Of a stretch of DNA of 64,000 bases, positions 1 to 64,000 are shown one piece after another. The stretch lies in the IMG/VR virus record IMGVR_UViG_3300017917_001342, positions 1 to 64,000 of that record; one strand, written 5' to 3'. The notes below the pieces were generated by a model that worked only from the letters and a program-made list of their open reading frames with translations, made no database searches and was not told where the DNA came from. Positions within the stretch are counted from its first letter, which is position 1, and every line of letters starts with the position of its first letter. The translations under genes were made by a program, and so were the position numbers.

Positions 1-1
1 A

Positions 2-3000
2 AACCAAAGTGTTCAGTTCAACGACAATGGCCTGTTTGGTGGACAAACTAACTTTATCTATGACAAAACTAATATTCGTCTTGGTATTGGTACTACAAAC
101 TTAACTAATAGTCTAATGGTGTTTTCTGCGACACCTGCATGGTTTAACACCACCAATGGCGCAGATCAACAGATCATCATCGGTAACAGCACTTCGACCG
201 GTACTGTAATTGGTTTCAATAGCAGTAGTGGTAGTGGTCTCAACACCAATGGTTACATCAGTGCCATCGGTGCAGCAGCAAGAAACATTTCTATTACCAG
301 AACTGGTACAGGTATTGGCGGTGTTACACTGCCGCAGAACACACTGGAAATTGGTGGTACTACTATCATAGGTGGTACTTATAGCGGTAATACCAACTTT
401 ATCAACCCACCTGCAAACGGGTTGTCTGTACAGGGATCAGTTGGTATTGGTACATTTACACCGATCAGTACACTCGATGTTCGCGGGGGCGGTGCATTTA
501 CCGGTGCAGTTAACATTGGCGGTACTGCTACTGTAAACGCATTAACTAGTAACGGTGCAGTGAGTGGCACTACGGGTACATTTACCAGTGCTCTATATGG
601 CAGTAGCTTCAACACTGCTGGCACTGCTACAGTAGCATCTCTAGTAAGTAACGGCGCAGTTAGTGGTACTAGTGGTACATTTACTGGTGCGCTGTACGGA
701 GCCAGCTTCAACACTGCTGGTACAGCTACAGTGGCATCGTTAGTAAGTAACGGTGCAGTTAGTGGTACTAGTGGTACATTTACTGGTACCCTATATGGCG
801 GTAGTGTTAACAGTGCTGGTGCTGCAATTGTTCAAAGGTTGAATAGCAATACCAACGTTGTTGCAACTAATATTCAATCAACCGGTGCTGCTACAGTTGC
901 TAGCTTAACAAGCAATGGTGCAATTACCGGTACAACTATAACTGGTACCACCGGTACATTTACTTCATTACAAAACAGCGGTACCACTACAACTAACGCA
1001 ATTGTATCAAACGTCTATGGCTTATTTGGTCAAAACGTAACTGTTAACTCAACTAACGCATCAACTAGTTCAACAACTGGTGCGTTGTTGCTTGCTGGTG
1101 GTGCTGGTATTGCAGGTAACCTCAACGTAGGTGGTGCTAATAACCTGTTTACTAACCGAGTTGGTATTGGTACTAGCAGTGTACTTGGTGCTCGTGCTAA
1201 TGTGTTAGCTGTATATGGTAATGCAGATGTATACGGCAATTTAGATCTTGCCAATCCTGCCGGCGGCACTAGTGGTATATACTTTAGTGACGGGTCATAT
1301 CAGACTACGGCTGCTGGTTCATCTACACCATACAGTAACACCAACGTAGCAAGTTACCTAAGTGGGCCTGTTCAAGTTGGCAACCTAACTATCAATAATA
1401 CCACAGCAAGTACCAGTACTCTAACTGGTGCTCTGCTTATGGGCGGCGGTGCAGGTATTCAAGGTGCTGTACATATAGGTGGTTTAATCTATGGTGCAAG
1501 TACATTAAACATAGCAGGTACCGCACAGGTTAACAGTTTAGTAAGCAATGGTGCTGTAAGTGGCACAAGTGGTACATTTACTGGCGCACTATACGGTAGT
1601 AGTTTCAATACTGCTGGTACTGCAACTGTTGCATCGCTAGTAAGCAATGGCGCAATAAGCGGTACTACTATAACTGGGACCGGTGGCACATTTACATCAC
1701 TACAAAATAGTGGTCAAACACTTACTAACTCATTGGTGTCAAACGTATTTGGTCGTTTTGGTCAAAACCTAAGTATTGCATCGACTAACGTTAGTATATC
1801 TACTACAACTGGTGCATTAGTTGTTAGTGGCGGTGTTGGTATTGCAGGTAACGTTTGGACTGGCGGCAACGTTGTTCTAGGTGGCGGTGCAGCAATTAAC
1901 CAGTTCTGGGGTAATAACTTAGACACGGCAGCACAACCTAGTTATTCTTGGATAAACAATACCAGTACCGGTATGTTTATACCTGCTACTAGTACTATTG
2001 GATTTAGTACAGCTAGCACCGAACGAGTACGTATTGATGCAAACGGTAACGTTGCCATTGGTACAACCACTGCTGGTGCACGACTTGTTGCATCGTATCA
2101 ACCAACTGTTCCAACCGCAGCGGCTGGAATACCTGCTGTACTGAACAGTTTTTTCCAGTTTGTTGCAGCAGATGGTAACTCAAACAGATTGGTATTAGAT
2201 ACAGCAGGCGGCGCAGCAGCATCTATTGTTGGCAGAGTATCAGGTGGAACCGCAGCATCACCATCTGCAACACCTTCTGGTGCAATCTTAATAACTATGA
2301 CAACCAGAGGCTACGGTGCAACTAATTGGCTATCAGGTACGATAGGTGCGATAAGTTTAAATGCCGATGCAACATTTACTGATACATCATCACCGACATA
2401 TATAAACTTTTCAACTACTCCAACTAACGCAGTAGCAGCCACCGAACGTATGCGTATAGATCCTGCCGGATTTGTCGGTATAGGTACTACTATTCCTCTT
2501 AGCACTCTTGATGTAAATGGTGTTATATCGGCAAGAACTGCATTTAGCACAGCAGGTAGTGCTACAGTTGCATCACTGGTAAGCAATGGTGCAGTTAGTG
2601 GTACTAGTGGCACATTCACCGGTGCTCTATACGGCGGTAGTTTCAACACTGCTGGTACTGCAACTGTTAATGCGCTAGTAAGCAACGGCGCTGTTAGTGG
2701 CACAAGTGGTACATTCACTGGCGCACTATATGGTGGCAGTTTCAATACTGCTGGCACTGCAACTGTTGCATCATTAGTAAGTAACGGCGCTGTTAGTGGT
2801 ACCAGTGGCACATTTACTGGTGCATTGTACGGAGCCAGCTTCAACACTGCGGGTACAGCTACAGTGGCATCATTGGTAAGCAATGGCGCTGTTAGCGGTA
2901 CTAGTGGTACATTTACCGGTGCACTATATGGTGGTAGTTTTAATACTGCTGGTACTGCAACTGTTGCATCATTAGTAAGCAATGGTGCAATTAGCGGAAC

Positions 3001-6000
3001 TACAATAATTGCCACTGCAATAACTGCAACAAGTATACAAAATAGCGGTCTTGAAAGATCCGCAAATATTGTCAGCAATACTTGGATTCATGCAACACAA
3101 AACCTAACAGTTGCTAGTAGTAATACCAGTACAAGTACTACAACTGGTGCATTTGTATTAAGTGGCGGTGCGGGTATTGCAGGTGCTGTACATATAGGTG
3201 GTTTGATTTATGGTGCAAGTACATTAAATATTGCTGGCGCTGCACAGGTCAACAGTTTGATCAGTAATGGCGCTGTTAGTGGCACAACTGGCACATTTAC
3301 TGGTGCTCTATATGGTAGCAGTTTCAATACTGCCGGTACTGCTACAGTTGCATCATTAGTAAGTAACGGCGCTGTTAGTGGCACAACTGGTACGTTTACT
3401 GGTGCATTGTACGGAGCCAGCTTCAACACTGCTGGTACTGCAACTGTAAACGCATTGGTAAGCAACGGCGCTGTTAGTGGTACAACTGGTACATTTACTG
3501 GTGCTATATATGGCGGCAGTTTTAACACTGCCGGTGCTGCGGTTGTTCAAAGTCTAAACAGTAATACCAACATTGTTGCAACAAATCTTCAGTCAACTGG
3601 ACAAACTACAGTTGCATCATTAGTAAGCAACGGCGCTGTTAGTGGCACAACTGGCACATTCACTGGTGCTCTATATGGTGGCAGTTTCAACACTGCTGGT
3701 ACTGCTACAGTTGCAAGTCTAGTAAGTAATGGCGCTGTTAGTGGAACGACCGGCACATTTACCGGTGCGCTATACGGAGCCAGCTTCAATACTGCTGGTA
3801 CAGCTACAGTAGCATCATTGGTAAGCAACGGTGCAGTAAGTGGTACTACCGGTACGTTTACTAGTGCATTGTACGGCGCAAGCTTCAATACTGCTGGTAC
3901 TGCTACAGTTGCAAGTCTAGTAAGCAACGGCGCAGTTAGTGGTACGACTGGTACATTCACCAGTGCATTGTACGGTGCCAGCTTTAACACCGCAGGCACT
4001 GCTACTGTAAACGCATTGACTAGCAACGGTGCAATCAGTGGCACTACAATAAACGGCACTGCTGGTACATTTACATCATTACAAAGTAGCGGTACAGAAA
4101 CCGTAAATGCACAGATAAGCAACGTTTATGGCTTGTTCGGACAGAACGTAACAGTTAACTCAACTAATGCAAGTACAAGCACTACAAACGGCGCATTTGT
4201 ACTTGCGGGCGGTGCAGGTATTGCAGGTAACGTCAATGCCGGCGGTACTAGAAACCTATACACTGGTGCAATCGGTGTTGGTACAACAACTGCTGCTGGT
4301 ATGATAGCAGGTGCAGGTGTAACCAATGACGTTTATGTTTGGGGTAACGTAAGAATTGCCAACACTGCTACAACCAGTAGCGGTATAGTATTCGCAGATG
4401 GTACTAGACAGACTACTGCTGCTACAGGTTCTGGTTCGGGTACTAGCTTTGGTGCCGCAGGTACTATACAATTTGCGGGTGCTGCTAACGCATTTACTGG
4501 TGACACTGCAAACCTTTTCTGGGATGATACTAACAATAGATTGGGCCTATTAACTACAAACGCACCGGCAAGCACTTTGGATGTACGCGGCGGAGTAGGT
4601 GTAACAGGCGCTTCTAACTTTGGCGCAACTGTCACAGTTTCAAGCCTTGTAAGCAACGGTGCAATCAGCGGTACTACAATATCCGGTACAGGTGCAACTG
4701 TTACTTCACTACAAAACAGCGGTACAGAAACTGTTAACACCCTAATATCAAACGTCTATGGCTTATTTGGTCAAAACGTAACTGTTAACTCAACTAACGC
4801 ATCAACTAGTTCGACAACTGGTGCATTGTTGCTTGCTGGTGGTGCAGGTATTGCAGGTAACATCAATGTAGGTGGCGCAAATAACCTGTTTACTAACAGA
4901 GTTGGTATTGGTACTAGCACTGTACTAGGCGCTCGTGCAAACGTACTAGCTGTATATGGCACCGCAGAGGTCTATGGTAACGTAGAACTCACTAACCCAG
5001 CTGGTGGCACTAGCGGCATTTACTTTGCCGACGGTACATATCAAACCACTGCGGCAGGTCAAGGTATTGTCAGACAGACATTTACTGCTACCGCAGGACA
5101 AACTACATTTACTGTGTCGTATGTACCAGGCGCTATAGACGTTTACCAAAACGGTAGTAAATTAAACGTAGGCACTGATGTAACTGCAACCAATGGTACA
5201 AGTATAGTATTGGCGATTTCAGCTGACGCAGGCGATACCATTGAAACCGTAACAAACACACTGTTTAACGTTGCTAACGCAATACCGTTAACTGGTGGTA
5301 CAATTAGTGGTCAATTGTCATTGACAGCAGGTACAGAATCTACTACAACAACTACTGGTACCATGGTAGTAACTGGTGGTGTTGGTATAAGTGGTAGACT
5401 TAACGTTGGTGGTACTACAAACACGTTTGCAGGCAAAGTTGGTATAGGTACTACAAACGTAGTGTACGATCTTGATATAGGTACTAACCAAAATGCTGCT
5501 ACAGTTCTTAGAGTTATTAACCAAAACTCTGGACCAAGCGCAGCAGCAGTATTACAATTGGCAGCAGGTTCAACTCCTGGTGGTGTTAACTGGACTTGTT
5601 TACCAACATATAACCAATTAGTTGGTGCTAATGGTGTAACTAGCAACTTCTTTGATTTTGATACACAAGTATGGAGAACTAATGCAGGCGTTGAACGTAT
5701 GCGTCTTGCATCAAACGGCAACGTTGGTATAGGATCAACTAGCCCTGCTGATTTCTTCCAAGTATACGGAGGTAATATATCTGTTGGTGACGTAAACGCT
5801 AACGTTACAGTTATATCACCTAGTTATATCACATTTACAACAGTTGGTAACTTACCTGTTACACCGCCGGCAGGTGATTTACAAGTATTCTCTAAAAACG
5901 TTGGCACTAGAGCAATGCTTAGCCAGCAAGGTCCTAGTGGTATTGACACTTCGATACAGCCGTTGCTCGGTAGAAACCGTGTATATCAATGGGCAGCACC

Positions 6001-6694
6001 TGGTCTCAACACCACAACTGCACCAGTTACATCATTAGGTGCTACTGCATTTACTGCTGTTGGTACTGCAACTGCAAGAGCATTTGCTACTACTAACATA
6101 CTAACTAGAGCTACTCGTGTTGGTTATGTCAGTGTAGCAACTGTAGGCGGCCTTGCATCTCTGAGAGTTGCAACCGCATGGTTAACAACTGGTACTGGTA
6201 CTGGTTTAGGCGGCTTCTTCTTTATATGCCGTTTTGGTGTAAGTGATGCTGCTACAGTTGCTGGCGCTAGAATGTTTGTAGGACTAAGTTCTAACACTGC
6301 TGCTGCAACCAACGTAGATCCTGCTGCACAGCTTAACCAGCTAGGTATTGCACAATTGTCAACTGACGCAACACAATGGTATTTTGTCTACGGCGGATCT
6401 GTTGCACAGACTGCTATAGCATTGGGTACCACATTGGGCGCACCAACTAATACTGCTACACTATGGGACTTGGCATTGTTCTCTTCACCGGGTGCGAACG
6501 GTGTTATAGGTTACACCGTAACCAACGTTGGTACAGGTGTAAGTGTAACTGGTAGTATAACACCTGGTACACCCGGTACACAAACACCAGCTAACACAAC
6601 TGCATTGACATTCCAAATGTGGCGAACTAACAACGCAACTGCACTAGCAGTGGGTATGGACTTTGCAAGTCTATATATTGAAACAGATGATTAA
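2..6694 (+). CDS. Giant Gly/Thr/Ala-rich tail fibre protein, 5'-truncated by window edge
   Basis: Frame is open from nt 2 (NQSVQFNDNGLFGG...), so the true start is upstream of the window; GIGTT, ERMRI..GNVGIG fibre motifs; many 33-aa repeats. Confidence 0.85.
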   Translation, partial: NQSVQFNDNGLFGGQTNFIYDKTNIRLGIGTTNLTNSLMVFSATPAWFNTTNGADQQIIIGNSTSTGTVIGFNSSSGSGLNTNGYISAIGAAARNISITRTGTGIGGVTLPQNTLEIGGTTIIGGTYSGNTNFINPPANGLSVQGSVGIGTFTPISTLDVRGGGAFTGAVNIGGTATVNALTSNGAVSGTTGTFTSALYGSSFNTAGTATVASLVSNGAVSGTSGTFTGALYGASFNTAGTATVASLVSNGAVSGTSGTFTGTLYGGSVNSAGAAIVQRLNSNTNVVATNIQSTGAATVASLTSNGAITGTTITGTTGTFTSLQNSGTTTTNAIVSNVYGLFGQNVTVNSTNASTSSTTGALLLAGGAGIAGNLNVGGANNLFTNRVGIGTSSVLGARANVLAVYGNADVYGNLDLANPAGGTSGIYFSDGSYQTTAAGSSTPYSNTNVASYLSGPVQVGNLTINNTTASTSTLTGALLMGGGAGIQGAVHIGGLIYGASTLNIAGTAQVNSLVSNGAVSGTSGTFTGALYGSSFNTAGTATVASLVSNGAISGTTITGTGGTFTSLQNSGQTLTNSLVSNVFGRFGQNLSIASTNVSISTTTGALVVSGGVGIAGNVWTGGNVVLGGGAAINQFWGNNLDTAAQPSYSWINNTSTGMFIPATSTIGFSTASTERVRIDANGNVAIGTTTAGARLVASYQPTVPTAAAGIPAVLNSFFQFVAADGNSNRLVLDTAGGAAASIVGRVSGGTAASPSATPSGAILITMTTRGYGATNWLSGTIGAISLNADATFTDTSSPTYINFSTTPTNAVAATERMRIDPAGFVGIGTTIPLSTLDVNGVISARTAFSTAGSATVASLVSNGAVSGTSGTFTGALYGGSFNTAGTATVNALVSNGAVSGTSGTFTGALYGGSFNTAGTATVASLVSNGAVSGTSGTFTGALYGASFNTAGTATVASLVSNGAVSGTSGTFTGALYGGSFNTAGTATVASLVSNGAISGTTIIATAITATSIQNSGLERSANIVSNTWIHATQNLTVASSNTSTSTTTGAFVLSGGAGIAGAVHIGGLIYGASTLNIAGAAQVNSLISNGAVSGTTGTFTGALYGSSFNTAGTATVASLVSNGAVSGTTGTFTGALYGASFNTAGTATVNALVSNGAVSGTTGTFTGAIYGGSFNTAGAAVVQSLNSNTNIVATNLQSTGQTTVASLVSNGAVSGTTGTFTGALYGGSFNTAGTATVASLVSNGAVSGTTGTFTGALYGASFNTAGTATVASLVSNGAVSGTTGTFTSALYGASFNTAGTATVASLVSNGAVSGTTGTFTSALYGASFNTAGTATVNALTSNGAISGTTINGTAGTFTSLQSSGTETVNAQISNVYGLFGQNVTVNSTNASTSTTNGAFVLAGGAGIAGNVNAGGTRNLYTGAIGVGTTTAAGMIAGAGVTNDVYVWGNVRIANTATTSSGIVFADGTRQTTAATGSGSGTSFGAAGTIQFAGAANAFTGDTANLFWDDTNNRLGLLTTNAPASTLDVRGGVGVTGASNFGATVTVSSLVSNGAISGTTISGTGATVTSLQNSGTETVNTLISNVYGLFGQNVTVNSTNASTSSTTGALLLAGGAGIAGNINVGGANNLFTNRVGIGTSTVLGARANVLAVYGTAEVYGNVELTNPAGGTSGIYFADGTYQTTAAGQGIVRQTFTATAGQTTFTVSYVPGAIDVYQNGSKLNVGTDVTATNGTSIVLAISADAGDTIETVTNTLFNVANAIPLTGGTISGQLSLTAGTESTTTTTGTMVVTGGVGISGRLNVGGTTNTFAGKVGIGTTNVVYDLDIGTNQNAATVLRVINQNSGPSAAAVLQLAAGSTPGGVNWTCLPTYNQLVGANGVTSNFFDFDTQVWRTNAGVERMRLASNGNVGIGSTSPADFFQVYGGNISVGDVNANVTVISPSYITFTTVGNLPVTPPAGDLQVFSKNVGTRAMLSQQGPSGIDTSIQPLLGRNRVYQWAAPGLNTTTAPVTSLGATAFTAVGTATARAFATTNILTRATRVGYVSVATVGGLASLRVATAWLTTGTGTGLGGFFFICRFGVSDAATVAGARMFVGLSSNTAAATNVDPAAQLNQLGIAQLSTDATQWYFVYGGSVAQTAIALGTTLGAPTNTATLWDLALFSSPGANGVIGYTVTNVGTGVSVTGSITPGTPGTQTPANTTALTFQMWRTNNATALAVGMDFASLYIETDD
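500..4060 (+). repeat. 99-bp (33-aa) coding repeats FNTAGTATVASLVSNGAVSGT(S/T)GTFTGALYG(A/G/S)S in several tandem blocks
   Basis: e.g. TTCAACACTGCTGG at 608 and 707 (99 nt apart); copies differ mainly at synonymous sites. Confidence 0.9.
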
Positions 6695-6706
6695 TAGGAA
6701 TACACA

Positions 6707-7639
6707 ATGACCAACGCAGCAACACTCTCTAGAGTACCGCAGTATCTATATCCAAACCCAACCAATGGTAACATCCTTATAGGATCAATTGGTGCTGCAC
6801 CTGCACCATTAGGCGGATCATCTACTGTAGTTGTTAGAGGTATAGGAACCAATCCAGGAGGTGTCCAGGTTCATAACTCTGGATCAGGAGGCGGCCTTAT
6901 ATCTGGAATAACCGGTTCGACCGCAGGTATGGCATTTAGCGTATATTCTGGTGCAATTGGTGCAGAAACCTATACTGAGGAAATGAGAATTACTTCAAAC
7001 GGTAATCTTCTACTCAATACAACTGCAACACCAGTTGGTGGGGGTGCCACTATTGTTGTAGGAAGTTTTGGTACAAACCCAGGTGGTATTGAGTTAGTAG
7101 GAGCCAGTAACAACGGCGGGGGTCTTGTATTGCCTGTAGCTGCCGGTGGTATTCAGTTCTACACATTTACTGGTGCAGCCGGTGCTGAAACATATAGCAG
7201 TGCATTGATGACGTTAACTAAACCTGGTACTAACGCTACAGGTAACCTAGCAATATCCGGCAACGTTACTGCAACATTGGAAATTACTGCATACTTCTCA
7301 GATATGAGATTAAAAGACAATGTGAGACCAATTACCAATGCAATGGACAAAGTTGCTGCAATCAACGGTGTTTACTATAATCCAAACCAAATAGCAGAAG
7401 AATTACTACAAGAAAGTCGCACTTCTACTAAAGTTGGGTTGATTGCACAAGAAGTTGAAGCAGTTATGCCACAGGTTATACGTGCTGCACCGTTTGATAT
7501 AAATCCAGATGGTACTAGTAAAAGCGGTGAGAATTACAAAACTGTACAGTATGAAAAGCTAGTACCACTGCTAGTAGAAGCTATTAAAGAACTTGACGCT
7601 AGAGTTGCAAAACTAGAAGCTAATCAACAACCGTCATGA
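6707..7639 (+). CDS. Tail fibre protein with C-terminal intramolecular chaperone (peptidase S74) domain
   Basis: SDMRLKDNV...GLIAQEVE...YEKLVPLLVEAIKEL signature; AGGA RBS. Confidence 0.85.
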   Translation: MTNAATLSRVPQYLYPNPTNGNILIGSIGAAPAPLGGSSTVVVRGIGTNPGGVQVHNSGSGGGLISGITGSTAGMAFSVYSGAIGAETYTEEMRITSNGNLLLNTTATPVGGGATIVVGSFGTNPGGIELVGASNNGGGLVLPVAAGGIQFYTFTGAAGAETYSSALMTLTKPGTNATGNLAISGNVTATLEITAYFSDMRLKDNVRPITNAMDKVAAINGVYYNPNQIAEELLQESRTSTKVGLIAQEVEAVMPQVIRAAPFDINPDGTSKSGENYKTVQYEKLVPLLVEAIKELDARVAKLEANQQPS

Positions 7640-8065
7640 TAAAGTTTGCATGTCGTCAAATGACGGCATAGCACCATTCCAACTCAACATCCATAGCATA
7701 GTATCTTGATCTGTTAATGGCATGCAATATACGCCATTGTTGTCATGCCATAACATAAATCGATCTGTAAAATTATGTTCACACCAATACTCTAACGGCC
7801 CAAAATACGCAAAGAATAACCATTCTTTTACAGCTAGATATTTTTTAGCTCTAGCCGAGTTAATCACATCTGTATCTTTACATTGATCTAATAGTGCTTG
7901 CCAACTGATATGATATGGTCTACGTGTACCACCGTCGCCCATTAGGTTACGCTGTGTAGAATCAACAATTGGACCAGGGCTATGAATAGATCGATACACA
8001 GCCCTGGCACTGATTTCTTTTGCCCATTTGCGGACAAAATACTGTTTGAACAGATTAAACAGCAT
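7634..8065 (-). CDS. Hypothetical; divergent member of FxLxW microprotein family
   Basis: EYWCEHNF ... DQDTMLWMLSW. Confidence 0.6.
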   Translation of the reverse strand: MLFNLFKQYFVRKWAKEISARAVYRSIHSPGPIVDSTQRNLMGDGGTRRPYHISWQALLDQCKDTDVINSARAKKYLAVKEWLFFAYFGPLEYWCEHNFTDRFMLWHDNNGVYCMPLTDQDTMLWMLSWNGAMPSFDDMQTLS

Positions 8066-8942
8066 ACTTGTCGAGCACCGAACGAATATCTCGAACCATT
8101 GCTTCTACATTGACGTCGAGACTAACTGCGGCAGTGAGATTACCGTAGTGTTGCTCGAGGCAATTAAGCAGTAGTCGTTTGATTCGATCCTCATCTGGAC
8201 TGTGAGGCAGTGTGCTAGCAGCATAGGTTGCTTCTAGTGTACGCTCTTTTGTTTCAAAGTAGGTTTCTACTTGATCGATAGTCCATTCACCTCGACGGAT
8301 CTCTTTAAGCTGTTCTCGATTGCGTTGCAGATCAAGATCACCTTCAACAAGAATCTGTTCAACTTCGTTCAACAGTCGCACAATGTGATATGCAAACTTG
8401 AGATCGTAACCGTGTTCAGCAATGCTGGCTGCACGTTTTTCATTGTTGGCATTGACCTTGTTACGGATCTTTGCCATCTGTGCATAGGCATAGCCTTTGA
8501 ACTTGTGCCACGAACCTTTGTGCAAAAACAGTTTGCGATTTTCTCGAACAATTTCACTTACTGCGGTGCTGTGGATCACACAGTTGCGAGGAGTGAACAA
8601 GCTGTCAATCATGTTTGGGTTGTTTTCCATGCACAATTGAAAATACTTGACAATGCTAAACACAGCAAAGTCGTATTCAACCTTCTTGTTGGGATCAGAT
8701 ACGTGGTGTTCTTGCCACTGTTCGAATCGTTGAATTTGTCGACCAAAGCCAGGGATTTCACCTGCAAGGTGAGGAAACACAAGATCCTTCGGCGGGATAC
8801 AGAACCCGTAAACATCGAGGTCACTGTCGTCGCTGCTGACACCATAGGCCTGACTACCCATGATAGTCATATAGCTGACATTGTCCATGAGCCATTTAGG
8901 CGGATGGATTAGATTTTGTTTGTAAAGATTATTGAGCAACAT
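8055..8942 (-). CDS. Pol-beta-superfamily nucleotidyltransferase (RlaP/YcgL-like)
   Basis: GSQAYG...SDLDVYG motif, NPN motif, helical C-terminus; GAGG RBS. Confidence 0.85.
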   Translation of the reverse strand: MLLNNLYKQNLIHPPKWLMDNVSYMTIMGSQAYGVSSDDSDLDVYGFCIPPKDLVFPHLAGEIPGFGRQIQRFEQWQEHHVSDPNKKVEYDFAVFSIVKYFQLCMENNPNMIDSLFTPRNCVIHSTAVSEIVRENRKLFLHKGSWHKFKGYAYAQMAKIRNKVNANNEKRAASIAEHGYDLKFAYHIVRLLNEVEQILVEGDLDLQRNREQLKEIRRGEWTIDQVETYFETKERTLEATYAASTLPHSPDEDRIKRLLLNCLEQHYGNLTAAVSLDVNVEAMVRDIRSVLDKYAV

Positions 8943-8970
8943 GTCGTCACCTCACAGTTGAGCATGGCAT

Positions 8971-8998
8971 ACAATAACATAAACTGCTGTGTTGTCAA
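8971..8998 (-). promoter_or_regulatory. Early sigma70-type promoter
   Basis: TTGACA-16-TATTGT with TG extension. Confidence 0.6.
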
Positions 8999-9012
8999 TA
9001 GACAAATGCAGT

Positions 9013-9780
9013 TTACTTCAAACTGTTTGCAATTTGTGTTGCAACTGTTTTAGCAGTGTTGATACCAGGATGTGTCAAATCTCTTGCGTAATCATCTACA
9101 GTGATATAATCACACTGCAACATATTAGCAGTTTCTAAAAAGAACGACGCTTCATAGTATCTAGTTTTAGATTTACACAACAGTTTTGATAACAGTGCAT
9201 TAAAAAACATATGTGTGTTAGGGTTTTCCGGATATGATATCCAAGATCTATAGAATTCGGTGCTGATTGTGTCAATATGTCCGTGTTGAGCAGCAGTGTG
9301 GATTTTAACAACATCTGCTGTATACAACTCCATTCTGGCTAGTGCAGTCCATAACTGCACTATAGCATAGGGAGTAGGTAAATTGTTGCATAACATAGCA
9401 CTGTTATAAGAACTAAATGCAATACTGGTACCGGATACTCCTAGATTTACAACTGGACGATCTAACAATCTACTCAGTACACCTGATATAGTATCAGCTT
9501 CTGCAAGTCCTTCGCCTACTACATTTGAACATCCAAATATCACAACCGATTCTTGCCAGTTTATATCATTCCATTCACTGGTTCTATACCCTTGACTGTT
9601 GAATTTGTATTCAATTGATTTGTCAAAATAGATCCAACTTTGTTCATTGCTTCTAAATTTTTTAGAATTTTCTAAAAAACGTTCTTCTGAATCCATAGAA
9701 TAAAAGTTGAAATGTCTATTTGCCCAGTCTGTTGTTATCAACGGACCGGACAATACTGGTTTACTTAAATTTAATGTCAT
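9013..9780 (-). CDS. SGNH/GDSL hydrolase-like protein
   Basis: FGCS, NLGVSG, DxxHP (RDLTHPG) blocks. Confidence 0.6.
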   Translation of the reverse strand: MTLNLSKPVLSGPLITTDWANRHFNFYSMDSEERFLENSKKFRSNEQSWIYFDKSIEYKFNSQGYRTSEWNDINWQESVVIFGCSNVVGEGLAEADTISGVLSRLLDRPVVNLGVSGTSIAFSSYNSAMLCNNLPTPYAIVQLWTALARMELYTADVVKIHTAAQHGHIDTISTEFYRSWISYPENPNTHMFFNALLSKLLCKSKTRYYEASFFLETANMLQCDYITVDDYARDLTHPGINTAKTVATQIANSLK

Positions 9781-10166
9781 TCAACAATTCCGCCGTTGCG
9801 GCGGACTTCCTCAACAAATGTGTTGATTGCATCTTCGTTGTAGTTAGCTGTGTTGATACGCTGTGGTCCGTTGTCTCGCACACGGTCACAGAAATCTTTG
9901 GCTTCTTTAAGACCCCAACCGGTAAGCATGCGAACTGACTTAATGACATTAATAAAGTTGGGACCAGTTTCAGATACAACAATTTCATCGGTGTTTACCA
10001 GCATACCGAACATGATATCACCCGCAGCACGATCGCCTAGTGATTCACGAACTCGATCCCAGATGGCCATGCCTTGAGTATGACCATAGGTTTCACACAA
10101 GCTACGAATAAACGCACGGCAAGTCCGCACAACTGTCATGTTAGGTTTGTATTCGATCTCGTTCAT
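9777..10166 (-). CDS. Protein with ribosomal L7/L12 C-terminal-like domain
   Basis: INVIKSVRMLTGWGLKEAKDFCD matches the bL12 CTD signature; GGAG RBS. Confidence 0.7.
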   Translation of the reverse strand: MNEIEYKPNMTVVRTCRAFIRSLCETYGHTQGMAIWDRVRESLGDRAAGDIMFGMLVNTDEIVVSETGPNFINVIKSVRMLTGWGLKEAKDFCDRVRDNGPQRINTANYNEDAINTFVEEVRRNGGIVE

Positions 10167-10416
10167 AATTAACTCCTTTGGCCCACACTAACCTGAACAT
10201 AACACATTCGGATTCGCTAGTAAACCAGTATTTGTCGAACATTCTGTACCAGTTTTCTTCGCCTAGTACTTCATTACACCATTGTTCTATTTCAGTATGA
10301 TTATCAACAGTGTGCTTTTGACTCCAAAACAGTTTGTCAAGTTCTATTCGCGGATCATAGTTATGCCAACTGTTTCGCAATTTATATACTAAAGATTTTG
10401 GTGTCTGTGTGCTCAT
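10141..10416 (-). CDS. FxLxW-family microprotein (dispersed copy)
   Basis: IEQWCNEVLG...YWFTSESECVMFRLVW; ATG at 10416 preferred over TTG at 10515. Confidence 0.7.
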   Translation of the reverse strand: MSTQTPKSLVYKLRNSWHNYDPRIELDKLFWSQKHTVDNHTEIEQWCNEVLGEENWYRMFDKYWFTSESECVMFRLVWAKGVNYERDRIQT

Positions 10417-10538
10417 GCTAAGTATGTCATAAAGGAGTTTAGTTATGATGATTGGAATGATCGAATTTGTAGCTGACACAATAGTCGAATATATGATACA
10501 GCGTGAATCGCGCAAGCAAAATAAAACATCATTGCCTG

Positions 10539-11474
10539 TTAAAGAAACGACAACTCAATCAAACACGCAGCAAGGTTAATTTCAGGCTCTGCTACTAATG
10601 CATGGTCCTTGAGACGATTTGCAATAATCACAATGGCTTGATGCTGTTTTGCTTCCTCGTTGCTCCACCAGTTTAGATTGCGATACAGCATACGATAGAT
10701 TTCCTCATAGTCTTCTACTTTAGCCTGCGCACAGATCACGTTACGTGCATCATGAATCTTGCCCTGTTTGAACAAATTAATAGCTTGAATCATATAATCC
10801 ATGCCACCCATACTACCGCCCTTGTTAGGACGGTTCAACTTGCCATTTGAACAGTTTTGTTGTAGCAGGTTAATACACTTGCGAAGATCCGGGTATGTAG
10901 CAATGGTGTATTCATCCAGAATTTCAAGATTTTCTTCTGTAAGATCAATGCCTTCCGCAATCAGAATAGTAGCAATGCGTGTAACGAACAGTTCTCTATC
11001 TAAATGCTCGATATGAAAGCCTTGACAGCGACTGTGCAATGCTGGTATGATCTTGTGCGGCACATTACAAGTAAGAACCCAACGGCACACATTGCTGTAT
11101 TCTTCGATCATATTACGCAACATAGCCTGTGCGTTATGAGACAGATAATCAGCTTCGTCTAGTAACACATAACGGTAATCGCCCATTGGCATTGTTTCCA
11201 CAAAGCCCTGTAATGCACGTAGATGATCAATACCAGTATGTTGACTTGCATTAACGTATTTGATGTCCGACTCAACAACATCAAGTTCGTTAAACAGACA
11301 TTTTGCCAGGGTAGTTTTACCTATGCCGGGTCCACCGCTTAACAATAGGTTAGGAATATCCCTGTCGGCAATCCAACTCTCTACTTGAGTTTTTTGATTG
11401 TCGTTAACCCATACATAATCTGCAATGCTCTTTGGACGGTATTTTTCAACCCACAAAGTATTGGTCTTGCTCAT
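10539..11474 (-). CDS. Clamp loader subunit (RFC/T4 gp44-like AAA+)
   Basis: WVEKYRP, GPGIGKTT, LLDEAD, SRC motifs. Confidence 0.95.
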   Translation of the reverse strand: MSKTNTLWVEKYRPKSIADYVWVNDNQKTQVESWIADRDIPNLLLSGGPGIGKTTLAKCLFNELDVVESDIKYVNASQHTGIDHLRALQGFVETMPMGDYRYVLLDEADYLSHNAQAMLRNMIEEYSNVCRWVLTCNVPHKIIPALHSRCQGFHIEHLDRELFVTRIATILIAEGIDLTEENLEILDEYTIATYPDLRKCINLLQQNCSNGKLNRPNKGGSMGGMDYMIQAINLFKQGKIHDARNVICAQAKVEDYEEIYRMLYRNLNWWSNEEAKQHQAIVIIANRLKDHALVAEPEINLAACLIELSFL

Positions 11475-11504
11475 TCTGCTATCCTGTTGTTGTAATGCTT
11501 CTAC

Positions 11505-11533
11505 AGTATGTTCTAACAGTGTCTAGCAGTCAA
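11505..11533 (-). promoter_or_regulatory. Early sigma70-type promoter
   Basis: TTGACT-17-CATACT. Confidence 0.6.
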
Positions 11534-11541
11534 GGTGTAAA

Positions 11542-11874
11542 TTAGGTTTCTATAGGACAGTCTTTAGTAGATACCAATACTGCATCAGGCCAATCTACTT
11601 TTCTAATTGTAACCACATTACCAGTGCCGTCATTAACATCAATGCCGCGAGTCCATCGGCCATGTTTGATCAGTATCCAATCGCCGATATCAACTTCGGT
11701 AATGTCTTCGTGTTTGTTCCAAACCTGTGCCCAGCGTTCTCGAATACCACGTTCTTTACCATTATCATCTAAGATGATTATACCGTTTTTAGTTCGTTTT
11801 TCGCCTTGTTCTATGTTATGTACCAACACAGTATTAGGCATTGGAGTTATAGCAGTAAAATTTACAGTAGGCAT
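11542..11874 (-). CDS. groES: Co-chaperonin GroES-like
   Basis: P..N.VLV, T..GIIILD mobile loop, V..GD.ILI. Confidence 0.8.
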   Translation of the reverse strand: MPTVNFTAITPMPNTVLVHNIEQGEKRTKNGIIILDDNGKERGIRERWAQVWNKHEDITEVDIGDWILIKHGRWTRGIDVNDGTGNVVTIRKVDWPDAVLVSTKDCPIET

Positions 11875-12239
11875 TAATTGTTATCCACTATTTTGCGACG
11901 GGGTGTATTGTTAGTTGGCTGAGGTGTTTCAACTGGTTCAAATCCCATGTCGTCACTGGTTACCTTTTTTGCTTTTGGTGCAAGAGCTTCTAATGCACGC
12001 TGTATACCATCGTCCTTTTTAAGATCAACAGTTTTAGTTTGTGCTTCTTTTTTAGCTCGCATTGCTTCCCATTCAGCTTCAATCTGTTCTTGTGTGCGTA
12101 TGACAACACCACCTGGACCTAATTGATCCCCTCTGGCATTTTTACCGGCATTGCCTAATGCTACCTGCTCTGCGTTGCTCATCTTGAGACGTTCCATGTC
12201 AATGACTTCGCCTCTCATGGTTATGTGTTTATTTGCCAT
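11874..12239 (-). CDS. Hypothetical protein (late-promoter driven)
   Basis: GGAG RBS; AATAAATA at 12277-12270. Confidence 0.75.
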   Translation of the reverse strand: MANKHITMRGEVIDMERLKMSNAEQVALGNAGKNARGDQLGPGGVVIRTQEQIEAEWEAMRAKKEAQTKTVDLKKDDGIQRALEALAPKAKKVTSDDMGFEPVETPQPTNNTPRRKIVDNN

Positions 12240-12272
12240 TTTACAGTCTCCAAGTTGTTTATAGTGAGATAT

Positions 12273-12794
12273 TTATTTGAGGAATTCTTTGATATCTAAA
12301 TCAAATTGCATAGGATTGATTCTGTTAATACCTATCAAGTATAGTACATAACTACTTACACTACTTCCTCGGCCTACACCCCAAAATATTCCACGTTCTC
12401 TTAGAGTTTGTGTCATCCAAATCAAATGTTTTAATACTGGTATCATGTCTCGCTCTTCAAACAGTTTGTATTCTTCACAAACTCTAATGCGCTGATCATC
12501 ATCAGTACATTTTTCAATACAATAGTCTAACACACTCATACTGGCCCACGGTTCTGGTGTTGACCATTGACTGTACCATTGATATTCATTGAAACAGGGC
12601 CTATCAGAAATCAACAACGGATCTAGACCACAATCCATTATTTCATTTGAATTATTATATAACACAATTTCGTCATCTGGCTGAAATATAGCCTGTGATA
12701 GAGATTTGCCAGAATACAATAGTTCAACAGCAGCTTCTACATTGCAAAGCACTGTGCCATCGTCATAGATTGTTCTGTTATCTAATTTTAACAT
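12273..12794 (-). CDS. DNA polymerase III alpha (DnaE)-like fragment
   Basis: GVGRGSSVSSYVLYLIGINRINPMQFDL matches the DnaE GRGS block; ends before the catalytic PDxD. Confidence 0.85.
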   Translation of the reverse strand: MLKLDNRTIYDDGTVLCNVEAAVELLYSGKSLSQAIFQPDDEIVLYNNSNEIMDCGLDPLLISDRPCFNEYQWYSQWSTPEPWASMSVLDYCIEKCTDDDQRIRVCEEYKLFEERDMIPVLKHLIWMTQTLRERGIFWGVGRGSSVSSYVLYLIGINRINPMQFDLDIKEFLK

Positions 12795-13891
12795 TATGTT
12801 TGATATATGAGTACTTTAGTTTGTGCTCTAGTAATAGCAGTATACAACCAACGATTTGCATCTTCTCTGAAACACCAACTTTCATCTAGTATCAATACAT
12901 CATTCCATTGACTGCCTTGACTTTTGTGTGCAGTAATCGCATATCCAAAATCAAATTCCTGTGTGCCTTTGAGAAATTTCCACTCTGGTTTTGTAGTGCC
13001 ATCGAAAAAGGAATTGTGTATTCTAACCGACACGTTTTTATCAGCAGTGTCTATGTCTAGTAGTTTATATACGCCATACTTAGATGTTGGTAGTCTTGGC
13101 GGTATAACTGAATTCACAGTAAACATTTCGCCATTGAGAATACCAAGGTCTTTGTCATTTTTTAGGCATATCAGTCTGTCATTACTAATTGGTAATGTGG
13201 ACTCAAATCCCAGCATGTTTCTAACTACACTGTTAACTGTGGTTCTGCTGTTATTTCTACCAACAATGATTTGACTATAGGACGCAAATTCATCTGTTGA
13301 CGTGATATTAGCTTCGATAATGCTGTCTCCATATCGACCAGGTTTTAGTTTATTACCTTCTCTTACAGCGGTAGCAAGATAGATTATGGGATTATCTTTA
13401 GCCTGGCGATGTATTTCTGTTAGCATTACATCGGGTTCGGCATTGGTAAAATAACCTTCGCCTGTTACAGGCGGTAGTTGTGCCGGATCGCCTAGTACTA
13501 AAATAGGTACATTAAACCGCAATAGGTCATTTGCAATTTCATCATTGACCATAGAGCATTCGTCTATGATTAACAACGCAGCATGACGCAACGGACTGTT
13601 TTTGTTTAATTTAAAAACAACAGACCCATCTTTTTGTTCTTCTGCTTTATAAATCAAGCTGTGAATTGTGCTTGCACCATCACAGCCATTGTTTTGCATC
13701 ATCAGAGCAGCTTTACCTGTATATGCAGCATACAACACAACTCCATTGATAGATGCTGCAAATTCTTTTGCAAGAGTGGTTTTACCTACACCAGCATAAC
13801 CAAAAATTCTAAAAACCTGTTTACGTTTTTTAGACGTAAACCAGTCTCTAACTGCAAATAATGCAGCAGATTGTTGTTCTGATAAATTCAT
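12794..13891 (-). CDS. Dda/RecD-like SF1B DNA helicase
   Basis: GYAGVGKTT, DECSM, GDPAQLPPV, YAITAHKSQGS, LYTAITRA. Confidence 0.92.
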   Translation of the reverse strand: MNLSEQQSAALFAVRDWFTSKKRKQVFRIFGYAGVGKTTLAKEFAASINGVVLYAAYTGKAALMMQNNGCDGASTIHSLIYKAEEQKDGSVVFKLNKNSPLRHAALLIIDECSMVNDEIANDLLRFNVPILVLGDPAQLPPVTGEGYFTNAEPDVMLTEIHRQAKDNPIIYLATAVREGNKLKPGRYGDSIIEANITSTDEFASYSQIIVGRNNSRTTVNSVVRNMLGFESTLPISNDRLICLKNDKDLGILNGEMFTVNSVIPPRLPTSKYGVYKLLDIDTADKNVSVRIHNSFFDGTTKPEWKFLKGTQEFDFGYAITAHKSQGSQWNDVLILDESWCFREDANRWLYTAITRAQTKVLIYQT

Positions 13892-13905
13892 ACTGGTTCT
13901 CTAAT

Positions 13906-14544
13906 TTAATCGTTTGTTATTATTTTTGGCTTGAACGGCGGTCTTATGATTTCAGCTGATTTCGATGGAGACTGTTGTTCTTCAATTGGAATAAGATCTT
14001 CCCAGGGAATGATTATATCTGGTGGATTTTTGAGATCAGCACCATCTGATGCAACAACATCTGCCATACCTGCATCTGACCTATGCCACCAGGGCTTGGT
14101 GAAGAAATGATTTGCTCCCATCCAATCGCTGTTGTCTGGCAACACATCATCTGGATCACCGTCAAATACTGTACCAAGTCCGTTGCTTATATCTGTAGTC
14201 ATGTGACTGGATGTTACAATAACTACGCCCTGTCCAATAGCATTTAGTTTTGCGTGTATCAAAATCTGCATTGTTACATCATGCGGCTCATCTGGACAAA
14301 ACATAATAGGATTGTTGAGATGTCCTAGCCAATCAGTTGAATACTCTCTGTTCATTGGCAATGCAATGCAGCCTTCTAAGCAGTTGTTTAACCAAAACTG
14401 CATACGCACAATGATATCAGCTTGCTTAAGCTTGTCTTGTCCTGGCAAGACTATCAAATTTAAATCCAAACTTGCATGAGTTACAACCAGGGTTTCCCCT
14501 AGAAGTCTCATAAAACAATATTCGCCACTAAGAGTGTTACTCAT
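13906..14544 (-). CDS. Hypothetical protein
   Basis: 212-aa ORF, AAGGA RBS, operon context. Confidence 0.75.
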   Translation of the reverse strand: MSNTLSGEYCFMRLLGETLVVTHASLDLNLIVLPGQDKLKQADIIVRMQFWLNNCLEGCIALPMNREYSTDWLGHLNNPIMFCPDEPHDVTMQILIHAKLNAIGQGVVIVTSSHMTTDISNGLGTVFDGDPDDVLPDNSDWMGANHFFTKPWWHRSDAGMADVVASDGADLKNPPDIIIPWEDLIPIEEQQSPSKSAEIIRPPFKPKIITND

Positions 14545-14553
14545 GCTATTTCC

Positions 14554-14802
14554 TTATTTGTTTTTTGGTTCTGCATCTGTGTCAATTACCACAGGATTAT
14601 TATCTATAGGAGTTTGAATTCTACGCATTTTTTCATATTCTAAACCTTGTAACAACAGATCCAGCTGATACAATATGCTATAATCCATATTCATACGTTT
14701 AGCTGTATACCAACGCTGAGTTAACTGCGTAATACGCTTTTCAAGGTCGTCTAGTGTAAGTTGTGTCAGGTCGTTTGATAAAGGATGATTTTGTTCTGTC
14801 AT
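14554..14802 (-). CDS. Hypothetical coiled-coil protein
   Basis: ORF in operon; ATG at 14802. Confidence 0.65.
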   Translation of the reverse strand: MTEQNHPLSNDLTQLTLDDLEKRITQLTQRWYTAKRMNMDYSILYQLDLLLQGLEYEKMRRIQTPIDNNPVVIDTDAEPKNK

Positions 14803-14832
14803 ACGTAATTTTACGGTGTAATGCCGTAACAA

Positions 14833-15114
14833 TCAACCTTTACGCTTCAAACTGCTAATAACTGTTTCTGAGTTTGAAAACATAGGATTGCTAACATGAT
14901 AACCATGTCCGCAGGAACTGCAATAAAACTGTATGGTTTTGAAAATGAGATTAGTAAAATCAAATCCCGCAACTTGCTTACATTCTGGGCAAGTAAACGG
15001 GACTGTTCCTAATGATACATGTTGATGTGTTGGAGTTACTCGGTCAACTAAAACGTCTGTAAGTTTTTTCCTGCGTTTTTTAGGCGTTGGAAACTTAATG
15101 ATATTGTTAGACAT
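14833..15114 (-). CDS. Zinc-ribbon protein
   Basis: CPEC...CSSC; GGAGG RBS. Confidence 0.7.
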   Translation of the reverse strand: MSNNIIKFPTPKKRRKKLTDVLVDRVTPTHQHVSLGTVPFTCPECKQVAGFDFTNLIFKTIQFYCSSCGHGYHVSNPMFSNSETVISSLKRKG

Positions 15115-15121
15115 TTTAGAA

Positions 15122-15165
15122 TTCCTCCTTAAATATTTACTATAGCAGTAACATATTGCGGAGAA
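15122..15165 (-). promoter_or_regulatory. Late promoter (GTAAATA) inside an RBS-sequestering hairpin
   Basis: TTCTCC-gc-AATAT-g-TTACT-loop-AGTAA-ATATT-taa-GGAGGA. Confidence 0.6.
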
Positions 15166-15177
15166 AAAGACTGTTTT

Positions 15178-15507
15178 TTAGGCACTAAATTCCAAACCAG
15201 TTGCGGTAAAACTGCAATCGCCGTTTGCAGTACTTACAACCACTTGATCACCACTGTTTAATGCAATACCACTTAGAGCAAACACACCGTTTCCTATAAG
15301 CGGGGTATTAAATGCAACGTATCTACTGAAATCGGGACTGGTATTAAATGGTAATATTTCTATGCTGAATCTATCAATTGTGCTGCTTTGATTAGCAATA
15401 AAAATACTCATTTGAGCTTGAGATGTATATGCAACAGTGAGCAACGTAGTTTCTATGTTTGCTACGGGCTTAACTTGTCCAAATATTCTAGGAGTAGTGA
15501 CAGTCAT
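15178..15507 (-). CDS. Small beta-rich virion structural protein (putative)
   Basis: Follows fibre genes; LNSGDQVVV-type motif; AAGGA RBS. Confidence 0.6.
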   Translation of the reverse strand: MTVTTPRIFGQVKPVANIETTLLTVAYTSQAQMSIFIANQSSTIDRFSIEILPFNTSPDFSRYVAFNTPLIGNGVFALSGIALNSGDQVVVSTANGDCSFTATGLEFSA

Positions 15508-15516
15508 TTTAATTCC

Positions 15517-16803
15517 TTATATGGTTATATACGTAGCATCTACTTTGACAACACTGCCATTTACTACACTGGCATATATCAGTTCCATTATGTTACCGTT
15601 GATGGCAGCAGTTGCAGTACCCAGTGTTGACGGACCTGTTCCACCACCTGTTGAATTTAAATTGGCATAGATATATTGGTACGCAGCACCGTTGTCGTGC
15701 ATTACTAGCAGTTTTGTAATTTCTATTACACCAGTTGGGTCAGTGACTTGTATAGTATAGTCTGCGCTGCGATAAACAGATATATCCCAACTATCTACAG
15801 TTACACCTACTATAGTAGTACTGTACGGAGCAACATTTGCAACACTTGGTAAAGTCCATCCAATGTTACCATCAACTTCTAATCTTAACAATGGGTTAGG
15901 TATGCCGATACCTACTTGTCCAGTAGTATCAACTGTAATAACCTGGCTACTATCATCTAAATTTGCGTTGTTATTAAGACCGGTGTGAATACTGAAATAG
16001 CCGTTTTGTCCAACCCTGATACCGACTACACTGTTTGCAATTGATTGTTGTAATGCAATACCAGCAGAGCTATTAATATCAGTAGTTGTAAATCTAATGG
16101 TATTGTCGCTGTTATTTTTTACAGACACAAATCGTGCAGTGTCGGATGATACTGCTTCGTAAACTTCTAATGCAACATTTGGATTAGATGCACCCAATGT
16201 GGATATATTACCTGCTGCCAATCCCTGTGCGTTCATTTTTACAGATGACGTACCGTTAAACTGAATGTTAAGAGGATTTACAGTTATTGCATCTGCATTG
16301 CTTACATTGATATTAGCCATACCAACATTGTTACTAGTAGTGCTTGTAATACTAATGTTGGAATACAATGGCGAATTGCTATGCATATCTATAGCAACAG
16401 GACCAGTATCACCGTAAATTAACACATTGTTGTGTATTTTAGCTTGCTGTGTATCTAAACTATACACAGTGTCTGGTACCTGGCCGCCAATAACAAGTAC
16501 TTCACTGGAAGACCATATCAAATTAGTCGTACCATCTAAGGTACCACTGTTGTTGAACTGTATTGATCTATCAGGAGTTGCAGCAGCGATGTTTGCAACA
16601 CTTACTATGGTATTGATAACAACGTCACCTGTGCCACCATCTATAATTGCATTGCCTCTTGCGTCGCCCTGTAGTACAATGTTTTTGCTTTGCAGATTTT
16701 CTATCTCTACTTTTATAGTAGAGAAATTGTCTCTGAAACCTTTACTACTTTGATCTATCCCTGGAATAGGATAGTTTGGGTTTACGTTGCTGCCTACAGC
16801 CAT
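15517..16803 (-). CDS. Virion structural/fibre protein
   Basis: N-terminal P.PG...S.GFR.NF module shared with 16840..20802; GQVGIG; TATAAATA upstream. Confidence 0.75.
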   Translation of the reverse strand: MAVGSNVNPNYPIPGIDQSSKGFRDNFSTIKVEIENLQSKNIVLQGDARGNAIIDGGTGDVVINTIVSVANIAAATPDRSIQFNNSGTLDGTTNLIWSSSEVLVIGGQVPDTVYSLDTQQAKIHNNVLIYGDTGPVAIDMHSNSPLYSNISITSTTSNNVGMANINVSNADAITVNPLNIQFNGTSSVKMNAQGLAAGNISTLGASNPNVALEVYEAVSSDTARFVSVKNNSDNTIRFTTTDINSSAGIALQQSIANSVVGIRVGQNGYFSIHTGLNNNANLDDSSQVITVDTTGQVGIGIPNPLLRLEVDGNIGWTLPSVANVAPYSTTIVGVTVDSWDISVYRSADYTIQVTDPTGVIEITKLLVMHDNGAAYQYIYANLNSTGGGTGPSTLGTATAAINGNIMELIYASVVNGSVVKVDATYITI

Positions 16804-16825
16804 ATTATCATCCTAATATATGCAA

Positions 16826-16833
16826 TATTTATA
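16826..16833 (-). promoter_or_regulatory. T4-type late promoter TATAAATA
   Basis: Exact match about 23 nt upstream of ATG 16803. Confidence 0.75.
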
Positions 16834-16839
16834 TGTGTG

Positions 16840-20802
<3,963 letters not shown>

Positions 20803-20810
20803 GGTTTCAC

Positions 20811-20844
20811 TGCACTGCGTATCATGGATTATTTATCGCATGCA
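20811..20844 (-). promoter_or_regulatory. Late promoter GATAAATA within an inverted repeat
   Basis: TGCATGCG...CGCA(G)TGCA flanking GATAAATA (20837-20830). Confidence 0.55.
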
Positions 20845-20852
20845 ACTAACTG

Positions 20853-23657
20853 TCAGACAACGACATTGTGACCGCTTATTTGAGGAGTTGTGATACGCAG
20901 TAAACGTCTCAACAAAGTAATACTCTGAGTGGTTGGTATACCTTGATCAAACGTTGTACTATACAGATCAAAAATAGTAAACTCTTGATCAAAAATTGTA
21001 GTACCCCATGCGAGATAAGCTATTCCCTGCCATAATACATAGTCGTCGTCAAATCGAGTGTTGCCAAAATCAAAAATTTCTAAATTATTATCAAATATTG
21101 TGTCTTTTGGTTCTAACCATTCAGCAAAGAACGTGCCGCCGCCGTCCCATTGTGTTTGGCCGCCATCAAATGTAGTGTCGCCTGTCCAGTTGATGCCTTG
21201 CATTTCTATTATTGCATGCTGTAACGGCCATCGGTTGTAATAGAATTCTGCGTTGACTTCCGGAGTTTGTCTATTAACTACATCATCGCCATATGATGTA
21301 TACACTGTTCCAATACCAATATAAGGGAACCACGTTTTTTGCCATGATGGTAGTAACTCTTTGCCAGCAACACTAACTGATGCAGATGTATATCCTGCAC
21401 CACCATCTATTACTCTACAGTCCAATATGCCCAATTTAAATGTGACATCTGCAGGTAAGCTGTTAATATCGGTGTCGTTTGTCAAACGCATTATACCAAC
21501 TGGCCACACTGTGTAACTACCACCTGTGATTATTTCAAAATTTAAAATACTACCGTTTTCATCGACTTCGCTTACTTTGACAATTGCAGGACTATTACTA
21601 GTGTGGCTGATAGTAATTTCCTGTCCAACAGTCCAATTTGTACCAGGATAGTTGATTGTGTAACCGATTACAGTTAAATTACTTGAAATTGTAGCAGGTA
21701 TTGTGCCACCAGATACTACAATAGTTGGTTCATACAAATAGCCAGATCCTGGATTGATGATTTCAATACCAGTAATAGTGTTAGTACCGTAATCTATAAT
21801 AGCTTGTAATTCTGCACCAGATCCTTGCCCATCTGTAACCCATCCCAATCCAGAAATAAGATCATTACGTATGTTTTCGAGACTAGGAGGATATGTTGGT
21901 GCAAATTTTATTTGCCAATTGCTGTTTGTTCCTGCGCCACTTGTAAGTTGACTGTCTATTATGATAACGTAATCGCTGACAAATGTAATAGGACCCTGCA
22001 TCCAAACTGTTGGGTTATTGGTGTTAGATATACGTAGCTGAGTTCCTACAACAAGACTGCTGCTAGCTGGTAGCATAGTAAGAGAATCAAATGTCACTAG
22101 TCCTTTTGACACTGTAACAGTGTCATTGCTGACACCCAATACATCTGCAATTTGTGGTATTACAGAATCTGCACCGTCTGTATTATCTAACACAGAACTG
22201 TAAAAAAATGTAGTTGTTGGGCTAACTTCAACGTTGGTAACTGCACCTATCATTACTTCGCTTGTATGTAGATGTAGGTTTGCAAAATTAATAGCCGTCG
22301 ATGGATTATCTACTGAATAGTTTAATCCTGTTATCAATGGTATGTATGGTGTGTATTGAAGTTCTTGAGGTGTAACATTTGCATCAGGAACCCAGGAATA
22401 GTTGATCACAGTTCCGGCGTAATTGTAATAGGCGTTTTTGATATTGCCTTCTAGCGGTATCGTTAAATTTAAATACTGATATTTTACGCCGCGTTGAACA
22501 GACAGCGTGTATCTACGAGTTATAGTTTGTACACCATCATTTGCACTTATATCAAAATAATAGTCTCTATCTCTAGTTTGGAATTCTAAAAATCCACTTA
22601 TAAAACCAAACTGTCTATCAAGTATCAATGTTCTAGGTAAAATACCACCTACTAGATTGTAGTCAATTGTACCCGGCTGTGTAGTAATTGCACTGACATC
22701 AAATGCATGGAATCGACCATCTAAGACTGGACCCAGGTTTGCAGAACTGTTAGTCCATCGTAAGAAATCGCCAATGCTTGAAGGATTACCAATAATGTCA
22801 AATGTTCTAATAGAAACACCGTTGACACTTGTTGCAGCAACAGTAAATTGATACACAGTTGTAGTATATTCTACTGGCAAATTACCATAGATCAATGCTT
22901 GATTAGATACAGAAGCGTTGCTTACAAGTGTAAAAGGAAAACTAGGTGTGCTCGACACAATGCTGTATGATATAGGTACACCGCTGCTTTCATATGCAGC
23001 TATAGGTACTTCAACAAATTGATTTTCAAAATCCTCAGCTATTAACCCACTTGGTGTAACCCATGCAGGTGCATGCGGTATTGTCAATACTGAAATAGTT
23101 ACATCGAGATCGCTATAGACTGCACCAGTTGTTGCACGTATCGTAAATGGTGTGATCACATCTGACAACACTGTGGGAGCAATGTATGTTATTACACCAG
23201 TTTGCGAATTTATAGATAAACCCACAGGCGGTGTAAATTCTGGAATACTATACACAATAGGATATGCAGTGTCAGTTGTTGCAGACACTGTATAGGTTGT
23301 AGTAACTCCGCTAGATGCATAGCCTAAAAATGATCGTTGTCCAAACCAGCTAGGTGCATTAACCACCGGTGTGATTGCTATGGTAAATGTGCGGTCAGCT
23401 ACTTGATTTTGTGGATTAGTAATTCGCCATGTTATTTGGCTAACAGTGTTTATTGCAACGCCGTTACTTTCGCCTGTTATCACAATGGTATTGTTCTGTC
23501 TTTGCCATTGCAGTCCGGCTGGTAAATTACCATTTAGACGAGTTACTGTGCTGTCAGTTGGTGCAGAAAATGATACAGTCAACGGATTAATGTTGAAGCT
23601 GTAAGTTTCAATATACGTGCCTAAATTACCAGGCGTTATCCAAATAGGTACTGTCAT
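20853..23657 (-). CDS. Large virion protein with Ig/cadherin-like repeats (baseplate/wedge-like, putative)
   Basis: P.W.TP.G.L repeats, GLSINSQTGVI, IINPGSGY motifs, TTFD repeats; late promoter. Confidence 0.7.
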   Translation of the reverse strand: MTVPIWITPGNLGTYIETYSFNINPLTVSFSAPTDSTVTRLNGNLPAGLQWQRQNNTIVITGESNGVAINTVSQITWRITNPQNQVADRTFTIAITPVVNAPSWFGQRSFLGYASSGVTTTYTVSATTDTAYPIVYSIPEFTPPVGLSINSQTGVITYIAPTVLSDVITPFTIRATTGAVYSDLDVTISVLTIPHAPAWVTPSGLIAEDFENQFVEVPIAAYESSGVPISYSIVSSTPSFPFTLVSNASVSNQALIYGNLPVEYTTTVYQFTVAATSVNGVSIRTFDIIGNPSSIGDFLRWTNSSANLGPVLDGRFHAFDVSAITTQPGTIDYNLVGGILPRTLILDRQFGFISGFLEFQTRDRDYYFDISANDGVQTITRRYTLSVQRGVKYQYLNLTIPLEGNIKNAYYNYAGTVINYSWVPDANVTPQELQYTPYIPLITGLNYSVDNPSTAINFANLHLHTSEVMIGAVTNVEVSPTTTFFYSSVLDNTDGADSVIPQIADVLGVSNDTVTVSKGLVTFDSLTMLPASSSLVVGTQLRISNTNNPTVWMQGPITFVSDYVIIIDSQLTSGAGTNSNWQIKFAPTYPPSLENIRNDLISGLGWVTDGQGSGAELQAIIDYGTNTITGIEIINPGSGYLYEPTIVVSGGTIPATISSNLTVIGYTINYPGTNWTVGQEITISHTSNSPAIVKVSEVDENGSILNFEIITGGSYTVWPVGIMRLTNDTDINSLPADVTFKLGILDCRVIDGGAGYTSASVSVAGKELLPSWQKTWFPYIGIGTVYTSYGDDVVNRQTPEVNAEFYYNRWPLQHAIIEMQGINWTGDTTFDGGQTQWDGGGTFFAEWLEPKDTIFDNNLEIFDFGNTRFDDDYVLWQGIAYLAWGTTIFDQEFTIFDLYSTTFDQGIPTTQSITLLRRLLRITTPQISGHNVVV

Positions 23658-23661
23658 GATT

Positions 23662-23689
23662 CATCCGATTGTATGATATTTATCGGATG
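23662..23689 (-). promoter_or_regulatory. Late promoter GATAAATA with 8-bp RBS hairpin
   Basis: CATCCGAT...ATCGGATG perfect inverted repeat. Confidence 0.6.
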
Positions 23690-24213
23690 GCTTTGACTAC
23701 CTCATCTTCTAGCCAAGCACGCTTTGCAAAAACAATGTTCTCGCTTAGTGCCAACTTAACGTGCAATAACGATTCGTCAGTTCGTAGATATAAACTGGTA
23801 CCACCGTAGGTGTGAAAATAATCTTGTTTATAAACACCTAGATTAGATTTGTACCAGTCTCTAATATCTAAATCGCCCTGTCGTACATATAGAGAGTATC
23901 TATACTTTTTGTAGTACAGTTGATCTCGTAATTCTAAAGTAAGACCTTGACGCAGTTGTTGTTCAGCAACTTCATTAAATGGTTTGCTGTAGTCTACTAC
24001 GCGATCACCAAAAATCTCAATTAGCTGATTGTAGCCAGATTCATTACAGTAAAATCTATCGTTTACCTGTTTCCTACTAAGACTGTGTGTGCGTTTTTTA
24101 TGAGACCCTGGCAAATTTTTCTTACACCATTCGACAGGATCACTGTCACCGTTTGCAGTGGCAATTTGAACCATGTGTGTGTATTTTTTATAGTAGAGTT
24201 CAGTAGTCCACAT
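23680..24213 (-). CDS. Hypothetical (two internal LYYKKY repeats; possible distant FxLxW-like fold)
   Basis: ELYYKKY/QLYYKKY, EWCKKN, LYLRTDESLLHVKL. Confidence 0.65.
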   Translation of the reverse strand: MWTTELYYKKYTHMVQIATANGDSDPVEWCKKNLPGSHKKRTHSLSRKQVNDRFYCNESGYNQLIEIFGDRVVDYSKPFNEVAEQQLRQGLTLELRDQLYYKKYRYSLYVRQGDLDIRDWYKSNLGVYKQDYFHTYGGTSLYLRTDESLLHVKLALSENIVFAKRAWLEDEVVKAIR

Positions 24214-24215
24214 GC

Positions 24216-24569
24216 TTAGTTCTTTAGATCTGTGGCTAACTGGAAGCTCTCGCCGCATCCACAGGTGTTGATTGCCAAAGGGTTTGACCATATTAATTGC
24301 GATTCAAATTCAGTTGTTTTTAGATCAAGTATGCTGCCGATAATGCTTAGAATACTTGCACCGTCTATTACTACTCGGCAACTATCCCAATTAACTACTT
24401 CGTCAAATTTACCGTATTGATCCCATTCGCAGAGATCGTAGGTATATTTGTGACCACTACAGCCTTTGTTGTTAACCCCAACACGCAGATGCTTGTTGGG
24501 ATTGTTTTTTAGTATTTCACTGATATACTGCTTGGCAGCAGGTGTAATTGTTATAAACTCTCGTGTCAC
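24216..24569 (-). CDS. iscA: A-type Fe-S carrier IscA/HesB
   Basis: GCSG and CGCGESF motifs. Confidence 0.9.
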   Translation of the reverse strand: MTREFITITPAAKQYISEILKNNPNKHLRVGVNNKGCSGHKYTYDLCEWDQYGKFDEVVNWDSCRVVIDGASILSIIGSILDLKTTEFESQLIWSNPLAINTCGCGESFQLATDLKN

Positions 24570-24895
24570 TTATCAAATCCATCGCTAAGCATCATGAACA
24601 ACATCTTTTGTTCAATTGCTTCGTCGATGTTAGGCCACATTGACTTCAATTGATCAGCAGTGATTTCGACATACTGATTTTGAGCTTTTTTCTTTGCCAA
24701 CACATCCATTTGAATGCTGGGCTTCCAAGATGAATGTTTGTTGACACTGATAGTTTTGCCAACAATCGCCCAAAACGCAAATGCAACCTGTTGATAATTG
24801 CGCACATTGGTACCAGATGTTGGTACCATCCAACCCCAAATTTTATTACCGGGCTCGTAGTACATAACTTGTTTGATCTCGTAATTTGCGGTCAT
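24566..24895 (-). CDS. Hypothetical, paralog of 36071..36364 (WGR-like, tentative)
   Basis: KIWG...FW...G...K..Y.......WP pattern shared. Confidence 0.6.
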   Translation of the reverse strand: MTANYEIKQVMYYEPGNKIWGWMVPTSGTNVRNYQQVAFAFWAIVGKTISVNKHSSWKPSIQMDVLAKKKAQNQYVEITADQLKSMWPNIDEAIEQKMLFMMLSDGFDK

Positions 24896-24998
24896 GGCAT
24901 CCAACTCAAATGTTGTTCATATGTCAGTAGTATATATGACTTTATCATTTTGTCTAGGTATTATTTGCAGATATTTTGCTGATCTGGCATAATTTACT

Positions 24999-27113
24999 AT
25001 GAAAGAATTTGGAAAAGTCGACCATTCAGCTAGCACAACACGATTTGATTCTGACGACAGACATCAACGTATGTTGCAGGCAATAACACCGTGGGCTAAA
25101 AAGCTACCACAGAAAAATCTAACACCTGTTGAAGTAAAACCTGCAACACGTAAAACCAAGCTGCTCTTAATGTTGCTGCCAGAGTGGGCGCACAAGTTTC
25201 CGCCCTATAATCTAGCAAGACTTGGCAGTGTCACTAGAGCCGCTGGTTACGAAACTCATATCTGGGACATAAATGTAGCAGCGCGAAGAGATTTTATACA
25301 AAATGATTGGCCTAAAATAAACTACGATCCCTGGGATGGTATGAGAGACTGGCATTGGATGGCTCCGCAGTATTTTGACGATCTGCACGAGTATATGCAG
25401 CCATTGTTAGAAATGTATCTTAAAAAAATCTCAGAACTCAAACCCGATTTAATCGGGTTTACACTGTACTACTGTAATCAGGCTCCGACACTGTGGCTTG
25501 CTCAACAGATAAAACGTCGCTGGCCTCACATTAAAATTGCAGTGGGTGGGTCTGCAACACATCCGCAATATTATAAACCAGATCCGGAATATGATTATGT
25601 CATAAACGGCGAGGGCGAAAATCTACTACTGAAACTGTTAGAAGATATAGAGAACGGTGTAGAACACGTAACACCGTTGACTCTACGTCAACCAGAAAAC
25701 GAAAAGATGGATTTGGACAAATTACCTTTGCCAGACTACAGTTTTTTTGATTTTAATCAGTATGATATACCAAACGGTGTAAACAGTGAACTCAGTAGAG
25801 GCTGCACGGCTAAATGCACATTCTGTGAAGAAACACATTTCTATAGATATCGGCAACGTCAAGCGGGCAGTGTGCTAAAAGAAGTAACACATTTGTATGA
25901 TACCTACGGCATAGACACATTCTGGTTTATTGACAGCCTTGTTAACGGTAATCTAAACGAACTTCGTGCATTTTGCAAAGGTATAGTTGCAGCAGGTATG
26001 AATATACATTGGACTGGCTATGCAAGATGCGACGGTAGAATGGACTTAGACTATTACAAGGACCTTGCTGCCAGTGGATGTGTTGCACTAAACTATGGTT
26101 GTGAAAGTGGCAGTCAAGCAGTGCTCGATGCTATGGATAAACGTGTTAGCGTTGAGGAAATGGAAGCTAACTTTCGCAGCGGCAAACTAACTGGTGTCGA
26201 AGCATATACCAACTGGATAGTTGCATTTCCAACTGAAACACTAGTTGATTTTTCGCACACTATGACTATGCTGTGGAGAAATCGCAACAACAATATAACA
26301 GTTATCAGTCCAGGACAGGGATTTGGCGTAGGGCTTGACACGATTGTTGGACAAAACTTGCCCAAGTTTGGACTCAGTGACATTTACTACATGCGTCAAT
26401 GGATACGTAGCGATTTTACTATGGGTAAATTACATCGCATGATGCGTGTTAAAACCTTTAACATATTTTTAGACAATCTAGTAACAGAACAACCTATTGC
26501 TAAAAGCACTAGGCCCGAACTCAAAAAAACCTACACTATAGAATTTAACAATCCGCAGAGATTAAATGAAATCGAATATGAGTCGTTTGACTACAATATA
26601 ATAAGTGCAAATATAAATCCATTTGCTGATTCAGCGTTGAATGAAATTTGGCCGCTATTGCGCATGCTGTGGAGAACCCGCGGCGGCTATAAAACATATA
26701 TACGATTCAACAAAGACGAAGATTTCAAAGAGTTTGGTAGTAATACTGCATGCCCATTTGATGCAGAGTTTAATTTCGAAATTGACGACCACGGCAAATG
26801 GTCAGCAGATTTTTCATGGAATTTTGATCAGCCAGAAGATCCATGGATGATTGTTGACTATACTAGAGAAACAACCAATGCTAGTATACGTGCAAGACGT
26901 TTAGCCAGACCAGATCTTGCAGATCCAACCAATGCATTTAGTGAAGATGAATGGAACCAAAAAGTTCAGTTGAAACAGCAATATGAACAAATTGATTTGT
27001 CATTTTCACACACATGGTCCGGTCAAGGAAACTGGGGCAAAACTGCTCGTCTTACCCCAGATGAAAATGTCAGCTTGTTTACAGCTATGCTACGTAATAT
27101 TAAATCGCAGTAA
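24999..27113 (+). CDS. Cobalamin-binding radical SAM protein
   Basis: SRGCTAKCTFC (CxxxCxxC); N-terminal B12-binding-like PDLIGFT/IAVGG; GCESGS. Confidence 0.88.
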   Translation: MKEFGKVDHSASTTRFDSDDRHQRMLQAITPWAKKLPQKNLTPVEVKPATRKTKLLLMLLPEWAHKFPPYNLARLGSVTRAAGYETHIWDINVAARRDFIQNDWPKINYDPWDGMRDWHWMAPQYFDDLHEYMQPLLEMYLKKISELKPDLIGFTLYYCNQAPTLWLAQQIKRRWPHIKIAVGGSATHPQYYKPDPEYDYVINGEGENLLLKLLEDIENGVEHVTPLTLRQPENEKMDLDKLPLPDYSFFDFNQYDIPNGVNSELSRGCTAKCTFCEETHFYRYRQRQAGSVLKEVTHLYDTYGIDTFWFIDSLVNGNLNELRAFCKGIVAAGMNIHWTGYARCDGRMDLDYYKDLAASGCVALNYGCESGSQAVLDAMDKRVSVEEMEANFRSGKLTGVEAYTNWIVAFPTETLVDFSHTMTMLWRNRNNNITVISPGQGFGVGLDTIVGQNLPKFGLSDIYYMRQWIRSDFTMGKLHRMMRVKTFNIFLDNLVTEQPIAKSTRPELKKTYTIEFNNPQRLNEIEYESFDYNIISANINPFADSALNEIWPLLRMLWRTRGGYKTYIRFNKDEDFKEFGSNTACPFDAEFNFEIDDHGKWSADFSWNFDQPEDPWMIVDYTRETTNASIRARRLARPDLADPTNAFSEDEWNQKVQLKQQYEQIDLSFSHTWSGQGNWGKTARLTPDENVSLFTAMLRNIKSQ

Positions 27114-27558
27114 GTGCGCCGCCCACTGGATTGATAAGTGTTCTCAACTGCCAACGTGTCTTTGCATGCGAATCCAGTCGTTCTGCAATGTAGTTCATAA
27201 TAGCCTGATTGTCTGCAATCTCAGCAATTTCAAACAATTTGTTAAGGAACATTATCATACGTTCATGATCTTTTAACAGACGATCGATGTAGCCTTTTGC
27301 ATCCAATATGCCTTCTAAGTCATCTACTAAACTAAGAGACTTGTATTCTGCTAAGCTACCTGGTGCAAATGCATCTAGTTCGCGTATTTTTTCTGCAATA
27401 GTATCAACTTGATCAAATAGATCTTGATATTGCTCACCAAACATGCTGTGCAGTTGTGGAAAGAACATACCAGTTACGTTCCAATGTGCATTGTGTGTTT
27501 TGAGATACAATGCAAAATTTGTTGCTAAGAAAACTTTAAGTCCGTCTACAAGATCCAT
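27100..27558 (-). CDS. dps: Dps family ferritin-like protein
   Basis: HWNVTG..F..LH..F.EQY...D.IAE.IR; TATAAATA at 27590-27583; GGAG RBS. Confidence 0.93.
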   Translation of the reverse strand: MDLVDGLKVFLATNFALYLKTHNAHWNVTGMFFPQLHSMFGEQYQDLFDQVDTIAEKIRELDAFAPGSLAEYKSLSLVDDLEGILDAKGYIDRLLKDHERMIMFLNKLFEIAEIADNQAIMNYIAERLDSHAKTRWQLRTLINPVGGALTAI

Positions 27559-27600
27559 GATACAACTCCGCTGTGCTGATGATATTTATACACACAGTTA

Positions 27601-28419
27601 TTAATTTGATCCGCACTGTGTTTTTTTAGCTGTAGTCAATGTTTTGAAATTAGCTGGCCAAATCGTAGTTGATTTTTTATTTTTGTCAACAGTGTTTGGT
27701 ACAGGAAAAGTTATACCAGACAACTGTTCAATTTCACCGATGCTAACTGATACTGTGGATAAATCAGTACCTTGTCCTTCTCGTTGCGGAAACAAAAATG
27801 CCTGCGCCTGTTGCGTATTGTTGTCTATTATGATCTTATAGAGATAATCTGGTACAACTACAGAATTAGAACCTATAGTTTTACTTGTGCCAACGGTGTA
27901 AATGTTACCGGCATATACTGTATATGTGTGTTTAGTGGTCCACGCCCAGGTACGTTCTGTAGTTTCAAGTACTTTCCATATGCCTCTGTTGAGTCCTGGT
28001 AATTGCGGACTCATGTTGCTCAACAAAAAGCTTTCATACATTGCATCTTCATTGAATGCCATACTAGCAGCACTGGCAATATGCCCAATGTCATATCCAC
28101 TTTTAGCGTAGTCATCTAACTCTGATTGCTGCCAATCTGGTAAGCTACGGTCTTCTGCAAATGAATTGCTTCTTGGTATACAACCCACAGCACGATCCGG
28201 TGTTAATGTGTATGTTACCCAAATTGGAATTTTCGCAACAATGTCATATTCTAAAATGTATGCACTTCTACATATTAATGTATTACCAACTCGAGTACTT
28301 GGCATACCCCAAGGCGTTAGTGCAGCGCATTGTTCTACTGGTCGAGGTGAAGATTGATCCCATGCAAATGCATGCATAGGTGTAACCAACAGAAATATAG
28401 CGAGAATTTTTGATAACAT
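27601..28419 (-). CDS. DNA/RNA non-specific endonuclease (NucA/EndoG-like) with signal peptide
   Basis: YDIGH, SNMSPQ...NRG.W; N-terminal MLSKILAIFLLVTPMHAFA. Confidence 0.88.
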   Translation of the reverse strand: MLSKILAIFLLVTPMHAFAWDQSSPRPVEQCAALTPWGMPSTRVGNTLICRSAYILEYDIVAKIPIWVTYTLTPDRAVGCIPRSNSFAEDRSLPDWQQSELDDYAKSGYDIGHIASAASMAFNEDAMYESFLLSNMSPQLPGLNRGIWKVLETTERTWAWTTKHTYTVYAGNIYTVGTSKTIGSNSVVVPDYLYKIIIDNNTQQAQAFLFPQREGQGTDLSTVSVSIGEIEQLSGITFPVPNTVDKNKKSTTIWPANFKTLTTAKKTQCGSN

Positions 28420-28423
28420 TTAA

Positions 28424-28448
28424 TACTCCGTTTATCGGAGTACTTATC
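28424..28448 (-). promoter_or_regulatory. Late-type promoter GATAAGTA with hairpin occluding the GGAG RBS
   Basis: TACTCCG-ataaa-CGGAGTA. Confidence 0.6.
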
Positions 28449-28674
28449 ACGGAATATAGTGAGCGATCAGTTCCATACCCAAATGATTTGCAAGCCATTG
28501 TCCAGGTCTGTTTGACATGCGATTGAAAATCACTTTGGTATTGGCAATGATTAGAGTAATGGTTTTACCATCTTTGCTGGTTCTATCGAGAATAGCATCG
28601 ATGGTTTTGTTGGTGTTGCTGTTAGTAACTTTGACCTTGCGAGTATTGTAGTCTTTAGTACTAATATCGCCCAT
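28447..28674 (-). CDS. Hypothetical protein
   Basis: ORF in tight operon. Confidence 0.6.
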   Translation of the reverse strand: MGDISTKDYNTRKVKVTNSNTNKTIDAILDRTSKDGKTITLIIANTKVIFNRMSNRPGQWLANHLGMELIAHYIP

Positions 28675-28678
28675 TGAA

Positions 28679-28909
28679 TTATTCCCTTAGCAGTTTGAAC
28701 ATTACGGATTCAGTTGGTACTATCAATATATCTTTGGGATATCGTAGCACAGTGTATTCAAGTTTCCTAGATTTTAATGTGATCATTTTTGGATTTATTT
28801 TTTCAACTAGGAATATTCTTAACGAGTTACTTTCAAAAGACACTGCATATTGACCCAATGCAATTTCTTCACCAAATATATCTCGATGTGCAACAAGTTT
28901 TTTAGCCAT
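28679..28909 (-). CDS. Hypothetical (SH3-like, RDIFG.EI..G)
   Basis: ORF in tight operon, GAGG RBS. Confidence 0.65.
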   Translation of the reverse strand: MAKKLVAHRDIFGEEIALGQYAVSFESNSLRIFLVEKINPKMITLKSRKLEYTVLRYPKDILIVPTESVMFKLLRE

Positions 28910-29600
28910 TTAACCCTCGCAATATGCTCCATGTTTCTTGCCAGTTTTTTACATGATAACAAATGCCAAGGTTATTGTCCCAGATAGCTTTAGCTAAGGA
29001 ATAATCATTGCCAGCTTTGTCCATACGGTCACCAAAGAAGTGCAGAGGTTGCTGGATAGATTCGTGATCAACTATTTGACTTTTACCACAGCCGCGTTTG
29101 GATATGTCAAGCCCGGTTTCGCCTGCAACACCTACTTCGATGTCTGGCCATTTACTGCGTATTTCAGCAGCAACTCTAAGTCGTTCACCCTCTACACAGT
29201 CATATTCATAATAGGACTTGCGTTCTTTTAATGAAGCATTACGTCCTACTATGCTGAAATTGCACAGTCCTACACGTTTTTCAATATGCTTACCTGTTTT
29301 GATCGACCATTGGCTTTCCTGTAGTTTTTGCTCTAAAAACTGCTCAAGATCACTCGGCAATGTCCAGTCGCTTCGGTAAAACTCTTTGCCGTGTTTGAAT
29401 ATGTGATTGCCAGAACAGTTATAGACTACTGTGCTGTTGTAGAGTTCGTCGCCTATTTGTTCTCTAGTCTTTGCTGGATCAGATCCTGTTACTAGAACAA
29501 AGTCCTTTTTTAAATCGCGTAATAGCCATAGTCTGAACTGTTCATCTATACGGCCTCTACTAGGAGTCAGTGTACCATCTACATCAAATATCAATAGCAT
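28902..29600 (-). CDS. HAD-superfamily phosphomannomutase (eukaryote-type PMM-like)
   Basis: FDVDGTLT, NFSIVGR, FFGD...GNDY. Confidence 0.85.
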   Translation of the reverse strand: MLLIFDVDGTLTPSRGRIDEQFRLWLLRDLKKDFVLVTGSDPAKTREQIGDELYNSTVVYNCSGNHIFKHGKEFYRSDWTLPSDLEQFLEQKLQESQWSIKTGKHIEKRVGLCNFSIVGRNASLKERKSYYEYDCVEGERLRVAAEIRSKWPDIEVGVAGETGLDISKRGCGKSQIVDHESIQQPLHFFGDRMDKAGNDYSLAKAIWDNNLGICYHVKNWQETWSILRGLNG

Positions 29601-29609
29601 TGTGAGCCT

Positions 29610-29840
29610 TTACACTAATATTAATCCAGCTACGTATACTGCAACCATACCAGCATTCAACACTACTAAACTGCGTTCTTTCCATAGTACACCTGTGATT
29701 GCCCATAGACTGTTAGCAATGATAAACGGTACATGATGCCAGTGCCAGTCTGGTACAAAGCTGGCTAATATTGCAGCAACTATCAGTCCTGCTGTAGCTA
29801 GCCAAGCTAGCCATTGGTATGGTTTAGTTTCAGTGTTCAT
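29610..29840 (-). CDS. Small three-TM membrane protein
   Basis: Hydrophobic segments. Confidence 0.7.
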   Translation of the reverse strand: MNTETKPYQWLAWLATAGLIVAAILASFVPDWHWHHVPFIIANSLWAITGVLWKERSLVVLNAGMVAVYVAGLILV

Positions 29841-30195
29841 CGTTATCTTTCGTTAATGTTAATAACAGATCCATTTGATCTCGCAGAGATTGCAAGCCGG
29901 AATTTTGTTTGATTTTAGTTAATTCTGTAGCCCAACCTGTTGCACCGGACCAACCGTCAACACCGCCATTGTTGCTCCACAATGCCCAGGCTTCTGGCAA
30001 GTACTGCTCATACCATTCAGTGTCGTTAACTGTGACCATTCCGAAAAATGCATTACCATCTAGCATTGCTAGAGTTTCAGCAATCGGTCGCAGATACTGT
30101 TTTTCTTCATCAGTGAAGGCTGTACGAAGCGGCAATTTTGCATGCAGCTTGTATTCAAAAACATGCCGTTCGTCTTGTGTTTCTACGTCTATCAT
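29830..30195 (-). CDS. Hypothetical protein
   Basis: ORF in operon. Confidence 0.7.
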   Translation of the reverse strand: MIDVETQDERHVFEYKLHAKLPLRTAFTDEEKQYLRPIAETLAMLDGNAFFGMVTVNDTEWYEQYLPEAWALWSNNGGVDGWSGATGWATELTKIKQNSGLQSLRDQMDLLLTLTKDNDEH

Positions 30196-30219
30196 GTGTT
30201 GATTATACCGTGGTATTTG

Positions 30220-31308
30220 TTATATGTCTAGTAGAATTGATTTTACAGTGTTTTCAAACTGTTGATATTGTGTGTCATACAATGCAAATTTCAACTTGAT
30301 GCAGAGATCATAGTTGTAGTCAAATCTATGAAGCTGTGATAACTTATAGTCAATTAACCGGTTCAATGGCATTTGACAAATCTGTTCCAATTGATCAATT
30401 GCCATAGTCATTCGTCGAATTGGATCTGATTCATTATCGTAACTGTGATCAATTATGTCGTCAAATAGATCAAACCCTAGATCTCTAGCCATGTTGGCCT
30501 GACCTTTTGCTGCAATCCATATTGGCAATTGCTTTAGAAGGAAACACTTTTCAGTTTTTTCTGTTAAGAACGGATCGTTCCATGCTGGTACATTCCATTC
30601 ATGTGATGTTTCTAATATCACATTACATGCTGCACCAGTTACTTCTGGCATCGTTATAGGACCTTCATGTTGCTGTATGCCGTCCACATAACCATCTAAC
30701 AGCATAGGAAATCTATGCTGCCATCGTGTTGGTACATGTTGCTCATATGGGGCTCTAGAGTTTTCGCCATGATAACCACACCCACAACTCATATAACCAT
30801 AGTGATCTAAGTTTCTTTCTAATATCAGCACTGCGGCTTTAATACGATGTATTCGAGGAATTCTTCCAAGCATTACAAAGTGATGCGTTGGACAAAGTTG
30901 CGGTCTGGCATTCTGCTCAGCAACGTTGTTTAAAAATATATCGTGTGTAGTAACGGTCTTGATAGGCAACTGACAAACAGTTTTAGCACCGCTCCACAAT
31001 ATTATGCGTTGTGGATCAATGTTGTAATTGTTACACATGTGCTCAACTGTGGTGGCAATTTGTAACCATCCTGGGCCTTCACTATGCGCACTTAGTATTA
31101 CTATGGGATTGCGATCTAACACGGTCTCAAGCTGAGACCATCTGAAATTCTGCTTTATTGCAGTGCAGAGTATGTGTCCTATATCGTGTATAAAAAAGTA
31201 AGCGTTGGGAAATAGGTAATTGATGCGTTGCATGTACGGTTGCCACATGTGATTGGCAGTACCGTAGTGATATTGATAATTGTCTTGTTGCTCAACGTTT
31301 AATAGCAT
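30220..31308 (-). CDS. Hypothetical, possible glycosyltransferase-like protein
   Basis: FLTEKT.K...GFDLFDDIIDHSYD block; TEK resembles a GT-B nucleotide-sugar motif (weak). Confidence 0.55.
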   Translation of the reverse strand: MLLNVEQQDNYQYHYGTANHMWQPYMQRINYLFPNAYFFIHDIGHILCTAIKQNFRWSQLETVLDRNPIVILSAHSEGPGWLQIATTVEHMCNNYNIDPQRIILWSGAKTVCQLPIKTVTTHDIFLNNVAEQNARPQLCPTHHFVMLGRIPRIHRIKAAVLILERNLDHYGYMSCGCGYHGENSRAPYEQHVPTRWQHRFPMLLDGYVDGIQQHEGPITMPEVTGAACNVILETSHEWNVPAWNDPFLTEKTEKCFLLKQLPIWIAAKGQANMARDLGFDLFDDIIDHSYDNESDPIRRMTMAIDQLEQICQMPLNRLIDYKLSQLHRFDYNYDLCIKLKFALYDTQYQQFENTVKSILLDI

Positions 31309-31724
31309 TATACAAATATAGTACGCAGTACTTTTGTAAGATCTCTGTTCAACATCTTAAATGCTGTATCATAATCAACAACTGCATAGTTGTCCATCTC
31401 CGGCGTCATTACACCATGATAGTCAAATAGACTAGGACAATGCAGTGTTTTAACATCCGGCATTTGCTCAACACTGTGTTTGAATAGCACAATTTGTTTG
31501 TTGTGTTTATATTCGTATTCACCTAGAAATTCAATTTGATCTATAGTCAATTCAATGCCGGTTTCTTCTGCTAGTTCACGTACAGCAGTTTCGGCAAATG
31601 ACTCACCGGGATCCTGTCGGCCTTTGGGAAGGTTCCATGTGACATTGTGTGTGGGATGGCAAATTAGCAATTGTGTACCATTGGTGATCAACACACCGCA
31701 GGTGATCTGTTTTGGTTTATTCAT
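31308..31724 (-). CDS. NUDIX hydrolase
   Basis: G..DPGE....TAVRELAEETG Nudix box. Confidence 0.93.
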   Translation of the reverse strand: MNKPKQITCGVLITNGTQLLICHPTHNVTWNLPKGRQDPGESFAETAVRELAEETGIELTIDQIEFLGEYEYKHNKQIVLFKHSVEQMPDVKTLHCPSLFDYHGVMTPEMDNYAVVDYDTAFKMLNRDLTKVLRTIFV

Positions 31725-32022
31725 ACGTCACGGGGCTCCATAGTGCTTTGAATTGTTCGGCTGTGTCTGACGACCTAAACAACACAGCCCCGCTAGGATG
31801 AATCAGATACTCTCTCGGTGAATGCTCTTGGCACCAATCCATAATAGCTGCGTGAGGATGCGTTGCATGATCATACAGTACAGCATACTTATAGCCCTTG
31901 TCAAGCCAAACATCATGAACTGCTATCTGACCATCACAAAAGAAACGATGTGCAATCCAACCCCTTGGCCTATGTATCCATTTGCTTTCAAAAATCTCAG
32001 CACCGAAAATTCTTACTCTCAT
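31717..32022 (-). CDS. FxLxW microprotein
   Basis: DWCQEH...FRSSDTAEQFKALWS. Confidence 0.8.
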   Translation of the reverse strand: MRVRIFGAEIFESKWIHRPRGWIAHRFFCDGQIAVHDVWLDKGYKYAVLYDHATHPHAAIMDWCQEHSPREYLIHPSGAVLFRSSDTAEQFKALWSPVTYE

Positions 32023-32282
32023 GAATACCTCAATACAAATGCCATACGTTGTTCAGCACTTTTAAACTCTACACTGCCTTTGTTGTCTATTAACTCTGCA
32101 TCATATTTTGCCAATTCGTCATCTGCAAGACTTCGCCAATAACGAAACGGCATACCGCTTCTACGAGTCATACCGTCGTAGTCTGCTATAATAGCAAGTT
32201 TAAAATTATCCCATAGGTCAGTGTCGACTATTTCAACAGTATAATTGTGCTTGGTAATACTGTATACTGTAAGTGAGTACAT
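32019..32282 (-). CDS. FxLxW microprotein
   Basis: FKSAEQRMAFVLRYS*. Confidence 0.75.
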   Translation of the reverse strand: MYSLTVYSITKHNYTVEIVDTDLWDNFKLAIIADYDGMTRRSGMPFRYWRSLADDELAKYDAELIDNKGSVEFKSAEQRMAFVLRYS

Positions 32283-32302
32283 ATTGACTTTTAAAGCTAA
32301 TA

Positions 32303-32551
32303 TTAACCCCAAATTAGTCTAAAATGCACAGCATCGGTAGGATCAGTAAATTTCATGTCTGTGACTAAAACTGTCGATTCACCTGGTTCGAGGCGTGAAT
32401 TTTTAAAATCAAAAAGTACATATTCTTGTGGTACAAAGCTTGGGCAATGATCTATTGCCCACTGTATAGCCATTCCTATACGTATTTTACCGTTTGTGCG
32501 GCCTTTAGAAGTGTCGAGTTCAAATTTCAAAGTTGTCATTTTTACATCCAT
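32303..32551 (-). CDS. FxLxW microprotein
   Basis: QWAIDHC...FTDPTDAVHFRLIWG*. Confidence 0.8.
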   Translation of the reverse strand: MDVKMTTLKFELDTSKGRTNGKIRIGMAIQWAIDHCPSFVPQEYVLFDFKNSRLEPGESTVLVTDMKFTDPTDAVHFRLIWG

Positions 32552-32742
32552 GTTAATTTAAATAGTGTTGCAAATTCATTAGTACTAAAATAGAAAGTTG
32601 CTGAACCACTGAGGTCGTAAGTGTAACTCCAATCTCTAACACTTTCACCGATATTGTCCTTACACCACAGTTTCATTTCGGTTCGTTGATCCATAGATAC
32701 GTTAATCACTGTAACAGGAAAATTATGATAATATACCATCAT
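32542..32742 (-). CDS. FxLxW microprotein
   Basis: WCKDNIG...FSTNEFATLFKLTWM*. Confidence 0.8.
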   Translation of the reverse strand: MMVYYHNFPVTVINVSMDQRTEMKLWCKDNIGESVRDWSYTYDLSGSATFYFSTNEFATLFKLTWM

Positions 32743-32948
32743 AGCCAAACCAGTTTAAACAGTGTTAGATCCTTTTGGCTAGTGAAATGCAATTCATATA
32801 CATAATCACTTGTTAAGCTAACGTCACTGACGTCAACAATTTTAAAACCATGGTAACAGCTACAGTTGTCTTTTGCCCACTGATCTATAGCTGACATTTC
32901 AGTAAGAGAAAACTGTGTGTCACTGAGATAGTAATCAATTACGTCCAT
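32739..32948 (-). CDS. FxLxW microprotein
   Basis: QWAKDNC...FTSQKDLTLFKLVWL*. Confidence 0.8.
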   Translation of the reverse strand: MDVIDYYLSDTQFSLTEMSAIDQWAKDNCSCYHGFKIVDVSDVSLTSDYVYELHFTSQKDLTLFKLVWL

Positions 32949-33172
32949 TTTAACACAAACTCAAACCATTTGTCATCGTCGTCGAACTGTATAAAGCGTT
33001 TGCGATTTTCCTGTTTAACAACACCGCCATGTTCAAACAACCAGTCTTCAAATTCATTAGTATGATGATGTCTTGACATACGTTGATATGAATAATGATA
33101 GTATGTGTTAAATCGCAGCGCCCGCCAACGATTATACACAGTGTCTAATTGATCGGGGGTTGTACGCTTCAT
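32939..33172 (-). CDS. FxLxW microprotein
   Basis: DWLFEHG...FDDDDKWFEFVLKWT*. Confidence 0.8.
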   Translation of the reverse strand: MKRTTPDQLDTVYNRWRALRFNTYYHYSYQRMSRHHHTNEFEDWLFEHGGVVKQENRKRFIQFDDDDKWFEFVLKWT

Positions 33173-33369
33173 GACAGACACGTTAATCTAAATGCAATAA
33201 GTAGATCTTGATTTTTGAAATAGAATACACGGCCAAGTTGAAGCCAATCTTCATACTCACAGTTTTCTGTACACCATGCAATCTGCTGCGGCGTCACAGA
33301 CGGTACATTGATATAATACCAACCTTCATCGTGCTCTATTACACCACGGTCATGATCTTCTGGGCTCAT
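33169..33369 (-). CDS. FxLxW microprotein
   Basis: WCTENC...FKNQDLLIAFRLTCLS*. Confidence 0.75.
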   Translation of the reverse strand: MSPEDHDRGVIEHDEGWYYINVPSVTPQQIAWCTENCEYEDWLQLGRVFYFKNQDLLIAFRLTCLS

Positions 33370-33641
33370 AGCAGTTTCAATCGAAATTCTAATAGCTGTT
33401 CTTCGTTATCAAATTCAATATACGGTCTTTTAACATCATTCATATAATTACCGTCGCTTATAAATCTAGGTGCTACTACAGTTATTTTGCAGGTGTAAGT
33501 GTCATTGAACCATCGCTCAAGTCCATAATAATAATTTGCATCTAACCATACACGCCGATTTGTATATTTTGCAATGTGATATGCGTCTTTTATTTTTTCG
33601 TATAGTACAGGATGGTCCTTTAATAACAATACAACAGTCAT
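33366..33641 (-). CDS. FxLxW microprotein
   Basis: FDNEEQLLEFRLKLL*. Confidence 0.75.
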   Translation of the reverse strand: MTVVLLLKDHPVLYEKIKDAYHIAKYTNRRVWLDANYYYGLERWFNDTYTCKITVVAPRFISDGNYMNDVKRPYIEFDNEEQLLEFRLKLL

Positions 33642-33922
33642 GACCACCTCAACTGAAATGCCAGCAGTGCAGCATCATCCTCAAACTTCAAATACCAATC
33701 GCCGTTGTCTTTAACCATTCTTCTCAACGACAAATTATAGACTTTACGGTCAGATTTTGTATGTCTGCACAATGTAACTTGATACGGTTCCTGTGCTAAC
33801 ACACTGTTAATATCGTCTTTGTGCAGTGGTCGTTTTAGTCCTGCACATTGTTGATGTATAAAATTTTGATAAGGCTTTGGTGATACTGCAACACCTGGCC
33901 CGAGCTCTAGTATTGCAACCAT
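33638..33922 (-). CDS. FxLxW microprotein
   Basis: FEDDAALLAFQLRWS*. Confidence 0.8.
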   Translation of the reverse strand: MVAILELGPGVAVSPKPYQNFIHQQCAGLKRPLHKDDINSVLAQEPYQVTLCRHTKSDRKVYNLSLRRMVKDNGDWYLKFEDDAALLAFQLRWS

Positions 33923-33923
33923 G

Positions 33924-34172
33924 TTAACTCCACGCCATTAGAAACATCAAACGATCAGCTTCTGTACGAAATGCATACCCGGGTCGTTCACGCTGGCCAG
34001 TTTTGTCTTTTATACGCTGCATTTCAATCCCTGCTTCTTCTGCCCACTTCTCCATGCTGTGAGAATAGATATAACTGAACGCTAACCATCCCATACCTGT
34101 TGCTCTTGCAACATAAGAGAATTCCTCGTCGATGTCAACAATGCCTTCTAGTCGAAATTTTAAGATGCCCAT
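33924..34172 (-). CDS. FxLxW microprotein
   Basis: KWAEE...FRTEADRLMFLMAWS*. Confidence 0.8.
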   Translation of the reverse strand: MGILKFRLEGIVDIDEEFSYVARATGMGWLAFSYIYSHSMEKWAEEAGIEMQRIKDKTGQRERPGYAFRTEADRLMFLMAWS

Positions 34173-34402
34173 GTTAGTGTAAACAGCGTAGCGTCCTCTG
34201 CGTTTTCAAACAGCCAACGATCGTGGTATGCTCGCCAATCTCCCTGTATGTTTTTCATCCAACTGCCAATGTCTTCTATAGCAACTTTATTTTGCACCAG
34301 TGTCCATCCGAGATTCAAGTAGTGCTGTGTACGAATTTCAGTCAGTACTTCTTTGTCGATTTCTTCTTGCAGTATTTTAGCGATATCATCTTCTATTGTC
34401 AT
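34160..34402 (-). CDS. FxLxW microprotein
   Basis: FENAEDATLFTLTWAS*. Confidence 0.8.
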   Translation of the reverse strand: MTIEDDIAKILQEEIDKEVLTEIRTQHYLNLGWTLVQNKVAIEDIGSWMKNIQGDWRAYHDRWLFENAEDATLFTLTWAS

Positions 34403-34719
34403 AACCAAGTTAACTTTGCTAATGTCGCAGCAGCACCTTTGCCTTTGCGTATCTTTATTAATGCTGCATTATTTGCATCTGTTGGCACATTGAGAATGTA
34501 CGCATTATATCGTGGATGTATAAACCATTGCCAATCAAAGCCTTGACGACCAACGTGCTCATCAAACCACGGTTTATAAACATCGTCTGGTGTAGTTTCT
34601 CTTACTGTGAATTTACTGTGATGTACCCAACCATTGGGCCATGGTAGCAGTAACTCGTAACCCGTCATGTATCGCCACCATAGTCTATGTCGCAATTGAT
34701 GTTTTAATAAGGTAACCAT
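34399..34719 (-). CDS. FxLxW microprotein (degenerate motif)
   Basis: PWFDEHVGRQGFDW...ATLAKLTWL*. Confidence 0.7.
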   Translation of the reverse strand: MVTLLKHQLRHRLWWRYMTGYELLLPWPNGWVHHSKFTVRETTPDDVYKPWFDEHVGRQGFDWQWFIHPRYNAYILNVPTDANNAALIKIRKGKGAAATLAKLTWL

Positions 34720-34931
34720 GTTAGCCTAAAGTACATGGCATCAGATTCTTTTTTAAAACGCCACCAACAGATGTTGGAAATGTTGTCGTTATAACAACTC
34801 CATTTGCCTCTGACATTTGCCCGCAGCCAATTGGTTACACGAAGCAGCACGTCTTGGTCATCAACTGATGCTGCAAACTCTATCCAACCTTCTGTATAGT
34901 CTGGAAACATCTGTTCTTTAGTCATCTTCAT
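34704..34931 (-). CDS. FxLxW microprotein
   Basis: WLRANV...FKKESDAMYFRLTWLPY*. Confidence 0.8.
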   Translation of the reverse strand: MKMTKEQMFPDYTEGWIEFAASVDDQDVLLRVTNWLRANVRGKWSCYNDNISNICWWRFKKESDAMYFRLTWLPY

Positions 34932-35210
34932 GATTCATCTGCATCCAGCTGAGTTTAAAGTAGGTTTCTGTTTCATCGTCTTTGAAACTGAGACGCAGAC
35001 TGTCTACGCTTTTGTCTATTTCAACAAACCAATCTCGATTAAATTCACCAATGTTAGCTTCTAGCCATGGCTGAGTTTTTTCATAAATTCAATGGCCAAA
35101 CTCAATTGCCTGTAACTCAATTCACTTTCAGCATAACCAAAATAGTTTGCTGGAATACGACCTAATTGAGCTTTTACTATTTCTTCTCGTATTGTATCTG
35201 TTATCCCCAT
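34918..35210 (-). pseudogene. Frameshift-split FxLxW microprotein gene (absent from ORF track)
   Basis: ATG 35210 frame stops at 35061; the -1 frame after the A6 run (35081-35076) reads TQPWLEANIG...FKDDETETYFKLSW...* to 34918. Confidence 0.7.
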
Positions 35211-35482
35211 ACCATCAACTCCTCAAAAGTAGTATACTGCCATTTGCAACTAGTGCGTCGATATTCTGCCCAACCATCTTGCCAAGTAATCTGACGGCGC
35301 ATCACAGTTTTCAACCACACAGTTTTACCCATTTTCATAGGATGGTCAACTGTAAAAATTTCATCTGTATACCAGTAAATCACTGTAACAGGCCGCCATG
35401 CAAACCATTGCTGCCACGGTCCAAATTCAACAGTGTTGTCTTGGTATATATGGCGATATAGTGTGTCTAGCGTATACGGCAT
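35201..35482 (-). CDS. Hypothetical (WFAWRPV motif) embedded in array 1
   Basis: Coupled ORF ending ...LMVWG*. Confidence 0.7.
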   Translation of the reverse strand: MPYTLDTLYRHIYQDNTVEFGPWQQWFAWRPVTVIYWYTDEIFTVDHPMKMGKTVWLKTVMRRQITWQDGWAEYRRTSCKWQYTTFEELMVWG

Positions 35483-35841
35483 TATGACCACAACAACGCA
35501 AACTGCATTGCAACAGTTTGATCCATAAACATTATCACATGCTGTGGATGTGATACATGCCTGCCAGGTGCATACTCGCTACACCAACCAAGAACATCTT
35601 GCCAACGATGAGTTTTATTATAAAACACAGGGTATTGATAACCTTCGTTATACCAAGAAATGTGAATTGCCACACGGTCGTTACAAAAATAACGATAGTA
35701 TGCTGGCAATTTATCTTTGAGACTTACCCACATGCTGTCTATACCAAACGTAACAACAGCACCTGGTTCGTCTACATGTATTTTACGAATATCTTTCTGT
35801 GTGAGATTTAGTCTTGCGGCACAGTGTGAAGTGTAACCCAT
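35482..35841 (-). CDS. FxLxW microprotein
   Basis: WCSEY...FMDQTVAMQFALLWS*. Confidence 0.8.
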   Translation of the reverse strand: MGYTSHCAARLNLTQKDIRKIHVDEPGAVVTFGIDSMWVSLKDKLPAYYRYFCNDRVAIHISWYNEGYQYPVFYNKTHRWQDVLGWCSEYAPGRHVSHPQHVIMFMDQTVAMQFALLWS

Positions 35842-36071
35842 TTTACTTCAGGCTCCCATTTGCAGTGAAAGAATTCATGGTCGTCTTCTTCACCCCATAC
35901 ATGTACTACAGGACCCACATCCATAGACTTGCCTAGGAATACTGTATGTGTAATCAGCCAACTAGGATCTGTATCGTGACGATAACCTAGTGTGTCTAAG
36001 TCTAGTTGCACAGCAGACTCAATTGCCGTAACATCGCCCGAAGGCACATTATGCCATTTGAATTTATACAT
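35808..36071 (-). CDS. Hypothetical (possible distant family member)
   Basis: EEDDHEFFHCKW. Confidence 0.6.
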   Translation of the reverse strand: MYKFKWHNVPSGDVTAIESAVQLDLDTLGYRHDTDPSWLITHTVFLGKSMDVGPVVHVWGEEDDHEFFHCKWEPEVKWVTLHTVPQD

Positions 36072-36364
36072 CAGCGTACCGTCCCTGCGAAAATGCCAAA
36101 GATTAATTGTGTGTTCGCTTCGTCCATGAAGCCAGGATAGATCTGTTCTAGTGTGTCAACATCAATTGATTTGTACCCACTGTTGGATTTGTGAGTATAC
36201 TTTTTGTTGTTGCCAACGTGTTTGAACTGCATCTTGGCACCGCGACGACACCAAAAGTTATAGTAGGTCATTACGTTGCCATCTTCGTCTACACGTTCAA
36301 GCACACCCCACAGTTTGTCGGATGTGCCTTGTTTGTACCAGCCTGCCCAATATACGTTAAGCAT
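36071..36364 (-). CDS. Hypothetical (WGR-like, tentative)
   Basis: SDKLWG...FWCRRG; AGGAG RBS. Confidence 0.7.
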   Translation of the reverse strand: MLNVYWAGWYKQGTSDKLWGVLERVDEDGNVMTYYNFWCRRGAKMQFKHVGNNKKYTHKSNSGYKSIDVDTLEQIYPGFMDEANTQLIFGIFAGTVR

Positions 36365-36373
36365 GATTGCTCC

Positions 36374-37018
36374 TTAGAGGTTAGCGCAGTAGTCGTTGAA
36401 TTCTTGATCTTCTTGAATACCTGCTTCGCGCAGTTTGCCACGAGCAGCACTAGGTGTACCGTCATACATGAAGATATTATCACCGAGATTTTCAAACTCA
36501 AACGGTAGATCAATACGGCATTCTTCAGTGCAGCGTTGACGATGTTCATTCCAATAGCGCACTGGTACAATGTAAACAGCAGTAACTCGTTTGCCTAGCA
36601 CTGGAATTTTACTATAGGTAGCATAGAACAGATATTCTTCTGGGTCAACACTTAGCCAGCTACGTTCACCGTAGATAAATCCATCACCTTCAGTTTCTTC
36701 TGGCGGCATGTGTGCTGCGACAGGTTGCGTAACATCATCTGTATCATCTTCACTTGCAGAGTCGTCGGCATCTGTATCAGCAGCTTCATCTTCGGGATCA
36801 GGTAGATACTGATCTGGGATATCAAAATCGTGAATAGTCATAGGTTCTAGATCTTCAGTGCGGTAGCCAATGTCCGGATTGGTTTTGCAGAGTAGATCGA
36901 TACGTTTCTCTCGAGTAGCAGAATCTGCAAACACTTCGATCGGCGAATAGAAAATGTTGCAGTCTTCACGGTTACCGTGATCGTAGTCATAGATAAGAAC
37001 GTAAATCTTAGTAGTCAT
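36374..37018 (-). CDS. Hypothetical with acidic linker
   Basis: ORF, GAGG RBS. Confidence 0.7.
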   Translation of the reverse strand: MTTKIYVLIYDYDHGNREDCNIFYSPIEVFADSATREKRIDLLCKTNPDIGYRTEDLEPMTIHDFDIPDQYLPDPEDEAADTDADDSASEDDTDDVTQPVAAHMPPEETEGDGFIYGERSWLSVDPEEYLFYATYSKIPVLGKRVTAVYIVPVRYWNEHRQRCTEECRIDLPFEFENLGDNIFMYDGTPSAARGKLREAGIQEDQEFNDYCANL

Positions 37019-37373
37019 GGTCTTGTTCCTCAAGTTCTTTCACACGTTGTTGAGCAGCTTCTAGTGTTGGGTAACAGTCGTCAAAGTAAGGGTCGTTTTC
37101 AAAGTAGTATTCTACGTTGCCAGAGCTTTTATATTCGAAGTAATATTCATCCTGCTGGTCTTCCGGATTTGTTATCTTACCACGGCAGATTTTTACCACT
37201 GAGCCAACATACATGAGTTCATGTATTTTGTAAAGCCATGTAGGCCTATCATATCTATGCCATTCTACACCGTTGGCATCGATCATTTTTATTTTATGTC
37301 GTGTGAGTATAGAATTGATGTGTTCGATATGATATATCACATCGCCAAACTGCAATTTACCCAGGTCTATCAT
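37008..37373 (-). CDS. Hypothetical protein
   Basis: ATGA-coupled to 37370..37801. Confidence 0.7.
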   Translation of the reverse strand: MIDLGKLQFGDVIYHIEHINSILTRHKIKMIDANGVEWHRYDRPTWLYKIHELMYVGSVVKICRGKITNPEDQQDEYYFEYKSSGNVEYYFENDPYFDDCYPTLEAAQQRVKELEEQDHDY

Positions 37374-37801
37374 AGCCATACCATTTCGAACAGCAGATGA
37401 TCGTTGCGTTCTTTAAATGCAATTACAAAATGTTCTGCACCGCCTTGCACGGATGTAATATAAGTTGATGCGTTAAGGATGGTGTTTTTATCTCGTTTTA
37501 GTATTTTAACATCAACTCTGAATTTACCAACGCAGTTGTCTTTGCACCATTGTTTGATTTCTTTGTACTGATCATGATCAAAATCAACACCATGAAATCC
37601 ATAGTCTTTCAGTTTGGCACGAATCACAGTGGTATAACTATACCCATGATATTGTGTAGCAACAGTACCAAAGGATTTGTTTATGTCAGGGTCATAGACG
37701 TAGTGATACTCTTCCCAAGTAGAAACATTATGCCTTTCAAGAAATTTGCGTTCCTTGTAGGCATTGATATACCCGAGGATTCGTGCAAACCAGTTAGGCA
37801 T
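37370..37801 (-). CDS. FxLxW-family protein (dispersed copy)
   Basis: QWCKDNC...FKERNDHLLFEMVWL*; TGGCTATGA end. Confidence 0.8.
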   Translation of the reverse strand: MPNWFARILGYINAYKERKFLERHNVSTWEEYHYVYDPDINKSFGTVATQYHGYSYTTVIRAKLKDYGFHGVDFDHDQYKEIKQWCKDNCVGKFRVDVKILKRDKNTILNASTYITSVQGGAEHFVIAFKERNDHLLFEMVWL

Positions 37802-37979
37802 ATGCGTTGATCACAAACGAAAGCTGAATGGCACCTGCAATCATCATGGCGAATGCCGCAGATTTACTGACAAATTTCAAAATGCGATTGGTGATTGCAT
37901 CAGATGCCGCAGACCAATAACCTGCTGCTACGATACAAAAAATTCCCAAGGTAATATGAGCAACGTCAAGATAAAGCAT
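37794..37979 (-). CDS. Small two-TM membrane protein
   Basis: AGGAG RBS, hydrophobic. Confidence 0.65.
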   Translation of the reverse strand: MLYLDVAHITLGIFCIVAAGYWSAASDAITNRILKFVSKSAAFAMMIAGAIQLSFVINAYA

Positions 37980-38000
37980 GTTAGTTCTCCTTTTCAAGTC

Positions 38001-38029
38001 AACATAACAGAAATGCGTAGCTGTGTCAA
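38001..38029 (-). promoter_or_regulatory. Early sigma70-type promoter
   Basis: TTGACA-17-TATGTT. Confidence 0.65.
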
Positions 38030-38443
38030 CTAGTGATTAGTGTCTTCGGTTTTTACTGCAATAGAATCAAATTGCCAATCGCTCCATTGTGCATCAAGAC
38101 CGTTGCGAGTTTTACATTCAACAGCAGTTTGCGGAATAACAGTGCCTTTGTAGTTTACCTGCACTTCAATTTCTTGACATTCTTTAAACTGTGCGTTCCA
38201 TCGCATTGGATAACTTGCAACAAACAGCCCGCTGACAAAACAGCCAATAAACGTTACCACTGTAACCATACCCAACACTGGTGCATATTTGCCGCCGTCA
38301 AGTGTAAGCTTAAAAAACAATGCAGGGAGCAGTGCTGCAATTGCTGTACCTATAAACAACATGGCAATTTCTACCAATGGTGTAGCAGGTGCACCGTAGA
38401 GATAAGAGTTGGCAAAATAGCCAATCACAGTGTCAAACGTCAT
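38030..38443 (-). CDS. Two-TM membrane protein
   Basis: Two hydrophobic helices; ATG 38443. Confidence 0.65.
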   Translation of the reverse strand: MTFDTVIGYFANSYLYGAPATPLVEIAMLFIGTAIAALLPALFFKLTLDGGKYAPVLGMVTVVTFIGCFVSGLFVASYPMRWNAQFKECQEIEVQVNYKGTVIPQTAVECKTRNGLDAQWSDWQFDSIAVKTEDTNH

Positions 38444-38447
38444 AGAC

Positions 38448-39113
38448 TTAACCTTTCTTAGTTGTTCGATTGTTCCATTGTGTAACTGTAGCACTGGCTT
38501 CACAGTTTTCGCAATGCACATAATACTCTGCATTACCACTGCGCATTACCGCAAGATCACTGCTGGCACAGAACGGACAGGGTTCAAGCGGAATGTCCCA
38601 GGCATATTGATCAAGTGCTCTAAGCGCAGCAACAAAATCACTTGGCCCAAACCAAGTGCTGATAGATTCTCTATGTGTGTTGTTTGCCCAAGCATCGTTA
38701 GCAATGTTGTCAAGTGCAAACTCTGCAAATGGTTGCAGTGCAGCTTTTAGCCTAGCGATGACATCATCTTGGCTGCGCTGCGGTGTATATGCAGCAGTAC
38801 CATTCAACAATGAAACTGCACTACTATAGGCAATACTACCGTATGGTAAATCAAGTGCGCGAAACTCTTCGCACATTGCAGCGAGCATAGCAGTTAGTTC
38901 ACTGTTGCGCTGAGACAATTCTGACACTGCTTGATTGCGTGCTGTGAGAATTGTGTTGTTGTGATGCAGTTGCGCACTGTTGCGAGTTTCTTGATCGGTC
39001 AGTGCTTGTCGCAACGCTGTTAGCTTGTAGATAGTTTCATTGGCATACTCGTTGCCATAAACGTGCAAGGCAGTACAGAGTTTCTTAACTGCGTCTTCGC
39101 TAATATCAATCAT
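38448..39113 (-). CDS. Hypothetical with C-terminal Lar-like zinc finger
   Basis: LEPCPFC...VHCENCEA...WNNR. Confidence 0.65.
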   Translation of the reverse strand: MIDISEDAVKKLCTALHVYGNEYANETIYKLTALRQALTDQETRNSAQLHHNNTILTARNQAVSELSQRNSELTAMLAAMCEEFRALDLPYGSIAYSSAVSLLNGTAAYTPQRSQDDVIARLKAALQPFAEFALDNIANDAWANNTHRESISTWFGPSDFVAALRALDQYAWDIPLEPCPFCASSDLAVMRSGNAEYYVHCENCEASATVTQWNNRTTKKG

Positions 39114-39408
39114 CGTGTTTCTGCGCTTTCCATTTTGCCAATTGTATACGAGCCTGTTTACGATGTTCAAGTGGCGTTGTCATCACAGTGACTATAACAT
39201 TGTCTTTTACTGCGAACAATAGATCATTGTCACCTATGTAGATCATACTGCGATGCAGTATGCCCTGGCGGTCAATGTAGCGTTTAAATCTTCCAGCAGT
39301 TTCATTACCTGGCATACTGCTTATTGCTTTGTTAATAGTAACGTCTACAGCACTTTTAACAACACCGCCACGTTCTCGCAAACGTTTCTCTGCATGTTTG
39401 GTTTTCAT
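39106..39408 (-). CDS. Hypothetical (T.HA..R..ER, RelE/BrnT-like fold possible)
   Basis: TKHAEKRLRER...IVTVM. Confidence 0.55.
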   Translation of the reverse strand: MKTKHAEKRLRERGGVVKSAVDVTINKAISSMPGNETAGRFKRYIDRQGILHRSMIYIGDNDLLFAVKDNVIVTVMTTPLEHRKQARIQLAKWKAQKHDD

Positions 39409-39764
39409 CGTTCGGCCTCACGTAATGCAACCTGCGCTCTAACTACCCACGATGGCATTGCTTCACCCGACATGCTGTCTACGGCACTGCGTAGTATACT
39501 GCGCAACAACACAGCTTCGGTTATAGCACTGTCTCTCTGCTTTTCTGCATCAATTTGTGCAACATATGCGTCATGAGCCTCACCCATACTGGAGAGACTC
39601 TGCATAACAGCTTCACGTTTTTCTGCTTCTATTTTTTTAACTGCATAATAAAGCGCAGAAACATGATCGTTGTATTTGACCCAATCACCGTCGTCGCTAA
39701 GAATGAAGTTTATTTCATCGGCATTGTTGATAGCGTAGCGAGGCAATATGTATTGGTCAGTCAT
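39405..39764 (-). CDS. Hypothetical protein
   Basis: Coupled ORF; DGDWVKY motif. Confidence 0.65.
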   Translation of the reverse strand: MTDQYILPRYAINNADEINFILSDDGDWVKYNDHVSALYYAVKKIEAEKREAVMQSLSSMGEAHDAYVAQIDAEKQRDSAITEAVLLRSILRSAVDSMSGEAMPSWVVRAQVALREAER

Positions 39765-39765
39765 G

Positions 39766-40347
39766 TCACGCTCTTTCTAATTTAAAGTAACCATAATCTT
39801 TGTAGTCTACTGTAAAATTCTTAGACTGTTTGAATGTAAGTGCAGGCCAAACATCACGAATAAATTCCGCAATCACTGTGAATGGTACCAGTGCATTGCT
39901 TAGTGCTGCAACAGATAGTTCTGTTTGTCGACCTTCAATACCTATTGCAATAGTTCTATTAGCACCATTCAATAGTTGCAGGCAAGCATTGCAATCTAGG
40001 TTGCTTGTTAGACTAATTGGAATGTAAGACAGGTGCTCGTTTATACGCCGATCGCCTTTATATGTATAATAATATGCAGTATCGCATTTTGAACGATCAT
40101 ACATAAAAGTATCCAATCTAGACTCTACATCGTCTATTGAACTTGTACCAGATTTGAGCATACGTTCTTTAACGTTAGTGCGTAGACTAACAAGATCAAC
40201 AGCTTCTCGCTTACAGCCGTTGATTTCACAAAGCACACCTAGCGCACTATAGCGACCTTCTGGCTGCCAGAGATTGTTAGGATTCATACCCTGTTTAAAA
40301 TAGCCAGATTCCAGTGCATCTACCCAGTCTTGAATCCACGGTGTCAT
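39766..40347 (-). CDS. Hypothetical protein
   Basis: W..ALESG..KQG...LGVLC; ATG 40347. Confidence 0.7.
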   Translation of the reverse strand: MTPWIQDWVDALESGYFKQGMNPNNLWQPEGRYSALGVLCEINGCKREAVDLVSLRTNVKERMLKSGTSSIDDVESRLDTFMYDRSKCDTAYYYTYKGDRRINEHLSYIPISLTSNLDCNACLQLLNGANRTIAIGIEGRQTELSVAALSNALVPFTVIAEFIRDVWPALTFKQSKNFTVDYKDYGYFKLERA

Positions 40348-40349
40348 AA

Positions 40350-41495
40350 TCAGTCCCCACCTTTCAGCAGGAACTGATTTGAGATTGTCTTGAAGCTGAA
40401 GCTTGGGTCGTCGTTGCACTTCCAAACAAGACCTTCGCGGATCTTGTGATTGATGCTCGGACCTTCAGCAACTGCAAGACCTTCTTCGACACTGCTAGGC
40501 GCAGTCCAATCTTCGCCAAGAACAGGAACGTGATCAAGCCCCATCGTTTGGCAATGATTGCGCCGAGCATACGGAGGGAGATATTCATGTTCTTCAATAT
40601 CGAAGATGTCAAACACAAAGAACTTATGCTCAGTAAAGCCTTCACGGTTACCCTGGATACCCGGACCCATCAGTTCTCCTTGCAGCGCATAACCATGCCT
40701 TACTTTATCAGCAAGTTTTAGAGCCATAGCAACAAAGGTATTGTCAGCATTCTCTTCGTTGATTTTCAGTTCTAGGTTGCGGCTGCAAACACGAAGCTCA
40801 TCCTCCCAACGGAAGATCGTGCAGCTTGAGCCATCCAGCTTCATGGTGACTTCGTAGGTCGGCTCGGCAAAGTCTTCCGGCAGAACAACTGGATGTTCTT
40901 CGAGAGTCTGAGTCTCAGCGTTCCAGACTTTCTCAGTGGCGAACCGCTTAGCCCGCTTTTGGATCTCACCGAAGCAGTTCTGAATACGCTCTTGATCCGT
41001 CTTAGGAATGAGCGAAGTCGGGAATGTACCGGCAGCTTGACCCTGAAGCTGAGCAGGAATAAGTGCTTCCCATTTTTGGATATTGAGCCGTTCAGTCACG
41101 TCTTCGCCTTCAAAGATGAATTCAACGTAATCTCCATCTTCTACAAGACCAACTGCCCAACGATTGCTATCGTTGAAGAAATTTATCACAACTTCACCGA
41201 ATGTGTTCGGTGATAGAAGAAGACCTTGCGAAACCTGTCCCCTCAAGCGAATCGTCCGCAGACGTTCACCTTTCACACCATTGTACTCGCGAGGCTCTTG
41301 GCCTTTCGAGAGGAACGGAGCGAGTTCATGAGGAACCCATGAGTCGATCTCAAGGTAAACAGCAAGATCGCCGACCTTGAACTCATCTTTCTTTACAACA
41401 ACTTTCCAGCCATCGATAGTTGCAACTTCAATAGCATCTGCACCCTCGATGGGTTGTACGTCGGCAATACGACGGATAGTAGCAAGTTTACGCAT
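40350..41495 (-). CDS. RNA ligase (Rnl2/DRB0094-like, N-terminal OB domain)
   Basis: RKLATIRRI, KLDGSS, GELMGPGIQGN, EGLV, FKTIS. Confidence 0.92.
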   Translation of the reverse strand: MRKLATIRRIADVQPIEGADAIEVATIDGWKVVVKKDEFKVGDLAVYLEIDSWVPHELAPFLSKGQEPREYNGVKGERLRTIRLRGQVSQGLLLSPNTFGEVVINFFNDSNRWAVGLVEDGDYVEFIFEGEDVTERLNIQKWEALIPAQLQGQAAGTFPTSLIPKTDQERIQNCFGEIQKRAKRFATEKVWNAETQTLEEHPVVLPEDFAEPTYEVTMKLDGSSCTIFRWEDELRVCSRNLELKINEENADNTFVAMALKLADKVRHGYALQGELMGPGIQGNREGFTEHKFFVFDIFDIEEHEYLPPYARRNHCQTMGLDHVPVLGEDWTAPSSVEEGLAVAEGPSINHKIREGLVWKCNDDPSFSFKTISNQFLLKGGD

Positions 41496-41764
41496 TATTC
41501 TTCTCCGTAGATTTCGAAACCAAGCGTCCTGGCTTCATTACGTGCATCATAGTAGTTGTCGGAGTTCAGCAGTACCTTTTGATTATGAGGTACCGTGCAC
41601 CATCCTGTGGTATGCGGACGAACATGTGCTTTGCAATACACCCACTTGTCGGCACCAAAGTGCAGTTCGTCATCTGTTTGTCTATCACACATGTCAGTGT
41701 CTCGCTGTTGTTCTACGCTTACACATATAGCATAAGCGTAGATATTGTCAACCGCTATCTGCAT
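41495..41764 (-). CDS. Hypothetical (C..H...H...WC)
   Basis: Coupled ORF. Confidence 0.6.
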   Translation of the reverse strand: MQIAVDNIYAYAICVSVEQQRDTDMCDRQTDDELHFGADKWVYCKAHVRPHTTGWCTVPHNQKVLLNSDNYYDARNEARTLGFEIYGEE

Positions 41765-41768
41765 TGTT

Positions 41769-42686
41769 TTAAACTACCATCATCAGTGCAACGTATACTG
41801 CATATGCACCCAACAGCATATAGCCAGCAGTTCGTGATAGCTTGCCAATTGTAAGTGTAATTGCAGTCAGTGCTAATGCAGTTGCAATAACCCACACAAT
41901 GTCTTGCGACATAAATCGTGCATCTACGCTAAGCGGCGACAGCAGCGATGTAATACCAAGAATACCTGCAATGTTAAAGATGTTTGAACCGATAATGTTA
42001 CCGACTGCAATGTCAGTTTCACCTTTGGCTACTGCGCGAATTGAAGTTGCAAGTTCTGGTAGCGAAGTACCAATTGCTACAATAGTCAAACCAATGATAG
42101 CATCAGAAACACCAAGTGCAGTAGCAATGGTTACAGCAGCGGACACTAACCAGTTTGCACCAAGAACCAGTGCAAATAGTCCAACAGCAGCTAATGCCCA
42201 GGCTTTATGTACAGGCATTGTGTTTGCCAGTTGATCTATTTCAACATTGCGATTCCGCAAAGACAGCCATAGATAAGATGCTAGCACTGCAACTAATACA
42301 ACACCGTCAAGTCGTCCAACATAGCCGTCTAGCATAAAAATAGCAAGAAGAATAGACACGCCGACCATGTAAGCTAGATCACGAGATAGTTTAATCCTAT
42401 CTAGCATAATTACGCCTAGCACAGCAGTTGCACCTAGGATCAACAGTATATTACCTGTATTAGATCCCAACACATTGCCTAGTGCAATACCAGATTGTCC
42501 ACTCCAAGCAGCTTGTAGTGATACCAATAGTTCGGGCGCAGATGTGCCAAACCCTACTACTGTCAGACCAACTATTTGCGGAGTGAGGCCGTATTGCAGT
42601 GCAATTGATTTTGCACCGTCTACAAGAAAGTCACCGCCTTTATATAACAGTGCAAGTCCGGCGATGAGAAAGAATACAGTTAGCAT
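41769..42686 (-). CDS. Calcium/sodium antiporter (CaCA, YrbG-like)
   Basis: Two alpha-repeats GTSAPEL...GSN and GTSLPEL...GSN; about 10 TM. Confidence 0.92.
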   Translation of the reverse strand: MLTVFFLIAGLALLYKGGDFLVDGAKSIALQYGLTPQIVGLTVVGFGTSAPELLVSLQAAWSGQSGIALGNVLGSNTGNILLILGATAVLGVIMLDRIKLSRDLAYMVGVSILLAIFMLDGYVGRLDGVVLVAVLASYLWLSLRNRNVEIDQLANTMPVHKAWALAAVGLFALVLGANWLVSAAVTIATALGVSDAIIGLTIVAIGTSLPELATSIRAVAKGETDIAVGNIIGSNIFNIAGILGITSLLSPLSVDARFMSQDIVWVIATALALTAITLTIGKLSRTAGYMLLGAYAVYVALMMVV

Positions 42687-42702
42687 TATGACTACCTTTG
42701 TG

Positions 42703-42879
42703 TTAGTTGTTGGTATTTTCTATTTCGACGTTTGCAGGGTGTGTCATGTTTTCATTGCCATCTGCCCAACGCACTGTGATAACAGTTTCATTGATAGGAT
42801 TAAGCGCAAAGCCAGTGACATGGCCCCAGAGATTCTTTTGTTTGTGACGTACAACTGTACCAATCTTAAACTTAAACAT
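42703..42879 (-). CDS. 58-aa SH3-like hypothetical (not in ORF track)
   Basis: AGGAG RBS; MFKFKIGTVVRHK...VRWADG; promoter TTGAAT-17-TAATAT at 42942-42914. Confidence 0.65.
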   Translation of the reverse strand: MFKFKIGTVVRHKQKNLWGHVTGFALNPINETVITVRWADGNENMTHPANVEIENTNN

Positions 42880-42947
42880 CGCGCATCTCCTTTCTTAACC
42901 AATGCAGTGTTCTATATTAACACACTGCACCTGGTTATTCAAGTCTG

Positions 42948-43301
42948 CTAGTCTCTGTTACGAACAAACGCAGTCATCGGAGTGCTGTAGCGAACATCAT
43001 TGTGAAGATCGCCGCCGTTAACACTGTCGCGCAGGTAATCCATTTCAGTATAGCCATAGCGATCAACACCATTGCCTGCACCGACATAATCACCGTCGAT
43101 GTCAAATGCACTGTAGCCGTAGCTGTCAAACCCTTCGCTGTCATAATCATCGAACATGGTTTTTTCATTGTATTCAACACCGGCATCTTTAACTGCTTTG
43201 CTCCATTCAACCGGAGTTTCGCCATAGCAGTTGAAACGGAACATGTCCCAGCCAGGAGTGTTTGCATGCGGGCAAAGCGGGCTGTATTTTCCAGTGCTCA
43301 T
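42948..43301 (-). CDS. Hypothetical with (Y/F)D..G repeats
   Basis: YDSEGFDSYGY...DRYGY; ATG 43301, AAGGA RBS. Confidence 0.7.
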   Translation of the reverse strand: MSTGKYSPLCPHANTPGWDMFRFNCYGETPVEWSKAVKDAGVEYNEKTMFDDYDSEGFDSYGYSAFDIDGDYVGAGNGVDRYGYTEMDYLRDSVNGGDLHNDVRYSTPMTAFVRNRD

Positions 43302-43330
43302 TGCAGTAGTCCTTGTGTTGTTTACAAGTG

Positions 43331-43370
43331 AAGATATAGCTGACAACACTGTGGCTGTCAACTATATCTT
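43331..43370 (-). promoter_or_regulatory. Early promoter embedded in a 15-bp near-perfect palindrome
   Basis: TTGACA-15-GCTATATC; AAGATATAGcTGACA-N10-TGTCAaCTATATCTT. Confidence 0.6.
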
Positions 43371-43391
43371 TTTGATTATTGTGATTATTTT

Positions 43392-43727
43392 TTAGTCCAT
43401 ACGCGAAGCAGCATGAACAGCATAGCCAGCTTCTTGCATCAGCTTGGCATAGGCTTCGGCACCAGCTTCTTTCACATCCATGTTCTGAGTGTTGTGGCGC
43501 GACGGGTTCCACAGTTGCCAGGCTTTGCCAGTATAGTCTTTCTTGAACCCAATGCTTTCAAACAGCTTGCGTTCAGCTTTACCGGCCGCAGTGTTGCCCT
43601 TGTTCTTGGGATAATAGGTAACCCAAGCAAATCCGCAGGGGTAACGTTCACCAATCTTACCGTAGAGTTCATCAGCCGCAGCGCGAGCAGCAACAGTGGC
43701 CTTTTCGTGCAGTTCCTGGATATCCAT
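43392..43727 (-). CDS. Hypothetical early protein
   Basis: CGFAWV motif; AGGAG RBS; TTGACA at 43794-43789. Confidence 0.75.
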   Translation of the reverse strand: MDIQELHEKATVAARAAADELYGKIGERYPCGFAWVTYYPKNKGNTAAGKAERKLFESIGFKKDYTGKAWQLWNPSRHNTQNMDVKEAGAEAYAKLMQEAGYAVHAASRMD

Positions 43728-43809
43728 TGTGTATCTCCTGTGTGCAGTGTTAGCGTCTATGCGTTATACATAGCATCTAGTATTAGGTTGTCAACAGGGT
43801 TTTTAAAAA

Positions 43810-44031
43810 TTATGCCCAAGCAGTCCTGATAATTTGGCCAGCAGGTACGTCTGCCAATTTGATACGCTCTGCACGGCGGCAATCAAATGCAACAGACCCA
43901 CACGCCGGACAACGATCTTCATAGTAACAAGTATGCGAATAATATCGCACATCGCCACAATATTTGCAGGTTAGACGCAGTGGATTAGTTTGATCAAACA
44001 GTTTAAGACTTTCCCATCTTGACATGGTCAT
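43810..44031 (-). CDS. Zinc-ribbon protein
   Basis: CKYC...CPAC. Confidence 0.6.
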   Translation of the reverse strand: MTMSRWESLKLFDQTNPLRLTCKYCGDVRYYSHTCYYEDRCPACGSVAFDCRRAERIKLADVPAGQIIRTAWA

Positions 44032-44336
44032 GCGTTAATACCTGCCATACGAAAATCTTCGTCATCAACTGACCAATTGTTGGTAGACTTTCTACGTGCA
44101 ATTATCTGTTCCATTAGCCATTGGTTAAGCTTGCAATCGTTAACAGAGATTCGTAGTTCTGGCGCAACTGCTGCAACTTCAGCCATGTGTTTGTGATAAT
44201 GTCGGCTGTTGGCAACATGATCGTCTGTCATTGTACCAAATGTAAAGACTGCACCTCGCATGGTACCCCATGAGATGTTTTCAAATACACCGTTGGCACG
44301 AGTAATCATTTCAGTTAGTTGATTTTCAAAATCCAT
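44028..44336 (-). CDS. Hypothetical protein
   Basis: GGAGG RBS. Confidence 0.7.
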   Translation of the reverse strand: MDFENQLTEMITRANGVFENISWGTMRGAVFTFGTMTDDHVANSRHYHKHMAEVAAVAPELRISVNDCKLNQWLMEQIIARRKSTNNWSVDDEDFRMAGINA

Positions 44337-44352
44337 CGCAGCCTCCTAAGGC

Positions 44353-44634
44353 TTAGTCGGTTGAATTTAGCTGTGCTTCAAGCGCATCAATACGTTCTTG
44401 ATACAGTTCTAGCAAGCCGCGAACGTCATCTTCTGTATAGAGACGCACAGGGAATTCATGTTCGCCGGGCGTACTCCAATGTTCACTGTAGTTGTGAATC
44501 ACACGCATCTTACCGAATACACTGCGAGCTTCTGGCGTATCTGGTAATGCGCGATGTTCACGATATGCTGCAACCGGCATACCGTGCCAATACTCATGTG
44601 TAGCAGTTCTAGTAATTGGTGCATCAGTTGTCAA
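44353..44634 (-). CDS. Hypothetical protein
   Basis: GGAG RBS, TTG start. Confidence 0.6.
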   Translation of the reverse strand: MTTDAPITRTATHEYWHGMPVAAYREHRALPDTPEARSVFGKMRVIHNYSEHWSTPGEHEFPVRLYTEDDVRGLLELYQERIDALEAQLNSTD

Positions 44635-44658
44635 AATTCATCTCCGTAATTGCAGCAC

Positions 44659-44814
44659 TTAGTCATCGTAGCCATCCCAATCTGCTTCATCAAAGTCATC
44701 GTCAAACTCATCTTCGCTGATATCCGCAGCAAGACGCTGCAAATAAGCTTCGCAGGCTTCGTAATAGCCATCGTATTGGTCTTCGGCATAGCGTTCTTCA
44801 TAGGTAACAGACAT
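44659..44814 (-). CDS. 51-aa highly acidic protein (not in ORF track)
   Basis: TAATG-coupled; MSVTYEERYAEDQYDGYYEACEAYLQRLAADISEDEFDDDFDEADWDGYDD. Confidence 0.65.
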   Translation of the reverse strand: MSVTYEERYAEDQYDGYYEACEAYLQRLAADISEDEFDDDFDEADWDGYDD

Positions 44815-45032
44815 TATGCAATCTCCTTGAGATCATCGGTGACACGAACAATTTCTTCATTGAGGTCGTTGATGGTTACTTGACCACCAACAAAACAGTT
44901 GTAAAGCGCATCCGCTTCACGAGTTTTCATTTTTTCAGTTGCAGGAAAACCGATAACTGCGTCCATGTATTCAAAGCGAAGCGTAACCAGTTTGTTGATA
45001 AGATACTTTGCAAGTTGGCGATTATCAAGCAT
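44814..45032 (-). CDS. Hypothetical early protein
   Basis: GAGG RBS; TTGACA at 45091-45086. Confidence 0.65.
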   Translation of the reverse strand: MLDNRQLAKYLINKLVTLRFEYMDAVIGFPATEKMKTREADALYNCFVGGQVTINDLNEEIVRVTDDLKEIA

Positions 45033-45087
45033 TTTGGTATCCTCTGTGCTAGTGTTGTGTTACATGTAGCACCGGTACTGTATAGTG

Positions 45088-45957
45088 TCAAGCAGTATTC
45101 TTGCCTAATTCTAAACGGTATTGATCAGCACACATATCTTCTAGTGTTTTAGTAAGCGTAACACGATCACTTAGTTTATCTACGACACATATCTCAGCAT
45201 CACCTAGTCGTCGTGGTGCAGAGACTGTGGGTATGCTGTGACCTGATACAGTACGCATTGCATCAACAACTTCTAACACAGTGTACCCACGATTACTGCC
45301 AATACATTCGTATGGAGTATTAGCAGGACCTAGGTCAACAGCATTGGTAATAGCGTTTGCAAGATCAACAACATGGACGTAGTCGCGGATAGCAGTCCCA
45401 TCCCTAGTAGGATAGTCCGTTCCGTAGATCTCAAGCCGTGCCAATTTATTCGCAGCAACCATAGCAGCAACCCTGATGAGATGAGTAGCATCACCAAGCT
45501 GCCTGTTTGTTCCGTCAGAACCGCTAACATTGAAAAAACGAAATATAGTGTATCCACTGGCCTTTTCCTTTATTACATCTTCTGCTGCAACTTTGCTGCG
45601 AGCATAAGGCGATTCCATAGCCCAAGCACTACTGGTACTGGCAAATATCATGTGTGGTGTTTTAACACGTTCTACAATGTTAGCTGTGCCCATTGTGTTA
45701 ACACGATAGTATTCTGTTGGCTCTAATAGACTCTGTGGCACTACACTGCGGCCTGCTAGATGCACAACAGCGTCAAACTCACCACTTATTCGATTTGTTA
45801 TATCGAAATTGTAAAATTCATCACACCAACTGCGAATGTCATTGTGTTCACCATGTATATTACGATCCCAGCCTGTGATGTAATGGCCGCGGTCTTTGAG
45901 AACCCTGCAAACATGACTGCCTATATAACCAGTTGCACCTGTAACTAACACTTTCAT
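45088..45957 (-). CDS. galE: NAD-dependent epimerase (UDP-glucose 4-epimerase-like)
   Basis: TGATGYIGSH, YARSK, GTDYPTRDGTAIRDYVHV.DLA. Confidence 0.9.
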   Translation of the reverse strand: MKVLVTGATGYIGSHVCRVLKDRGHYITGWDRNIHGEHNDIRSWCDEFYNFDITNRISGEFDAVVHLAGRSVVPQSLLEPTEYYRVNTMGTANIVERVKTPHMIFASTSSAWAMESPYARSKVAAEDVIKEKASGYTIFRFFNVSGSDGTNRQLGDATHLIRVAAMVAANKLARLEIYGTDYPTRDGTAIRDYVHVVDLANAITNAVDLGPANTPYECIGSNRGYTVLEVVDAMRTVSGHSIPTVSAPRRLGDAEICVVDKLSDRVTLTKTLEDMCADQYRLELGKNTA

Positions 45958-46718
45958 GATTTTGGCTTTTTACAAAAACGAGTGTTGCAATATATCACAT
46001 TGGCTTCCATATCGTGTGCAAGGTGATAAGCAGATTTCAACTCCCAAAATCCTAGTGTTTTGAGATACGCATCTATGTTTGGTTTAAGTGCTTGTCCTTC
46101 GTAGTAGGGTTTAATTCCAGCTTCTGTCATAACGACTTTGGTGTTTAGTAAGGTGTTTTTAGCACCTTTTAACACATCTAGTTCTGCACCCTGTACATCC
46201 ATCCATATGGCATCAATATCAGGTATGTGGTATTGCTTACGCCAATCGTCTAGAGCATAGCCCCAGACTTTTACAGATTTCTGTGCCCAATGTTCGTTGA
46301 TAAAACTGCCTTCGAGCCCTGGTATTAGTTTGTACTTGCTACCAACACCGCGATTGTATTTGGTTTCACTACGCTCTAAATCAACTGCGTTAAATTCCAA
46401 TATACCTGTGTGATCGTTGCCAGCCATGTTCCACAGCTTGATACGATTTTTAACTTCTGTGCGATTGATGTTTGCGTTACAGATAGGAATGTTATCTGCT
46501 GCTGCTTCAAATATGTGTATCTGTGCTGTTGGTAACAGTCTTGCTATTTCAACACTGTCTAATGCATCCCAACTGCCAATTTCCATTACAGTTTTTAAAC
46601 TGTCAAAATCGACTATGTCTGCAAGATGTTGAAAGCGGTCTTTAACTAAAACAGAATTGCTACCTGATTCTGCATATGTGCCCGCTGCGGCTAACCGTGC
46701 TGTGTATTCTTCGTTCAT
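45954..46718 (-). CDS. FkbM-family methyltransferase
   Basis: MEIGS, IDAIWMDVQGAELDVLKG, YEGQ; GGAG RBS before ATG 46718. Confidence 0.85.
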   Translation of the reverse strand: MNEEYTARLAAAGTYAESGSNSVLVKDRFQHLADIVDFDSLKTVMEIGSWDALDSVEIARLLPTAQIHIFEAAADNIPICNANINRTEVKNRIKLWNMAGNDHTGILEFNAVDLERSETKYNRGVGSKYKLIPGLEGSFINEHWAQKSVKVWGYALDDWRKQYHIPDIDAIWMDVQGAELDVLKGAKNTLLNTKVVMTEAGIKPYYEGQALKPNIDAYLKTLGFWELKSAYHLAHDMEANVIYCNTRFCKKPKS

Positions 46719-46768
46719 CAACATCTCCGAGTTTGATACTACAGTGTAATCAAACTCAGAGTCGAATA

Positions 46769-46936
46769 TCAATTTTTCTTGTAATAGGTATACACAAAAT
46801 ATATTGTAGCAATTACGACTACAATCAAACCTGGTATTGTCATAAACAGATAGGACATTAACACTGCAACAGTTGAAATTCCTATCACAACGAGACTGTA
46901 TATTCCATAGAGTATTGCTGCAATTGCAGTTAGCAT
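46769..46936 (-). CDS. 55-aa membrane protein (not in ORF track)
   Basis: MLTAIAAILYGIYSLVVIG...YYKKN*. Confidence 0.55.
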   Translation of the reverse strand: MLTAIAAILYGIYSLVVIGISTVAVLMSYLFMTIPGLIVVVIATIYFVYTYYKKN

Positions 46937-46939
46937 TGG

Positions 46940-47338
46940 TTAACCCCTACGGCTTTTGCTACCGACGGTGGTAAGATCAGTACCCGGTGTTGCATATTGC
47001 AGTCCACCTTTGTTGTAGAGCGGCATCACACGACTAGCTTTGTCAAGGATAGCTTTTTGAGTCTCAGGTGATTCTTTATGAAGATTTTCCATAATACCGT
47101 TTTTGTAACCATTACCAATGGTATTACCCAGAGGCACAGTGCTACGCTGATCTGCACGGTAATCAGGAATACTGTTAGGTGATGCTACACGTTTTTCGGT
47201 TTTGGTCTTAGTGCCAATACCCTGCTTCTTAAGCCATGCTTCATGTTCTTCTAGCGCACGACGCTGTTTGGCGTTGAGTTTAGTCTTGCCATTGTAGCGT
47301 GTGGTGGTAAGATATGGTCCGACAAGATGCATAGACAT
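46940..47338 (-). CDS. Basic hypothetical protein
   Basis: ORF, GAGA RBS. Confidence 0.7.
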   Translation of the reverse strand: MSMHLVGPYLTTTRYNGKTKLNAKQRRALEEHEAWLKKQGIGTKTKTEKRVASPNSIPDYRADQRSTVPLGNTIGNGYKNGIMENLHKESPETQKAILDKASRVMPLYNKGGLQYATPGTDLTTVGSKSRRG

Positions 47339-47352
47339 AGTAAAGTTCTCTG

Positions 47353-47676
47353 TTATTTAGATGCTGTTTTAGAGTTTGTGCTGTGATCATTAGCACGTTT
47401 AATTTCGTTTGCCAACTGTTTTTCTGCTAGCTTTCTACGAATATCGTGATTATAGATTTTGCGTTCTTCTGTTTTGATTTGTCGATATGCAAGCACGACA
47501 GAAATCACAGCCAATACCGATAATGGCAATACTATAGTCATGCCTGCAGGACCAAACATCACGGCAAGTACATACACTGTACCAATGATCGCAGCAGACG
47601 TTAAAAAGATAGCTGCTGTCATCAATGCCATGTTTTTACACGACAACCATGTTAGACGTTTAAAGTTAAATGACAT
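47353..47676 (-). CDS. Two-TM membrane protein
   Basis: GGAGG RBS at ATG 47676. Confidence 0.65.
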   Translation of the reverse strand: MSFNFKRLTWLSCKNMALMTAAIFLTSAAIIGTVYVLAVMFGPAGMTIVLPLSVLAVISVVLAYRQIKTEERKIYNHDIRRKLAEKQLANEIKRANDHSTNSKTASK

Positions 47677-47698
47677 GCTTGGCCTCCAATATAGCAGT

Positions 47699-47956
47699 TT
47701 AGTCGTCATAGCCTTTGCTGAGACTACGCAGAACACGAGCTTGATCACGTTCTTCTGAATCCAATCGCATTTTAGCAATGCCAAAGGTTGAATAACCAAT
47801 ACCGCCGACGATCAGTGCAATCACTGCGACGATGCGGTAGATTTCAGGGAGTAGCGAAAGTACATAGACAAACCCTAGTCCAACAACACATACCATCACA
47901 AATGACAGATAGGTTTTTGCCCAAATAATCGCTAGCCGTTTAGTGCGTTGCTGCAT
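47699..47956 (-). CDS. Two-TM membrane protein
   Basis: GGAG RBS; promoter TTGACT-16-TATTGT starting 48011. Confidence 0.65.
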   Translation of the reverse strand: MQQRTKRLAIIWAKTYLSFVMVCVVGLGFVYVLSLLPEIYRIVAVIALIVGGIGYSTFGIAKMRLDSEERDQARVLRSLSKGYDD

Positions 47957-48017
47957 GATCTGCTCCATATGTTGATTTATTATACAATAGCAGATCACGC
48001 AGCAAAGTCAATGAAAA

Positions 48018-48437
48018 TTATTCAGAAGGTGTATCTGCTTTAGGCTTGCGAGGTGCACGAGGCTTTTTAACAGCAGGCTTTTCAGCAACTGTGGGTTCTG
48101 CAACGGTTTCAGCCTTGGCTTTAGCAGTGCGCTTCTTAGTAGCAGCTTTGACTTCTTCAACTGTTTCGCTGAGATCTTCGGCAGCCTTTGATGCTACAGC
48201 AGCTACGTTCTTAGCAGTGTTTTCAGCAAGCTTTGCCGCAGCAGGAGCAATGTCGTTAGTGACTTTGTCGGCAACCTGTTTGGCAGTTGCAGTGACTTGC
48301 TCGGCAGCTACACTGGCAGCAGCTTCAACTTTGGCATAGACAGATCCCACTGCGGCCTGTGCTTTTGCAGCTTCAGCTTCAACTGCGGCAGACTGTTCAG
48401 CGGTTAGACCTAGTAGTTTTTTAATAGAATTCCACAT
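48018..48437 (-). CDS. Ala/Lys-rich protein with basic H1-like tail
   Basis: KPAVKKPRAPRKPK; AAGGA RBS. Confidence 0.7.
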   Translation of the reverse strand: MWNSIKKLLGLTAEQSAAVEAEAAKAQAAVGSVYAKVEAAASVAAEQVTATAKQVADKVTNDIAPAAAKLAENTAKNVAAVASKAAEDLSETVEEVKAATKKRTAKAKAETVAEPTVAEKPAVKKPRAPRKPKADTPSE

Positions 48438-48448
48438 AGTAGTGTTCC

Positions 48449-49198
48449 TTATGTTTGTTTCATAAATTTAGTGTTGACGTAGATTGCATTGACTTCGTAT
48501 TCGTGTGCTTGTTCTCTTGCAGATTCAAGTTCTACAAAACCCTTGCTTGCCAAATATTGATCAATATCAGGTTTCAGTGTATGGCCATGATAGTAGGGTT
48601 TCACACCAGCTTCTGTCATGATCACTTGAATATTTGCAAGTGTGTTCTCTGCGCCACGAAGTACATGCAATTCTGCACCTTGTACATCCATCCATATAGC
48701 ATCAACTGTTTCAACATTGGTTTCTCTGCACCAATCATCTAGTCTATAACCCTGTACAGTTGTAGACATCTGTGCATTGTGTTCCCATGGCCACATGTCT
48801 GGATTTTCCAGTTTTAGTAAACTACCCATACCAGTGTTGATTTTACCTTTGACTTCAGCAGCTTTGACTTCATCTACTGCATTGAATTCAATTGGACCTG
48901 TTGTGTCAGTTAGCGCAACTTGACTAAGACCGATTCGACTACGCACATGTGCAGGCTGTAGCATGTAGGTTTTTACGCAGCGTTCACAGTTTGCAATGCT
49001 GGGTTCAAATGCATGTACTTTGGCATCTGCAAACACTCTTGCAAGGTTTACACCTTCCCAACCATCCATTGCACCAATGTCTAGTATGTTACGCCAACTG
49101 TCGAGGTCAACTATTGGTAGTAGATGTTGTAGTCTTTCTGCTAGAACTGGCATGTTATAGCCAATGGGTGTTCTAATAAGTGCTTCGGTAATAGGCAT
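48449..49198 (-). CDS. FkbM-family methyltransferase (paralog of 45954..46718)
   Basis: LDIGA, AFEP, DAIWMDVQGAEL..L.GA, TEAG.KPYY.G..LKP.ID shared. Confidence 0.87.
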   Translation of the reverse strand: MPITEALIRTPIGYNMPVLAERLQHLLPIVDLDSWRNILDIGAMDGWEGVNLARVFADAKVHAFEPSIANCERCVKTYMLQPAHVRSRIGLSQVALTDTTGPIEFNAVDEVKAAEVKGKINTGMGSLLKLENPDMWPWEHNAQMSTTVQGYRLDDWCRETNVETVDAIWMDVQGAELHVLRGAENTLANIQVIMTEAGVKPYYHGHTLKPDIDQYLASKGFVELESAREQAHEYEVNAIYVNTKFMKQT

Positions 49199-49878
49199 TA
49201 TGCTTTCCTTCTAAATGCAGCGATGCCAAAATCTGTTGAGTCAGTACAGCATCTGATTTTTTCGTAGAGATTTTCGTCTACAGCTTCGAACAGTGCTGCA
49301 CAACCAGGATGACTGTTACTGTCGTGAAGTAATACCATACCGCCCGGTCTCAGCATGTCTGTGTATCGCCAATCATTTACACAGGTGTTAACGCTGTGCC
49401 AACCGTCAATAAACAGTAGATCTAATTGTGTAATACCTTTGTCAGACAAAAAATTTCGTATGCGTGTTTGATCATGGCTATTGCATTGCAGTGTCCATGT
49501 ATTGTTATCGGGATCATTGAGGTAGCTTTTATCATCAAGGTCAACACCGAGATAAAAAGATCCCTTGGGTCGTCCTTCCATTATGATTCTACTCATACTG
49601 CGTTCGTTACTGCGGTCTACACCAATTTCCATTGCAGCACGCAGAGACTCGCCAAAGTACAACATAACTTGTCTAACCGACTCTCTATTGCAATCAGATA
49701 TTTCTTGCTGCCCGGTCCATCCAAAAGGTGGTGCATCTTGATCATTGTTGACCTGAGGTTCAAGATCTGGAAAATACTTCAACCCTTGAATTGCAGTAGG
49801 TCTTGGTTTAATTAATTCTACAATTTTAGTATATGCGTCTAACACTGCAAACCTTTGTTTTAAAAATGGCAACACCAT
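49198..49878 (-). CDS. Class I SAM methyltransferase
   Basis: MEIGV, LDLLFIDGWHS, LRPGGMVLLHD. Confidence 0.82.
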   Translation of the reverse strand: MVLPFLKQRFAVLDAYTKIVELIKPRPTAIQGLKYFPDLEPQVNNDQDAPPFGWTGQQEISDCNRESVRQVMLYFGESLRAAMEIGVDRSNERSMSRIIMEGRPKGSFYLGVDLDDKSYLNDPDNNTWTLQCNSHDQTRIRNFLSDKGITQLDLLFIDGWHSVNTCVNDWRYTDMLRPGGMVLLHDSNSHPGCAALFEAVDENLYEKIRCCTDSTDFGIAAFRRKA

Positions 49879-49936
49879 AGCCTAACTTTATATTATGCTA
49901 TGGTGTTGCCGATTGTCAAAATTTTAGTGTACTGTT

Positions 49937-50419
49937 TTATGCAGCAATTGCACGTAGACTTTTGAGTCTATCAGCAGCATAGCTTGCAGCAAATGCTCGC
50001 GGCTTGACGAATGGGATTACGTTACAAGTACCACGAATGTAACCTATGGCCTGTTGAACAACACAGCTTGAACCATGCTTTTCATTTGGGTTAATGTCTA
50101 GGTGTACATCAATTACATGATCTGACAACAGTTCACTTAGCTTGAGGTAAAGTTCACTGACACGATAGACTTCATTCATCAATCGCATTTGAGGCTTGTC
50201 TTTTCTTTGATCGTAATCGATCTCGCGGTTTACGCTACCAAAGATCCTACAACCCTTATTGCCGTTAATGTGAACAACTACAGCAAGTGTGTAGTCCGCA
50301 TGCCAACGTCCGTCAACTCTTACACGTTCGCTATCGCAACCGATGTATAGTTTTGTTTCTGGTCCGCAGCTATCTACGAATTCTTTGATGTCGTTGAGGT
50401 TTATTTCACTTGGTAACAT
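49937..50419 (-). CDS. RNase H-like YkuK-family protein
   Basis: YIGCDS, RLM.EV, HLDINP, AASYAAD. Confidence 0.8.
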   Translation of the reverse strand: MLPSEINLNDIKEFVDSCGPETKLYIGCDSERVRVDGRWHADYTLAVVVHINGNKGCRIFGSVNREIDYDQRKDKPQMRLMNEVYRVSELYLKLSELLSDHVIDVHLDINPNEKHGSSCVVQQAIGYIRGTCNVIPFVKPRAFAASYAADRLKSLRAIAA

Positions 50420-50577
50420 GTTTTGGTCCCCCTTTCATGGGCCGTTTGTATCTATGCCATTACCATGGTCATACATCCTAAGGACTGTGGTTTCGCATTT
50501 GTACAAAAGATTTGCACAATGCATTGGTCGAGCAGTCCAAAGACTCGACGCAATGACGTTAATTGTGAATATTTATC
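50420..50577 (-). ncRNA. Candidate structured RNA or leader following late promoter GATAAATA
   Basis: Three to four consecutive hairpins, no convincing ORF. Confidence 0.4.
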
Positions 50578-50592
50578 TGCTGCTTTAACTGT

Positions 50593-50799
50593 CTATTCAG
50601 AAACAGCAGTCTCTGCGGCCAATGCTTTGCGAATCCAACGCATGAACAGCATGGCCTTGTCTTCAGGATTGAAGGTTGCATCCGCAGTATCATTCACAGG
50701 TACAGGGAACACGAATCCGTTTTCACAACGGTAATAGAGTTCACCCTTACGATAGAATTGAAATGTTACTCGGCCTTTGATGCAATCCTTGATATCCAT
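50593..50799 (-). CDS. Small hypothetical protein
   Basis: MDIKDCIKGRVTF...KAMLFMRWIRK; track start overlaps the tRNA. Confidence 0.7.
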   Translation of the reverse strand: MDIKDCIKGRVTFQFYRKGELYYRCENGFVFPVPVNDTADATFNPEDKAMLFMRWIRKALAAETAVSE

Positions 50800-50822
50800 G
50801 ATATTGTTCTTTTCTAAAATTA

Positions 50823-50912
50823 TGGCGGAGGGTGTGGGATTCGAACCCACGAGGGGCTTTCACCCCTGACGGTTTAGTAGACCGCTGTTTTCGACCGCTC
50901 AACCAACCCTCC
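50823..50912 (-). tRNA. tRNA-Ser, anticodon ACT
   Basis: GGAGGGT/ACCCTCC acceptor, GCGGT-CTACTAA-ACCGT anticodon arm, long variable arm, GTTCGAATC, G73, encoded CCA. Confidence 0.9.
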
Positions 50913-50921
50913 ATACTGTTA

Positions 50922-50950
50922 CTTATAGCAATAATTCACAGTGCTGTCAA
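50922..50950 (-). promoter_or_regulatory. Promoter for tRNA-Ser
   Basis: TTGACA-17-TATAAG with TG extension. Confidence 0.65.
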
Positions 50951-50953
50951 CTA

Positions 50954-51691
50954 TTAATCGTTCATCCAACTTGATACAACTAAATCAATTGCCGCAGCCT
51001 GTTCACTAGCCTTGCCCAAGAACACATGATCGAAATAGTCTTCGTTGATGTATTCGCTAGACTCTAAGTTATTGAGAATCTTCAGTGCTTTGCAATCAAA
51101 CAATAGACTATTCACATCAATAACTAGTCCACTAGTACCAACTACCACAATGCAGTCCTGTGGACGCAGTGCAGAAATAGTGTGATACATTACGCTGTAC
51201 AATGGTGCAGCTTCGTGAAAGAACACAATCTTAGGCCTGGTACCTTTGATGCTTTGACACTTACCATCTCTACCAGGACAACGATCAGTTTCACCTACTG
51301 CATCATAGCCAACTGACCATACATGACCGCAGGCATCGCAACGCATCTTAGTGAGTTCACCGTGTAGATGATGTACAGTTTTACAACCAGCACGTTCCAG
51401 TAGATCATCAACATTCTGTGTGAGAATCACTGTGTTGTAACTCTGTTCCCATTTAGCAATTTGTGTGTGCATTGCATTGGGTTTAACTGACGCAAGACCC
51501 TGCCTACGTGCATTATAAAATGTACGTACAAGATCCCAGTTCTTTTTCCAAGTGCGACCGTCTGCTACCTGTGTAACATCATAGCCTTCCCAGAGTCCAG
51601 TTGAACCACGAAAGGTAGCAATGCCACTGTCAGCACTGAGACCTGCTCCGCTTAGCACAACCAATGATGGTTTTCTGGGATCTGTTGTCAT
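50954..51691 (-). CDS. cobB: Sir2/CobB NAD-dependent deacylase
   Basis: GAGLSADSGIATFRG, TQNVD, HLHG, zinc-binding cysteines, VGTSG. Confidence 0.92.
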   Translation of the reverse strand: MTTDPRKPSLVVLSGAGLSADSGIATFRGSTGLWEGYDVTQVADGRTWKKNWDLVRTFYNARRQGLASVKPNAMHTQIAKWEQSYNTVILTQNVDDLLERAGCKTVHHLHGELTKMRCDACGHVWSVGYDAVGETDRCPGRDGKCQSIKGTRPKIVFFHEAAPLYSVMYHTISALRPQDCIVVVGTSGLVIDVNSLLFDCKALKILNNLESSEYINEDYFDHVFLGKASEQAAAIDLVVSSWMND

Positions 51692-51707
51692 AACGATTCT
51701 CTAATAA

Positions 51708-51784
51708 TGGCGGCCACGGTAGGACTCGAACCCACAACCTTCTCCTTAGGACGGAGCAGCTCTATCCAGTTGAGCTACGTAGCC
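51708..51784 (-). tRNA. tRNA-Arg, anticodon CCT
   Basis: GGCTACG/CGTGGCC acceptor, A20, GCTCC-GTCCTAA-GGAGA, GTTCGAGTC, CCA. Confidence 0.9.
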
Positions 51785-51875
51785 ATTTGTATTTTAATTT
51801 AGCATAGACTGATGTGTACTGTCAAGTACACTGTGCAATTTGCCAATAAATATCACATAATCGTCAAGGTATGCT

Positions 51876-53402
51876 ATGAAAATCAACGAAGTCAAAACCA
51901 CATTAAACACTCTGCGAGCCATTACAGCAGGTAGCAGTGCCAGAGTAGGTATAGAATTTGAATTGGTTATTAATAACGAAACTGGCGATTTTAGCGTATA
52001 TCCAGAACCAGATTATGAAGAAGATCAATATGTTGAATCTTCTAACTGGGAATCAATGTGTGACGACATTACGAATTTCTTTCAAGGCGAATACAACACT
52101 CGCAGTGAAATAAAAAGTGTACTAGACAATGCTAGAGAACCATTTGATGAATGGGTATTACAACAGTGGTTAGACTTAGTTAAAGATGAATTTGATGACT
52201 GGAAAAAAAAGAAATATCCAGATGACGATGATGTAGACGAAGATACATTCTACAACGAAGAATACGATGACTGGTACGACGAAGGCAAACTACTAAAACA
52301 ATACTTAGAAGAAAATGGCCTTGACCAGATGAGCGGCTGGCAAAGTCTCGAATGGCCTTATTACGCAGATCCAGAAATTCCAGTTGATGTTGATCATGTT
52401 GCTGCATCATTTCGTCGTGCTACTGGTATGCGAGCAAGTCTACAAGGTGGTTCAAACGAATACAAAATAGAATCTGACAGCAGTATTAAACCAACCAATA
52501 GCGATGATGCTGGCTTGGAATTTATCAGCCCGCCGCTCAGCATAAACCAAATGATAGACCAACTGCATAAAGTCAAAGCCTGGGCACTAGAAGGCAATGC
52601 CTACACTAATAAAAGCTGTGGGTTGCATATTAACATAAGTGTGCCTGGTTACAACATGGCAGATTTAGATTATATTAAATTAGCATTGTTTTCCGGCGAC
52701 AACTACATACTCGATACATTTGGTCGTACGGCTAATGATTATACTAGCCCTGCAATGGAACTGATAAAACGCAGAATAAAAAACAGTACTGCTAACGTAC
52801 CGCTGGCATTAGATATGCTGGCAGTTAACTTGTTGAAAAAAGCCAGCCAGACTATACACAACGGCTACGTTAACAAATATACCAGTATCAATCCCAAAGA
52901 AGACTATGTGGAATTTCGTGCAGCGGGCGGCGATTGGCTAAACATGGATCTTGACAAGGTGATAGAAACCATGCTGCGTTATGTTGTTGCATTGCAGATA
53001 GCACTTGATCCCAATGCGTATAAACGAGAATATGCAGCAAAACTCTACAAGGTGCTAAGTCCGAACAAACAGGATGATGCTGTTGCGCTGTTTGCTATGT
53101 GGAAAGCTGACAACATAGATTCGGCAGATCTCAAATCACAGTGGGCAAGAAAAATATTGTTTGCCGATCCTGAAAAAACGTTCTCACCAGAAAAAGAACG
53201 ACTAGCTGCAAACATACTCGCTAAAGAAAACCTATGGTTGATACGCGATGGCAGAACTGGTTCAATTCAACGACAGATTCGTGCTGCTACCAAAGCAGAT
53301 GCAGAAAAGAAATACCAGGAATGGTTAGATCTGTTCAGCAATCCTAGCAAGCCATACTATCTACAGAGCATTGCAGATTATCGCCGCACAAAAGTCACTT
53401 AA
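51876..53402 (+). CDS. Putative amidoligase (COOH-NH2 ligase)
   Basis: GIEFEL, DSSI, LEFISPPL, NKSCGLHINIS, KYTSIN, VEFR; AATAAATA at 51845-51852. Confidence 0.82.
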   Translation: MKINEVKTTLNTLRAITAGSSARVGIEFELVINNETGDFSVYPEPDYEEDQYVESSNWESMCDDITNFFQGEYNTRSEIKSVLDNAREPFDEWVLQQWLDLVKDEFDDWKKKKYPDDDDVDEDTFYNEEYDDWYDEGKLLKQYLEENGLDQMSGWQSLEWPYYADPEIPVDVDHVAASFRRATGMRASLQGGSNEYKIESDSSIKPTNSDDAGLEFISPPLSINQMIDQLHKVKAWALEGNAYTNKSCGLHINISVPGYNMADLDYIKLALFSGDNYILDTFGRTANDYTSPAMELIKRRIKNSTANVPLALDMLAVNLLKKASQTIHNGYVNKYTSINPKEDYVEFRAAGGDWLNMDLDKVIETMLRYVVALQIALDPNAYKREYAAKLYKVLSPNKQDDAVALFAMWKADNIDSADLKSQWARKILFADPEKTFSPEKERLAANILAKENLWLIRDGRTGSIQRQIRAATKADAEKKYQEWLDLFSNPSKPYYLQSIADYRRTKVT

Positions 53403-53580
53403 CCAGTGATTCGATCCAGGCAGCAAATCTCTCTTGACGTAGTTCTTTTATTTGACTTTCTGTCATAGACACATATTCAATTGGACTTAGCGTAACAGAG
53501 TCTCGATGTGTGACGCTGTTATGTGCAAAATCAAAATACACAGTCCACCAACCGTCTGGACGTTGTGTTGCACCTAACAT
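53395..53580 (-). CDS. Small late protein
   Basis: GGAG RBS, late promoter AATAAATA at 53611-53604. Confidence 0.6.
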   Translation of the reverse strand: MLGATQRPDGWWTVYFDFAHNSVTHRDSVTLSPIEYVSMTESQIKELRQERFAAWIESLVK

Positions 53581-53582
53581 CT

Positions 53583-53621
53583 ACTGAGCTCCAATTAACT
53601 GTATATTTATTGAAGCTCAGT
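53583..53621 (-). promoter_or_regulatory. 13-bp hairpin sequestering the RBS, overlapping a late promoter
   Basis: ACTGAGCTTCAAT...ATTGGAGCTCAGT. Confidence 0.7.
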
Positions 53622-54087
53622 GACGATTTGCGTAGATGATTTCCACAAAGCCTTCATCGTGTGTGGGTTCTTCAAGCTGGCTCTTCATACCCATCACAAT
53701 GTTTGCAGGAATAGTCTTGCCAGGACGATTTGCAAGACGACGATTCAGTTCAGTGTCATCCGGAGTAGTAAAGTACACCGCAACAACGTCGTAGTGTTCA
53801 GGCACAATGGCCAGTTTCTTTTTGCGAGTTTTTGCAGTGATATTGGTTTGATCCCAGATCACAGTGCGATCAGCGGCAAACGCATCAGCAGCGTCTTTGT
53901 ACATCTGCTTTTCAGCAGCAGCAATTTCTGCTTTGAACACATCGTTGTAGGTCTTACCCTGCGCAGCCGCAGCAGCTTCGATCTTGTCGTCAGTGCTAAG
54001 AACCGTTTCGCGATCAAGACCCATGAACTTGAGCCACGTGCTTTTGCCGCTACCCGGAACGCCAATCAACATATACAGTTTCGGCAT
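53617..54087 (-). CDS. P-loop kinase (polynucleotide-kinase-like)
   Basis: GVPGSGKST, STD, WDQTN, R...R; AGGAG RBS; TTGACA-16-TATAAC promoter starting 54138. Confidence 0.85.
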   Translation of the reverse strand: MPKLYMLIGVPGSGKSTWLKFMGLDRETVLSTDDKIEAAAAAQGKTYNDVFKAEIAAAEKQMYKDAADAFAADRTVIWDQTNITAKTRKKKLAIVPEHYDVVAVYFTTPDDTELNRRLANRPGKTIPANIVMGMKSQLEEPTHDEGFVEIIYANRH

Positions 54088-54121
54088 AGTGTATCTCCTT
54101 TGTTGCTAGTGTTATAGCAGA

Positions 54122-54328
54122 TTATGTTTCAGTGTCAAGACCCATTGGTCCCTGCATGAATTTTAAAAATCTCAAGTTGCCGTCAAGTTCTTCTTCGCTG
54201 ATGCCGCAACTCCATGCATGCAAACAGTTGGGACTATTGGTTTTACAGATAGGGCATTCCCATCCATAACTGTGTTTGAATTCATATAGTACCAAACACT
54301 TTTCACAAACCGGCGGGCCCAGTCCCAT
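54122..54328 (-). CDS. Zinc-finger microprotein
   Basis: CEKC...CPIC. Confidence 0.65.
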   Translation of the reverse strand: MGLGPPVCEKCLVLYEFKHSYGWECPICKTNSPNCLHAWSCGISEEELDGNLRFLKFMQGPMGLDTET

Positions 54329-54602
54329 CTAATTTAATTCCTTTTATTGCAGCTAGAAATATCAAATTGCTTTCTAACTGCTGATCCGATAATCCACTTT
54401 CCTCAATGTCAAATTGCGGGTCACCGTTGCCGCAGATTGGACAGTTGATATAAACACCCCCGTCGTCGAAGTATAAATTGCAGACTACGGAGCAATGTTC
54501 ACACACTGCTCCGCTAGGTCTTAGATATTCGCCCCTGATGTAATTATTGAGTTGCAACCATTGCACGCTTGTCAATGACTTTATCAGCAAGACCGTAGGC
54601 AA
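54303..54602 (-). CDS. Zinc-finger microprotein, paralog of 54122..54328 (start uncertain)
   Basis: CEHC...CPIC...GLS...L..NL.FL. Confidence 0.55.
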   Translation of the reverse strand: MPTVLLIKSLTSVQWLQLNNYIRGEYLRPSGAVCEHCSVVCNLYFDDGGVYINCPICGNGDPQFDIEESGLSDQQLESNLIFLAAIKGIKLDGTGPAGL

Positions 54603-55152
54603 CAGATTCGCTGGCAGTTAGGAATGTGTCGCGGTCCATGTCTTTTTCAAACTGTTCGTAGGTTTTGCCTGCGCTGTTGTGATCAACATAGATCTGCGTA
54701 AGTTCAACTTTCATACGTTCGATCTCCCTGTAGGTGATTGCAATGTCGCTGACCATACCCTGTGCGCCACCGCTTGGCTGATGAATCATGTGACGAGCAT
54801 GTTTCATAATATAACGATGACCAGGCTCACCTGCCTGTGCTAGTAGAGAACCCATACTAGCAGCTTGACCCATTACAAATGTGTGTACAGGACTCTTGAT
54901 AAACTGCATGGTATCATAGATGCTCATACCCGCAGTAACCGATCCACCTGGGCTGTTGATGTAAAAGTTAATCGGCGCCTTGGCATTTTCACTTTCGAGC
55001 AGCAGCAATTGCGCAACAATCAAACTGGCACTGTGATTATTAACATCAGTGTCCATAATGATAATACGGTCTTTGAGCAAACGGCTATAGATATCATAGC
55101 TGCGTTCGCCACTGGCACTTTTTTCTACTACAATAGGCACTAGATTAGGCAT
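54544..55152 (-). CDS. clpP: Clp protease proteolytic subunit
   Basis: DIYSRLLKDRII, YINSPGG, AASMG, MIHQP, DRD. Confidence 0.96.
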   Translation of the reverse strand: MPNLVPIVVEKSASGERSYDIYSRLLKDRIIIMDTDVNNHSASLIVAQLLLLESENAKAPINFYINSPGGSVTAGMSIYDTMQFIKSPVHTFVMGQAASMGSLLAQAGEPGHRYIMKHARHMIHQPSGGAQGMVSDIAITYREIERMKVELTQIYVDHNSAGKTYEQFEKDMDRDTFLTASESVAYGLADKVIDKRAMVATQ

Positions 55153-55182
55153 AGATTTTCCTTTGTTTATTTTTCAGTATAA

Positions 55183-55209
55183 ATGCCGCCGACAGTTTTG
55201 TCAGCGGCA
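55183..55209 (-). terminator. Possible terminator hairpin
   Basis: TGCCGCTGACA-aaac-TGTCGGCGGCA followed by TTT. Confidence 0.45.
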
Positions 55210-55365
55210 AATTTGATTAATTTCGTCTGCGCTGCGATCAGACATAGCATAGCTGGCAAGACACTTGGATTGTTTTTCAGCTTTGGCATACTCGCTAACA
55301 GCAAGGCTACTAAACATTGCTATAATTGAAATAGCAGTTGCTATCATAAACCATTTAAATTCCAT
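55201..55365 (-). CDS. 54-aa single-TM protein (not in ORF track)
   Basis: MEFKWFMIATAISII...C...ICR*. Confidence 0.6.
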   Translation of the reverse strand: MEFKWFMIATAISIIAMFSSLAVSEYAKAEKQSKCLASYAMSDRSADEINQICR

Positions 55366-55366
55366 C

Positions 55367-55738
55367 TTAACGTCCTTTCAAACTTTCAACATAGCGATGA
55401 ACAAAATCGCAGAGGCTGTCGAATTCACTATAGACTTCGTTCAGGCCGCCACTGTGACCACGACTGTAGGCTTCGCCCCAAATCACACCGAATTCACTAT
55501 CGCAGAGTCCGTAATCTGCTTTGAGACGATCTTCAAATTCGCTCAGACGTTTACCAGCAGCAGTGCTGGCCGCTGCGCGAGCAGCTTCGTATTCTTTGAA
55601 TGCAACTTCGTAGGCTTCCAGTGCATCTGCATAAGCCCGTGCTTCGGCAGCCGTTGCACCATGTGCGATGCGCGGCTTTGTGGGTTTGGTAGGGTACACA
55701 ATGTCACGAGCATTGTAGTAGTTGAAATCGTAGCTCAT
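55367..55738 (-). CDS. Hypothetical protein
   Basis: AY..GHS.G..EV motif; AGGAG RBS. Confidence 0.75.
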   Translation of the reverse strand: MSYDFNYYNARDIVYPTKPTKPRIAHGATAAEARAYADALEAYEVAFKEYEAARAAASTAAGKRLSEFEDRLKADYGLCDSEFGVIWGEAYSRGHSGGLNEVYSEFDSLCDFVHRYVESLKGR

Positions 55739-55748
55739 TGTAGTCTCC

Positions 55749-55967
55749 TTATTCGCTCAGCGCAAACTGCATAAACAGCGGAGCAAGTTCGTGTTGCAGA
55801 GGTTTGCGAACACCGTAGGCAATGCAGCCAAAGCGAGTGTCCATGTCAATCTCATCTTTACCAACAGTATAGAACTTACCGTTGATACATTCAAGCACAG
55901 TTCCTTCGGGAATCTGTTGGTATTCATCAGGTGTAAACAACCACAGTTCTTCATCCCAACGCTGCAT
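55749..55967 (-). CDS. Hypothetical early protein
   Basis: AGGAG RBS; TTGACA-16-TATTGT starting 56020. Confidence 0.7.
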   Translation of the reverse strand: MQRWDEELWLFTPDEYQQIPEGTVLECINGKFYTVGKDEIDMDTRFGCIAYGVRKPLQHELAPLFMQFALSE

Positions 55968-56091
55968 AGCTTTCTCCTATGTTGTTACTTGCACAATACA
56001 ACATACTATGCGATTGTCAACCACATATAAAACAACGATATAAGAAAAAATCTGTTAATGATTTCAATGTGGTATTTTTATACTATTTGAT

Positions 56092-56382
56092 TTATAGCCA
56101 ACGCAACGCAAACAGCATTGCATCTTCTTTTCGATAGAACATAAACAGTGTACCACGGCCAGATTTATCTCTGGACGTCCACGGATATTCCGCACTCAAC
56201 GACCGCCATTGATTTTTCTTGTACAAGTCTGCCATTGCACCTATGTTATCTATTAGCCAACCTCGGCAACTGGCATTGTCTTCAGTCATTGGCAATATGA
56301 CTTTGTATATTGGACTGTCAGACAGACTAACAACTTCAACTGTGTTGCTAGGATATTTGATCAGTTTGGGGTCTAAATCCAT
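56092..56382 (-). CDS. FxLxW microprotein
   Basis: WLIDNIG...FYRKEDAMLFALRWL*. Confidence 0.8.
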   Translation of the reverse strand: MDLDPKLIKYPSNTVEVVSLSDSPIYKVILPMTEDNASCRGWLIDNIGAMADLYKKNQWRSLSAEYPWTSRDKSGRGTLFMFYRKEDAMLFALRWL

Positions 56383-56624
56383 CGCAGCATAAACTCCATG
56401 TATTCAGATTCACGATCAAATTCCAGTGTGTAGTTGTTTCTGTTACGATGTATAAACGTAATAAAACGTCCATAGGGATGCGATTCTGCCCAGGCTCGCA
56501 TTGCATCTATTGCAGCATCGTCGGCAAAACTTTCTGTACCGAGATACACAGACCAACATTCAGGACTTACTGTGTTCAGGCGTTCGAGTACGGTTCGCGG
56601 ATAATGTCTAGTAACAGTTATCAT
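56373..56624 (-). CDS. FxLxW microprotein
   Basis: FDRESEYMEFMLRWI*. Confidence 0.8.
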   Translation of the reverse strand: MITVTRHYPRTVLERLNTVSPECWSVYLGTESFADDAAIDAMRAWAESHPYGRFITFIHRNRNNYTLEFDRESEYMEFMLRWI

Positions 56625-56857
56625 GCATACCTCATCATAAACATCAAATGAGACTCAGCGTTTTCAAACCGCAATATGTAAAGATTAATTCTAGTACGCT
56701 CTAATGTTGCACAGTATTCGTCTTTTAATCTACGGTGCAGTACAGCACTTATATCTTTACACTTTGGATTTTCGTCGTCTAGTTCGTGAACAAAACGTTG
56801 CCACCATTCTGGGGCATCCATTAATGTACCTTTCATCTGATAACTGATTATAGCCAT
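56621..56857 (-). CDS. FxLxW microprotein
   Basis: FENAESHLMFMMRYA*. Confidence 0.8.
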   Translation of the reverse strand: MAIISYQMKGTLMDAPEWWQRFVHELDDENPKCKDISAVLHRRLKDEYCATLERTRINLYILRFENAESHLMFMMRYA

Positions 56858-57057
56858 CGCAACATAAACTCAACACGTTGTTCATCACTATCCCATTTAA
56901 CTTTTTTACCCAAATGACATCCTTGTGCAGCTAACCATTGTTCCCTGTTTGCATAATATACATTTGCATTAGCAACCTCACTATGCATCTTGTAATAATA
57001 ACGATGATATATCCGACAAATCAGTTTGCGTTCGGCATTGGGGTCAAGGCTACTCAT
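56848..57057 (-). CDS. FxLxW microprotein
   Basis: WDSDEQRVEFMLRWL*. Confidence 0.8.
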   Translation of the reverse strand: MSSLDPNAERKLICRIYHRYYYKMHSEVANANVYYANREQWLAAQGCHLGKKVKWDSDEQRVEFMLRWL

Positions 57058-57308
57058 AGCCACTCCATCATGAATAACATATGTCCTTCATCTGATGCAA
57101 ATTCCAACAGATGAGGTTTACCAAATATACCGTAGTCATAATATGCATCGTAGCGCAATTCAATCACAGAGTTAATATATTCAGCAAATTCTCGAGTATT
57201 ATCAACATTAATTTTAAGGTCTATCGCGTCTTCAACGTTATGTTCGATGAACCGTTGCCACCATTGCGGAACATCCCTGCGGCGAGTGTCTAACGTGTAG
57301 GTGATCAT
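57054..57308 (-). CDS. FxLxW microprotein
   Basis: FASDEGHMLFMMEWL*. Confidence 0.8.
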   Translation of the reverse strand: MITYTLDTRRRDVPQWWQRFIEHNVEDAIDLKINVDNTREFAEYINSVIELRYDAYYDYGIFGKPHLLEFASDEGHMLFMMEWL

Positions 57309-57526
57309 GACCACTCCAACATAAACAGTGTGTACAAACTTTCATTTGTGAATTTAACACATTCTTCGCCGGCATCTACTACTGACTGGTATCGAGTCAA
57401 TAATACATGATCAACATATCTCTCAATATTTTGATCTCTTGGCACAGTGTCTTGGCAATGTTCAATAAAATTAATCCACGGTTTTGGACATTTGTAGAGA
57501 TTATCTGGTAGCTGTATTAATATCAT
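57305..57526 (-). CDS. FxLxW microprotein
   Basis: FTNESLYTLFMLEWS*. Confidence 0.8.
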   Translation of the reverse strand: MILIQLPDNLYKCPKPWINFIEHCQDTVPRDQNIERYVDHVLLTRYQSVVDAGEECVKFTNESLYTLFMLEWS

Positions 57527-57783
57527 AGCCATGTAAGAAGGAACTGTGTCCGTTCTCCCTCTGTATTGAAGTATGCTAGATTGCTAATATTCCAAACACC
57601 ATGTTCATCGAGCCACTGTTTGATCTCGTCCATACGCTGTGCTTCTTCACTGTTGACACCAGCTTTGTATTCAAAGCGTATGCCAAACTGTTCAGGGCTT
57701 GGCTCAACTACCCAGACATCTTCTTCAACCTGATGTGGTGTTTCATTTTCAGGTAGATAAAATTTTACAAACTTAATTGCCAT
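57523..57783 (-). CDS. FxLxW microprotein
   Basis: QWLDEHG...FNTEGERTQFLLTWL*. Confidence 0.8.
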   Translation of the reverse strand: MAIKFVKFYLPENETPHQVEEDVWVVEPSPEQFGIRFEYKAGVNSEEAQRMDEIKQWLDEHGVWNISNLAYFNTEGERTQFLLTWL

Positions 57784-57786
57784 TGT

Positions 57787-57996
57787 TTATAACCATCTCA
57801 ATTTAAACAGCGTAGCAGTGTCCTTGTTTACAAATTCAAATACTGCACGATCAAAGTCGAATGGATGATACCGCCACGACCCCCATCGGTTAAACCCTTG
57901 CTCAGCCAACCATTCACAAGCACTTCTAACATCACTGTCGGCAATTACAACCTGATATCTATGTGGAGACGTAGTCCAGTAATCATTTGCAGTCAT
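57787..57996 (-). CDS. FxLxW microprotein
   Basis: EWLAEQG...FVNKDTATLFKLRWL*. Confidence 0.8.
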   Translation of the reverse strand: MTANDYWTTSPHRYQVVIADSDVRSACEWLAEQGFNRWGSWRYHPFDFDRAVFEFVNKDTATLFKLRWL

Positions 57997-58385
57997 AGCC
58001 AACTCATTTTAAACGCTAACGCATCTTCTTCATACGCAAACCAGAACAAGTTGTTTCTATATACAACAGAACCTAGTTTGCAGTTGTCTCGTATCCACCC
58101 TTGATAATCTGGGTAAGGGTCGTCGCCCCATCGCCATTGAACTTGCACGTATGAGTATCCAGCGGTTTTCATATCATCAACCCAATGAGTGCGCCTGCGA
58201 TTATTAAGACGCAGAAAGTGTTGATAATTCTGTTTAGTGAATTGCATACCGGTTTCATCAATATGGATTATTTTAGCAGGCACTATTGTATGACTATACA
58301 AGCTGTTAAGATCAAAGTTTAAGATATAGTTTTGTGCATGCTCTGTGATTTGAGTTGCAATTGAAGGATCATATAGCTGTGTCAT
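57993..58385 (-). CDS. FxLxW microprotein
   Basis: WIRDNC...FAYEEDALAFKMSWL*. Confidence 0.8.
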   Translation of the reverse strand: MTQLYDPSIATQITEHAQNYILNFDLNSLYSHTIVPAKIIHIDETGMQFTKQNYQHFLRLNNRRRTHWVDDMKTAGYSYVQVQWRWGDDPYPDYQGWIRDNCKLGSVVYRNNLFWFAYEEDALAFKMSWL

Positions 58386-58777
58386 AGCCAATGCATCTTA
58401 AACAGTACAGCATCGTTGTCATAGGCAAACCAAAAATAATTGTGTCCACTGACCCAGGTACCTGGTTTGAGGTTTGTGTTGCACCAATCGCGTTGTGCAA
58501 TATAACCGTTTGAAGTTTTAACATAGCTGTAACCCGCAGCTTTCAACTCGTCAAACCGCTGACGTTTTTTACGATTGTAGAGTCTTACAAAATGTTGATA
58601 GTGTGCTTTTTCCATATCAAATATTACAGCTATTTCATTTTTAAAAAATTCGTTCCAAAAATACAGTACCTGTGTTACACTCTTGCCAAGGCCTCTACTT
58701 TTTAAAACAGTTATCGTATGCGGCTTCATACCCTGTGTGGTCGGCATGAAGTAATCGCTTTCTATGTCTATTATCAT
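58382..58777 (-). CDS. FxLxW microprotein
   Basis: WCNTNL...FAYDNDAVLFKMHWL*. Confidence 0.8.
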   Translation of the reverse strand: MIIDIESDYFMPTTQGMKPHTITVLKSRGLGKSVTQVLYFWNEFFKNEIAVIFDMEKAHYQHFVRLYNRKKRQRFDELKAAGYSYVKTSNGYIAQRDWCNTNLKPGTWVSGHNYFWFAYDNDAVLFKMHWL

Positions 58778-58778
58778 G

Positions 58779-59042
58779 TTAGCCCCACACTAACTTAAAC
58801 TGTAACCTATGTTCTTCAGTGGCAAAATAAAATCGCAGCCAGTAACGTATCCACGATCCTTCTGGTAGATTTTCACTTGCCCAAGTATATGCGTCTCTGG
58901 TATTTCTAATAGACACTTTAACACAGGGATACTGATTGTCAATTAGATCTTGTATTACAATTGATTTGCGACGATTGTTAAGCCGTAAAAAATGCCTGTA
59001 GTATTTCTTACTAGCTAGTCTGGTGTCAAACTGTTTGGCCAT
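58779..59042 (-). CDS. FxLxW microprotein
   Basis: WASENL...FATEEHRLQFKLVWG*. Confidence 0.8.
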   Translation of the reverse strand: MAKQFDTRLASKKYYRHFLRLNNRRKSIVIQDLIDNQYPCVKVSIRNTRDAYTWASENLPEGSWIRYWLRFYFATEEHRLQFKLVWG

Positions 59043-59043
59043 G

Positions 59044-59706
59044 TCAACTCCACCATTGAGTTACAATCGGGCGCAGTTGATTGACTCCTTCGTTAAACAT
59101 AATACCATGTTGTGTGAGATACCAACGAATTTCAGTAGGCACTCCTGGTATCCAATCGTCGCGGCGACGCAGTAACTGATAATGTTCCCAAGGAATAGAT
59201 TTGCCGTTGCGGTCCATGATGTAGTTTGCCCATGGATAATGCCCGAAGGTTTTGTACACTGTGAAGTTGCGAGGACCAAATCCTTCTTCACTTTCACCTG
59301 GTTCACCCCGATCACCGCGAATACTTTCAAACGCATAGTCCATGTCGTCGTCGCTGCGATACCAACGTTTTCTAAAACAGAGATTTGGGTAGAACACAAT
59401 ATCACCGTAGTCGTCACCGTCGAAGGTAATACTAAAGAGATTTTCAGCTCTATCTGTTTTGCTTGTAGTTTTGAGATCTTCGTAGTCTGTTGCTAGCAAA
59501 CGTTTTTGAAAAACAAATGATGCACCGTCGTCACAAAACAGCGCACGATACAGTTTGGGATCAATTGTGAGATCTTCATCGGTTAATGCATTGAATGTGT
59601 TATAGAGCCATTCACTAACGTCTTTAACGTCTGGAGCACGACACAGTTCAACAAACTGTGCCCAAGGCATACCCCAACCCATGCTGCGTTTAATACGATA
59701 GTCCAT
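59044..59706 (-). CDS. Hypothetical protein
   Basis: 220-aa coupled ORF. Confidence 0.75.
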   Translation of the reverse strand: MDYRIKRSMGWGMPWAQFVELCRAPDVKDVSEWLYNTFNALTDEDLTIDPKLYRALFCDDGASFVFQKRLLATDYEDLKTTSKTDRAENLFSITFDGDDYGDIVFYPNLCFRKRWYRSDDDMDYAFESIRGDRGEPGESEEGFGPRNFTVYKTFGHYPWANYIMDRNGKSIPWEHYQLLRRRDDWIPGVPTEIRWYLTQHGIMFNEGVNQLRPIVTQWWS

Positions 59707-60020
59707 TATGCTCTCCTTGGCTTTCGTAGTTCACGTTTTGAACCACGATTGGTTGTGCCCTGTTTGATCAATGCTTGTCTATGTGCTTTGGCTTCAATTT
59801 TGTTTTTCACATGCTCACGACGATTGAGTTCTTCATAGAGTAGATCAACTACATGCATGTGATCCAAATCGTAATTCCAATCCCAAGAATGTCGCATAGC
59901 CATCAGTTTGCGAGTGTGCAACTTTGCAAACTCTTCTCGAACTTTTCGTCGCTGTGCAACTTCTTCCACTGTGAGGTTATCGCACAGCAATTCCCAAAAA
60001 TCGTCTGTAACTGTATTCAT
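59706..60020 (-). CDS. Hypothetical basic protein
   Basis: ORF in operon. Confidence 0.7.
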   Translation of the reverse strand: MNTVTDDFWELLCDNLTVEEVAQRRKVREEFAKLHTRKLMAMRHSWDWNYDLDHMHVVDLLYEELNRREHVKNKIEAKAHRQALIKQGTTNRGSKRELRKPRRA

Positions 60021-60037
60021 GATTCACTCAATGCCAT

Positions 60038-60460
60038 TTACGAGTTTTGTTGTAATCTGTTTTTAATTTCGATTTTCACATGTTCTGGTATATTAGGTAC
60101 AAAATTGAAAGTGAATTTTTTAGAATGAGTCTCGTAGGCCTTCCTGTATGCTCTATCGACTTGACTTTTTAACACGTCATTTGACGTCCATAATGTTACA
60201 AGTTTGTCAATTTCATTTTGTTCGTGTTCTATCAGAAGTTGTGGTGCACTTAACTCGTTGAGTTTTTTAACACGACTTTCATGCCATTCTAACTTATCTT
60301 TTATTTCTTGAATGGTAAATTTAATCGGTGTTTTAAATTTTGCCATATGACTATTGTACTGCTGATCATATTCTTGGTGCATACGATCAAATTCGGCATC
60401 GTAACTGGTCTGGTCTATTTCATACCAATAGTAATCTTCTGGGGGTGGTAGCATTCGCAT
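60038..60460 (-). CDS. Hypothetical protein
   Basis: AAGGA RBS. Confidence 0.7.
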   Translation of the reverse strand: MRMLPPPEDYYWYEIDQTSYDAEFDRMHQEYDQQYNSHMAKFKTPIKFTIQEIKDKLEWHESRVKKLNELSAPQLLIEHEQNEIDKLVTLWTSNDVLKSQVDRAYRKAYETHSKKFTFNFVPNIPEHVKIEIKNRLQQNS

Positions 60461-60482
60461 TATTATGTTCCTTTATTATTAA

Positions 60483-61304
60483 TTAATCCCAGGCTCTCAA
60501 TGCAGCCGCACTTACCGCAGCGACAATAGCATCAGTATCGCTCTGATACAAGCCACTACTGGCAAAACTATTGAATTCTCCTATACGAGCACCACGTTCT
60601 TCGCAGAGAAATATATCAACTGTGTACACAGTATCTAGTTGCCACGGTGCAGCAGCAACACGTTCTGCAAATGCCAAACAGTCTGGATGCAGATCGATAC
60701 GAGTCATTAGTACGTCATCCCAGCGATATTGGGATCCTGTAACTACACGGCCTTCACAGATTACAAAACGATTTTCGCATTTGATAGGTCTAGCCTTTGC
60801 AACAAGACACATTTCATTGTGAAACACATTTTTAGTTTGTTTAAGCGCAGACAGTTCAAAATCTAGTTTATCCAGTGTAACATCAAAGCCAGTAAAGCTT
60901 TTAAAACCACTGTCTGGTCGAATGAAAATATGATCGCCAAACAGATCGTGCAGCATTGACTTGCTGCGACTGATCATACCAAATGGCATGTAGACACAGT
61001 GTTCGTTAAAGTACCAATCACCTGGAAGCTGTGTCATATAAAAGCTAGTATCAGTATCACGTTTGAAACCGTATGATCCTGGCGTATAGCCTCGATCTTT
61101 TTTGCGCACAAACTGTATAGGACCATAGAGTACTACACAGTTAGTTACATCGTAGGGAATGTCTGCGTATTCTCTAGTTTGCGGATTAAATTCGCTTTGG
61201 AAATATTCAATGCCTGCACGTTCGAGCGCAGCATCAATCTGTGGTGAACCTGGGCGACGAAATATTTCTGTGCTAATTGCCCATTTTACTCGATCTGGTT
61301 TCAT
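60483..61304 (-). CDS. ATP-grasp protein (R2K-like peptide ligase)
   Basis: FIRP...KSFTG, E.RF, YTVDI, IGEFN...SSGLY. Confidence 0.8.
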   Translation of the reverse strand: MKPDRVKWAISTEIFRRPGSPQIDAALERAGIEYFQSEFNPQTREYADIPYDVTNCVVLYGPIQFVRKKDRGYTPGSYGFKRDTDTSFYMTQLPGDWYFNEHCVYMPFGMISRSKSMLHDLFGDHIFIRPDSGFKSFTGFDVTLDKLDFELSALKQTKNVFHNEMCLVAKARPIKCENRFVICEGRVVTGSQYRWDDVLMTRIDLHPDCLAFAERVAAAPWQLDTVYTVDIFLCEERGARIGEFNSFASSGLYQSDTDAIVAAVSAAALRAWD

Positions 61305-61858
61305 GTGTTTGTGTCCTCGGCTCGATTGCGATTGATGATCTGCATACAGCGTTGCACACCGATGATCTGTTGATGCGCATCTACTAGTGCATTGTGCAGG
61401 CCACTGACGTTTCGGTCTCGTAGATCACCAACCGTTTTAAATAGTGTACGACTGTCTCGCACTGAATTATATCGCCATGGTTTACGCAGACCAATTTGTT
61501 GGTACAGATGTTCAAGTATTTTCATATCAAACTGCGGACCCTGTGCCCATACGGCACCAGCACCTTTGACAAAATCACCTAGCTGTGTCATTGCAGCAAC
61601 TACAGGCACACGATCATAAGGTGACCATGCTTCTTCTCGCACATCTGCTGACTGTGTGTCCCACCATTTTAGCGTAGCTTCACTGGTGCAACGTCCTAGT
61701 TCACGCTGTTCATCAATGTCAATACGCATATAGAGACTGTCGCCGGGCCCGCTAAGATCGTTGGGATTGAACTTAGCAGCACCTAGTGTCAGTACGATAC
61801 AGTTGTCCGAATCGCCAGCAGTTTCGATGTCTATCATTACATCGAAATTATTCGTCAT
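61301..61858 (-). CDS. 3'-5' exonuclease (DEDDh)
   Basis: MIDIET, WAQGPQFD, RDSRT, HNALVDA. Confidence 0.88.
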   Translation of the reverse strand: MTNNFDVMIDIETAGDSDNCIVLTLGAAKFNPNDLSGPGDSLYMRIDIDEQRELGRCTSEATLKWWDTQSADVREEAWSPYDRVPVVAAMTQLGDFVKGAGAVWAQGPQFDMKILEHLYQQIGLRKPWRYNSVRDSRTLFKTVGDLRDRNVSGLHNALVDAHQQIIGVQRCMQIINRNRAEDTNT

Positions 61859-62831
61859 CTTCGTAATCTTCTTTAAAGTACAATTCGCGAGCATCCATTA
61901 CCGCAGTGGAGATTTTGTTGAGAACACGATATGCATCATACTCTTCACTTTGGCTACCCATGTGCATTGCAGGCAACCAAATCTTGCGAGTGCTGTTCAT
62001 CATGCCATCGACCATGCAGCCTAGCAGTGCAAGTCGCAGCAGTTCTGCCATAGCAGCACGATCGTCTGCATCTGCTGCACATTCCAGTGTATACTTGAAA
62101 TCAAACGCATCCCAATGGTTATGGAATTCCATATGACGTAGATAACGATACAGAAGATTATCGTCTTCTTTAGGCATGATCTGCTGAGCAAGTCGGCGAT
62201 ATGCAGGCGATTTCATAAATTCCCAGTATTCATCTGAAATGTTATCAGGTCGGTCTTTTGGTGCTCGCGGCATGTTGTATGCAGCAACGCAGCGATCTAC
62301 ATACGCAGGAATCTGTTCAGCCAAACGTGCATAGGTCATATTACGTTCATATGCATCATTTGGATCGCTTGCTTTACCATCGCCTACGTAAACGTCAAAT
62401 TTCCAATCAGTCCACAGTTGATCTACAACGTCTTTACGTACCATAGCAAAGTACACAGCTTGATTTTTCTTGCCCCAGCCTTTGACAAACATGCGATTTT
62501 CATGCACTGCTTCAAAAAATTTGTCAATGTCAAATCCGTCTTTGACAACAGGAATATCGTGGTATTCGTTCTCACCCTGTTCAAGTTCGACCATACGCTG
62601 TTTCAAACCTTCAACAAACAGCGGCAGTGCAGCACCAGTGCAGTCTTCGCCCGCACCATAGTCATTGTACACAGCTTCAAATGGTGTCAACACAGGCTTG
62701 TACAATGCATGAGTTTCGCAATGACTGCGATAGTCGCTAAGGTCTTCTTCCTTTACAGGGAACACATATACAGCTTCGCCTGAAATGATAGGAAGGTTAG
62801 TAAGTCCGCAAGTGTTATTCCAGCAGCCCAT
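61848..62831 (-). CDS. Hypothetical protein (MGCWN.TC..T.LPI N-terminus)
   Basis: 327-aa ORF, AAGGA RBS. Confidence 0.75.
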   Translation of the reverse strand: MGCWNNTCGLTNLPIISGEAVYVFPVKEEDLSDYRSHCETHALYKPVLTPFEAVYNDYGAGEDCTGAALPLFVEGLKQRMVELEQGENEYHDIPVVKDGFDIDKFFEAVHENRMFVKGWGKKNQAVYFAMVRKDVVDQLWTDWKFDVYVGDGKASDPNDAYERNMTYARLAEQIPAYVDRCVAAYNMPRAPKDRPDNISDEYWEFMKSPAYRRLAQQIMPKEDDNLLYRYLRHMEFHNHWDAFDFKYTLECAADADDRAAMAELLRLALLGCMVDGMMNSTRKIWLPAMHMGSQSEEYDAYRVLNKISTAVMDARELYFKEDYEDDE

Positions 62832-62834
62832 GAT

Positions 62835-62990
62835 TTAATCCTTTTGAAAAAATACAGAATATCCAACCTGTTTACCTTTGTAGTAAAGAGGTTTGACAGT
62901 GACGGCTTTGCAGCCTTCTGCACGTTTTTGTGCAGCGTATCGGTTTGCTTCAGGTAACGTGTTTAGTGAGTATCGTGATATGTTAATCAT
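62835..62990 (-). CDS. 51-aa hypothetical (not in ORF track)
   Basis: Fills the gap, overlaps the upstream gene end. Confidence 0.5.
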   Translation of the reverse strand: MINISRYSLNTLPEANRYAAQKRAEGCKAVTVKPLYYKGKQVGYSVFFQKD

Positions 62991-63186
62991 TTGTTTTACA
63001 CAACATCATAGCGAAAATTACTATCAGTACAGGCCAACTAAGTGCCAACTTCAATTTATTACTATATTTGATAAATTCGTCAGTTTTGCTCATTGCCAGC
63101 ATCTTTATGTAAAGAACCGCTGCAATTACGATGTATACGACTACAATTATAGCCGCTGTTATTGCTGCTGTGATCACGGCGCCCAA
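62983..63186 (-). CDS. Small membrane protein
   Basis: Two hydrophobic segments. Confidence 0.55.
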   Translation of the reverse strand: MGAVITAAITAAIIVVVYIVIAAVLYIKMLAMSKTDEFIKYSNKLKLALSWPVLIVIFAMMLCKTND

Positions 63187-63497
63187 CCTTCATCATATTC
63201 ATATTCGTATTCATCATTTTCTTCGTCATACTCACCGCGAGCTTCTGCAACCCAATCTCTATAGCTTTGTGTGGGTTCACCTGTGGTAAATCGCAGTTCG
63301 GCATGGCCATTGTCCCAGCGTGCTTCTTTACAAATCACAGGTGTACCATGCAGGATACGAGCAACTTGATCCAGCACCCATGCTTTATGATGAGCACCAT
63401 CGATACCACCGTAATACATAATATACTTTAGAGCCCATTGCTCTCGAGTTAGATCGTTACCTTCGGCTGTGTCAAATTCGCCTAGATAGCCTTGCAT
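63174..63497 (-). CDS. Hypothetical early protein
   Basis: GGIDGAHHKAWVLDQ; GAGG RBS; TTGACA-17-TAGTGT starting 63557. Confidence 0.75.
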   Translation of the reverse strand: MQGYLGEFDTAEGNDLTREQWALKYIMYYGGIDGAHHKAWVLDQVARILHGTPVICKEARWDNGHAELRFTTGEPTQSYRDWVAEARGEYDEENDEYEYEYDEGWAP

Positions 63498-63578
63498 AGT
63501 TGTGCCTCGTGATTGTTATTCAACTGTGACACTAGCAGACTGTTTTGAAAATGTCAATGTCTGCTACTAAATATTCCC

Positions 63579-64000
63579 ATGCGTGTAGATGAATTTTTCA
63601 ATCCTATAATAGCGTTGCTGCATGGTAACATGCTGCTTAGCGAAGCCCCTATTGGCACTGCGATAGTAAATCGCAATTGGCGAGAGTATGACCTAGGTGG
63701 GAAACCCGATCGTGATTTTAAACTGTTAGGAAAACTTGGTAGATTTAAGATCGGTGTACAGCCCGAATGGAGTGATTCCATAGACTATGCAGTTGATGTG
63801 TTGATACTTGGTTCTAAAAATACTGTAGTTGGCAAAATCAACATTACTCGAGACGACCGATCGAATAGAAAGATTGCATTTTGGTCTATACACCAATCAA
63901 TACTACACAAAGACCTGCAAGGTCGAGGCATAATGCCTAAAGTCTATGCGTTTTTAGTAAACCACGGCTATAACCTTCGTGCTGACAGTGAACAAAGTGC
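63579..64000 (+). CDS. GNAT acetyltransferase-like protein, 3'-truncated (not in ORF track)
   Basis: Open frame MRVDEF...LHKDLQGRGIMPKVY...DSEQS; TAAATA 5 nt before ATG. Confidence 0.7.
   Translation, partial: MRVDEFFNPIIALLHGNMLLSEAPIGTAIVNRNWREYDLGGKPDRDFKLLGKLGRFKIGVQPEWSDSIDYAVDVLILGSKNTVVGKINITRDDRSNRKIAFWSIHQSILHKDLQGRGIMPKVYAFLVNHGYNLRADSEQS

Follow-up and report, generated by a model that had tools for sequence, protein, structure and literature searches.

Why would a giant phage carry more than two dozen tandemly arranged genes for tiny, strongly divergent proteins that end in nearly the same way, and what might such a repertoire do? The question arises from a 64,000-nucleotide stretch of DNA (hereafter the window), the first 64 kb of a 518,643-bp IMG/VR contig, in which an initial annotation from sequence alone had proposed about 29 microproteins with a C-terminal F-x8-F-x-[LM]-x-W motif, in two tandem arrays plus at least three dispersed copies. 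We first asked whether the pattern exceeds chance. Written as F-x8-F-x-[LM]-x-W followed by 0-3 residues and a stop, the motif occurs in 19 of 230 stop-to-stop ORFs of at least 50 aa on the minus strand and in 0 of 230 on the plus strand, against an expectation from amino-acid composition of 0.003 per 230 ORFs. A profile iterated inside the window, a profile built mostly from outside sequences (A3), and a 435-domain profile together recover 27 minus-strand ORFs at E<1e-3; a further ORF, 32019-32312, is weaker (E 0.002-0.004) but has a clear motif, and three others are possible degenerate copies. The observation is therefore real, and both the count and the coordinates first proposed are accurate. 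The family genes and possible copies are laid out as follows.

56092-59042, minus strand: array B, 11 consecutive family genes (58779-59042, 58382-58777, 57993-58391, 57787-58002, 57523-57783, 57305-57532, 57054-57314, 56848-57063, 56621-56857, 56373-56624 and 56092-56382), all matching the family profiles and with frequent ATGA stop/start overlaps at the junctions.
57993-59042, minus strand: the first three genes of array B, a subfamily with an N-terminal basic motif, Y-x-H-F-[LV]-R-L-[NY]-N-R-[RK]-[RK], placed before strand β1.
31717-35841, minus strand: array A, 13 firm family genes (35482-35841, 34704-34931, 34160-34408, 33924-34172, 33638-33922, 33366-33647, 33169-33369, 32939-33181, 32739-32948, 32542-32748, 32303-32551, 32019-32312 and 31717-32022), with two possible degenerate copies (34399-34719 and 35201-35491) and a small unrelated ORF at 35061-35210.
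37370-37801, minus strand: a dispersed member of 143 aa with a long N-terminal extension (profile E-values 1e-11 to 1e-14), whose ortholog P0011 is 82% identical.
10141-10515, minus strand: a dispersed member of 124 aa (E 8e-13) whose domain is followed by an 11-residue tail, lying beside the clamp-loader and GroES block that is syntenic with the cultured 469-kb Sinorhizobium phage Phosso.
7634-8065, minus strand: a divergent dispersed member of 143 aa (E 4e-4 to 7e-4 with two outside-built profiles, the match covering residues 92-131).
23680-24291, minus strand: a 203-aa protein, added here, with two partial N-half copies of the domain (β1-α1, motifs WCKKN and WYKSN; two matched stretches, E 2e-8 with the 435-domain profile and 5e-5 with A3), whose membership is less certain than that of the arrayed genes.
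50593-50850, minus strand: a possible remnant in which only the β3-α2 half resembles the family (E 0.05 within the window), not counted as a member.

The W-[CLA]-x-[ED]-[NH] helix noted at the outset is also real: over 435 domains the frequencies are W 99%, C/L/I 89%, E/D 64% and N/H 68%. One correction concerns gene starts, as many listed as MAM or MVM are artefacts of the upstream 'A TGG' codon and the real start is probably the ATG of an ATGA stop/start overlap, which we counted at 14 of 27 junctions.

What do these genes encode? Two AlphaFold models, from different members and different alignments (pLDDT 72 and 84, the latter being 83.7 for 32542-32748), agree on a compact β-α-β-β-α domain that ends at the C-terminus of the protein. 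The only highly conserved positions (profile numbering) are W35, W45, F54, F63, L65 and W67, together with E38-N39 and D59-A60, which look like core or helix-capping positions; it is important to note that the assignment of conserved residues as buried rests on residue type and helix or strand periodicity rather than on model coordinates. No polar surface site and no catalytic signature is conserved, pI ranges from 4.2 to 10.0, and N-terminal extensions, the β2-β3 loop and net charge vary freely. In 88% of 437 proteins the chain ends within 3 residues of the last domain position, and sixteen of the 437 carry two domains in tandem. Searches of Pfam-A, PHROGs v4, NCBIfam 20, PADLOC 2.0 and PDB sequences gave only scattered single hits at E>0.004, none of which recurred between members, whereas the best BFVD structural matches are other uncharacterised phage miniproteins, with TM up to 0.76.

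How widespread is the family, and how does it evolve? At E<=1e-3 it comprises 1026 clusters at 50% identity among 1.84 billion representatives. All 38 IMG/VR loci fetched with one motif pattern hold members, of which 33 hold two or more and 19 hold five or more, with up to 23 in 8.4 kb; a single contig (L010) carries 71 copies in 19.4 kb, two further sequences (L005 and L007) carry 8 and 17, and a 40-kb stretch of Phosso carries at least 11. The family is almost confined to phages and mobile elements: 16 pattern hits in 185,579 species genomes are about the chance number by our own estimate, and true members appear in only four of them, one within an integrase plus DUF3987 element and one beside a resolvase. 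In a related strain (L012) array B is collinear at 87-91% nucleotide identity but lacks 57054-57314, while the ortholog of 35482-35841 in another sequence (L013) is 95% identical in protein, with a dN/dS of 0.08. Across ten family ortholog pairs dN/dS is 0.06-0.37, indicating purifying selection, and no signal of positive selection was found by whole-gene dN/dS on one strain pair. For 16 of 18 window members the closest relative below 70% identity lies in another phage, and there is no DNA similarity between neighboring copies, so that these are old paralogs without recent duplication; the only DNA repeat within the arrays is the gene junction, made of the last helix codons plus TGG-CTA-TGA. 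Family genes occupy different gaps in the block that is syntenic between the window and Phosso, and no recurrent partner gene was found next to the arrays, the best candidate occurring in 6 of 45 loci.

A further clue comes from N-terminal modules. The basic motif of the first three array B genes is shared with clusters P0010, P0016, P0022, P0025, P0029, P0090 and others, and in other phages the same subfamily carries upstream of it a segment equivalent to residues 79-131 of T4 gp23, the most conserved part of the major capsid protein and the site of its Gol region. Matches to Pfam PF07068 exceed the cut-off of 24.4 bits in L010:3303-3740 (47.4 bits) and L029:3268-3834 (29.3 bits), BLASTP against T4 gp23 gives E 5e-10 and 4e-8, and the segment is also present in P0022 with six further clusters. 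A profile of the Gol-like N-termini finds nothing in the window (E>0.3). As for the timing of expression, an 8-gene array lies between rIIA-like and rIIB genes in one phage sequence (L076), and the only two T4-type late-promoter motifs in the window lie in front of other genes, but σ70-type promoter scans were at chance level, so the timing is unproven.

Together, these data show that the arrays consist of real genes of one old protein family found almost only in phages and mobile elements; that each encodes a cytoplasmic miniprotein with a median length of 83 aa, whose C-terminal ~55 residues are predicted to fold around an aromatic core and which ends within 0-3 residues of the last conserved tryptophan; that the genes sit head to tail, often with ATGA stop/start overlaps, in the gaps between conserved replication and nucleotide-metabolism genes of large T4-type phages; and that copies are kept by purifying selection while single ones are gained or lost between strains about 90% identical. 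Beyond this we can only infer. We tentatively propose, at somewhat less than even confidence, that the constant domain is a stable scaffold, that specificity lies in the variable N-terminal extension, the β2-β3 loop and the surface charge, and that each paralog would bind a different partner stoichiometrically. In this view the arrays would act as an accessory repertoire of inhibitors, decoys or adaptors aimed at variable host proteins, or proteins of competing elements, made before the late structural genes for host takeover or counter-defence. The lack of a catalytic signature, the one-gene indel between close strains, the absence of a constant neighbor and the modular N-termini are in line with such a role. 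Nevertheless, no binding partner, expression datum or phenotype exists for any member, no homology in the Pfam, NCBIfam and PDB searches links the family to any known anti-defence or host-takeover protein, and old, orthologous paralogs under purifying selection fit stable housekeeping roles as well as they fit an arms race. The shortest members (60-70 aa) have almost no N-terminal extension, so a 'bait plus scaffold' picture cannot hold for all of them. The interpretation in the initial annotation is thus only partly supported: the family is genuine, no library searched assigns it a function, and a conserved core with variable surfaces fits the data, but anti-defence, inhibitor or hub-binding roles remain inference, the RRM resemblance is only topological, and 'undescribed system' overstates what is an undescribed protein family.

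Alternative readings appear less likely. Small nucleic-acid-binding regulators that use an RRM-, KH- or ferredoxin-like α/β fold to bind RNA or DNA, with different paralogs tuning translation, mRNA decay or transcription of different targets, would be in keeping with an RRM- or ferredoxin-like order lacking the last strand, with weak Foldseek neighbors that include a KH domain, a U1A RRM, the papillomavirus E2 DNA-binding domain, Cas2/VapD and ribosomal proteins, and with the strongly basic N-terminal motif (R-L-N-N-R-K-K) of the subfamily that includes the window genes at 57993-59042, two of which have pI 9.3 and 10.0. However, the best PDB match has E=0.3 and the U1A RRM ranks at E=1.9 with TM 0.38, no Pfam RRM hit was found in 20 members at E<=1 nor any Pfam RNA- or DNA-binding family, both models stop after α2, half of the window members are acidic (pI 4.2-5.5), and by strand alternation the positions expected on the open sheet face are not conserved, with no basic patch or RNP-like aromatic pair. 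A capsid-associated role, whether as packaged internal proteins injected with the DNA, head-decoration modules or assembly helpers docking on the major capsid protein, is similarly doubtful: it draws on the Gol-region fusions and on an 11-gene array that starts about 1 kb downstream of the major head protein gene in one locus (L035), yet only a small fraction of members carry the capsid segment, most arrays lie among replication and nucleotide-metabolism genes or in the rII region, no T4-type late promoter motif precedes the window arrays, and members lack the repeats or Ig-like domains typical of decoration proteins.

Less likely still, exposed edge strands of the three-stranded sheet could let paralogs pair into heterodimers, rings or sheets, as the closest PDB shapes include secretin N-domains, EscJ-type ring-building motifs and a designed β-sheet heterodimer (LHD29) with TM 0.5-0.6, some proteins carry tandem domains, and co-transcribed, translationally coupled genes favor co-assembly; but these matches are all nonsignificant, and a copy number of 1 to 71 between phages, with single genes lost between close strains, is hard to reconcile with a fixed composite structure. 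Equally improbable is selfish or nearly neutral filler, spread by unequal recombination at the conserved 3' ends and tolerated because head-full packaging in giant capsids leaves room. The junction repeat could seed unequal crossing-over, tandem duplication has been proposed as a route to jumbo genome growth (PMC5646251), and family genes also ride on an integrative element and lie beside a resolvase, but dN/dS is well below 1 for every copy tested, individual paralogs are conserved across distinct phages, neighboring copies show no DNA similarity, and no nuclease, recombinase or other mobility function is present in proteins of 60-140 aa.

A more speculative and improbable possibility is that the constant domain is a modular decoy or shield platform presenting swappable N-terminal 'bait' peptides copied from phage or host proteins. 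The clearest case would be the Gol-bearing subfamily, one gene of which sits in an rII-region (T4-early) array: made before the capsid protein, it would occupy EF-Tu, or a Lit-type or other capsid-sensing abortive-infection sensor, so that the real capsid protein no longer triggers cell suicide. If so, the arrays would be catalogues of countermeasures against pattern-recognition immunity in bacteria.

Among known systems, the Gol-Lit abortive-infection system bears on the fusions only. Gol is described as a 29-residue peptide in the most conserved part of gp23 that binds EF-Tu and lets the Lit protease cleave it (PMC3014915). It maps to about residues 93-122, and relatives in other phages carry N-terminal segments aligning to T4 gp23 residues 79-131 or 93-120, although the window members lack this segment, most family members have unrelated N-termini, and any link to EF-Tu or Lit-type proteases is hypothetical. 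RRM, KH and ferredoxin-like α/β sandwich domains, and secretin or EscJ ring-building motifs, share a similar secondary-structure order with the predicted two-layer sandwich, but all Foldseek E-values are 0.3 or worse with TM about 0.4-0.6, there is no sequence-profile match, and the domain lacks β4 and the RNP motifs. Arrays of paralogous immunity proteins next to bacterial polymorphic toxin loci, for example SUKH or Imm families, are likewise tandem paralogs of a small fold with a conserved core and variable surfaces, each copy neutralising a different variant of a partner protein; they provide the working analogy for our inferred mechanism, although no sequence or fold relation was found, there are no Pfam hits, no toxin gene is adjacent and the genes here are in phages. 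The closest precedents are the tandem arrays of more than 30 similar genes in jumbo phages G and 121Q (Hua et al. 2017, PMC5646251) and the roughly 35-copy zinc-ribbon expansion in phage G (Iyer et al. 2021, PMC7824862), which were interpreted as products of tandem duplication and, like the arrays of 13-15 and 11 genes described here, are large head-to-tail sets of small paralogous genes of unknown function in jumbo phage genomes. Twenty members gave no match in PHROGs, which we assume covers phages sequenced as early as these; this argues against identity with those arrays, in a comparison made through that library rather than with the G and 121Q arrays themselves. Paralog arrays in jumbo phages are thus already known, whereas the family appears to be new; it has no zinc-ribbon motif, its copies are old and highly divergent, at 13-45% identity, rather than 'very similar', and it occurs across many phage lineages with GC 29-58% rather than in one genome.

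Within the window, all ORFs that the initial annotation had assigned to an expanded microprotein family are present on the minus strand, and its observation of a real, numerous family holds, including its count of about 29 members, its coordinates and its second motif, W-[CLA]-x-[ED]-[NH]. When written as F-x8-F-x-[LM]-x-W followed by at most three residues and a stop, the C-terminal motif occurs in 19 of 230 minus-strand stop-to-stop ORFs of at least 50 aa and in none of 230 on the plus strand, against 0.003 matches expected from the amino-acid composition. Three profiles, namely a hidden Markov model iterated within the window, a model built mainly from outside sequences (A3) and a model of 435 domains, together recognize 27 ORFs at E<1e-3. 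The members cover 7.9 kb, or 12.4% of the window. The weaker ORFs and the further window features referred to below are as follows:

32019-32312, a weaker but obvious family member
34399-34719, a possible remnant
35201-35491, a possible remnant
50593-50850, a possible remnant
56621-57532 and 33638-33922, several members sharing a second N-terminal motif
16826-16833 (-) and 27583-27590 (-), matches to the T4 late-promoter consensus
50823-50912 (-) and 51708-51784 (-), two tRNA genes

The window equals positions 1-64000 of a 518,643-bp IMG/VR contig and encodes a Dda-like helicase, RNA ligase, a tail-fibre protein and the two tRNAs, which ARAGORN reports as tRNA-Ser with anticodon ACT, a seemingly unusual assignment, and tRNA-Arg with anticodon CCT, and which flank a 245-aa ORF. 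The closest cultured relatives are distant, with the helicase reaching only 48% identity. A block with a DnaE-like gene, GroES and a clamp-loader ATPase (window 10141-14544) is syntenic, at 31-44% protein identity, with positions 19009-24609 of L052, the stretch examined from the 469-kb Sinorhizobium phage Phosso. Here the window has a Dda-like helicase where Phosso has three family genes, and nothing where Phosso has about five more, such that family genes occupy different gaps in the two genomes. Relatives of the gene flanking array B (56092-59042) were found in two further loci (L003 and L004) that carry no family genes nearby, indicating that array B is not a conserved syntenic block.

Within the arrays the genes are arranged head to tail, and by our count 14 of the 27 junctions examined have the form nnA-TGA, with the next ATG inside an ATGA overlap; the sequence TGG-CTA-TGA occurs six times. 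Translational coupling is therefore likely, and the apparent 'MAM' and 'MVM' starts in the ORF list are artefacts of the upstream tryptophan codon. At the DNA level only this junction is repeated, at 60-80% identity, and neighboring genes otherwise share no DNA similarity, while protein identity between window paralogs is 13-45%. Scans for sigma-70 promoters and terminators were at chance level.

Two AlphaFold runs, using different members and different alignments, gave the same predicted order of strand, helix, strand, strand, helix, with mean pLDDT of 72 and 84 and the core above 85. Over 435 non-identical domains the highly conserved positions are W35 (99%), W45 (65%), F54 (94%), F63 (97%), L65 (88%) and W67 (98%), together with C36, E38-N39 at the end of helix 1, and D59-A60 at the start of helix 2. 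These are core or capping residue types, a reading inferred from residue type and helix or strand periodicity rather than from inspection of the model coordinates, and no polar position suggests a catalytic or common ligand site. Zinc binding by the W-C-x-E-N-C motif was considered and rejected, as the second cysteine is present in only 25% of domains and the window copies often lack both. The domain is C-terminal in essentially all proteins, 88% of which end within three residues of it; median length is 83 aa, and 16 of 437 proteins have two domains. N-terminal extensions of 0-100 residues and the beta2-beta3 loop vary freely, and pI runs from 4.2 to 10.0. Several members (within 56621-57532, and 33638-33922) share a second N-terminal motif, P-x-[WP]-[WY]-x-x-F-[IV]-[EH], which in the alignment occupies the same position as Y-x-H-F-L in the basic-motif subfamily discussed below and suggests a semiconserved extra helix before strand 1.

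No match to Pfam, PHROGs, NCBIfam, PADLOC or PDB sequences recurs among members. Foldseek searches of the PDB gave no significant match for either model, with nothing better than E=0.3; the nearest shapes are secretin or EscJ ring-building domains, a designed sheet heterodimer, KH, E2, Cas2/VapD and RRM, with TM about 0.4-0.6. Against predicted viral structures the best hits are uncharacterized proteins of uncultured tailed phages, with TM up to 0.76. The RRM likeness proposed in the initial annotation is therefore limited to secondary-structure order, and its interpretation as a whole is only partly supported.

Members are too divergent for BLAST: DNA (megablast) and tblastn searches of the arrays and of single members against 50,697 phage records found nothing, with only a two-domain query reaching phage Phosso at E=2e-3, and a word-indexed protein search recovered few hits and no informative names. 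Profiles were thus needed, and a profile search of 1.84 billion cluster representatives returned 1026 proteins at E<=1e-3, almost all 55-165 aa long. Genomic contexts fetched for hits show arrays again and again, with 8 consecutive genes in locus L005, 17 in L007, and 71 in 19.4 kb of L010 (positions 1-19417 of contig JAFMOA010001880.1, NCBI GCA_017886315.1, GC 29%), a count that leaves out the other 13 kb of the contig. The latter is the largest array seen and fills nearly the whole stretch on one strand. At L007:9249-9999 a cell-wall hydrolase (Hydrolase_2) and the following family gene are separate, whereas in a near-identical contig (L008:202-834) they form a single 210-aa ORF, which may reflect a fusion or a sequencing difference. 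As the family alignment has no conserved stretch of 7-10 columns, further loci were sought with a back-translated pattern for E-D-A-x-x-F-K-L-R-W, which found 38 IMG/VR stretches. All hold family genes, 33 hold at least two, 19 hold at least five and one holds 23 in 8.4 kb; the contigs reach 369 kb and GC runs from 34 to 58%.

Among cultured phages, Phosso carries at least 11 members in 40 kb, all annotated as hypothetical, with arrays at record positions of about 95.3-100.3 kb and 113.1-114.9 kb. By contrast, the 490-kb Agrobacterium phage Atu_ph07, which has a published virion proteome, was unsuited as a model, with only about 5-7 scattered, divergent members and no arrays in the approximately 300 kb scanned (the remaining ~190 kb, at 50-60 kb and 310-490 kb, being excluded). 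The same pattern gave 16 hits in one genome for each of 185,579 bacterial and archaeal species, which we estimate to be about the chance number, and true members appear in only four of them. Of these rare bacterial occurrences, in L064:14-7477 (a Sphingobium MAG) and L067:5597-7239 (a Caulobacteraceae chromosome 2), three to four genes lie in an element with a DUF3987 protein and a tyrosine integrase, and two genes lie beside a serine resolvase. The family is therefore essentially one of phages and mobile elements.

A 2.7-kb contig from a related strain is collinear with array B at 87-91% nucleotide identity but lacks gene 57054-57314. Ten family ortholog pairs give dN/dS of 0.06-0.37, with protein identity ranging from 51 to 98% along one array. 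For 16 of 18 window members the best relative below 70% identity lies in another phage rather than in the window, although the comparison set was enriched for hits to the window profile. No neighbor gene recurs in more than 6 of 45 loci. A recent 'accordion' amplification can be rejected, as neighboring copies share no DNA similarity beyond the junction and most have closer relatives in other phages; the picture is instead one of an old, diversified repertoire maintained by selection, with local gain and loss.

Relatives outside the window provide a further lead. Two long members from unrelated contigs hit the Pfam model of the T4 major capsid protein above its threshold, and their N-termini align to T4 gp23 residues 79-131 and 93-120, a stretch that includes the G-V-Q-P-M motif. 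At least 18 clusters share the same architecture, in which the capsid segment is followed by a basic motif, Y-x-x-F-L-R-L-N-N-R-K-K, and then by the family domain. The following proteins of this subfamily, identified by locus coordinates or cluster handle (P numbers), begin with a copy of the most conserved part of the T4-type major capsid protein (gp23 residues 79-131, the Gol region), and all score above the Pfam Gp23 threshold although they are only 126-188 aa long:

L010:3303-3740, in the contig with the 71-gene array
L029:3268-3834, in a further locus
L076:8417-8827 (P0022), in a locus with rIIA-like and rIIB genes
P0097, P0135, P0063 and P0163-P0168, further clusters

In addition, at L019:1034-1378, in a locus that also holds family genes, a stand-alone 114-aa gene encodes only an N-terminal fragment of a major capsid protein, comprising a leader and the Gol-like region, without the family domain. 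The Gol peptide of gp23 has been described as a 29-residue stretch lying in the protein's most conserved region, which binds EF-Tu and allows the Lit protease to cleave it (PMC3014915). Gol lies at about residues 93-122. One such fusion gene sits in an eight-gene family array between rIIA-like and rIIB genes, which in T4 is an early region. The first three genes of array B in the window have the basic motif, but their N-terminal extensions show no capsid similarity. Together, these data show that N-termini are swappable modules and suggest, without proving, a decoy or shield role against capsid-sensing immunity.

In light of these results we tentatively favor a reading in which the domain is a constant scaffold and each paralog a stoichiometric binder of a different target, with the arrays serving host takeover or counter-defence. 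The analysis itself establishes the reality of the genes, a predicted common fold, the absence of a conserved polar site, restriction to phages and mobile elements, accessory behavior, purifying selection and modular N-termini, whereas binding, the kinds of target and early expression are inferred. The only hints as to timing are genomic position and the absence of the T4 late-promoter motif before the arrays: TATAAATA occurs only twice in the window, at 16826-16833 (-) and 27583-27590 (-), each time 23-25 nt upstream of a start codon, for genes 15517-16803 and 27100-27558, and while the total count is not above chance, the placement is suggestive. Alternative readings, each of which we consider unlikely, are that the proteins are nucleic-acid-binding regulators, capsid-associated proteins, components of mixed oligomers, or selfish filler.

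The family makes up most of a 19-kb stretch in another phage and has more than a thousand sequence clusters in public data, yet it has no name, no previous domain model and no paper that we could find; searches of jumbo-phage reviews and of the Atu_ph07 and AP-J-162 papers found no description of it. Defining it would turn hundreds of 'hypothetical proteins' in large environmental phages into one tractable question, for which a domain model and a predicted fold are now available and a cultured carrier, phage Phosso, exists. If the members are target-specific binders, they could be a rich source of small inhibitors of bacterial proteins and would also offer a readout of which host functions giant phages must neutralize, while the capsid Gol-region fusions give a concrete, testable link to capsid-sensing bacterial immunity. 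As a phenomenon, such arrays are already known: tandem arrays of more than 30 similar genes were reported in phages G and 121Q (PMC5646251), as was a zinc-ribbon expansion in G (PMC7824862). What is new is the family itself, which is absent from any library or paper we could search, and which is far more widespread and more divergent than those examples.

Follow-up and report, generated by a model that had tools for sequence, protein, structure and literature searches.

A class II tRNA-Ser gene with the anticodon ACU in a large phage genome: structure, relatives and proposed decoding of AGU codons

The tRNA-Ser(ACU) gene and its neighbours

The window analysed here is the first 64 kb (64,000 nucleotides) of the IMG/VR virus record IMGVR_UViG_3300017917_001342, which is 518,643 bp long, has direct terminal repeats and a GC content of 40.7%. 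Two tRNA genes, Ser(ACU) and Arg(CCU), were reported by ARAGORN in this 64-kb window, both on the minus strand. The locus contains the following features (coordinates of the window):

49937-50419, minus strand: RNaseH-like ORF (Pfam PF04308, phrog_11311)
50912..50823, minus strand: tRNA-Ser(ACU), class II, 90 nt, with G73 and an encoded CCA (ARAGORN, Rfam, fold, covariation)
50876..50878, minus strand: anticodon ACU (AGT on the plus strand), with A34 at 50878, C35 at 50877 and U36 at 50876
50927-50922, minus strand: putative −10-like hexamer TATAAG, 5/6 (consensus match only)
50950-50945, minus strand: putative −35-like hexamer TTGACA, 6/6 (consensus match only)
50954..51691, minus strand: Sir2-family ORF, 245 aa (Pfam SIR2, 3.4e-36; phrog_2162, 1e-52)
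51784..51708, minus strand: tRNA-Arg(CCU), reading AGG of the same AGN box (ARAGORN; Rfam 54 bits, threshold 29; cloverleaf)
51796..51825, minus strand: promoter-like TTGACA-18-TAAATT, 10/12, with TG, 5′ of tRNA-Arg(CCU) (consensus match only)
51876-53402, plus strand, divergent: Amidoligase_2 protein, 508 aa, beyond the Sir2 and tRNA-Arg(CCU) genes

The ARAGORN call at 50823-50912 is a tRNA-Ser with the anticodon act, and the sequence matched Rfam RF00005 with 56.6 bits (gathering score 29; E 1.5e-9) over model positions 1-71. The cloverleaf comprises a 7-bp acceptor stem (GGAGGGU/ACCCUCC), a 3-bp D stem, the anticodon stem GCGGU/ACCGU with the loop C32-U33-A34-C35-U36-A37-A38, a 6-bp variable stem capped by a GAAA loop, and the T arm GUGGG-UUCGAAU-CCCAC. 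Single-sequence folding recovered the acceptor, variable and T arms. The serine identity set consists of a long variable arm, a 3-bp D stem, G73, G1-C72, G2-C71 and A3-U70. The gene has the stem-forming long variable arm, the 3-bp D stem and the G73 of a bacterial class II tRNA-Ser, and G1-C72, G2-C71 and A3-U70 are present as well. All BLAST relatives are annotated as tRNA-Ser, with the anticodons ACU, UGA or GCU. The gene is intact, and the initial annotation, which had described a complete class II serine tRNA with a long variable arm, G73, CCA and the loop CT-ACT-AA, was upheld by ARAGORN, Rfam, sequence and fold, the loop being CU-ACU-AA when read on the minus strand. Its coordinate for the wobble base needs correction: 50877 is C35, and A34 corresponds to the plus-strand T at 50878.

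Seryl-tRNA synthetase (SerRS) does not read the anticodon, and a class II body with G73 should therefore be charged with serine. A search of the phage for the class II synthetase core domain (PF00587, the SerRS family) found none, so that charging would have to be carried out by the host SerRS.

A good σ70-like match lies directly upstream of the gene. The two hexamers are separated by a 17-nt spacer, and the −10-like hexamer ends 9 nt 5′ of tRNA-Ser(ACU). The −35-like TTGACA is situated in the gap, of 3 nt and more, past the Sir2 stop codon (TAA, 50956-50954); it is invariant among related strains, and positions 50944 and 50952 vary. The promoter scanner omitted this site because its rule demands a T at the end of the −10 hexamer, where a G is found here. 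What stands of the earlier claim that the gene has its own promoter is this consensus match, which makes the site a putative promoter from which the tRNA may be expressed.

The Sir2-family gene lies exactly between tRNA-Ser(ACU) and tRNA-Arg(CCU). Sirtuin domains of large phages may act with tRNA repair (Iyer et al. 2022, PMC9503650). The location of tRNA-Ser(ACU), apart from the main tRNA array of the genome and beside the Sir2 and Amidoligase_2 genes, could be read as a sign of a non-ribosomal role, in which the Ser-tRNA would serve as a donor for aminoacyl transfer, for example with the amidoligase-like or Sir2 genes. A viral enzyme reportedly performs tRNA-dependent DNA hypermodification, as the title of one paper has it, which would fit a role of this kind. 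We consider such a role extremely improbable: in its T arm, acceptor stem and loop the molecule has the form of a standard elongator, most other phages hold the ACU tRNA inside ordinary tRNA arrays, and no relatives of the window Sir2 protein that could show a conserved linkage were found in IMG/VR, where a synteny test by way of Sir2 was without yield.

Conservation and distribution of tRNA-Ser(ACU)

The tRNA-Ser(ACU) gene is also spanned by assembler contigs (X2-X5) that stem from four further metagenome studies, of pond, aquatic, aquaculture and freshwater samples. The DNA flanking the gene differs at about 4% of positions among these strains. None of the best-supported differences listed (426 weaker differences apart) falls at 50876-50878. 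In the X5 strain, 50902 A>C and 50888 T>G together convert the pair U11-A25 of the D stem to G11-C25. The anticodon is reproducible: four metagenome assemblies, independent of each other and compared as assembler contigs and not as raw reads, keep ACU, and one of them has a compensatory change in the D stem; the anticodon is therefore not an error. With the many homologues that also retain ACU, sequencing or assembly error is ruled out as its source.

By BLAST and ARAGORN, Ser(ACU) was identified in the Salmonella phages 7t3, SE_PL, Munch and PHA46, in Klebsiella phage fENko-Kae01, in Erwinia phage Hallingskeid and in Xanthomonas phage XaC1, with full-length BLAST matches of 79-81% identity. 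It is also present in Rhizobium phage RHph_TM30, where the GenBank annotation already reads tRNA-Ser(act), and the Rhizobium phages TM40 and Y65 gave a match at the same position with an identity equal to that of RHph_TM30. Weaker BLAST matches were to UGA, GCU or CGA serine tRNAs. The cultured-phage genes, mostly annotated as plain tRNA-Ser, share with the window tRNA the class II body, the loop CUACUAA and the encoded CCA, at 71-81% identity to it. Those of enterobacterial phages differ from it in having A73 for G73 and another variable stem, and those of XaC1 and the RHph phages in their anticodon stems. A further difference is that ACU is the only AGY tRNA of 7t3 and XaC1, whereas in the window genome it stands alongside GCU. 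The A73 was seen in the enterobacterial jumbo phages L005, L006 and L007 (positions 301-391). Among the identity elements for serine is G73, and class II tRNAs for leucine and tyrosine typically carry A73.

In IMG/VR, the 17-mer CGGTCTACTAAACCGTC occurs in 25 contigs, and in 23 of them it belongs to Ser(ACU) genes, which mostly lie within tRNA arrays, many on contigs of 110-340 kb. The G34 version of CGGTCTACTAAACCGTC had one IMG/VR match, which is not a tRNA. Stem-loop 17-mers of the RHph type and the XaC1 type gave 21 and 0 IMG/VR matches, with no tRNA among them; at the level of exact matches, this shows these two anticodon stems to be absent from IMG/VR. About 20 chance matches per 17-mer are thus possible, given the 21 non-tRNA matches of the RHph-type 17-mer. 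In two contigs (L021 and L031) a tRNA-Phe(AAA) was predicted beside Ser(ACU), with a poor cloverleaf; it is probably a false positive.

Among prokaryotes, for which representative genomes of 185,579 species were searched, CGGTCTACTAAACCGTC (A34) had six matches, one of which is a tRNA. This is a tRNA-Ser(ACU) in a Tyr-Ser-Ser-Pro cluster of an Acidobacteriota MAG (JBFLVQ010000064.1; L038:4944-5029, minus strand), and the cluster is flanked by cellular genes for an M48 peptidase, a patatin, an aldo-keto reductase and an AraC regulator. A strictly phage-only occurrence of Ser(ACU) is ruled out by this gene among cellular genes; possibly it is a cellular example, or else a base error in the MAG.

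The same anticodon was thus found in cultured phages and 23 IMG/VR contigs by a census that covers exact 17-mers, BLAST and one gene-anchored sample, as distinct from a full tRNA scan of the collections. A full-text literature search, with subscription journals mostly outside its scope, found no discussion of phage tRNA-Ser(ACU), and the genome papers examined for cultured carriers pass over the anticodon without comment. Phage Ser(ACU) is a rare, recurrent group that stands in public genomes uncommented, and in kind it is a codon-matching phage tRNA.

Sixteen distinct ACU sequences fit one cloverleaf, with 96.4% of cells paired, against 31-56% in slid controls. Changes on both sides were seen in 19 of 26 base pairs, a figure that none of 500 shuffles reached. 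Helix 3 is little informative in this test, because the set was partly chosen by an identical anticodon stem-loop. The loop CUACUAA is identical on three anticodon stems (CGGU/ACCG, CAGU/AUUG and CCUGA/UCAGG). The tRNA structure is under selection in many phages.

An anticodon-unbiased phage sample was provided by homologues of the RNaseH-like ORF, which has 150 tblastn-confirmed relatives in IMG/VR. Each of the 80 loci listed falls in a tRNA array, with tRNA genes no more than 4 kb away and usually flanking the ORF on either side, which suggests that the ORF has a tRNA-processing role or is a gene travelling with tRNA arrays. The 80 listed loci contain 1,100 tRNAs, and the serine tRNAs among them are 33 GCU, 28 UGA, 2 GGA and 1 ACU (25, 21, 2 and 1 with duplicates removed). 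At 1 of 64 tRNA-Ser genes, ACU is therefore rare even among phages.

In L108, the closest of the loci listed (86% RNaseH-like protein identity), the genes for Arg(CCU), Thr(AGU) and Ser(GCU) lie directly upstream of the RNaseH-like gene. The syntenic GCU tRNA of L108 is 66% identical to the window tRNA-Ser(ACU), and the GCU tRNA of the window genome itself 77%, compared with 80-88% for ACU genes of unrelated phages. Since ACU genes elsewhere are closer, the window gene is not a recent point mutant of the resident GCU gene; judged by sequence identity, it groups with the ACU genes of other phages. A single origin of the ACU tRNAs was considered, and a maximum-likelihood tree of 87 columns resolves neither one origin nor several.

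These comparisons make it very unlikely that the gene is decaying or neutral, a serine tRNA that was redundant among the 55 tRNAs of the genome and acquired G34A, or another mutation, by chance. Redundancy does exist, with four other serine tRNAs in the genome, GCU included, and the nearest sampled relative (L108) does have Ser(GCU) at the syntenic site. That GCU gene is, however, the one that is just 66% identical to the window gene, well below other phages' ACU genes. Decay is further contradicted by conservation, with strong compensatory covariation in the ACU group, by the strains that keep tRNA-Ser(ACU) intact at about 4% flanking difference, and by 7t3 and XaC1, which have no AGY tRNA other than ACU.

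The tRNA set, related enzymes and codon usage of the genome

The genome carries 55 tRNA genes and a permuted tmRNA, and 52 of the tRNA genes form a plus-strand array at 119.6-164.8 kb. The serine tRNAs of this main array are Ser(GCU), Ser(CGA), Ser(GGA) and Ser(UGA). The arginine tRNAs of the genome include three tRNA-Arg(UCU) genes and no Arg(ACG). The tRNA-Ser(GCU) gene (123985-124076) is, like tRNA-Ser(ACU), of class II, serves the same box and has the same anticodon stem GCGGU/ACCGU; it differs in being 77% identical overall and in having U32 (loop UUGCUAA).

A second A34 tRNA, Thr(AGU), is encoded at genome 129437-129511 (plus strand). It is well formed, with the loop UU-AGU-AA, lies beside Thr(GGU), Thr(UGU) and Thr(CGU), and has a counterpart in L108 (L108:2645-2718). 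Genome positions 129519-129593 (plus strand) encode a tRNA(CUA) of the amber suppressor type, whose acceptor stem contains two U.U mismatches, and the contig L111 likewise carries tRNA(CUA). An alternative genetic code, which this tRNA brought to mind, was ruled out. The standard code fits the genome: under code 11, ORFs of at least 100 aa cover 85% of it, and freeing any one stop adds 3-4 points. TAG is the rarest stop (29 of 498 ORFs).

The tmRNA is a permuted two-piece molecule (genome 311343-311751, minus strand) with the tag ANDNVAPSYALAA. Three other Ser(ACU)-bearing contigs (L017, L033 and L034) have permuted tmRNAs too, those of L033 and L034 with the tag ANDNRAPAMAIAA. The style of the tag and the permuted form resemble those of Alphaproteobacteria and may hint at the host.

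The region at genome 66322-69663 (L036) encodes a T4 Rnl1-type RNA ligase of 398 aa and contains a kinase-like ORF. Adjoining the ligase, an unusual placement, is a 114-aa deaminase of the CDA fold (genome 67822-68163) with HAE and PCxxC motifs, which ends shortly past the zinc site. Its best PHROG match is phrog_174, phage dCMP deaminases (6.8e-16), and the PDB entries that it matches weakly are dCMP deaminases too. TadA-like proteins were sought with Pfam MafB19-deam, a model that found matches in 12 control genomes; the 114-aa protein scored 17 bits against a cut-off of 27. By this search no TadA-like gene was found in the phage genome, whose sole CDA-fold protein resembles dCMP deaminase.

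Codon usage was counted in 498 ORFs. Serine is most often encoded by AGT (35% of serine codons, 22.4 per 1000), and AGC accounts for 24%, an AGT:AGC ratio of 1.44:1. Among arginine codons AGA is common (12.2 per 1000), and ACT makes up 40% of threonine codons. The initial annotation had tied the tRNA to AGT codons of fibre genes, for which two ORFs are relevant:

116-6694, plus strand: ORF of 2,192 aa
16840-20802, minus strand: 1,320-aa protein with many matches to collagen-like tail-fibre families

At 20.5 per 1000, AGT is average in the collagen-like tail-fibre gene. The 2,192-aa ORF is among the richest (98 AGT codons, 44.7 per 1000), and it is without a PHROG match, no match marking it as a fibre. 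Of the earlier proposal, the abundance of AGT stood and the restriction to fibre genes did not, AGT being frequent genome-wide. Adaptation to AGT is supported and is to be widened from fibre genes to the whole genome. A frequent cognate codon is one mark of a codon-compensating phage tRNA in the model of Bailly-Bechet et al. (2007), and AGT is such a codon here; the other mark is heavier use of the codon in the phage than in its host.

The cultured carriers 7t3 and XaC1 (GC 35.5%) encode 11 and 8 tRNAs, respectively, most of them for A- or U-ending codons, and ACU is the only AGY decoder that they encode. Their AGT:AGC ratios are 5.4:1 and 6.4:1, against 0.6:1 in an E. coli gene sample, and AGT takes up 31-36% of their serine codons. 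Per 1000 codons, AGT reaches 22.1 in the enterobacterial carrier 7t3 and 7.8 in the E. coli sample. The median AGT share of AGY codons is 0.66 at ACU loci and 0.57 at GCU loci (Mann-Whitney p = 0.002), a difference confounded by GC content and shared ancestry. In the window genome the need for ACU is less obvious than in 7t3 and XaC1, because the AGT:AGC ratio is 1.44:1 and a GCU tRNA is present. Nor does demand alone explain an A34 in the AGN box, since nine U-ending codons (GGT, GAT, AAT, ACT, TTT, ATT, GTT, TAT and GCT) are commoner than AGT.

Proposed decoding of AGU by an unmodified A34

The initial annotation had stated that GCU is the usual bacterial decoder of AGY and had called A34 tRNAs rare apart from Arg-ACG. 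Both statements are correct, and the rarity holds especially for split boxes: among high-scoring ANN genes of GtRNAdb other than ACG, 5 of 132 belong to split boxes (Raval et al. 2026). In cells, split-box ANN tRNAs are sporadic and always accompanied by a GNN tRNA (bioRxiv 10.64898/2026.05.15.725136). The near-absence of plain-A34 tRNAs from life has been termed a paradox in a 2026 preprint.

The behaviour of the ACU anticodon has been followed in E. coli. An orthogonal archaeal tRNA with ACU, its loop bases other than the anticodon taken as in tRNA-Arg2 and thus reading CU-ACU-AA, reassigned AGU at 9.4% and AGG at 0.36%, with AGC and AGA below detection (PMC11066159), figures that pertain to an archaeal tRNA body and not to that of the phage tRNA-Ser(ACU). 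The only anticodons on which that study detected inosine, ACG, AUG and AAG, share G36; on ACU none was detected. Ser-tRNA(ACU) on a native backbone raised E. coli growth in several media, and its miscoding risk was judged low (bioRxiv 10.64898/2026.05.15.725136). Engineered Ser-tRNA(ACU) is thus functional in E. coli, tolerated or beneficial, AGU-specific and without inosine (Raval et al. 2026; Schmitt et al. 2024). The engineered constructs are laboratory-made on E. coli or archaeal bodies, whereas the phage gene is natural and conserved.

Two other known kinds of A34 tRNA invite comparison. The tRNA-Arg(ACG), converted to ICG by TadA, also has a gene-encoded A34, and its loop CUACGAA is close to CUACUAA; it serves a four-fold box, in which I34 is harmless, and it has the G36 apparently needed by E. 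coli TadA (PMC11066159), in place of which the phage tRNA has U36. In the Thr(AGU) and Leu(AAG) tRNAs of Mollicutes and Lactobacillales, A34, unmodified or variably modified, has been retained over the long term in AT-rich genomes with many U-ending codons (Raval et al. 2026). Those tRNAs belong to four-fold boxes, where misreading is costless, whereas the phage ACU serves a split box shared with arginine.

Were A34 deaminated to inosine, whether by the TadA of the host or by an enzyme of the phage, the tRNA would read AGU, AGC and AGA, acting as a decoder of both AGY codons whose Arg-to-Ser errors are tolerated, or as a means of deliberate recoding. The loop CUACUAA is one base away from the TadA substrate loop CUACGAA, the substrate range of TadA is broader in some bacteria (Raval et al. 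2026), and a CDA-fold deaminase adjoins the phage RNA ligase. The loop U33-A34-C35-G36-A37 of the TadA substrate, as in tRNA-Arg(ACG), is nevertheless not present, position 36 being U, and E. coli made no inosine on ACU in the same loop, its modified anticodons all having G36 (PMC11066159). The phage deaminase is nearest to phage dCMP deaminases and below the TadA-like cut-off. AGA is, moreover, a common arginine codon served by three tRNA-Arg(UCU) genes, and code 11 gives a normal coding density. With U36 and such heavy use of AGA, we hold decoding by I34 to be quite unlikely. The concern, raised in the initial annotation, that I34 would also read AGA probably does not arise, as ACU in E. coli was without inosine and AGA reading was below detection (PMC11066159). 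RNA runs yielded no informative coverage of the tRNA; one contig of 151 nt, identical to the DNA, came from a library that is probably DNA.

The reading that we regard as probable is a functional tRNA-Ser with an unmodified A34, specialised for AGU and matched to the codon usage of the phage. The wobble base would remain a plain adenosine, pair with U in Watson-Crick fashion and so read AGU and essentially nothing else; we draw this from the codon usage, the E. coli data of PMC11066159 and the absence of a TadA-like gene in the search described above. An ordinary tRNA-Ser(GCU) reads AGC by Watson-Crick pairing through its G34 and reaches AGU only through G:U wobble, whereas A34 should read AGU only. 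Charged by the host, Ser-tRNA(ACU) would form a dedicated supply for AGU, the commonest serine codon of the phage, and a fitness benefit would be expected from it.

Alternatively, A34 could be an anti-defence trait that lets a serine tRNA escape a host anticodon nuclease cutting tRNA-Ser(GCU), with AGY codons still read. In the model of van den Berg et al. (2023), a nuclease-evading phage tRNA differs at the cut or recognition site of a tRNase that attacks its host counterpart. It has been proposed that phage tRNAs resist host tRNases through anticodon-loop changes (PMC10264068), and ApeA cuts serine tRNAs among others. In the same direction, the T4 Rnl1-type ligase (tRNA repair) and the nearly full tRNA set suggest pressure on the tRNA pool, and in 7t3 and XaC1 ACU replaces GCU instead of supplementing it. 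Yet an AGU-only reader would leave AGC unread once the host GCU tRNA is destroyed, and the window genome retains its own tRNA-Ser(GCU), whose stem is similar. The tRNase literature examined describes no nuclease directed specifically at tRNA-Ser(GCU), and for mycobacteriophages it presents GCU as the nuclease-untargeted serine tRNA (PMC10264068). As decoding demand also explains the AGT-rich match more simply, escape from a nuclease appears unlikely.

More tentatively, specialisation for AGU may extend beyond this genome: phages may keep a natural, conserved split-box tRNA with an unmodified A34 that reads AGU only and is spreading among unrelated large phages, sometimes beside an arginine tRNA reading AGA or AGG. 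If true, this would offer a natural, ready-made system for asking why unmodified ANN anticodons are otherwise avoided. Several unrelated large phages hold a split-box A34 tRNA of a kind that cells almost never keep, and since cultured carriers have laboratory hosts, A34 selectivity, miscoding cost and benefit are testable on the natural molecule. The codon-compensation view would be refined, because phages may supply anticodons that the host never encodes, beyond rare isoacceptors. For annotation, a phage tRNA-Ser(act) should not be dismissed as an error.

An arginine tRNA of the AGN box lies near Ser(ACU) in several cases: Arg(CCU) in the window, and Arg(UCU) at a distance of 3-7 nt in one IMG/VR phage group (L013, L020 and L032). 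The pairing may be a coincidence, or the partner may guard AGA and AGG against misreading, as an adjacent arginine tRNA reading these codons could out-compete ACU at near-cognate codons; for tRNA-Ser(ACU) and tRNA-Arg(CCU) of the window, a functional link of this kind is speculative. The second A34 tRNA of the genome, Thr(AGU), likewise fits a top codon, since ACT makes up the 40% of threonine codons given above.

What the first reader, a model, noticed from the sequence alone, without database searches (positions are those of the whole stretch)
53583..53621. Repeated early-off/late-on translational switch: RBS hairpins overlapping late promoters at five genes
Seen: inverted repeats whose 3' arm covers the RBS region and whose 5' arm lies at or before a TAA(A/G)TA box, at 53583-53621 (13 bp), 28424-28442, 23662-23689, 20811-20844 and 15122-15165. 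The divergent late genes (51876, 63579), which have no read-through, show no such hairpin. Established: T4 genes e, soc and I-TevI use this logic. Inference: systematic use lets late genes sit inside early operons.
Basis: partly seen in the sequence, partly recalled or inferred. Interest (0 to 1): 0.6.

Follow-up and report, generated by a model that had tools for sequence, protein, structure and literature searches.

The report
Late-promoter hairpins that gate translation
A 518-kb freshwater jumbo phage repeatedly places its T4-type late promoter inside an RNA hairpin that hides the next gene's ribosome-binding site, so the gene should be translated only from its own late transcript; this is the trick already known from T4 lysozyme, and three of the five cited sites hold up.

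Summary
The window is the first 64 kb of a complete 518,643-bp uncultured phage genome that encodes a gp55-type late sigma. TAAATA is its late-promoter core: 204 copies against about 500-700 expected, 47% of them within 60 nt upstream of a start. Of the five sites, site 1 (53583-53621) is outstanding: opening the RBS costs 23.1 kcal/mol in read-through RNA and 2.7 in RNA from the predicted late start (0/200 shuffles). Site 3 is good (4/200). Site 2 has a real hairpin (1/200) but an off-consensus TAAGTA box. Site 5 is weak (17/200) and site 4 is at chance (62/200). Genome-wide, 18 of 50 TAAATA genes behind a co-directional gene have such a hairpin against 0 of 24 behind a divergent gene. In matched 30-60-nt gaps the counts are 10/18 with the box and 6/55 without. 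None of 35 hairpins looks like a terminator, and non-Watson-Crick stem positions are G.U, not A.C (22:2). Orthologs of one gated gene keep the design with at least seven unrelated stems. The same metric recovers T4 e, I-TevII and segB, plus loci taken to be I-TevI and gene 49. Verdict: a real T4-type read-through translational gate in a distant jumbo-phage clade, and a new member of a known kind. By-products are 21 predicted leaderless late mRNAs and a few sigma70-promoter versions.

The parts
53583..53621 (-). Site 1 hairpin. The 5' arm is 53621-53609 and contains the TGA stop (53619-53617) of the upstream kinase-like gene. The TAAATA box is 53609-53604, and the predicted late +1 is 53599/53598 in the loop. 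The 3' arm is 53595-53583 and contains the SD GGAG (53592-53589). The ATG is at 53580.
   Evidence: 13-bp core stem, one G.U; open 23.1 vs 2.7 kcal/mol; 0/200 shuffles. It lies inside a 139-nt run identical in a 91%-identical relative. An RNA-library contig bridges it.
53395..53580 (-). Gated gene of site 1: 61 aa, no known family. It behaves as a variable cassette: the body is replaced in some relatives, and in one relative the whole gene is absent together with the hairpin.
   Evidence: structural variants (joints 53397->53626 and 53383->53522); heavy divergence downstream of 53543.
53617..54087 (-). Upstream co-directional gene (AAA_33 / P-loop kinase-like), the source of read-through into site 1. 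It lies in a unit with a sigma70-like promoter near 55204-55176.
   Evidence: X21 RNA-library contigs cover 53522-55287 as one block.
23662..23689 (-). Site 3 hairpin. The 5' arm is 23689-23682, the TAAATA box 23682-23677, and the 3' arm 23669-23662. The ATG is at 23657.
   Evidence: 8 bp; 10.0 vs 1.0; 4/200. It is identical in five relatives whose adjacent protein is 65-72% identical. It lies in a 34-nt identical run, the 5th longest in a 9-kb alignment at 74% identity.
20853..23657 (-). Gated gene of site 3: a 934-aa putative virion protein downstream of a Fe-S/unknown-gene unit that has a sigma70-like promoter at 24956-24929.
28424..28446 (-). Site 2: a 7-9-bp hairpin (28442-28424) covering the SD GGAG, with an off-consensus TAAGTA box (28446-28441) overlapping the 5' arm. 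It lies upstream of the Endonuclease_NS gene 27601-28419.
   Evidence: 11.4 vs 2.3; 1/200. In relative L037 two stem pairs change C-G to U.G and G-C to G.U, and the box is conserved. TAAGTA is only weakly promoter-like.
15122..15165 (-). Site 5: a weak 7-bp stem (one G.U) with a 31-nt loop holding the TAAATA box 15139-15134. The gene is 14833-15114 (93 aa, zinc-ribbon-like hints).
   Evidence: (9.2 vs 1.6; z 1.6; 17/200): suggestive only.
20811..20844 (-). Site 4: the TAAATA box 20835-20830 is real, but the claimed hairpin is no better than shuffles. The gene is 16840-20802 (collagen-like tail fibre).
   Evidence: 7.4 vs 3.2; z 0.3; 62/200.
47948..48011 (-). The same design around a sigma70-type promoter. 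The -35 TTGACT is at 48011-48006. A 17-bp stem has its 5' arm (48005-47989) in the promoter spacer, and its 3' arm (47966-47948) covers GGAG and the ATG of gene 47699-47956.
   Evidence: (23.8 vs 4.0; z 5.2; 0/40).
51847..51852 (+). TAAATA late-promoter box of the divergent gene 51876-53402 (amidoligase-like). There is no hairpin, so it serves as a negative control.
   Evidence: (3.2 vs 2.4).
63568..63581 (+). TAAATA box (63568-63573) exactly 5 nt before the ATG of gene 63579, which predicts a leaderless late mRNA.

Best explanation
These are read-through translational gates of the T4 gene e / I-TevI type. The phage encodes a gp55-type sigma that uses a TAAATA box with no -35 element. Where a late gene follows a co-directional gene across a short gap, the promoter sits inside a hairpin. 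The 5' arm lies upstream of or overlaps the box. The box and the predicted +1 (5th-6th nt after the box) lie in the loop. The 3' arm carries the Shine-Dalgarno sequence and/or the AUG. RNA entering from upstream contains both arms and hides the RBS. RNA started at the gene's own late promoter lacks the 5' arm and is translatable. At site 1, site 3 and the adaptor gene the nearest upstream promoter looks sigma70-type or early. There the gate gives early-off/late-on translation. After late units it makes output depend only on the gene's own promoter. Shown here: the motif statistics, the folding contrast, the orientation and box dependence, the conservation and the strand asymmetry. Inferred: the position of +1, the timing classes, and the repression of translation itself. 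This applies to sites 1 and 3, probably to site 2 if TAAGTA is a weak late promoter, doubtfully to site 5, and not to site 4.
For: A gp55-type sigma is encoded (phrog_12791, 6e-84). TAAATA occurs 204 times vs 490-710 expected, with 47% of copies within 60 nt upstream of starts. 17/74 box-preceded genes have z>2 vs shuffles. ddG >= 8.5 occurs in 17.6% of them vs 2.9% of other genes (p 5e-6). Orientation rule: 18/50 co-directional vs 0/24 divergent (p 2.5e-4); this replicates in orthologs (z>2 in 9/21 vs 1/20). Gap-matched control (30-60 nt, co-directional): 10/18 with the box vs 6/55 without (p 2.6e-4). 0/35 hairpins are terminator-like. In a strand-neutral search the internal non-WC positions are G.T 22 vs A.C 2, and sense RNA is more stable than antisense in 15/18. 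Adaptor-gene orthologs: 13/43 distinct leaders have ddG >= 8.5, built from at least 7 unrelated stems. In the alignable subgroup there is one compensatory and two wobble changes, none disruptive. Site 2 has two wobble-preserving changes. Sites 1 and 3 are conserved islands. A sharp peak of 21 ATGs lies 4-5 nt after the box, which places +1 where assumed. In the T4 control, gene e ranks first, I-TevII and segB (identified from annotation) also score high, and so do two loci I take by position and size to be I-TevI and gene 49 (precedent in PMC3014915, PMC2988022). An RNA-library contig bridges site 1. The gated genes are late-type, including a lysozyme-domain and a holin-like gene.
Against: No transcription start, timing class or translation level has been measured; the host is unknown and the phage is uncultured. 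Sites 1 and 3 are invariant in all relatives found, so there is no covariation at the window's own best sites. Conservation there could partly reflect the promoter, the RBS and the end of the upstream gene. 9/31 hairpins follow late units, which does not fit a pure early/late switch. The hairpin sets were chosen by sense-strand folding, which biases the asymmetry test (reduces this but does not remove it). The RNA evidence is from assembled contigs of a metatranscriptome: there is no strand information, and DNA carry-over is possible. Gene calls and promoter classes come from my own crude scripts. Folding was done at 37 C.
Confidence: 0.72

Rival explanations
1. The hairpins belong to the upstream gene: 3'-end stabilisers, terminators or RNase III-type processing sites of the upstream mRNA. 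They overlap the next RBS only because the gaps are short.
For: Hairpins occur only after co-directional genes and mostly in 30-60-nt gaps, which is also what a 3'-end element would show. Stems of 13-17 bp could be nuclease substrates.
Against: In matched co-directional 30-60-nt gaps without a TAAATA box only 6/55 have such hairpins, vs 10/18 with the box. 0/35 have a short loop plus a U-rich tail (median 1 T in the next 8 nt). The loops carry the promoter box and are often 12-30 nt. An RNA-library contig runs through site 1.
Confidence: 0.12
2. The inverted repeats act on DNA, as palindromic operators for a regulator of the late promoter (I-TevI autorepresses its late promoter in this way) or as cruciforms.
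For: The repeats flank or include the promoter box. T4 I-TevI has an operator over its late promoter (PMC2988022).
Against: Non-Watson-Crick positions are G.T 22 vs A.C 2 in a search that penalises both equally. Sense RNA folds better than antisense. The site 2 substitutions keep pairing only as sense RNA. Stem sequences differ completely between genes and between orthologs, so no common operator exists. Arm spacings vary from 4 to over 30 nt.
Confidence: 0.04
3. Chance complementarity in AT-rich leaders.
For: This is the best reading for site 4 (62/200 shuffles reach it) and a live one for site 5 (17/200).
Against: Sites 1-3 score 0/200, 1/200 and 4/200. There is a genome-wide excess, an orientation dependence and a box dependence.
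Confidence: 0.05

Closest known systems
T4 gene e (lysozyme) leader
   Same: Late promoter(s) lie immediately upstream of the RBS, within the DNA that encodes the 5' strand of an inhibitory helix. Long early transcripts hide the SD/AUG, and late transcripts lack the 5' strand and are translated (PMC3014915). My metric gives T4 e a ddG of 15.2, and site 1 here 20.4. A lysozyme-domain gene and a holin-like gene are among the gated genes here.
   Different: The phage is very different: a 518-kb uncultured freshwater genome with only a distant gp55 relative (31% identity over 94 residues to T4 gp55). The box core is the 6-mer TAAATA rather than the 8-mer TATAAATA. The gene gated at site 1 is a 61-aa protein of unknown function.
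T4 I-TevI, I-TevII, I-TevIII, segB and Aeh1 mobE (homing endonuclease leaders)
   Same: A late gene is embedded in an early or middle unit, with its RBS sequestered by a hairpin that the late transcript cannot form (PMC2988022). Like those mobile genes, the site 1 gene is a present/absent cassette among relatives, and it is deleted together with its hairpin and box. Site 2 gates a nuclease gene.
   Different: The site 1 product has no endonuclease signature. The site 2 gene is a non-specific Endonuclease_NS, not a homing enzyme, and its box is off-consensus. No operator-like similarity to a homing site was looked for.
T4 soc and gene 49 leaders
   Same: The logic is the same, and these are ordinary late or structural genes lying in early regions (PMC3014915). 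Most gated genes here are likewise structural (adaptor, baseplate, tail fibre).
   Different: soc scored only 3.4 with my metric, so the metric misses some true cases. Hence the frequencies given here are lower bounds.
Leaderless mRNAs such as lambda cI from PRM (from my own knowledge)
   Same: Translation depends on the AUG being at the 5' end. This is another way to make translation depend on the gene's own promoter; 21 genes here have the box 4-5 nt before the ATG.
   Different: Here it is a class of late genes under a gp55-type promoter. T4 shows no such peak.

Membership tests
T4-type late-promoter / RBS-hairpin translational switch (e, soc, 49, I-TevI class) | The phage encodes a gp55-type late sigma factor | tested here: met
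   G000 419801-420667(-): phrog_12791 'sigma factor for late transcription', 6e-84; phrog_234, 6e-21. It is adjacent to an SbcD/gp47-like gene.
T4-type late-promoter / RBS-hairpin translational switch (e, soc, 49, I-TevI class) | A -10-type AT box without a -35 element, immediately upstream of the RBS | tested here: met
   TAAATA is depleted genome-wide and concentrated 15-35 nt before starts, with no conserved -35. It is present at sites 1, 3, 4 and 5; site 2 has TAAGTA instead.
T4-type late-promoter / RBS-hairpin translational switch (e, soc, 49, I-TevI class) | SD and/or AUG paired with sequence upstream of the late start in the long RNA, beyond chance | tested here: met
   Met for sites 1, 2 and 3 (0/200, 1/200, 4/200). 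Not met for site 4 (62/200). Weak for site 5 (17/200).
T4-type late-promoter / RBS-hairpin translational switch (e, soc, 49, I-TevI class) | The late transcript starts inside the hairpin and so lacks the 5' arm | tested here: inconclusive
   No start has been mapped. There are two indirect supports: 21 ATGs lie exactly 4-5 nt after the box, which implies +1 at the 5th-6th nt, and the T4 box sits about one helical turn upstream of +1 (PMC2988020).
T4-type late-promoter / RBS-hairpin translational switch (e, soc, 49, I-TevI class) | Transcription from upstream reads through the site | tested here: inconclusive
   Hairpins occur only after co-directional genes (18/50 vs 0/24). There are no terminator features. 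One RNA-library contig bridges site 1, but contigs give no strand and DNA carry-over is possible.
T4-type late-promoter / RBS-hairpin translational switch (e, soc, 49, I-TevI class) | Translation is repressed on the long RNA and relieved on the short RNA | not testable with these tools
   This needs reporters or toeprinting. Only predicted opening energies are available.
Intrinsic (rho-independent) terminator | GC-rich stem, short loop, U-tract immediately 3' | tested here: not met
   0 of 35 hairpins have a loop <= 8 nt together with >= 5 T in the next 8 nt. None of the five sites appears in the terminator scans.
Any curated RNA family (Rfam 15) | A match at gathering score at the sites | tested here: not met
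   Only two tRNAs in the window (50826-50912 and 51711-51784, - strand).
Complete T4 late-transcription apparatus (gp55 + gp33 + gp45 clamp) | Homologs of the gp45 sliding clamp and of gp33 | tested here: inconclusive
   A T4 gp45 probe found nothing in G000, but a single distant probe is a weak test. gp33 was not searched.

The most novel reading that the evidence does not exclude
Own-promoter-only translation is a genome-wide design rule of this huge-phage clade, implemented in three interchangeable ways. These are hairpins around gp55-type late promoters (about 18 genes), hairpins built from the -35 element or spacer of sigma70-type promoters (about 4-5 genes, including window gene 47699-47956), and leaderless late mRNAs (about 21 genes). 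Together they would insulate 40 or more genes from read-through in a genome that appears to have few terminators. The same gene (the head-tail adaptor) switches between these solutions across relatives.
Probability: 0.3. Interest if true: 0.65.

Novelty: new member of a known kind. Interest (0 to 1): 0.45.

Why it matters
It shows that the read-through translational gate, known from a handful of T4 genes, is an old and portable solution that travels with gp55-type late transcription into very distant half-megabase freshwater phages. It obeys a simple rule that can be tested: it is present only behind a co-directional gene, and only when an internal late promoter is there. For annotation of uncultured huge phages it gives a sequence-only way to call late genes, late start sites and genes whose timing is tightly enforced. 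Here these include a lysozyme-domain gene, a holin-like gene and a mobile 61-aa cassette. The predicted leaderless late mRNAs and the sigma70-promoter versions are less expected and are worth an experiment.

Tried and rejected
Megablast of 6 kb against GenBank phages found no match. Relatives of the kinase gene in IMG/VR (12 loci) did not keep the downstream neighbourhood and so say nothing about site 1. The search for related loci with the 61-aa and 934-aa proteins found nothing in viral contigs. A T4 gp45 probe found nothing. The generic sigma70 and terminator scans were not above shuffles overall and were used only for individual sites. The first G.U-vs-A.C count on MFE helices (56:2) was set aside as biased by the folding algorithm and replaced by a strand-neutral count. 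The sense/antisense test is partly circular because the set was chosen by sense folding. The count of structure pairs on three sequences has no statistical power (180/500 shuffles). TAAGTA as a general promoter variant is not supported. The nearest-upstream-promoter classes (E vs L) differ in the expected direction, but the numbers are small and I ran no test on them (6/12 vs 9/31).

Full report
WHAT THE WINDOW IS. The window is bases 1-64000 of a single 518,643-bp contig. IMG/VR classes it as a complete virus record with direct terminal repeats. It has no close relative among GenBank phages and only distant protein similarity to jumbo phages such as Ralstonia RsoM2USA and Agrobacterium Atu_ph07. 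Public runs place it in a pond metagenome, with relatives in freshwater and aquatic samples from about 14 studies. Most genes in the window run on the - strand.

THE PROMOTER. I did not assume a T4 box. I called genes with a simple codon-usage script (678 genes) and looked for strand-specific k-mers enriched upstream of starts. Besides Shine-Dalgarno words, TAAATA stands out. It has 204 copies on both strands against 490-710 expected under Markov orders 0-3. 47% of copies lie within 60 nt upstream of a start, against a 4% baseline, and no one-mismatch variant comes close (TAAGTA 8%, TAATTA 12%). The profile is (A/c)TAAATA(T)(C/T) with nothing conserved at -35, and the distance to the ATG is mostly 15-35 nt. 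The genome encodes a gp55-type late sigma next to an SbcD/gp47-like gene (phrog_12791, 6e-84). Reading TAAATA as a T4-type late promoter is therefore well founded by inference. A second motif, TTGACA followed about 16-17 nt later by (TG)nTAnnnT, marks sigma70-type promoters.

THE FIVE SITES. For each gene I computed the free energy needed to make the RBS window (-14..+2) single-stranded. I did this in a long RNA (-70..+20) and in a short RNA beginning at the 6th nt after the box, and compared the long value with 200 dinucleotide shuffles of the part upstream of the predicted start.
- Site 1 (53583-53621): 23.1 vs 2.7 kcal/mol, z 6.2, 0/200. The stem has 13 bp with one G.U. The 5' arm contains the stop codon of the upstream kinase-like gene. 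The box and predicted +1 are in the loop, and GGAG is in the 3' arm.
- Site 3 (23662-23689): 10.0 vs 1.0, z 2.6, 4/200.
- Site 2 (28424-28442): 11.4 vs 2.3, z 3.7, 1/200, but the box is TAAGTA.
- Site 5: 9.2 vs 1.6, z 1.6, 17/200.
- Site 4: 7.4 vs 3.2, z 0.3, 62/200.
The divergent gene 51876 has a box and no hairpin (3.2 vs 2.4). So three of the five sites are real, one is weak and one is at chance.

GENOME-WIDE TESTS. Of 74 genes with TAAATA 12-60 nt upstream, 17 have z>2. A ddG of at least 8.5 kcal/mol occurs in 17.6% of them, against 2.9% of the other 580 genes (p 5e-6) and 4.9% of those with a gap of at least 20 nt (p 1e-3). The structures share one architecture.

The read-through model predicts that hairpins appear only where an upstream gene is co-directional. 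The counts are 18/50 (ddG >= 6) and 17/50 (z>2) for co-directional genes against 0/24 and 0/24 for divergent ones (p 2.5e-4 and 4.3e-4). A hairpin that merely served the upstream gene's 3' end would show the same orientation rule. I therefore compared co-directional pairs with 30-60-nt gaps: 10/18 with the box against 6/55 without it (p 2.6e-4).

None of 35 hairpins (18 from this genome, 17 from orthologs) combines a short loop with a U-rich tail. A strand-neutral search that penalises G.T and A.C equally finds internal non-Watson-Crick positions to be G.T 14 vs A.C 1 in the genome and 22 vs 2 with orthologs (p 5e-4 and 2e-5). This points to selection on the sense RNA rather than on a DNA palindrome.

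Classing the nearest upstream promoter gives hairpins in 6/12 cases after sigma70-type units (including both extreme cases), 9/31 after late units and 3/7 where none was recognised. The gate therefore silences read-through in general, and 'early-off' is only its clearest case.

RELATIVES. Site 1: two syntenic contigs (about 91-92% identical) carry the hairpin inside a 139-nt identical run, the 4th longest in 8 kb. The gene body downstream is full of substitutions and indels. Site 3: five relatives whose adjacent protein is only 65-72% identical have an identical hairpin, box and loop, while the 3 nt before the ATG vary. In a 9-kb alignment at 74% identity this is the 5th longest identical run. 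Neither site offers covariation. Site 2 in the 76%-identical relative changes two stem pairs to U.G and G.U, keeping pairing only in sense RNA.

The best comparative evidence comes from the strongest hairpin outside the window, upstream of the gp13-like head-tail adaptor gene (G000 392973-393725, 14-bp stem, 22.7 vs 2.0). Eighty IMG/VR loci with 62-90% identical proteins give 43 distinct leaders with a box 12-40 nt upstream. Of these, 13 have ddG >= 8.5 and 12 have z>2, built from at least seven unrelated stem sequences. In the alignable subgroup all 39 stem cells pair, with one compensatory change and two wobble changes (too few sequences for statistics). Hairpin presence again follows orientation (z>2 in 9/21 co-directional vs 1/20 divergent).

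POSITIVE CONTROL AND PRECEDENT. The same script on T4 puts gene e first (15.2). The next scores belong to 143694-144431 (13.2; I take this to be I-TevI from its size and position), I-TevII (12.7), 46382-46855 (12.6; I take this to be gene 49), and segB (10.5). soc scores only 3.4. In T4, 7/26 box-preceded genes reach 8.5. Reviews describe exactly this mechanism for e, soc, 49 and I-TevI (PMC3014915), and for I-TevI/II/III, segB and Aeh1 mobE (PMC2988022). The design is therefore known, and it is used here about as often as in T4, not more.

TRANSCRIPT-LEVEL HINT. Contigs of one freshwater metatranscriptome (X21) cover a single block at 53522-55287. This matches the unit from the sigma70-like promoter near 55.2 kb down to the small gene. 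One contig bridges the site 1 hairpin with more than 60 nt on each side, and the adjacent + strand late gene is not covered. Contigs show neither strand nor ends, and DNA carry-over cannot be excluded. This is compatible with a read-through RNA, and no more than that.

WHAT IS GATED. The gated genes with a family hit are the head-tail adaptor, a tail-spike-like protein, a baseplate hub/tail-lysozyme domain, a baseplate wedge, a tail fibre, a virion protein, a holin-like protein and a methyltransferase-like protein. The site 1 gene is a 61-aa protein with no family.

LIMITS. No start site, timing or translation has been measured. Gene calls, promoter classes and +1 positions come from my own scripts and from analogy with T4 (PMC2988020). 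Folding was done at 37 C.

VERDICT. This is a real T4-type read-through translational gate at sites 1 and 3, and probably at site 2. It is part of a genome-wide pattern in a distant jumbo-phage clade: a new member of a known kind, of moderate interest.

Noticed in passing
window 63568-63581 (+), and 20 more places in G000 (e.g. starts at 116884+, 203378+, 361221-, 497812-): 21 long ORFs start with an ATG exactly 4 (7 cases) or 5 (14 cases) nt after a TAAATA box. There are none at 0-3, 6 or 8-10 nt, and no SD. This predicts leaderless late mRNAs. T4 shows no such peak. In some adaptor-gene orthologs (L105, L106, L110) the box also sits 5 nt before the ATG, so one gene alternates between SD-led and leaderless forms.
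   Followed up: partly
window 47948-48011 (-); G000 306402-307562 (-), 282968-283285 (-), 386177-387523 (-): RBS-sequestering hairpins are built around sigma70-type promoters. The 5' arm is the -35 element itself (at 307562, a tRNA nucleotidyltransferase gene) or the promoter spacer (at 47956). Of 45 candidate promoters, 4 have ddG >= 8.5 and 5 have z>2. I did not find an early-promoter version of this gate described for T4 in the two reviews I read.
   Followed up: partly
window 53383-53626: The site 1 gene behaves as a cassette. One relative (run X6) lacks 53398-53625, that is the hairpin, box and gene together, with 23 other letters in its place. Others (X3, X6, L029) keep the leader and the first ~20 codons but replace the rest with about 244 unrelated letters (a 95-aa version).
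   Followed up: partly
window 50826-50912 and 51711-51784 (-): Two tRNA genes (Rfam). A further tRNA 3' end lies directly upstream of the gated lysozyme-domain gene at G000 125949. A TAAATA box at 50575 (-) has no called gene within 150 nt and is followed by a GTCGAG...CTCGAC hairpin.
   Followed up: no
window 55184-55209 (-): An 11-bp GC-rich hairpin overlaps a CTGACA-17-TATACT promoter-like site just upstream of the ClpP-like gene 54544-55152. This may be a terminator-promoter junction that begins the unit leading to site 1. It is 98% conserved in L029.
   Followed up: no
window 116-6694 (+) and 16840-20802 (-): A 2,192-aa ORF with only a weak ChW-repeat hint, and a 1,320-aa collagen-like tail-fibre gene with many repeated PHROG tail-fibre matches.
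   Followed up: no
window 24216-27113: A metabolic island next to the structural genes: an Fe-S biogenesis protein (PF01521), a divergent 704-aa B12-binding radical SAM enzyme, a ferritin/Dps-like gene (27100-27558) with its own TAAATA box, and a secreted-type Endonuclease_NS. The order is conserved in the 76%-identical relative L037.
   Followed up: no
G000 313404 (-) and 165048 (-): Two more TAAGTA boxes in promoter-like settings. One lies in the loop of a hairpin next to TAGGAG (313404). The other is TATAAGTA 5 nt before an ATG (165048). This hints that TAAGTA may be a weak late-promoter variant, which matters for site 2.
   Followed up: partly

What the first reader, a model, noticed from the sequence alone, without database searches (positions are those of the whole stretch)
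56092..58391. Recurrent DNA junction TGGYYATRA: the protein motif may double as coupling signal and cassette crossover site
Seen: 13 family genes end in TGG-YYA-TRA (TGGCTATGA at 32739, 37370, 57054, 57523, 57993, 58382; TGGTCATGA 33638, 57305; TGGTTATGA 34399; TGGCTATAA 56092, 56848; TGGTTATAA 57787; TGGTCATAA 35482). The next gene usually starts at the ATGA overlap or at A+TG of the Trp codon (32948, 34172, 34719, 35210, 56382, 56857). At several junctions the L/M-R/E codons supply a Shine-Dalgarno (TTGAGGTGG, TTGGAGTGG, ATGGAGTGG, ATGAGGTAT). Inference: each gene end carries the RBS and start for whatever follows, so microhomology recombination could add, delete or reorder genes while keeping expression, like an integrase-free cassette array.
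Basis: partly seen in the sequence, partly recalled or inferred. Interest (0 to 1): 0.8.

Follow-up and report, generated by a model that had tools for sequence, protein, structure and literature searches.

The report
Overlapped gene ends in phage paralog arrays
The repeated 9-base junction is the DNA footprint of about 29 tightly packed copies of one undescribed small phage gene family, each ending Trp-X-stop with the next gene's start codon built into that end; relatives gain and lose whole genes exactly at these ends, but nothing shows that the motif itself causes the exchange.

Summary
All 13 listed TGGYYATRA sites exist and each is the end of a minus-strand gene of one family. The window has 16 sites against 5.8 expected; the other 3 are chance or out of frame.

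The window is the first 64 kb of a 518,643-bp IMG/VR phage contig. It carries at least 29 members of an undescribed small-protein family with a beta-alpha-beta-beta-alpha fold, ending F-x-L-x-W-X-stop. The family has no Pfam, PHROG, PADLOC or PDB match, yet its profile finds 824 protein clusters, many in other huge phages.

Codon choice at the end is not background. Terminal Leu uses an NNA codon in 11 of 11 cases (p=5e-5), and every TGA stop (13 of 13) forms an ATGA overlap with the next start. About 40% of junctions also carry an SD-like sequence.

In six relatives gene order is always collinear but content is not. B11, B5, B5+B4 and a B2 duplicate are present or absent stop-to-stop, flanked by 13-15-nt imperfect direct repeats. 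Allele-replacement patches end inside genes about as often as at junctions. Non-family genes nearby show equally clean whole-gene indels.

Best reading: a tandem paralog family with translational coupling and ordinary birth-and-death evolution. The crossover-site role is possible but not shown.

The parts
58779..59042 (-). B11, family member (87 aa), ends VWG-TAA followed by C-ATG. Absent in relatives L017 and L009.
   Evidence: HMM E=6e-14
58382..58777 (-). B10, family member (131 aa), ends TGGCTATGA (ATGA overlap with B9). Its N-terminal 160 nt is a divergent patch against L017.
57993..58385 (-). B9, family member (130 aa), ends TGGCTATGA. Closest paralog of B10 (45% identity).
57787..57996 (-). 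B8, minimal family member (69 aa), ends TGGTTATAA. Modelled as beta-alpha-beta-beta-alpha.
57523..57783 (-). B7, family member (86 aa), ends ACATGGCTATGA, which offers two in-frame ATGs for B6.
57305..57526 (-). B6, family member (73 aa; alternative start at 57532), ends TTGGAGTGGTCATGA. This is the left repeat of the B5 indel.
57054..57308 (-). B5, family member (84 aa), ends ATGGAGTGGCTATGA. Absent in L014, L009, L008 and L005.
56848..57057 (-). B4, family member (69 aa), ends CGATGGCTATAA; the B3 start is the ATG at 56857. Three divergent alleles occur in close relatives; absent in L009, L008 and L005.
56621..56857 (-). B3, family member (78 aa), ends AGGTATGCATGA (Tyr in place of Trp; SD-like plus ATGA).
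56373..56624 (-). B2, family member (83 aa), ends CGATGGATTTAG; the B1 start is the ATG at 56382. L005 carries a tandem duplicate of it (new98).
56092..56382 (-). B1, last member of array B (96 aa), ends TGGCTATAA with no gene overlapping it. Its N-terminal 60 nt is replaced in L017 and L014.
31717..35841 (-). Array A: 16-17 family members (A1-A16) with the same kinds of junction. It includes a member split by a frameshift at an A6 run (34918-35210).
37370..37801 (-). A18, family member (143 aa), ends TGGCTATGA. It overlaps the start of a non-family gene (37008-37373).
10141..10416 (-). Isolated family member outside the arrays, with a 14-residue tail after the motif Trp.
   Evidence: HMM E=1.4e-8
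59044..59706 (-). 220-aa conserved gene upstream of array B. It ends TGGAGTTGA-C-ATG, the left repeat of the B11 indel. Homologues occur in relatives without arrays.
55201..55967 (-). Three conserved non-family genes (72, 123 and 54 aa) downstream of array B, followed by a terminator-like hairpin at 55184-55209.

Best explanation
The junction is a by-product of gene architecture, not an element in its own right. The window carries two arrays, plus strays, of a large and previously undescribed family of small phage proteins. The domain is about 60 aa with a beta-alpha-beta-beta-alpha fold, and its last helix ends F-x-L-x-W followed by exactly one residue and the stop.

The genes are packed so that the next start codon is written into that end. 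Usually this is NNA-TGA, giving an ATGA overlap. Sometimes it is A-TGG, with the start inside the Trp codon, or TAA-TG. Arg or Glu codons two positions before the Trp often supply a GAGG/GGAG Shine-Dalgarno. This forces third-base A in the last codon and TGA as the stop, which yields TGG-YYA-TRA.

Inferred: the arrays are read by termination-reinitiation, that is, translational coupling.

Shown by comparison: the arrays grew by local tandem duplication. Among relatives they evolve by whole-gene gain and loss and by replacement of segments with divergent alleles, with gene order unchanged.

Inferred: the conserved 15-35-nt coding block at each gene end is the best short homology available for such in-register exchanges. 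Selection then keeps only products that preserve intact, coupled genes. So the motif is a permissive substrate and a survivor filter, not a dedicated crossover signal. The proteins' function is unknown; the most likely guess is accessory host-interaction or takeover modules with variable N-terminal parts.
For: Family is real. Twenty-seven ORFs align to one domain. The HMM recovers 28 ORFs in the window. The AlphaFold model has pLDDT 86.8. The profile finds 824 clusters at E<=1e-3. In 101 of the 150 best, exactly one residue follows the motif Trp.

Architecture. Every TGA stop is part of an ATGA overlap (13 of 13), and non-NNA last codons always pair with TAA or TAG (p=0.002). ATGA occurs in 13 of 27 family genes against 3 of 32 other genes (p=0.001). 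SD-like duplexes occur at 12 of 28 junction starts against 10% of random positions (p=8e-4). The same packing is seen in unrelated phages: ATGA in 27 of 71 non-seed family ORFs against 338 of 2385 background ORFs (p=1e-6).

Duplication. The closest paralogs are neighbours: B10-B9-B11 and B3-B5-B6. new98 in L005 shares both termini with the adjacent B2.

Flux. B11, B5, B5+B4 and new98 are present or absent stop-to-stop. Gene-length strings of two further contigs show one extra gene in array B and three missing genes in array A. A3 is replaced by another member in L015. Order is collinear in all relatives.
Against: Translation coupling, transcript structure and expression are not measured. Selection for intact genes cannot be separated from a mechanistic preference for the junction. 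Terminal synonymous sites are somewhat more conserved between orthologues than gene bodies: 73% against 55% for window versus L009 (p=0.08), and 11 of 11 against 94 of 150 for L009 versus L005 (p=0.009). That leaves room for an extra DNA-level constraint. CTA is preferred over TTA 9 to 2, which ATGA alone does not require. Four NNA-TAA ends have no ATGA. The direction of each indel (gain or loss) is unknown.
Confidence: 0.75

Rival explanations
1. One reading: the junction block is a functional recombination joint. Microhomology between gene ends actively drives the addition, deletion and reordering of expression-ready cassettes. It would be an integrase-free analogue of integron attC sites or of the T4-type PeSL cassettes.
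For: All four DNA-resolved whole-gene indels are bounded by imperfect direct repeats centred on the junction: 10 of 13, 12 of 15, 9 of 13 and 12 of 13 matches. In L014, identity to the window runs unbroken for 34 nt up to the TGA of B6 and then stops. Two patch ends lie at a junction or within 40 nt upstream of one. The multi-copy direct repeats of array B are all anchored on gene ends. Terminal synonymous sites are more conserved than gene bodies.
Against: No reordering was seen in six relatives. Four of seven patch boundaries lie well inside genes, so there is no enrichment once whole-gene indels are excluded. Clean whole-gene indels also occur at non-family genes without the motif: a radical SAM gene, an RNase H gene and the ORF at 60038-60472. 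The repeats are short and degenerate, with the longest exact match about 14 nt. Even the closest paralogs are at most 45% identical, so turnover is slow. No recombinase gene lies next to the arrays among the 20 large ORFs scanned.
Confidence: 0.2
2. Concerted evolution: gene conversion among paralogs keeps the ends alike, so the shared junction reflects homogenisation rather than selection on coupling.
For: The gene-end blocks are the most similar DNA among paralogs. Short islands of identity sit around junctions and are flanked by divergence, for example the B6 end in L014.
Against: The blocks are only 64-87% identical, and they differ at exactly the positions the protein motif allows. The strict pairing of TGA with NNA points to selection for the overlapping start. 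The same architecture is found in unrelated phages.
Confidence: 0.04
3. Chance or compositional artefact, or the ORFs are not real genes.
For: None beyond the three out-of-frame hits.
Against: Zero of 100 shuffles reach 16 hits. Orthologues are conserved at 44-100% amino-acid identity while synonymous sites are near saturation. The fold prediction is confident. The family has 824 homologous clusters.
Confidence: 0.01

Closest known systems
PeSL-mediated modular shuffling in hyperplastic regions of T4-type phages (Arbiol et al. 2010, PMC2839356; follow-up PMC4122927)
   Same: Small non-essential genes of unknown function are clustered in variable regions. Close relatives differ by insertion, deletion and replacement of whole genes. 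A short conserved sequence recurs at gene boundaries, carries expression signals, and is proposed as the recombination substrate.
   Different: PeSLs are intergenic promoter plus stem-loop terminator cassettes. Here there is no intergenic space. The recurring block is coding (the C-terminal helix plus stop/start overlap), and it carries translation signals, not transcription signals. No promoter or terminator enrichment was found. Mini-circles were not tested.
Translational coupling through ATGA and other overlapping stop/start codons in bacterial and phage operons (established knowledge)
   Same: Four-base ATGA overlaps, with an SD embedded in the end of the upstream gene.
   Different: Here the overlap is tied to a conserved protein C-terminus shared by about 29 paralogs. 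The same 9-mer therefore recurs, and sometimes the start is nested in the conserved Trp codon itself.
Integron gene-cassette arrays
   Same: Arrays of short, co-oriented, promoterless genes whose content varies between relatives.
   Different: No integrase was found among the ORFs scanned. There are no attC-like imperfect inverted repeats at gene ends. The cassettes are paralogs of one family. No reordering was seen.
Illegitimate-recombination-plus-selection model of phage mosaicism, and the 'boundary sequences' of lambdoid phages (recalled knowledge, not checked in the library)
   Same: Mosaic joints appear at gene boundaries because only such products survive. Non-family genes in this region show the same clean indels.
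   Different: Within the arrays, short homology is actually present at both ends of every resolved indel. Homology-assisted exchange is therefore at least possible.
Tandem paralog families of jumbo and huge phages
   Same: Large lineage-specific expansions of small ORFans. Family members also occur in other 290-607-kb contigs.
   Different: This family has no Pfam, PHROG, PADLOC or PDB counterpart and has a fixed Trp-X-stop end.

Membership tests
Integron-type cassette array | Tyrosine-recombinase integrase (IntI) adjacent to the array | tested here: not met
   Pfam scans of 20 large ORFs in the window found no integrase or recombinase. The genes flanking the arrays are a 220-aa unknown, ClpP and NUDIX.
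Integron-type cassette array | attC: imperfect inverted repeat at the 3' end of each cassette | tested here: not met
   Seven weak inverted repeats in 56000-59100, none recurring at gene ends.
PeSL regulatory cassettes (T4-type hyperplastic regions) | Intergenic sigma-70-like promoter followed by a stem-loop terminator between the shuffled genes | tested here: not met
   The genes overlap by 1-14 nt. Promoter-like sites number 18 against 16.3 expected and terminator-like sites 5 against 3.5; none is periodic.
PeSL regulatory cassettes (T4-type hyperplastic regions) | Indels and replacements between close relatives bounded by the repeated element | tested here: inconclusive
   Whole-gene indels are bounded by the junction block. 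Patch replacements are bounded by it only partly: 3 of 7 lie within -40 to +15 nt (not significant).
Translationally coupled operon | Stop of the upstream gene overlaps or abuts the start of the downstream gene, with an SD inside the upstream gene | tested here: met
   Thirteen ATGA overlaps, about nine ATGG-type starts and TAATG types. SD-like duplexes of -4 kcal/mol or stronger at 12 of 28 starts.
Translationally coupled operon | Downstream translation depends on upstream translation | not testable with these tools
   Needs ribosome profiling or reporter assays.
Tandem paralog family evolving by birth and death | Members are homologous | tested here: met
   HMM E-values from 1e-5 to 1e-16 for 28 ORFs, shared fold model.
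Tandem paralog family evolving by birth and death | Nearest paralogs are physical neighbours, and copy number differs among relatives | tested here: met
   One search shows neighbours are closest, with A1-A16 as the exception.
Any described protein family (Pfam, PHROGs, PADLOC, PDB) | Significant profile or fold match | tested here: not met
   Searches gave nothing above threshold. Best Foldseek PDB E-value was 0.19. BFVD and AFDB gave only uncharacterised phage proteins at E of about 5e-3.

The most novel reading that the evidence does not exclude
The conserved coding block at each gene end (the last helix, Trp-X-stop and the embedded start and SD) acts as a portable, expression-ready recombination joint. 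In huge phages, in-register exchange between these blocks would be the main route by which members of this family are added, lost and swapped between genomes. That would be a translation-level, coding counterpart of PeSL or attC elements. The strict 'one residue after Trp' rule across 824 clusters would then be maintained partly for this purpose.
Probability: 0.2. Interest if true: 0.6.

Novelty: new variant of a known kind. Interest (0 to 1): 0.4.

Why it matters
If only the conservative reading holds, the result is a clean annotation. It explains a striking DNA repeat, corrects the start codons (the 'MAM' and 'MVM' N-termini come from calling the longest ORF), and defines a widespread, unnamed small-protein family of large phages that deserves a family entry and functional work.

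It also gives a concrete, well-resolved example of gene-level turnover in a megaphage accessory region. Background identity is 97-100%, with whole genes missing stop-to-stop.

If the junction blocks do promote exchange, that would bear on the old question of whether phage mosaic joints arise at special sequences or are only filtered by selection. This system makes the question testable, because it offers many near-identical joints in one array.

Tried and rejected
- Megablast of the array and tblastn of a 934-aa neighbour and of a consensus-like family member against 50,697 cultured phage records found nothing. Only the 220-aa flank hits Rhizobium and Ochrobactrum phages.
- IMG/VR relatives of the 220-aa gene (L002 and L003, 52% and 36% identity) have no array beside it. 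The 123-aa flank finds only the window's own contig in IMG/VR.
- The family alignment was too degenerate for the search for related loci.
- Two informative Logan contigs gave gene tables but no DNA. The look-ups for P0012 and the NUDIX protein added nothing useful.
- The promoter and terminator scan was uninformative.
- Literature searches for the motif strings and for huge-phage paralog arrays found nothing relevant.
- Stop-codon recoding was considered and dropped. Long ORFs are intact under table 11, TGA stops are followed by out-of-frame starts, and no suppressor tRNA was found.
- A chimeric origin of the B3-like gene of L009 by B5 x B3 deletion was considered and rejected. Its N-terminus is B3-like and its C-terminus B5-like, the opposite of the expected deletion product.
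- A C-terminal degradation tag linked to the neighbouring ClpP was considered. It was not pursued, because the Trp packs in the modelled helix and the neighbours differ in other phages.
Full report
**What the window is**
The 220-aa protein at 59044-59706 matches IMGVR_UViG_3300017917_001342 at 100% identity. That contig is 518,643 bp and window coordinates equal contig coordinates, so this is the first 64 kb of a megaphage-sized contig. Neighbouring genes are typical accessory and replication functions of a large phage. They include a collagen-repeat fibre protein, a Peptidase_S74 chaperone, a radical SAM/B12 enzyme, RNA ligase, amidoligase, an SF1 helicase, a clamp-loader-like AAA+ protein, NUDIX, ClpP and two tRNAs.

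**Checking the observation**
TGGYYATRA occurs 16 times against 5.8 expected, and none of 100 shuffles reaches 16. Each one is Trp, last codon and stop of a minus-strand ORF. The other three hits are out of frame inside larger ORFs.

The ORFs form two arrays:
- Array B, 56092-59042, with 11 genes.
- Array A, 31717-35841, plus 37370-37801.

An HMM built from the family recovers 28 ORFs in the window. These include an isolated member at 10141-10554 and a piece at 34918-35088. Together with the 49-aa ORF at 35061-35210, that piece looks like one member split by a frameshift at an A6 run. A relative has a 104-aa gene at that position.

**What the genes are**
The members share 15-45% identity. They have a common pattern: a Trp-containing helix (often W-C-x-D/E-N-C), a strand F-x-F, an acidic turn, and a final helix D-A-x-x-F-K-L-R-W followed by one residue.

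The 69-aa member B8 folds with pLDDT 86.8 into beta-alpha-beta-beta-alpha. No solved structure matches convincingly; the best Foldseek E-value is 0.19. BFVD, AFDB and the ESM Atlas return only uncharacterised phage proteins. Pfam, PHROGs, PADLOC and the PDB sequence search return nothing.

The family is nevertheless large. The profile finds 824 clusters at E<=1e-3 among 1.84 billion representatives. In 101 of the 150 best, exactly one residue follows the motif Trp, most often G, L, S or A. Some hits are two-domain proteins, which look like fused neighbours.

Trp-X-stop is therefore a property of the protein family, not of this genome.

**Why the DNA is more uniform than the protein requires**
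Terminal codons deviate from background:
- Leu uses CTA or TTA in 11 of 11 cases (expected 0.405, p=5e-5).
- Leu uses CTA in 9 of 11 (expected 0.205, p=2e-5).
- Ser uses TCA in 5 of 7 (expected 0.18, p=0.003).

The reason is visible in the junction table. All 13 TGA stops follow an NNA codon and so make ATGA, and a downstream ORF starts at that ATG. All eight non-NNA last codons pair with TAA or TAG (Fisher p=0.002). ATGA ends occur in 13 of 27 family genes against 3 of 32 other genes in the window (p=0.001).

The 'MAM' and 'MVM' N-termini in raw ORF lists arise because an NTG six bases upstream of the ATGA is in frame. At two junctions both are ATG.

SD-like pairing to a generic anti-SD is -4 kcal/mol or stronger at 12 of 28 junction starts. 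The figure is 10% for random positions and 15 of 29 for other genes.

The same packing is seen in unrelated phages. Arrays in L010 and L011 end TTTAAATT...TGG...TGA. Among family ORFs in IMG/VR loci that were not the seed of the search, 27 of 71 end in ATGA against 338 of 2385 background ORFs (p=1e-6). Several of those loci come from other 290-607-kb contigs, and one (L050) has 11 members in 2.8 kb.

**Comparison with relatives**
Close relatives are rare, but six contigs with DNA were recovered, plus two with gene tables only. Array B compares as follows:

| Source | Genes present, in order |
|---|---|
| Window | B11-B10-B9-B8-B7-B6-B5-B4-B3-B2-B1 |
| L017 | lacks B11 |
| L014 | lacks B5 |
| L009, L008 | lack B5 and B4; L009, the only one of the two that reaches that end, also lacks B11 |
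| L005, L006 | B6-B3-new98-B2-B1, where new98 shares both termini with B2 |
| SRR15144438 (gene table only) | one extra 76-aa gene |

In array A, one relative lacks three genes and another has a different member in place of A3. Order is never changed.

**Breakpoints**
Window and L017 are 97-100% identical over most of the array, which makes breaks sharp.
- B11 is missing exactly between TGGAGTTGACATG and TGGGGCTAACATG.
- B5 is missing in L014 exactly between TTGGAGTGGTCATGA and ATGGAGTGGCTATGA.
- The B5+B4 gap and the new98 duplication are likewise bounded by junction blocks.

There are also three replacement patches of about 50-65% identity. Their ends lie at 58618 (inside B10), 57253 (inside B5), about 56880-56861 (the C-terminal motif of B4), 56377 (the B2/B1 junction) and about 56322 (inside B1). 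L014 has one further patch, inside B6.

Four of ten boundaries lie within 15 nt of a junction (p=0.018). Only one of seven does once whole-gene indels are excluded, because those must end at gene ends by definition.

The window and L017 also differ by clean whole-gene indels of non-family genes that have no such motif. These are a 431-aa radical SAM gene, an RNase H gene and the ORF at 60038-60472.

The repeats at gene ends are the only multi-copy direct repeats in array B. They are 64-87% identical over 21-36 nt, and the longest exact match is about 14 nt. Synonymous sites in the last eight codons are somewhat more conserved between orthologues than the rest, as expected for overlapping frames.

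**Origin of the arrays**
The most similar paralogs are neighbours: B10-B9-B11 and B3-B5-B6. The one exception is A1-A16, at opposite ends of array A. The best pair is only 45% identical, so duplications are old and there is no sign of ongoing homogenisation.

**Conclusion**
The recurrent 9-mer is real and non-random. It is best explained as the overlap of two constraints: a family-wide protein C-terminus and an embedded start (and often an SD) for the next gene.

The arrays do vary by whole genes, and every resolved indel is flanked by the junction blocks. But three findings leave a dedicated crossover role unproven: no reordering was seen, many patch breakpoints fall inside genes, and equally clean indels occur at genes without the motif. 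The simpler account is short-homology or illegitimate exchange followed by selection for intact, coupled genes.

The nearest described phenomenon is PeSL-mediated shuffling in T4-type phages (PMC2839356). This case differs in that the shared boundary is coding and translational rather than intergenic and transcriptional.

Noticed in passing
window 34918-35210 (-): A family member appears split by a frameshift at an A6 run (around 35070) into a 49-aa ORF and a start-less 56-aa ORF. A relative has a single 104-aa gene there. This could be a sequencing error, a pseudogene or slippage.
   Followed up: partly
window 10141-10554 (-): An isolated family member lies just downstream of a clamp-loader-like AAA+ gene, with a 14-residue extension after the motif Trp.
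   Followed up: partly
whole window; contig IMGVR_UViG_3300017917_001342: The window is the first 64 kb of a 518,643-bp viral contig. Close relatives are rare in public data: a handful of short Logan, NCBI and JGI contigs and no cultured phage.
   Followed up: partly
L017:5764-7059 and 4156-4671; window 60038-60472: The close relative L017 carries a 431-aa radical SAM gene on the opposite strand and an RNase H gene that the window lacks. The window has an ORF of about 140 aa that L017 lacks. All are clean whole-gene indels in otherwise 90-98% identical DNA.
   Followed up: partly
L050 (IMGVR_UViG_3300046616_000314, 561 kb contig); also L040, L054, L066, L081, L082: Other huge-phage contigs (290-607 kb) carry arrays of the same family. 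L050 has 11 members in 2.8 kb, several ending AAATGGCTATGA.
   Followed up: partly
P0008, P0009, P0010, P0013, P0016, P0019 and others: Two-domain proteins made of two family domains joined by a short linker. They look like fusions of adjacent array genes after loss of the stop.
   Followed up: no
window 16840-20802 (-): A 1320-aa protein with long collagen triple-helix repeats. The region has locally high GC (0.52 against about 0.42).
   Followed up: no
window 116-7639 (+): A 2192-aa ORF followed by a 310-aa protein with a Peptidase_S74 (endosialidase chaperone) domain. This is likely a fibre or spike module, on the opposite strand to most genes.
   Followed up: no
window, 32 large ORFs: TAG is not used as a stop in any of the 32 large ORFs (TAA 25, TGA 7). 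It ends two small family ORFs. No suppressor tRNA was found; the only tRNAs are Ser(ACT) and Arg(CCT) at 50823-50912 and 51708-51784.
   Followed up: partly
window 59044-59706 (-) and homologues in L002, L003, Rhizobium phages RHph_N1_10, N1_15 and N2_6, and Ochrobactrum phage vB_OspM_OC: The conserved 220-aa gene upstream of array B also ends Trp-Trp-Ser-stop. Its homologues occur in phages of Alphaproteobacteria, which is a weak hint about the host. Whether its C-terminus is related to the family was not tested.
   Followed up: no
window 31717-32022 and 35482-35841 (-): A1 and A16, at opposite ends of array A, are each other's closest paralogs (36% identity, E=3e-18), unlike the neighbour rule seen elsewhere.
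   Followed up: no
window 38448-39170 (-): A 240-aa protein with a C-terminal Lar-like restriction-alleviation zinc-ribbon match, just below the Pfam cut-off. It lies between the two arrays.
   Followed up: no
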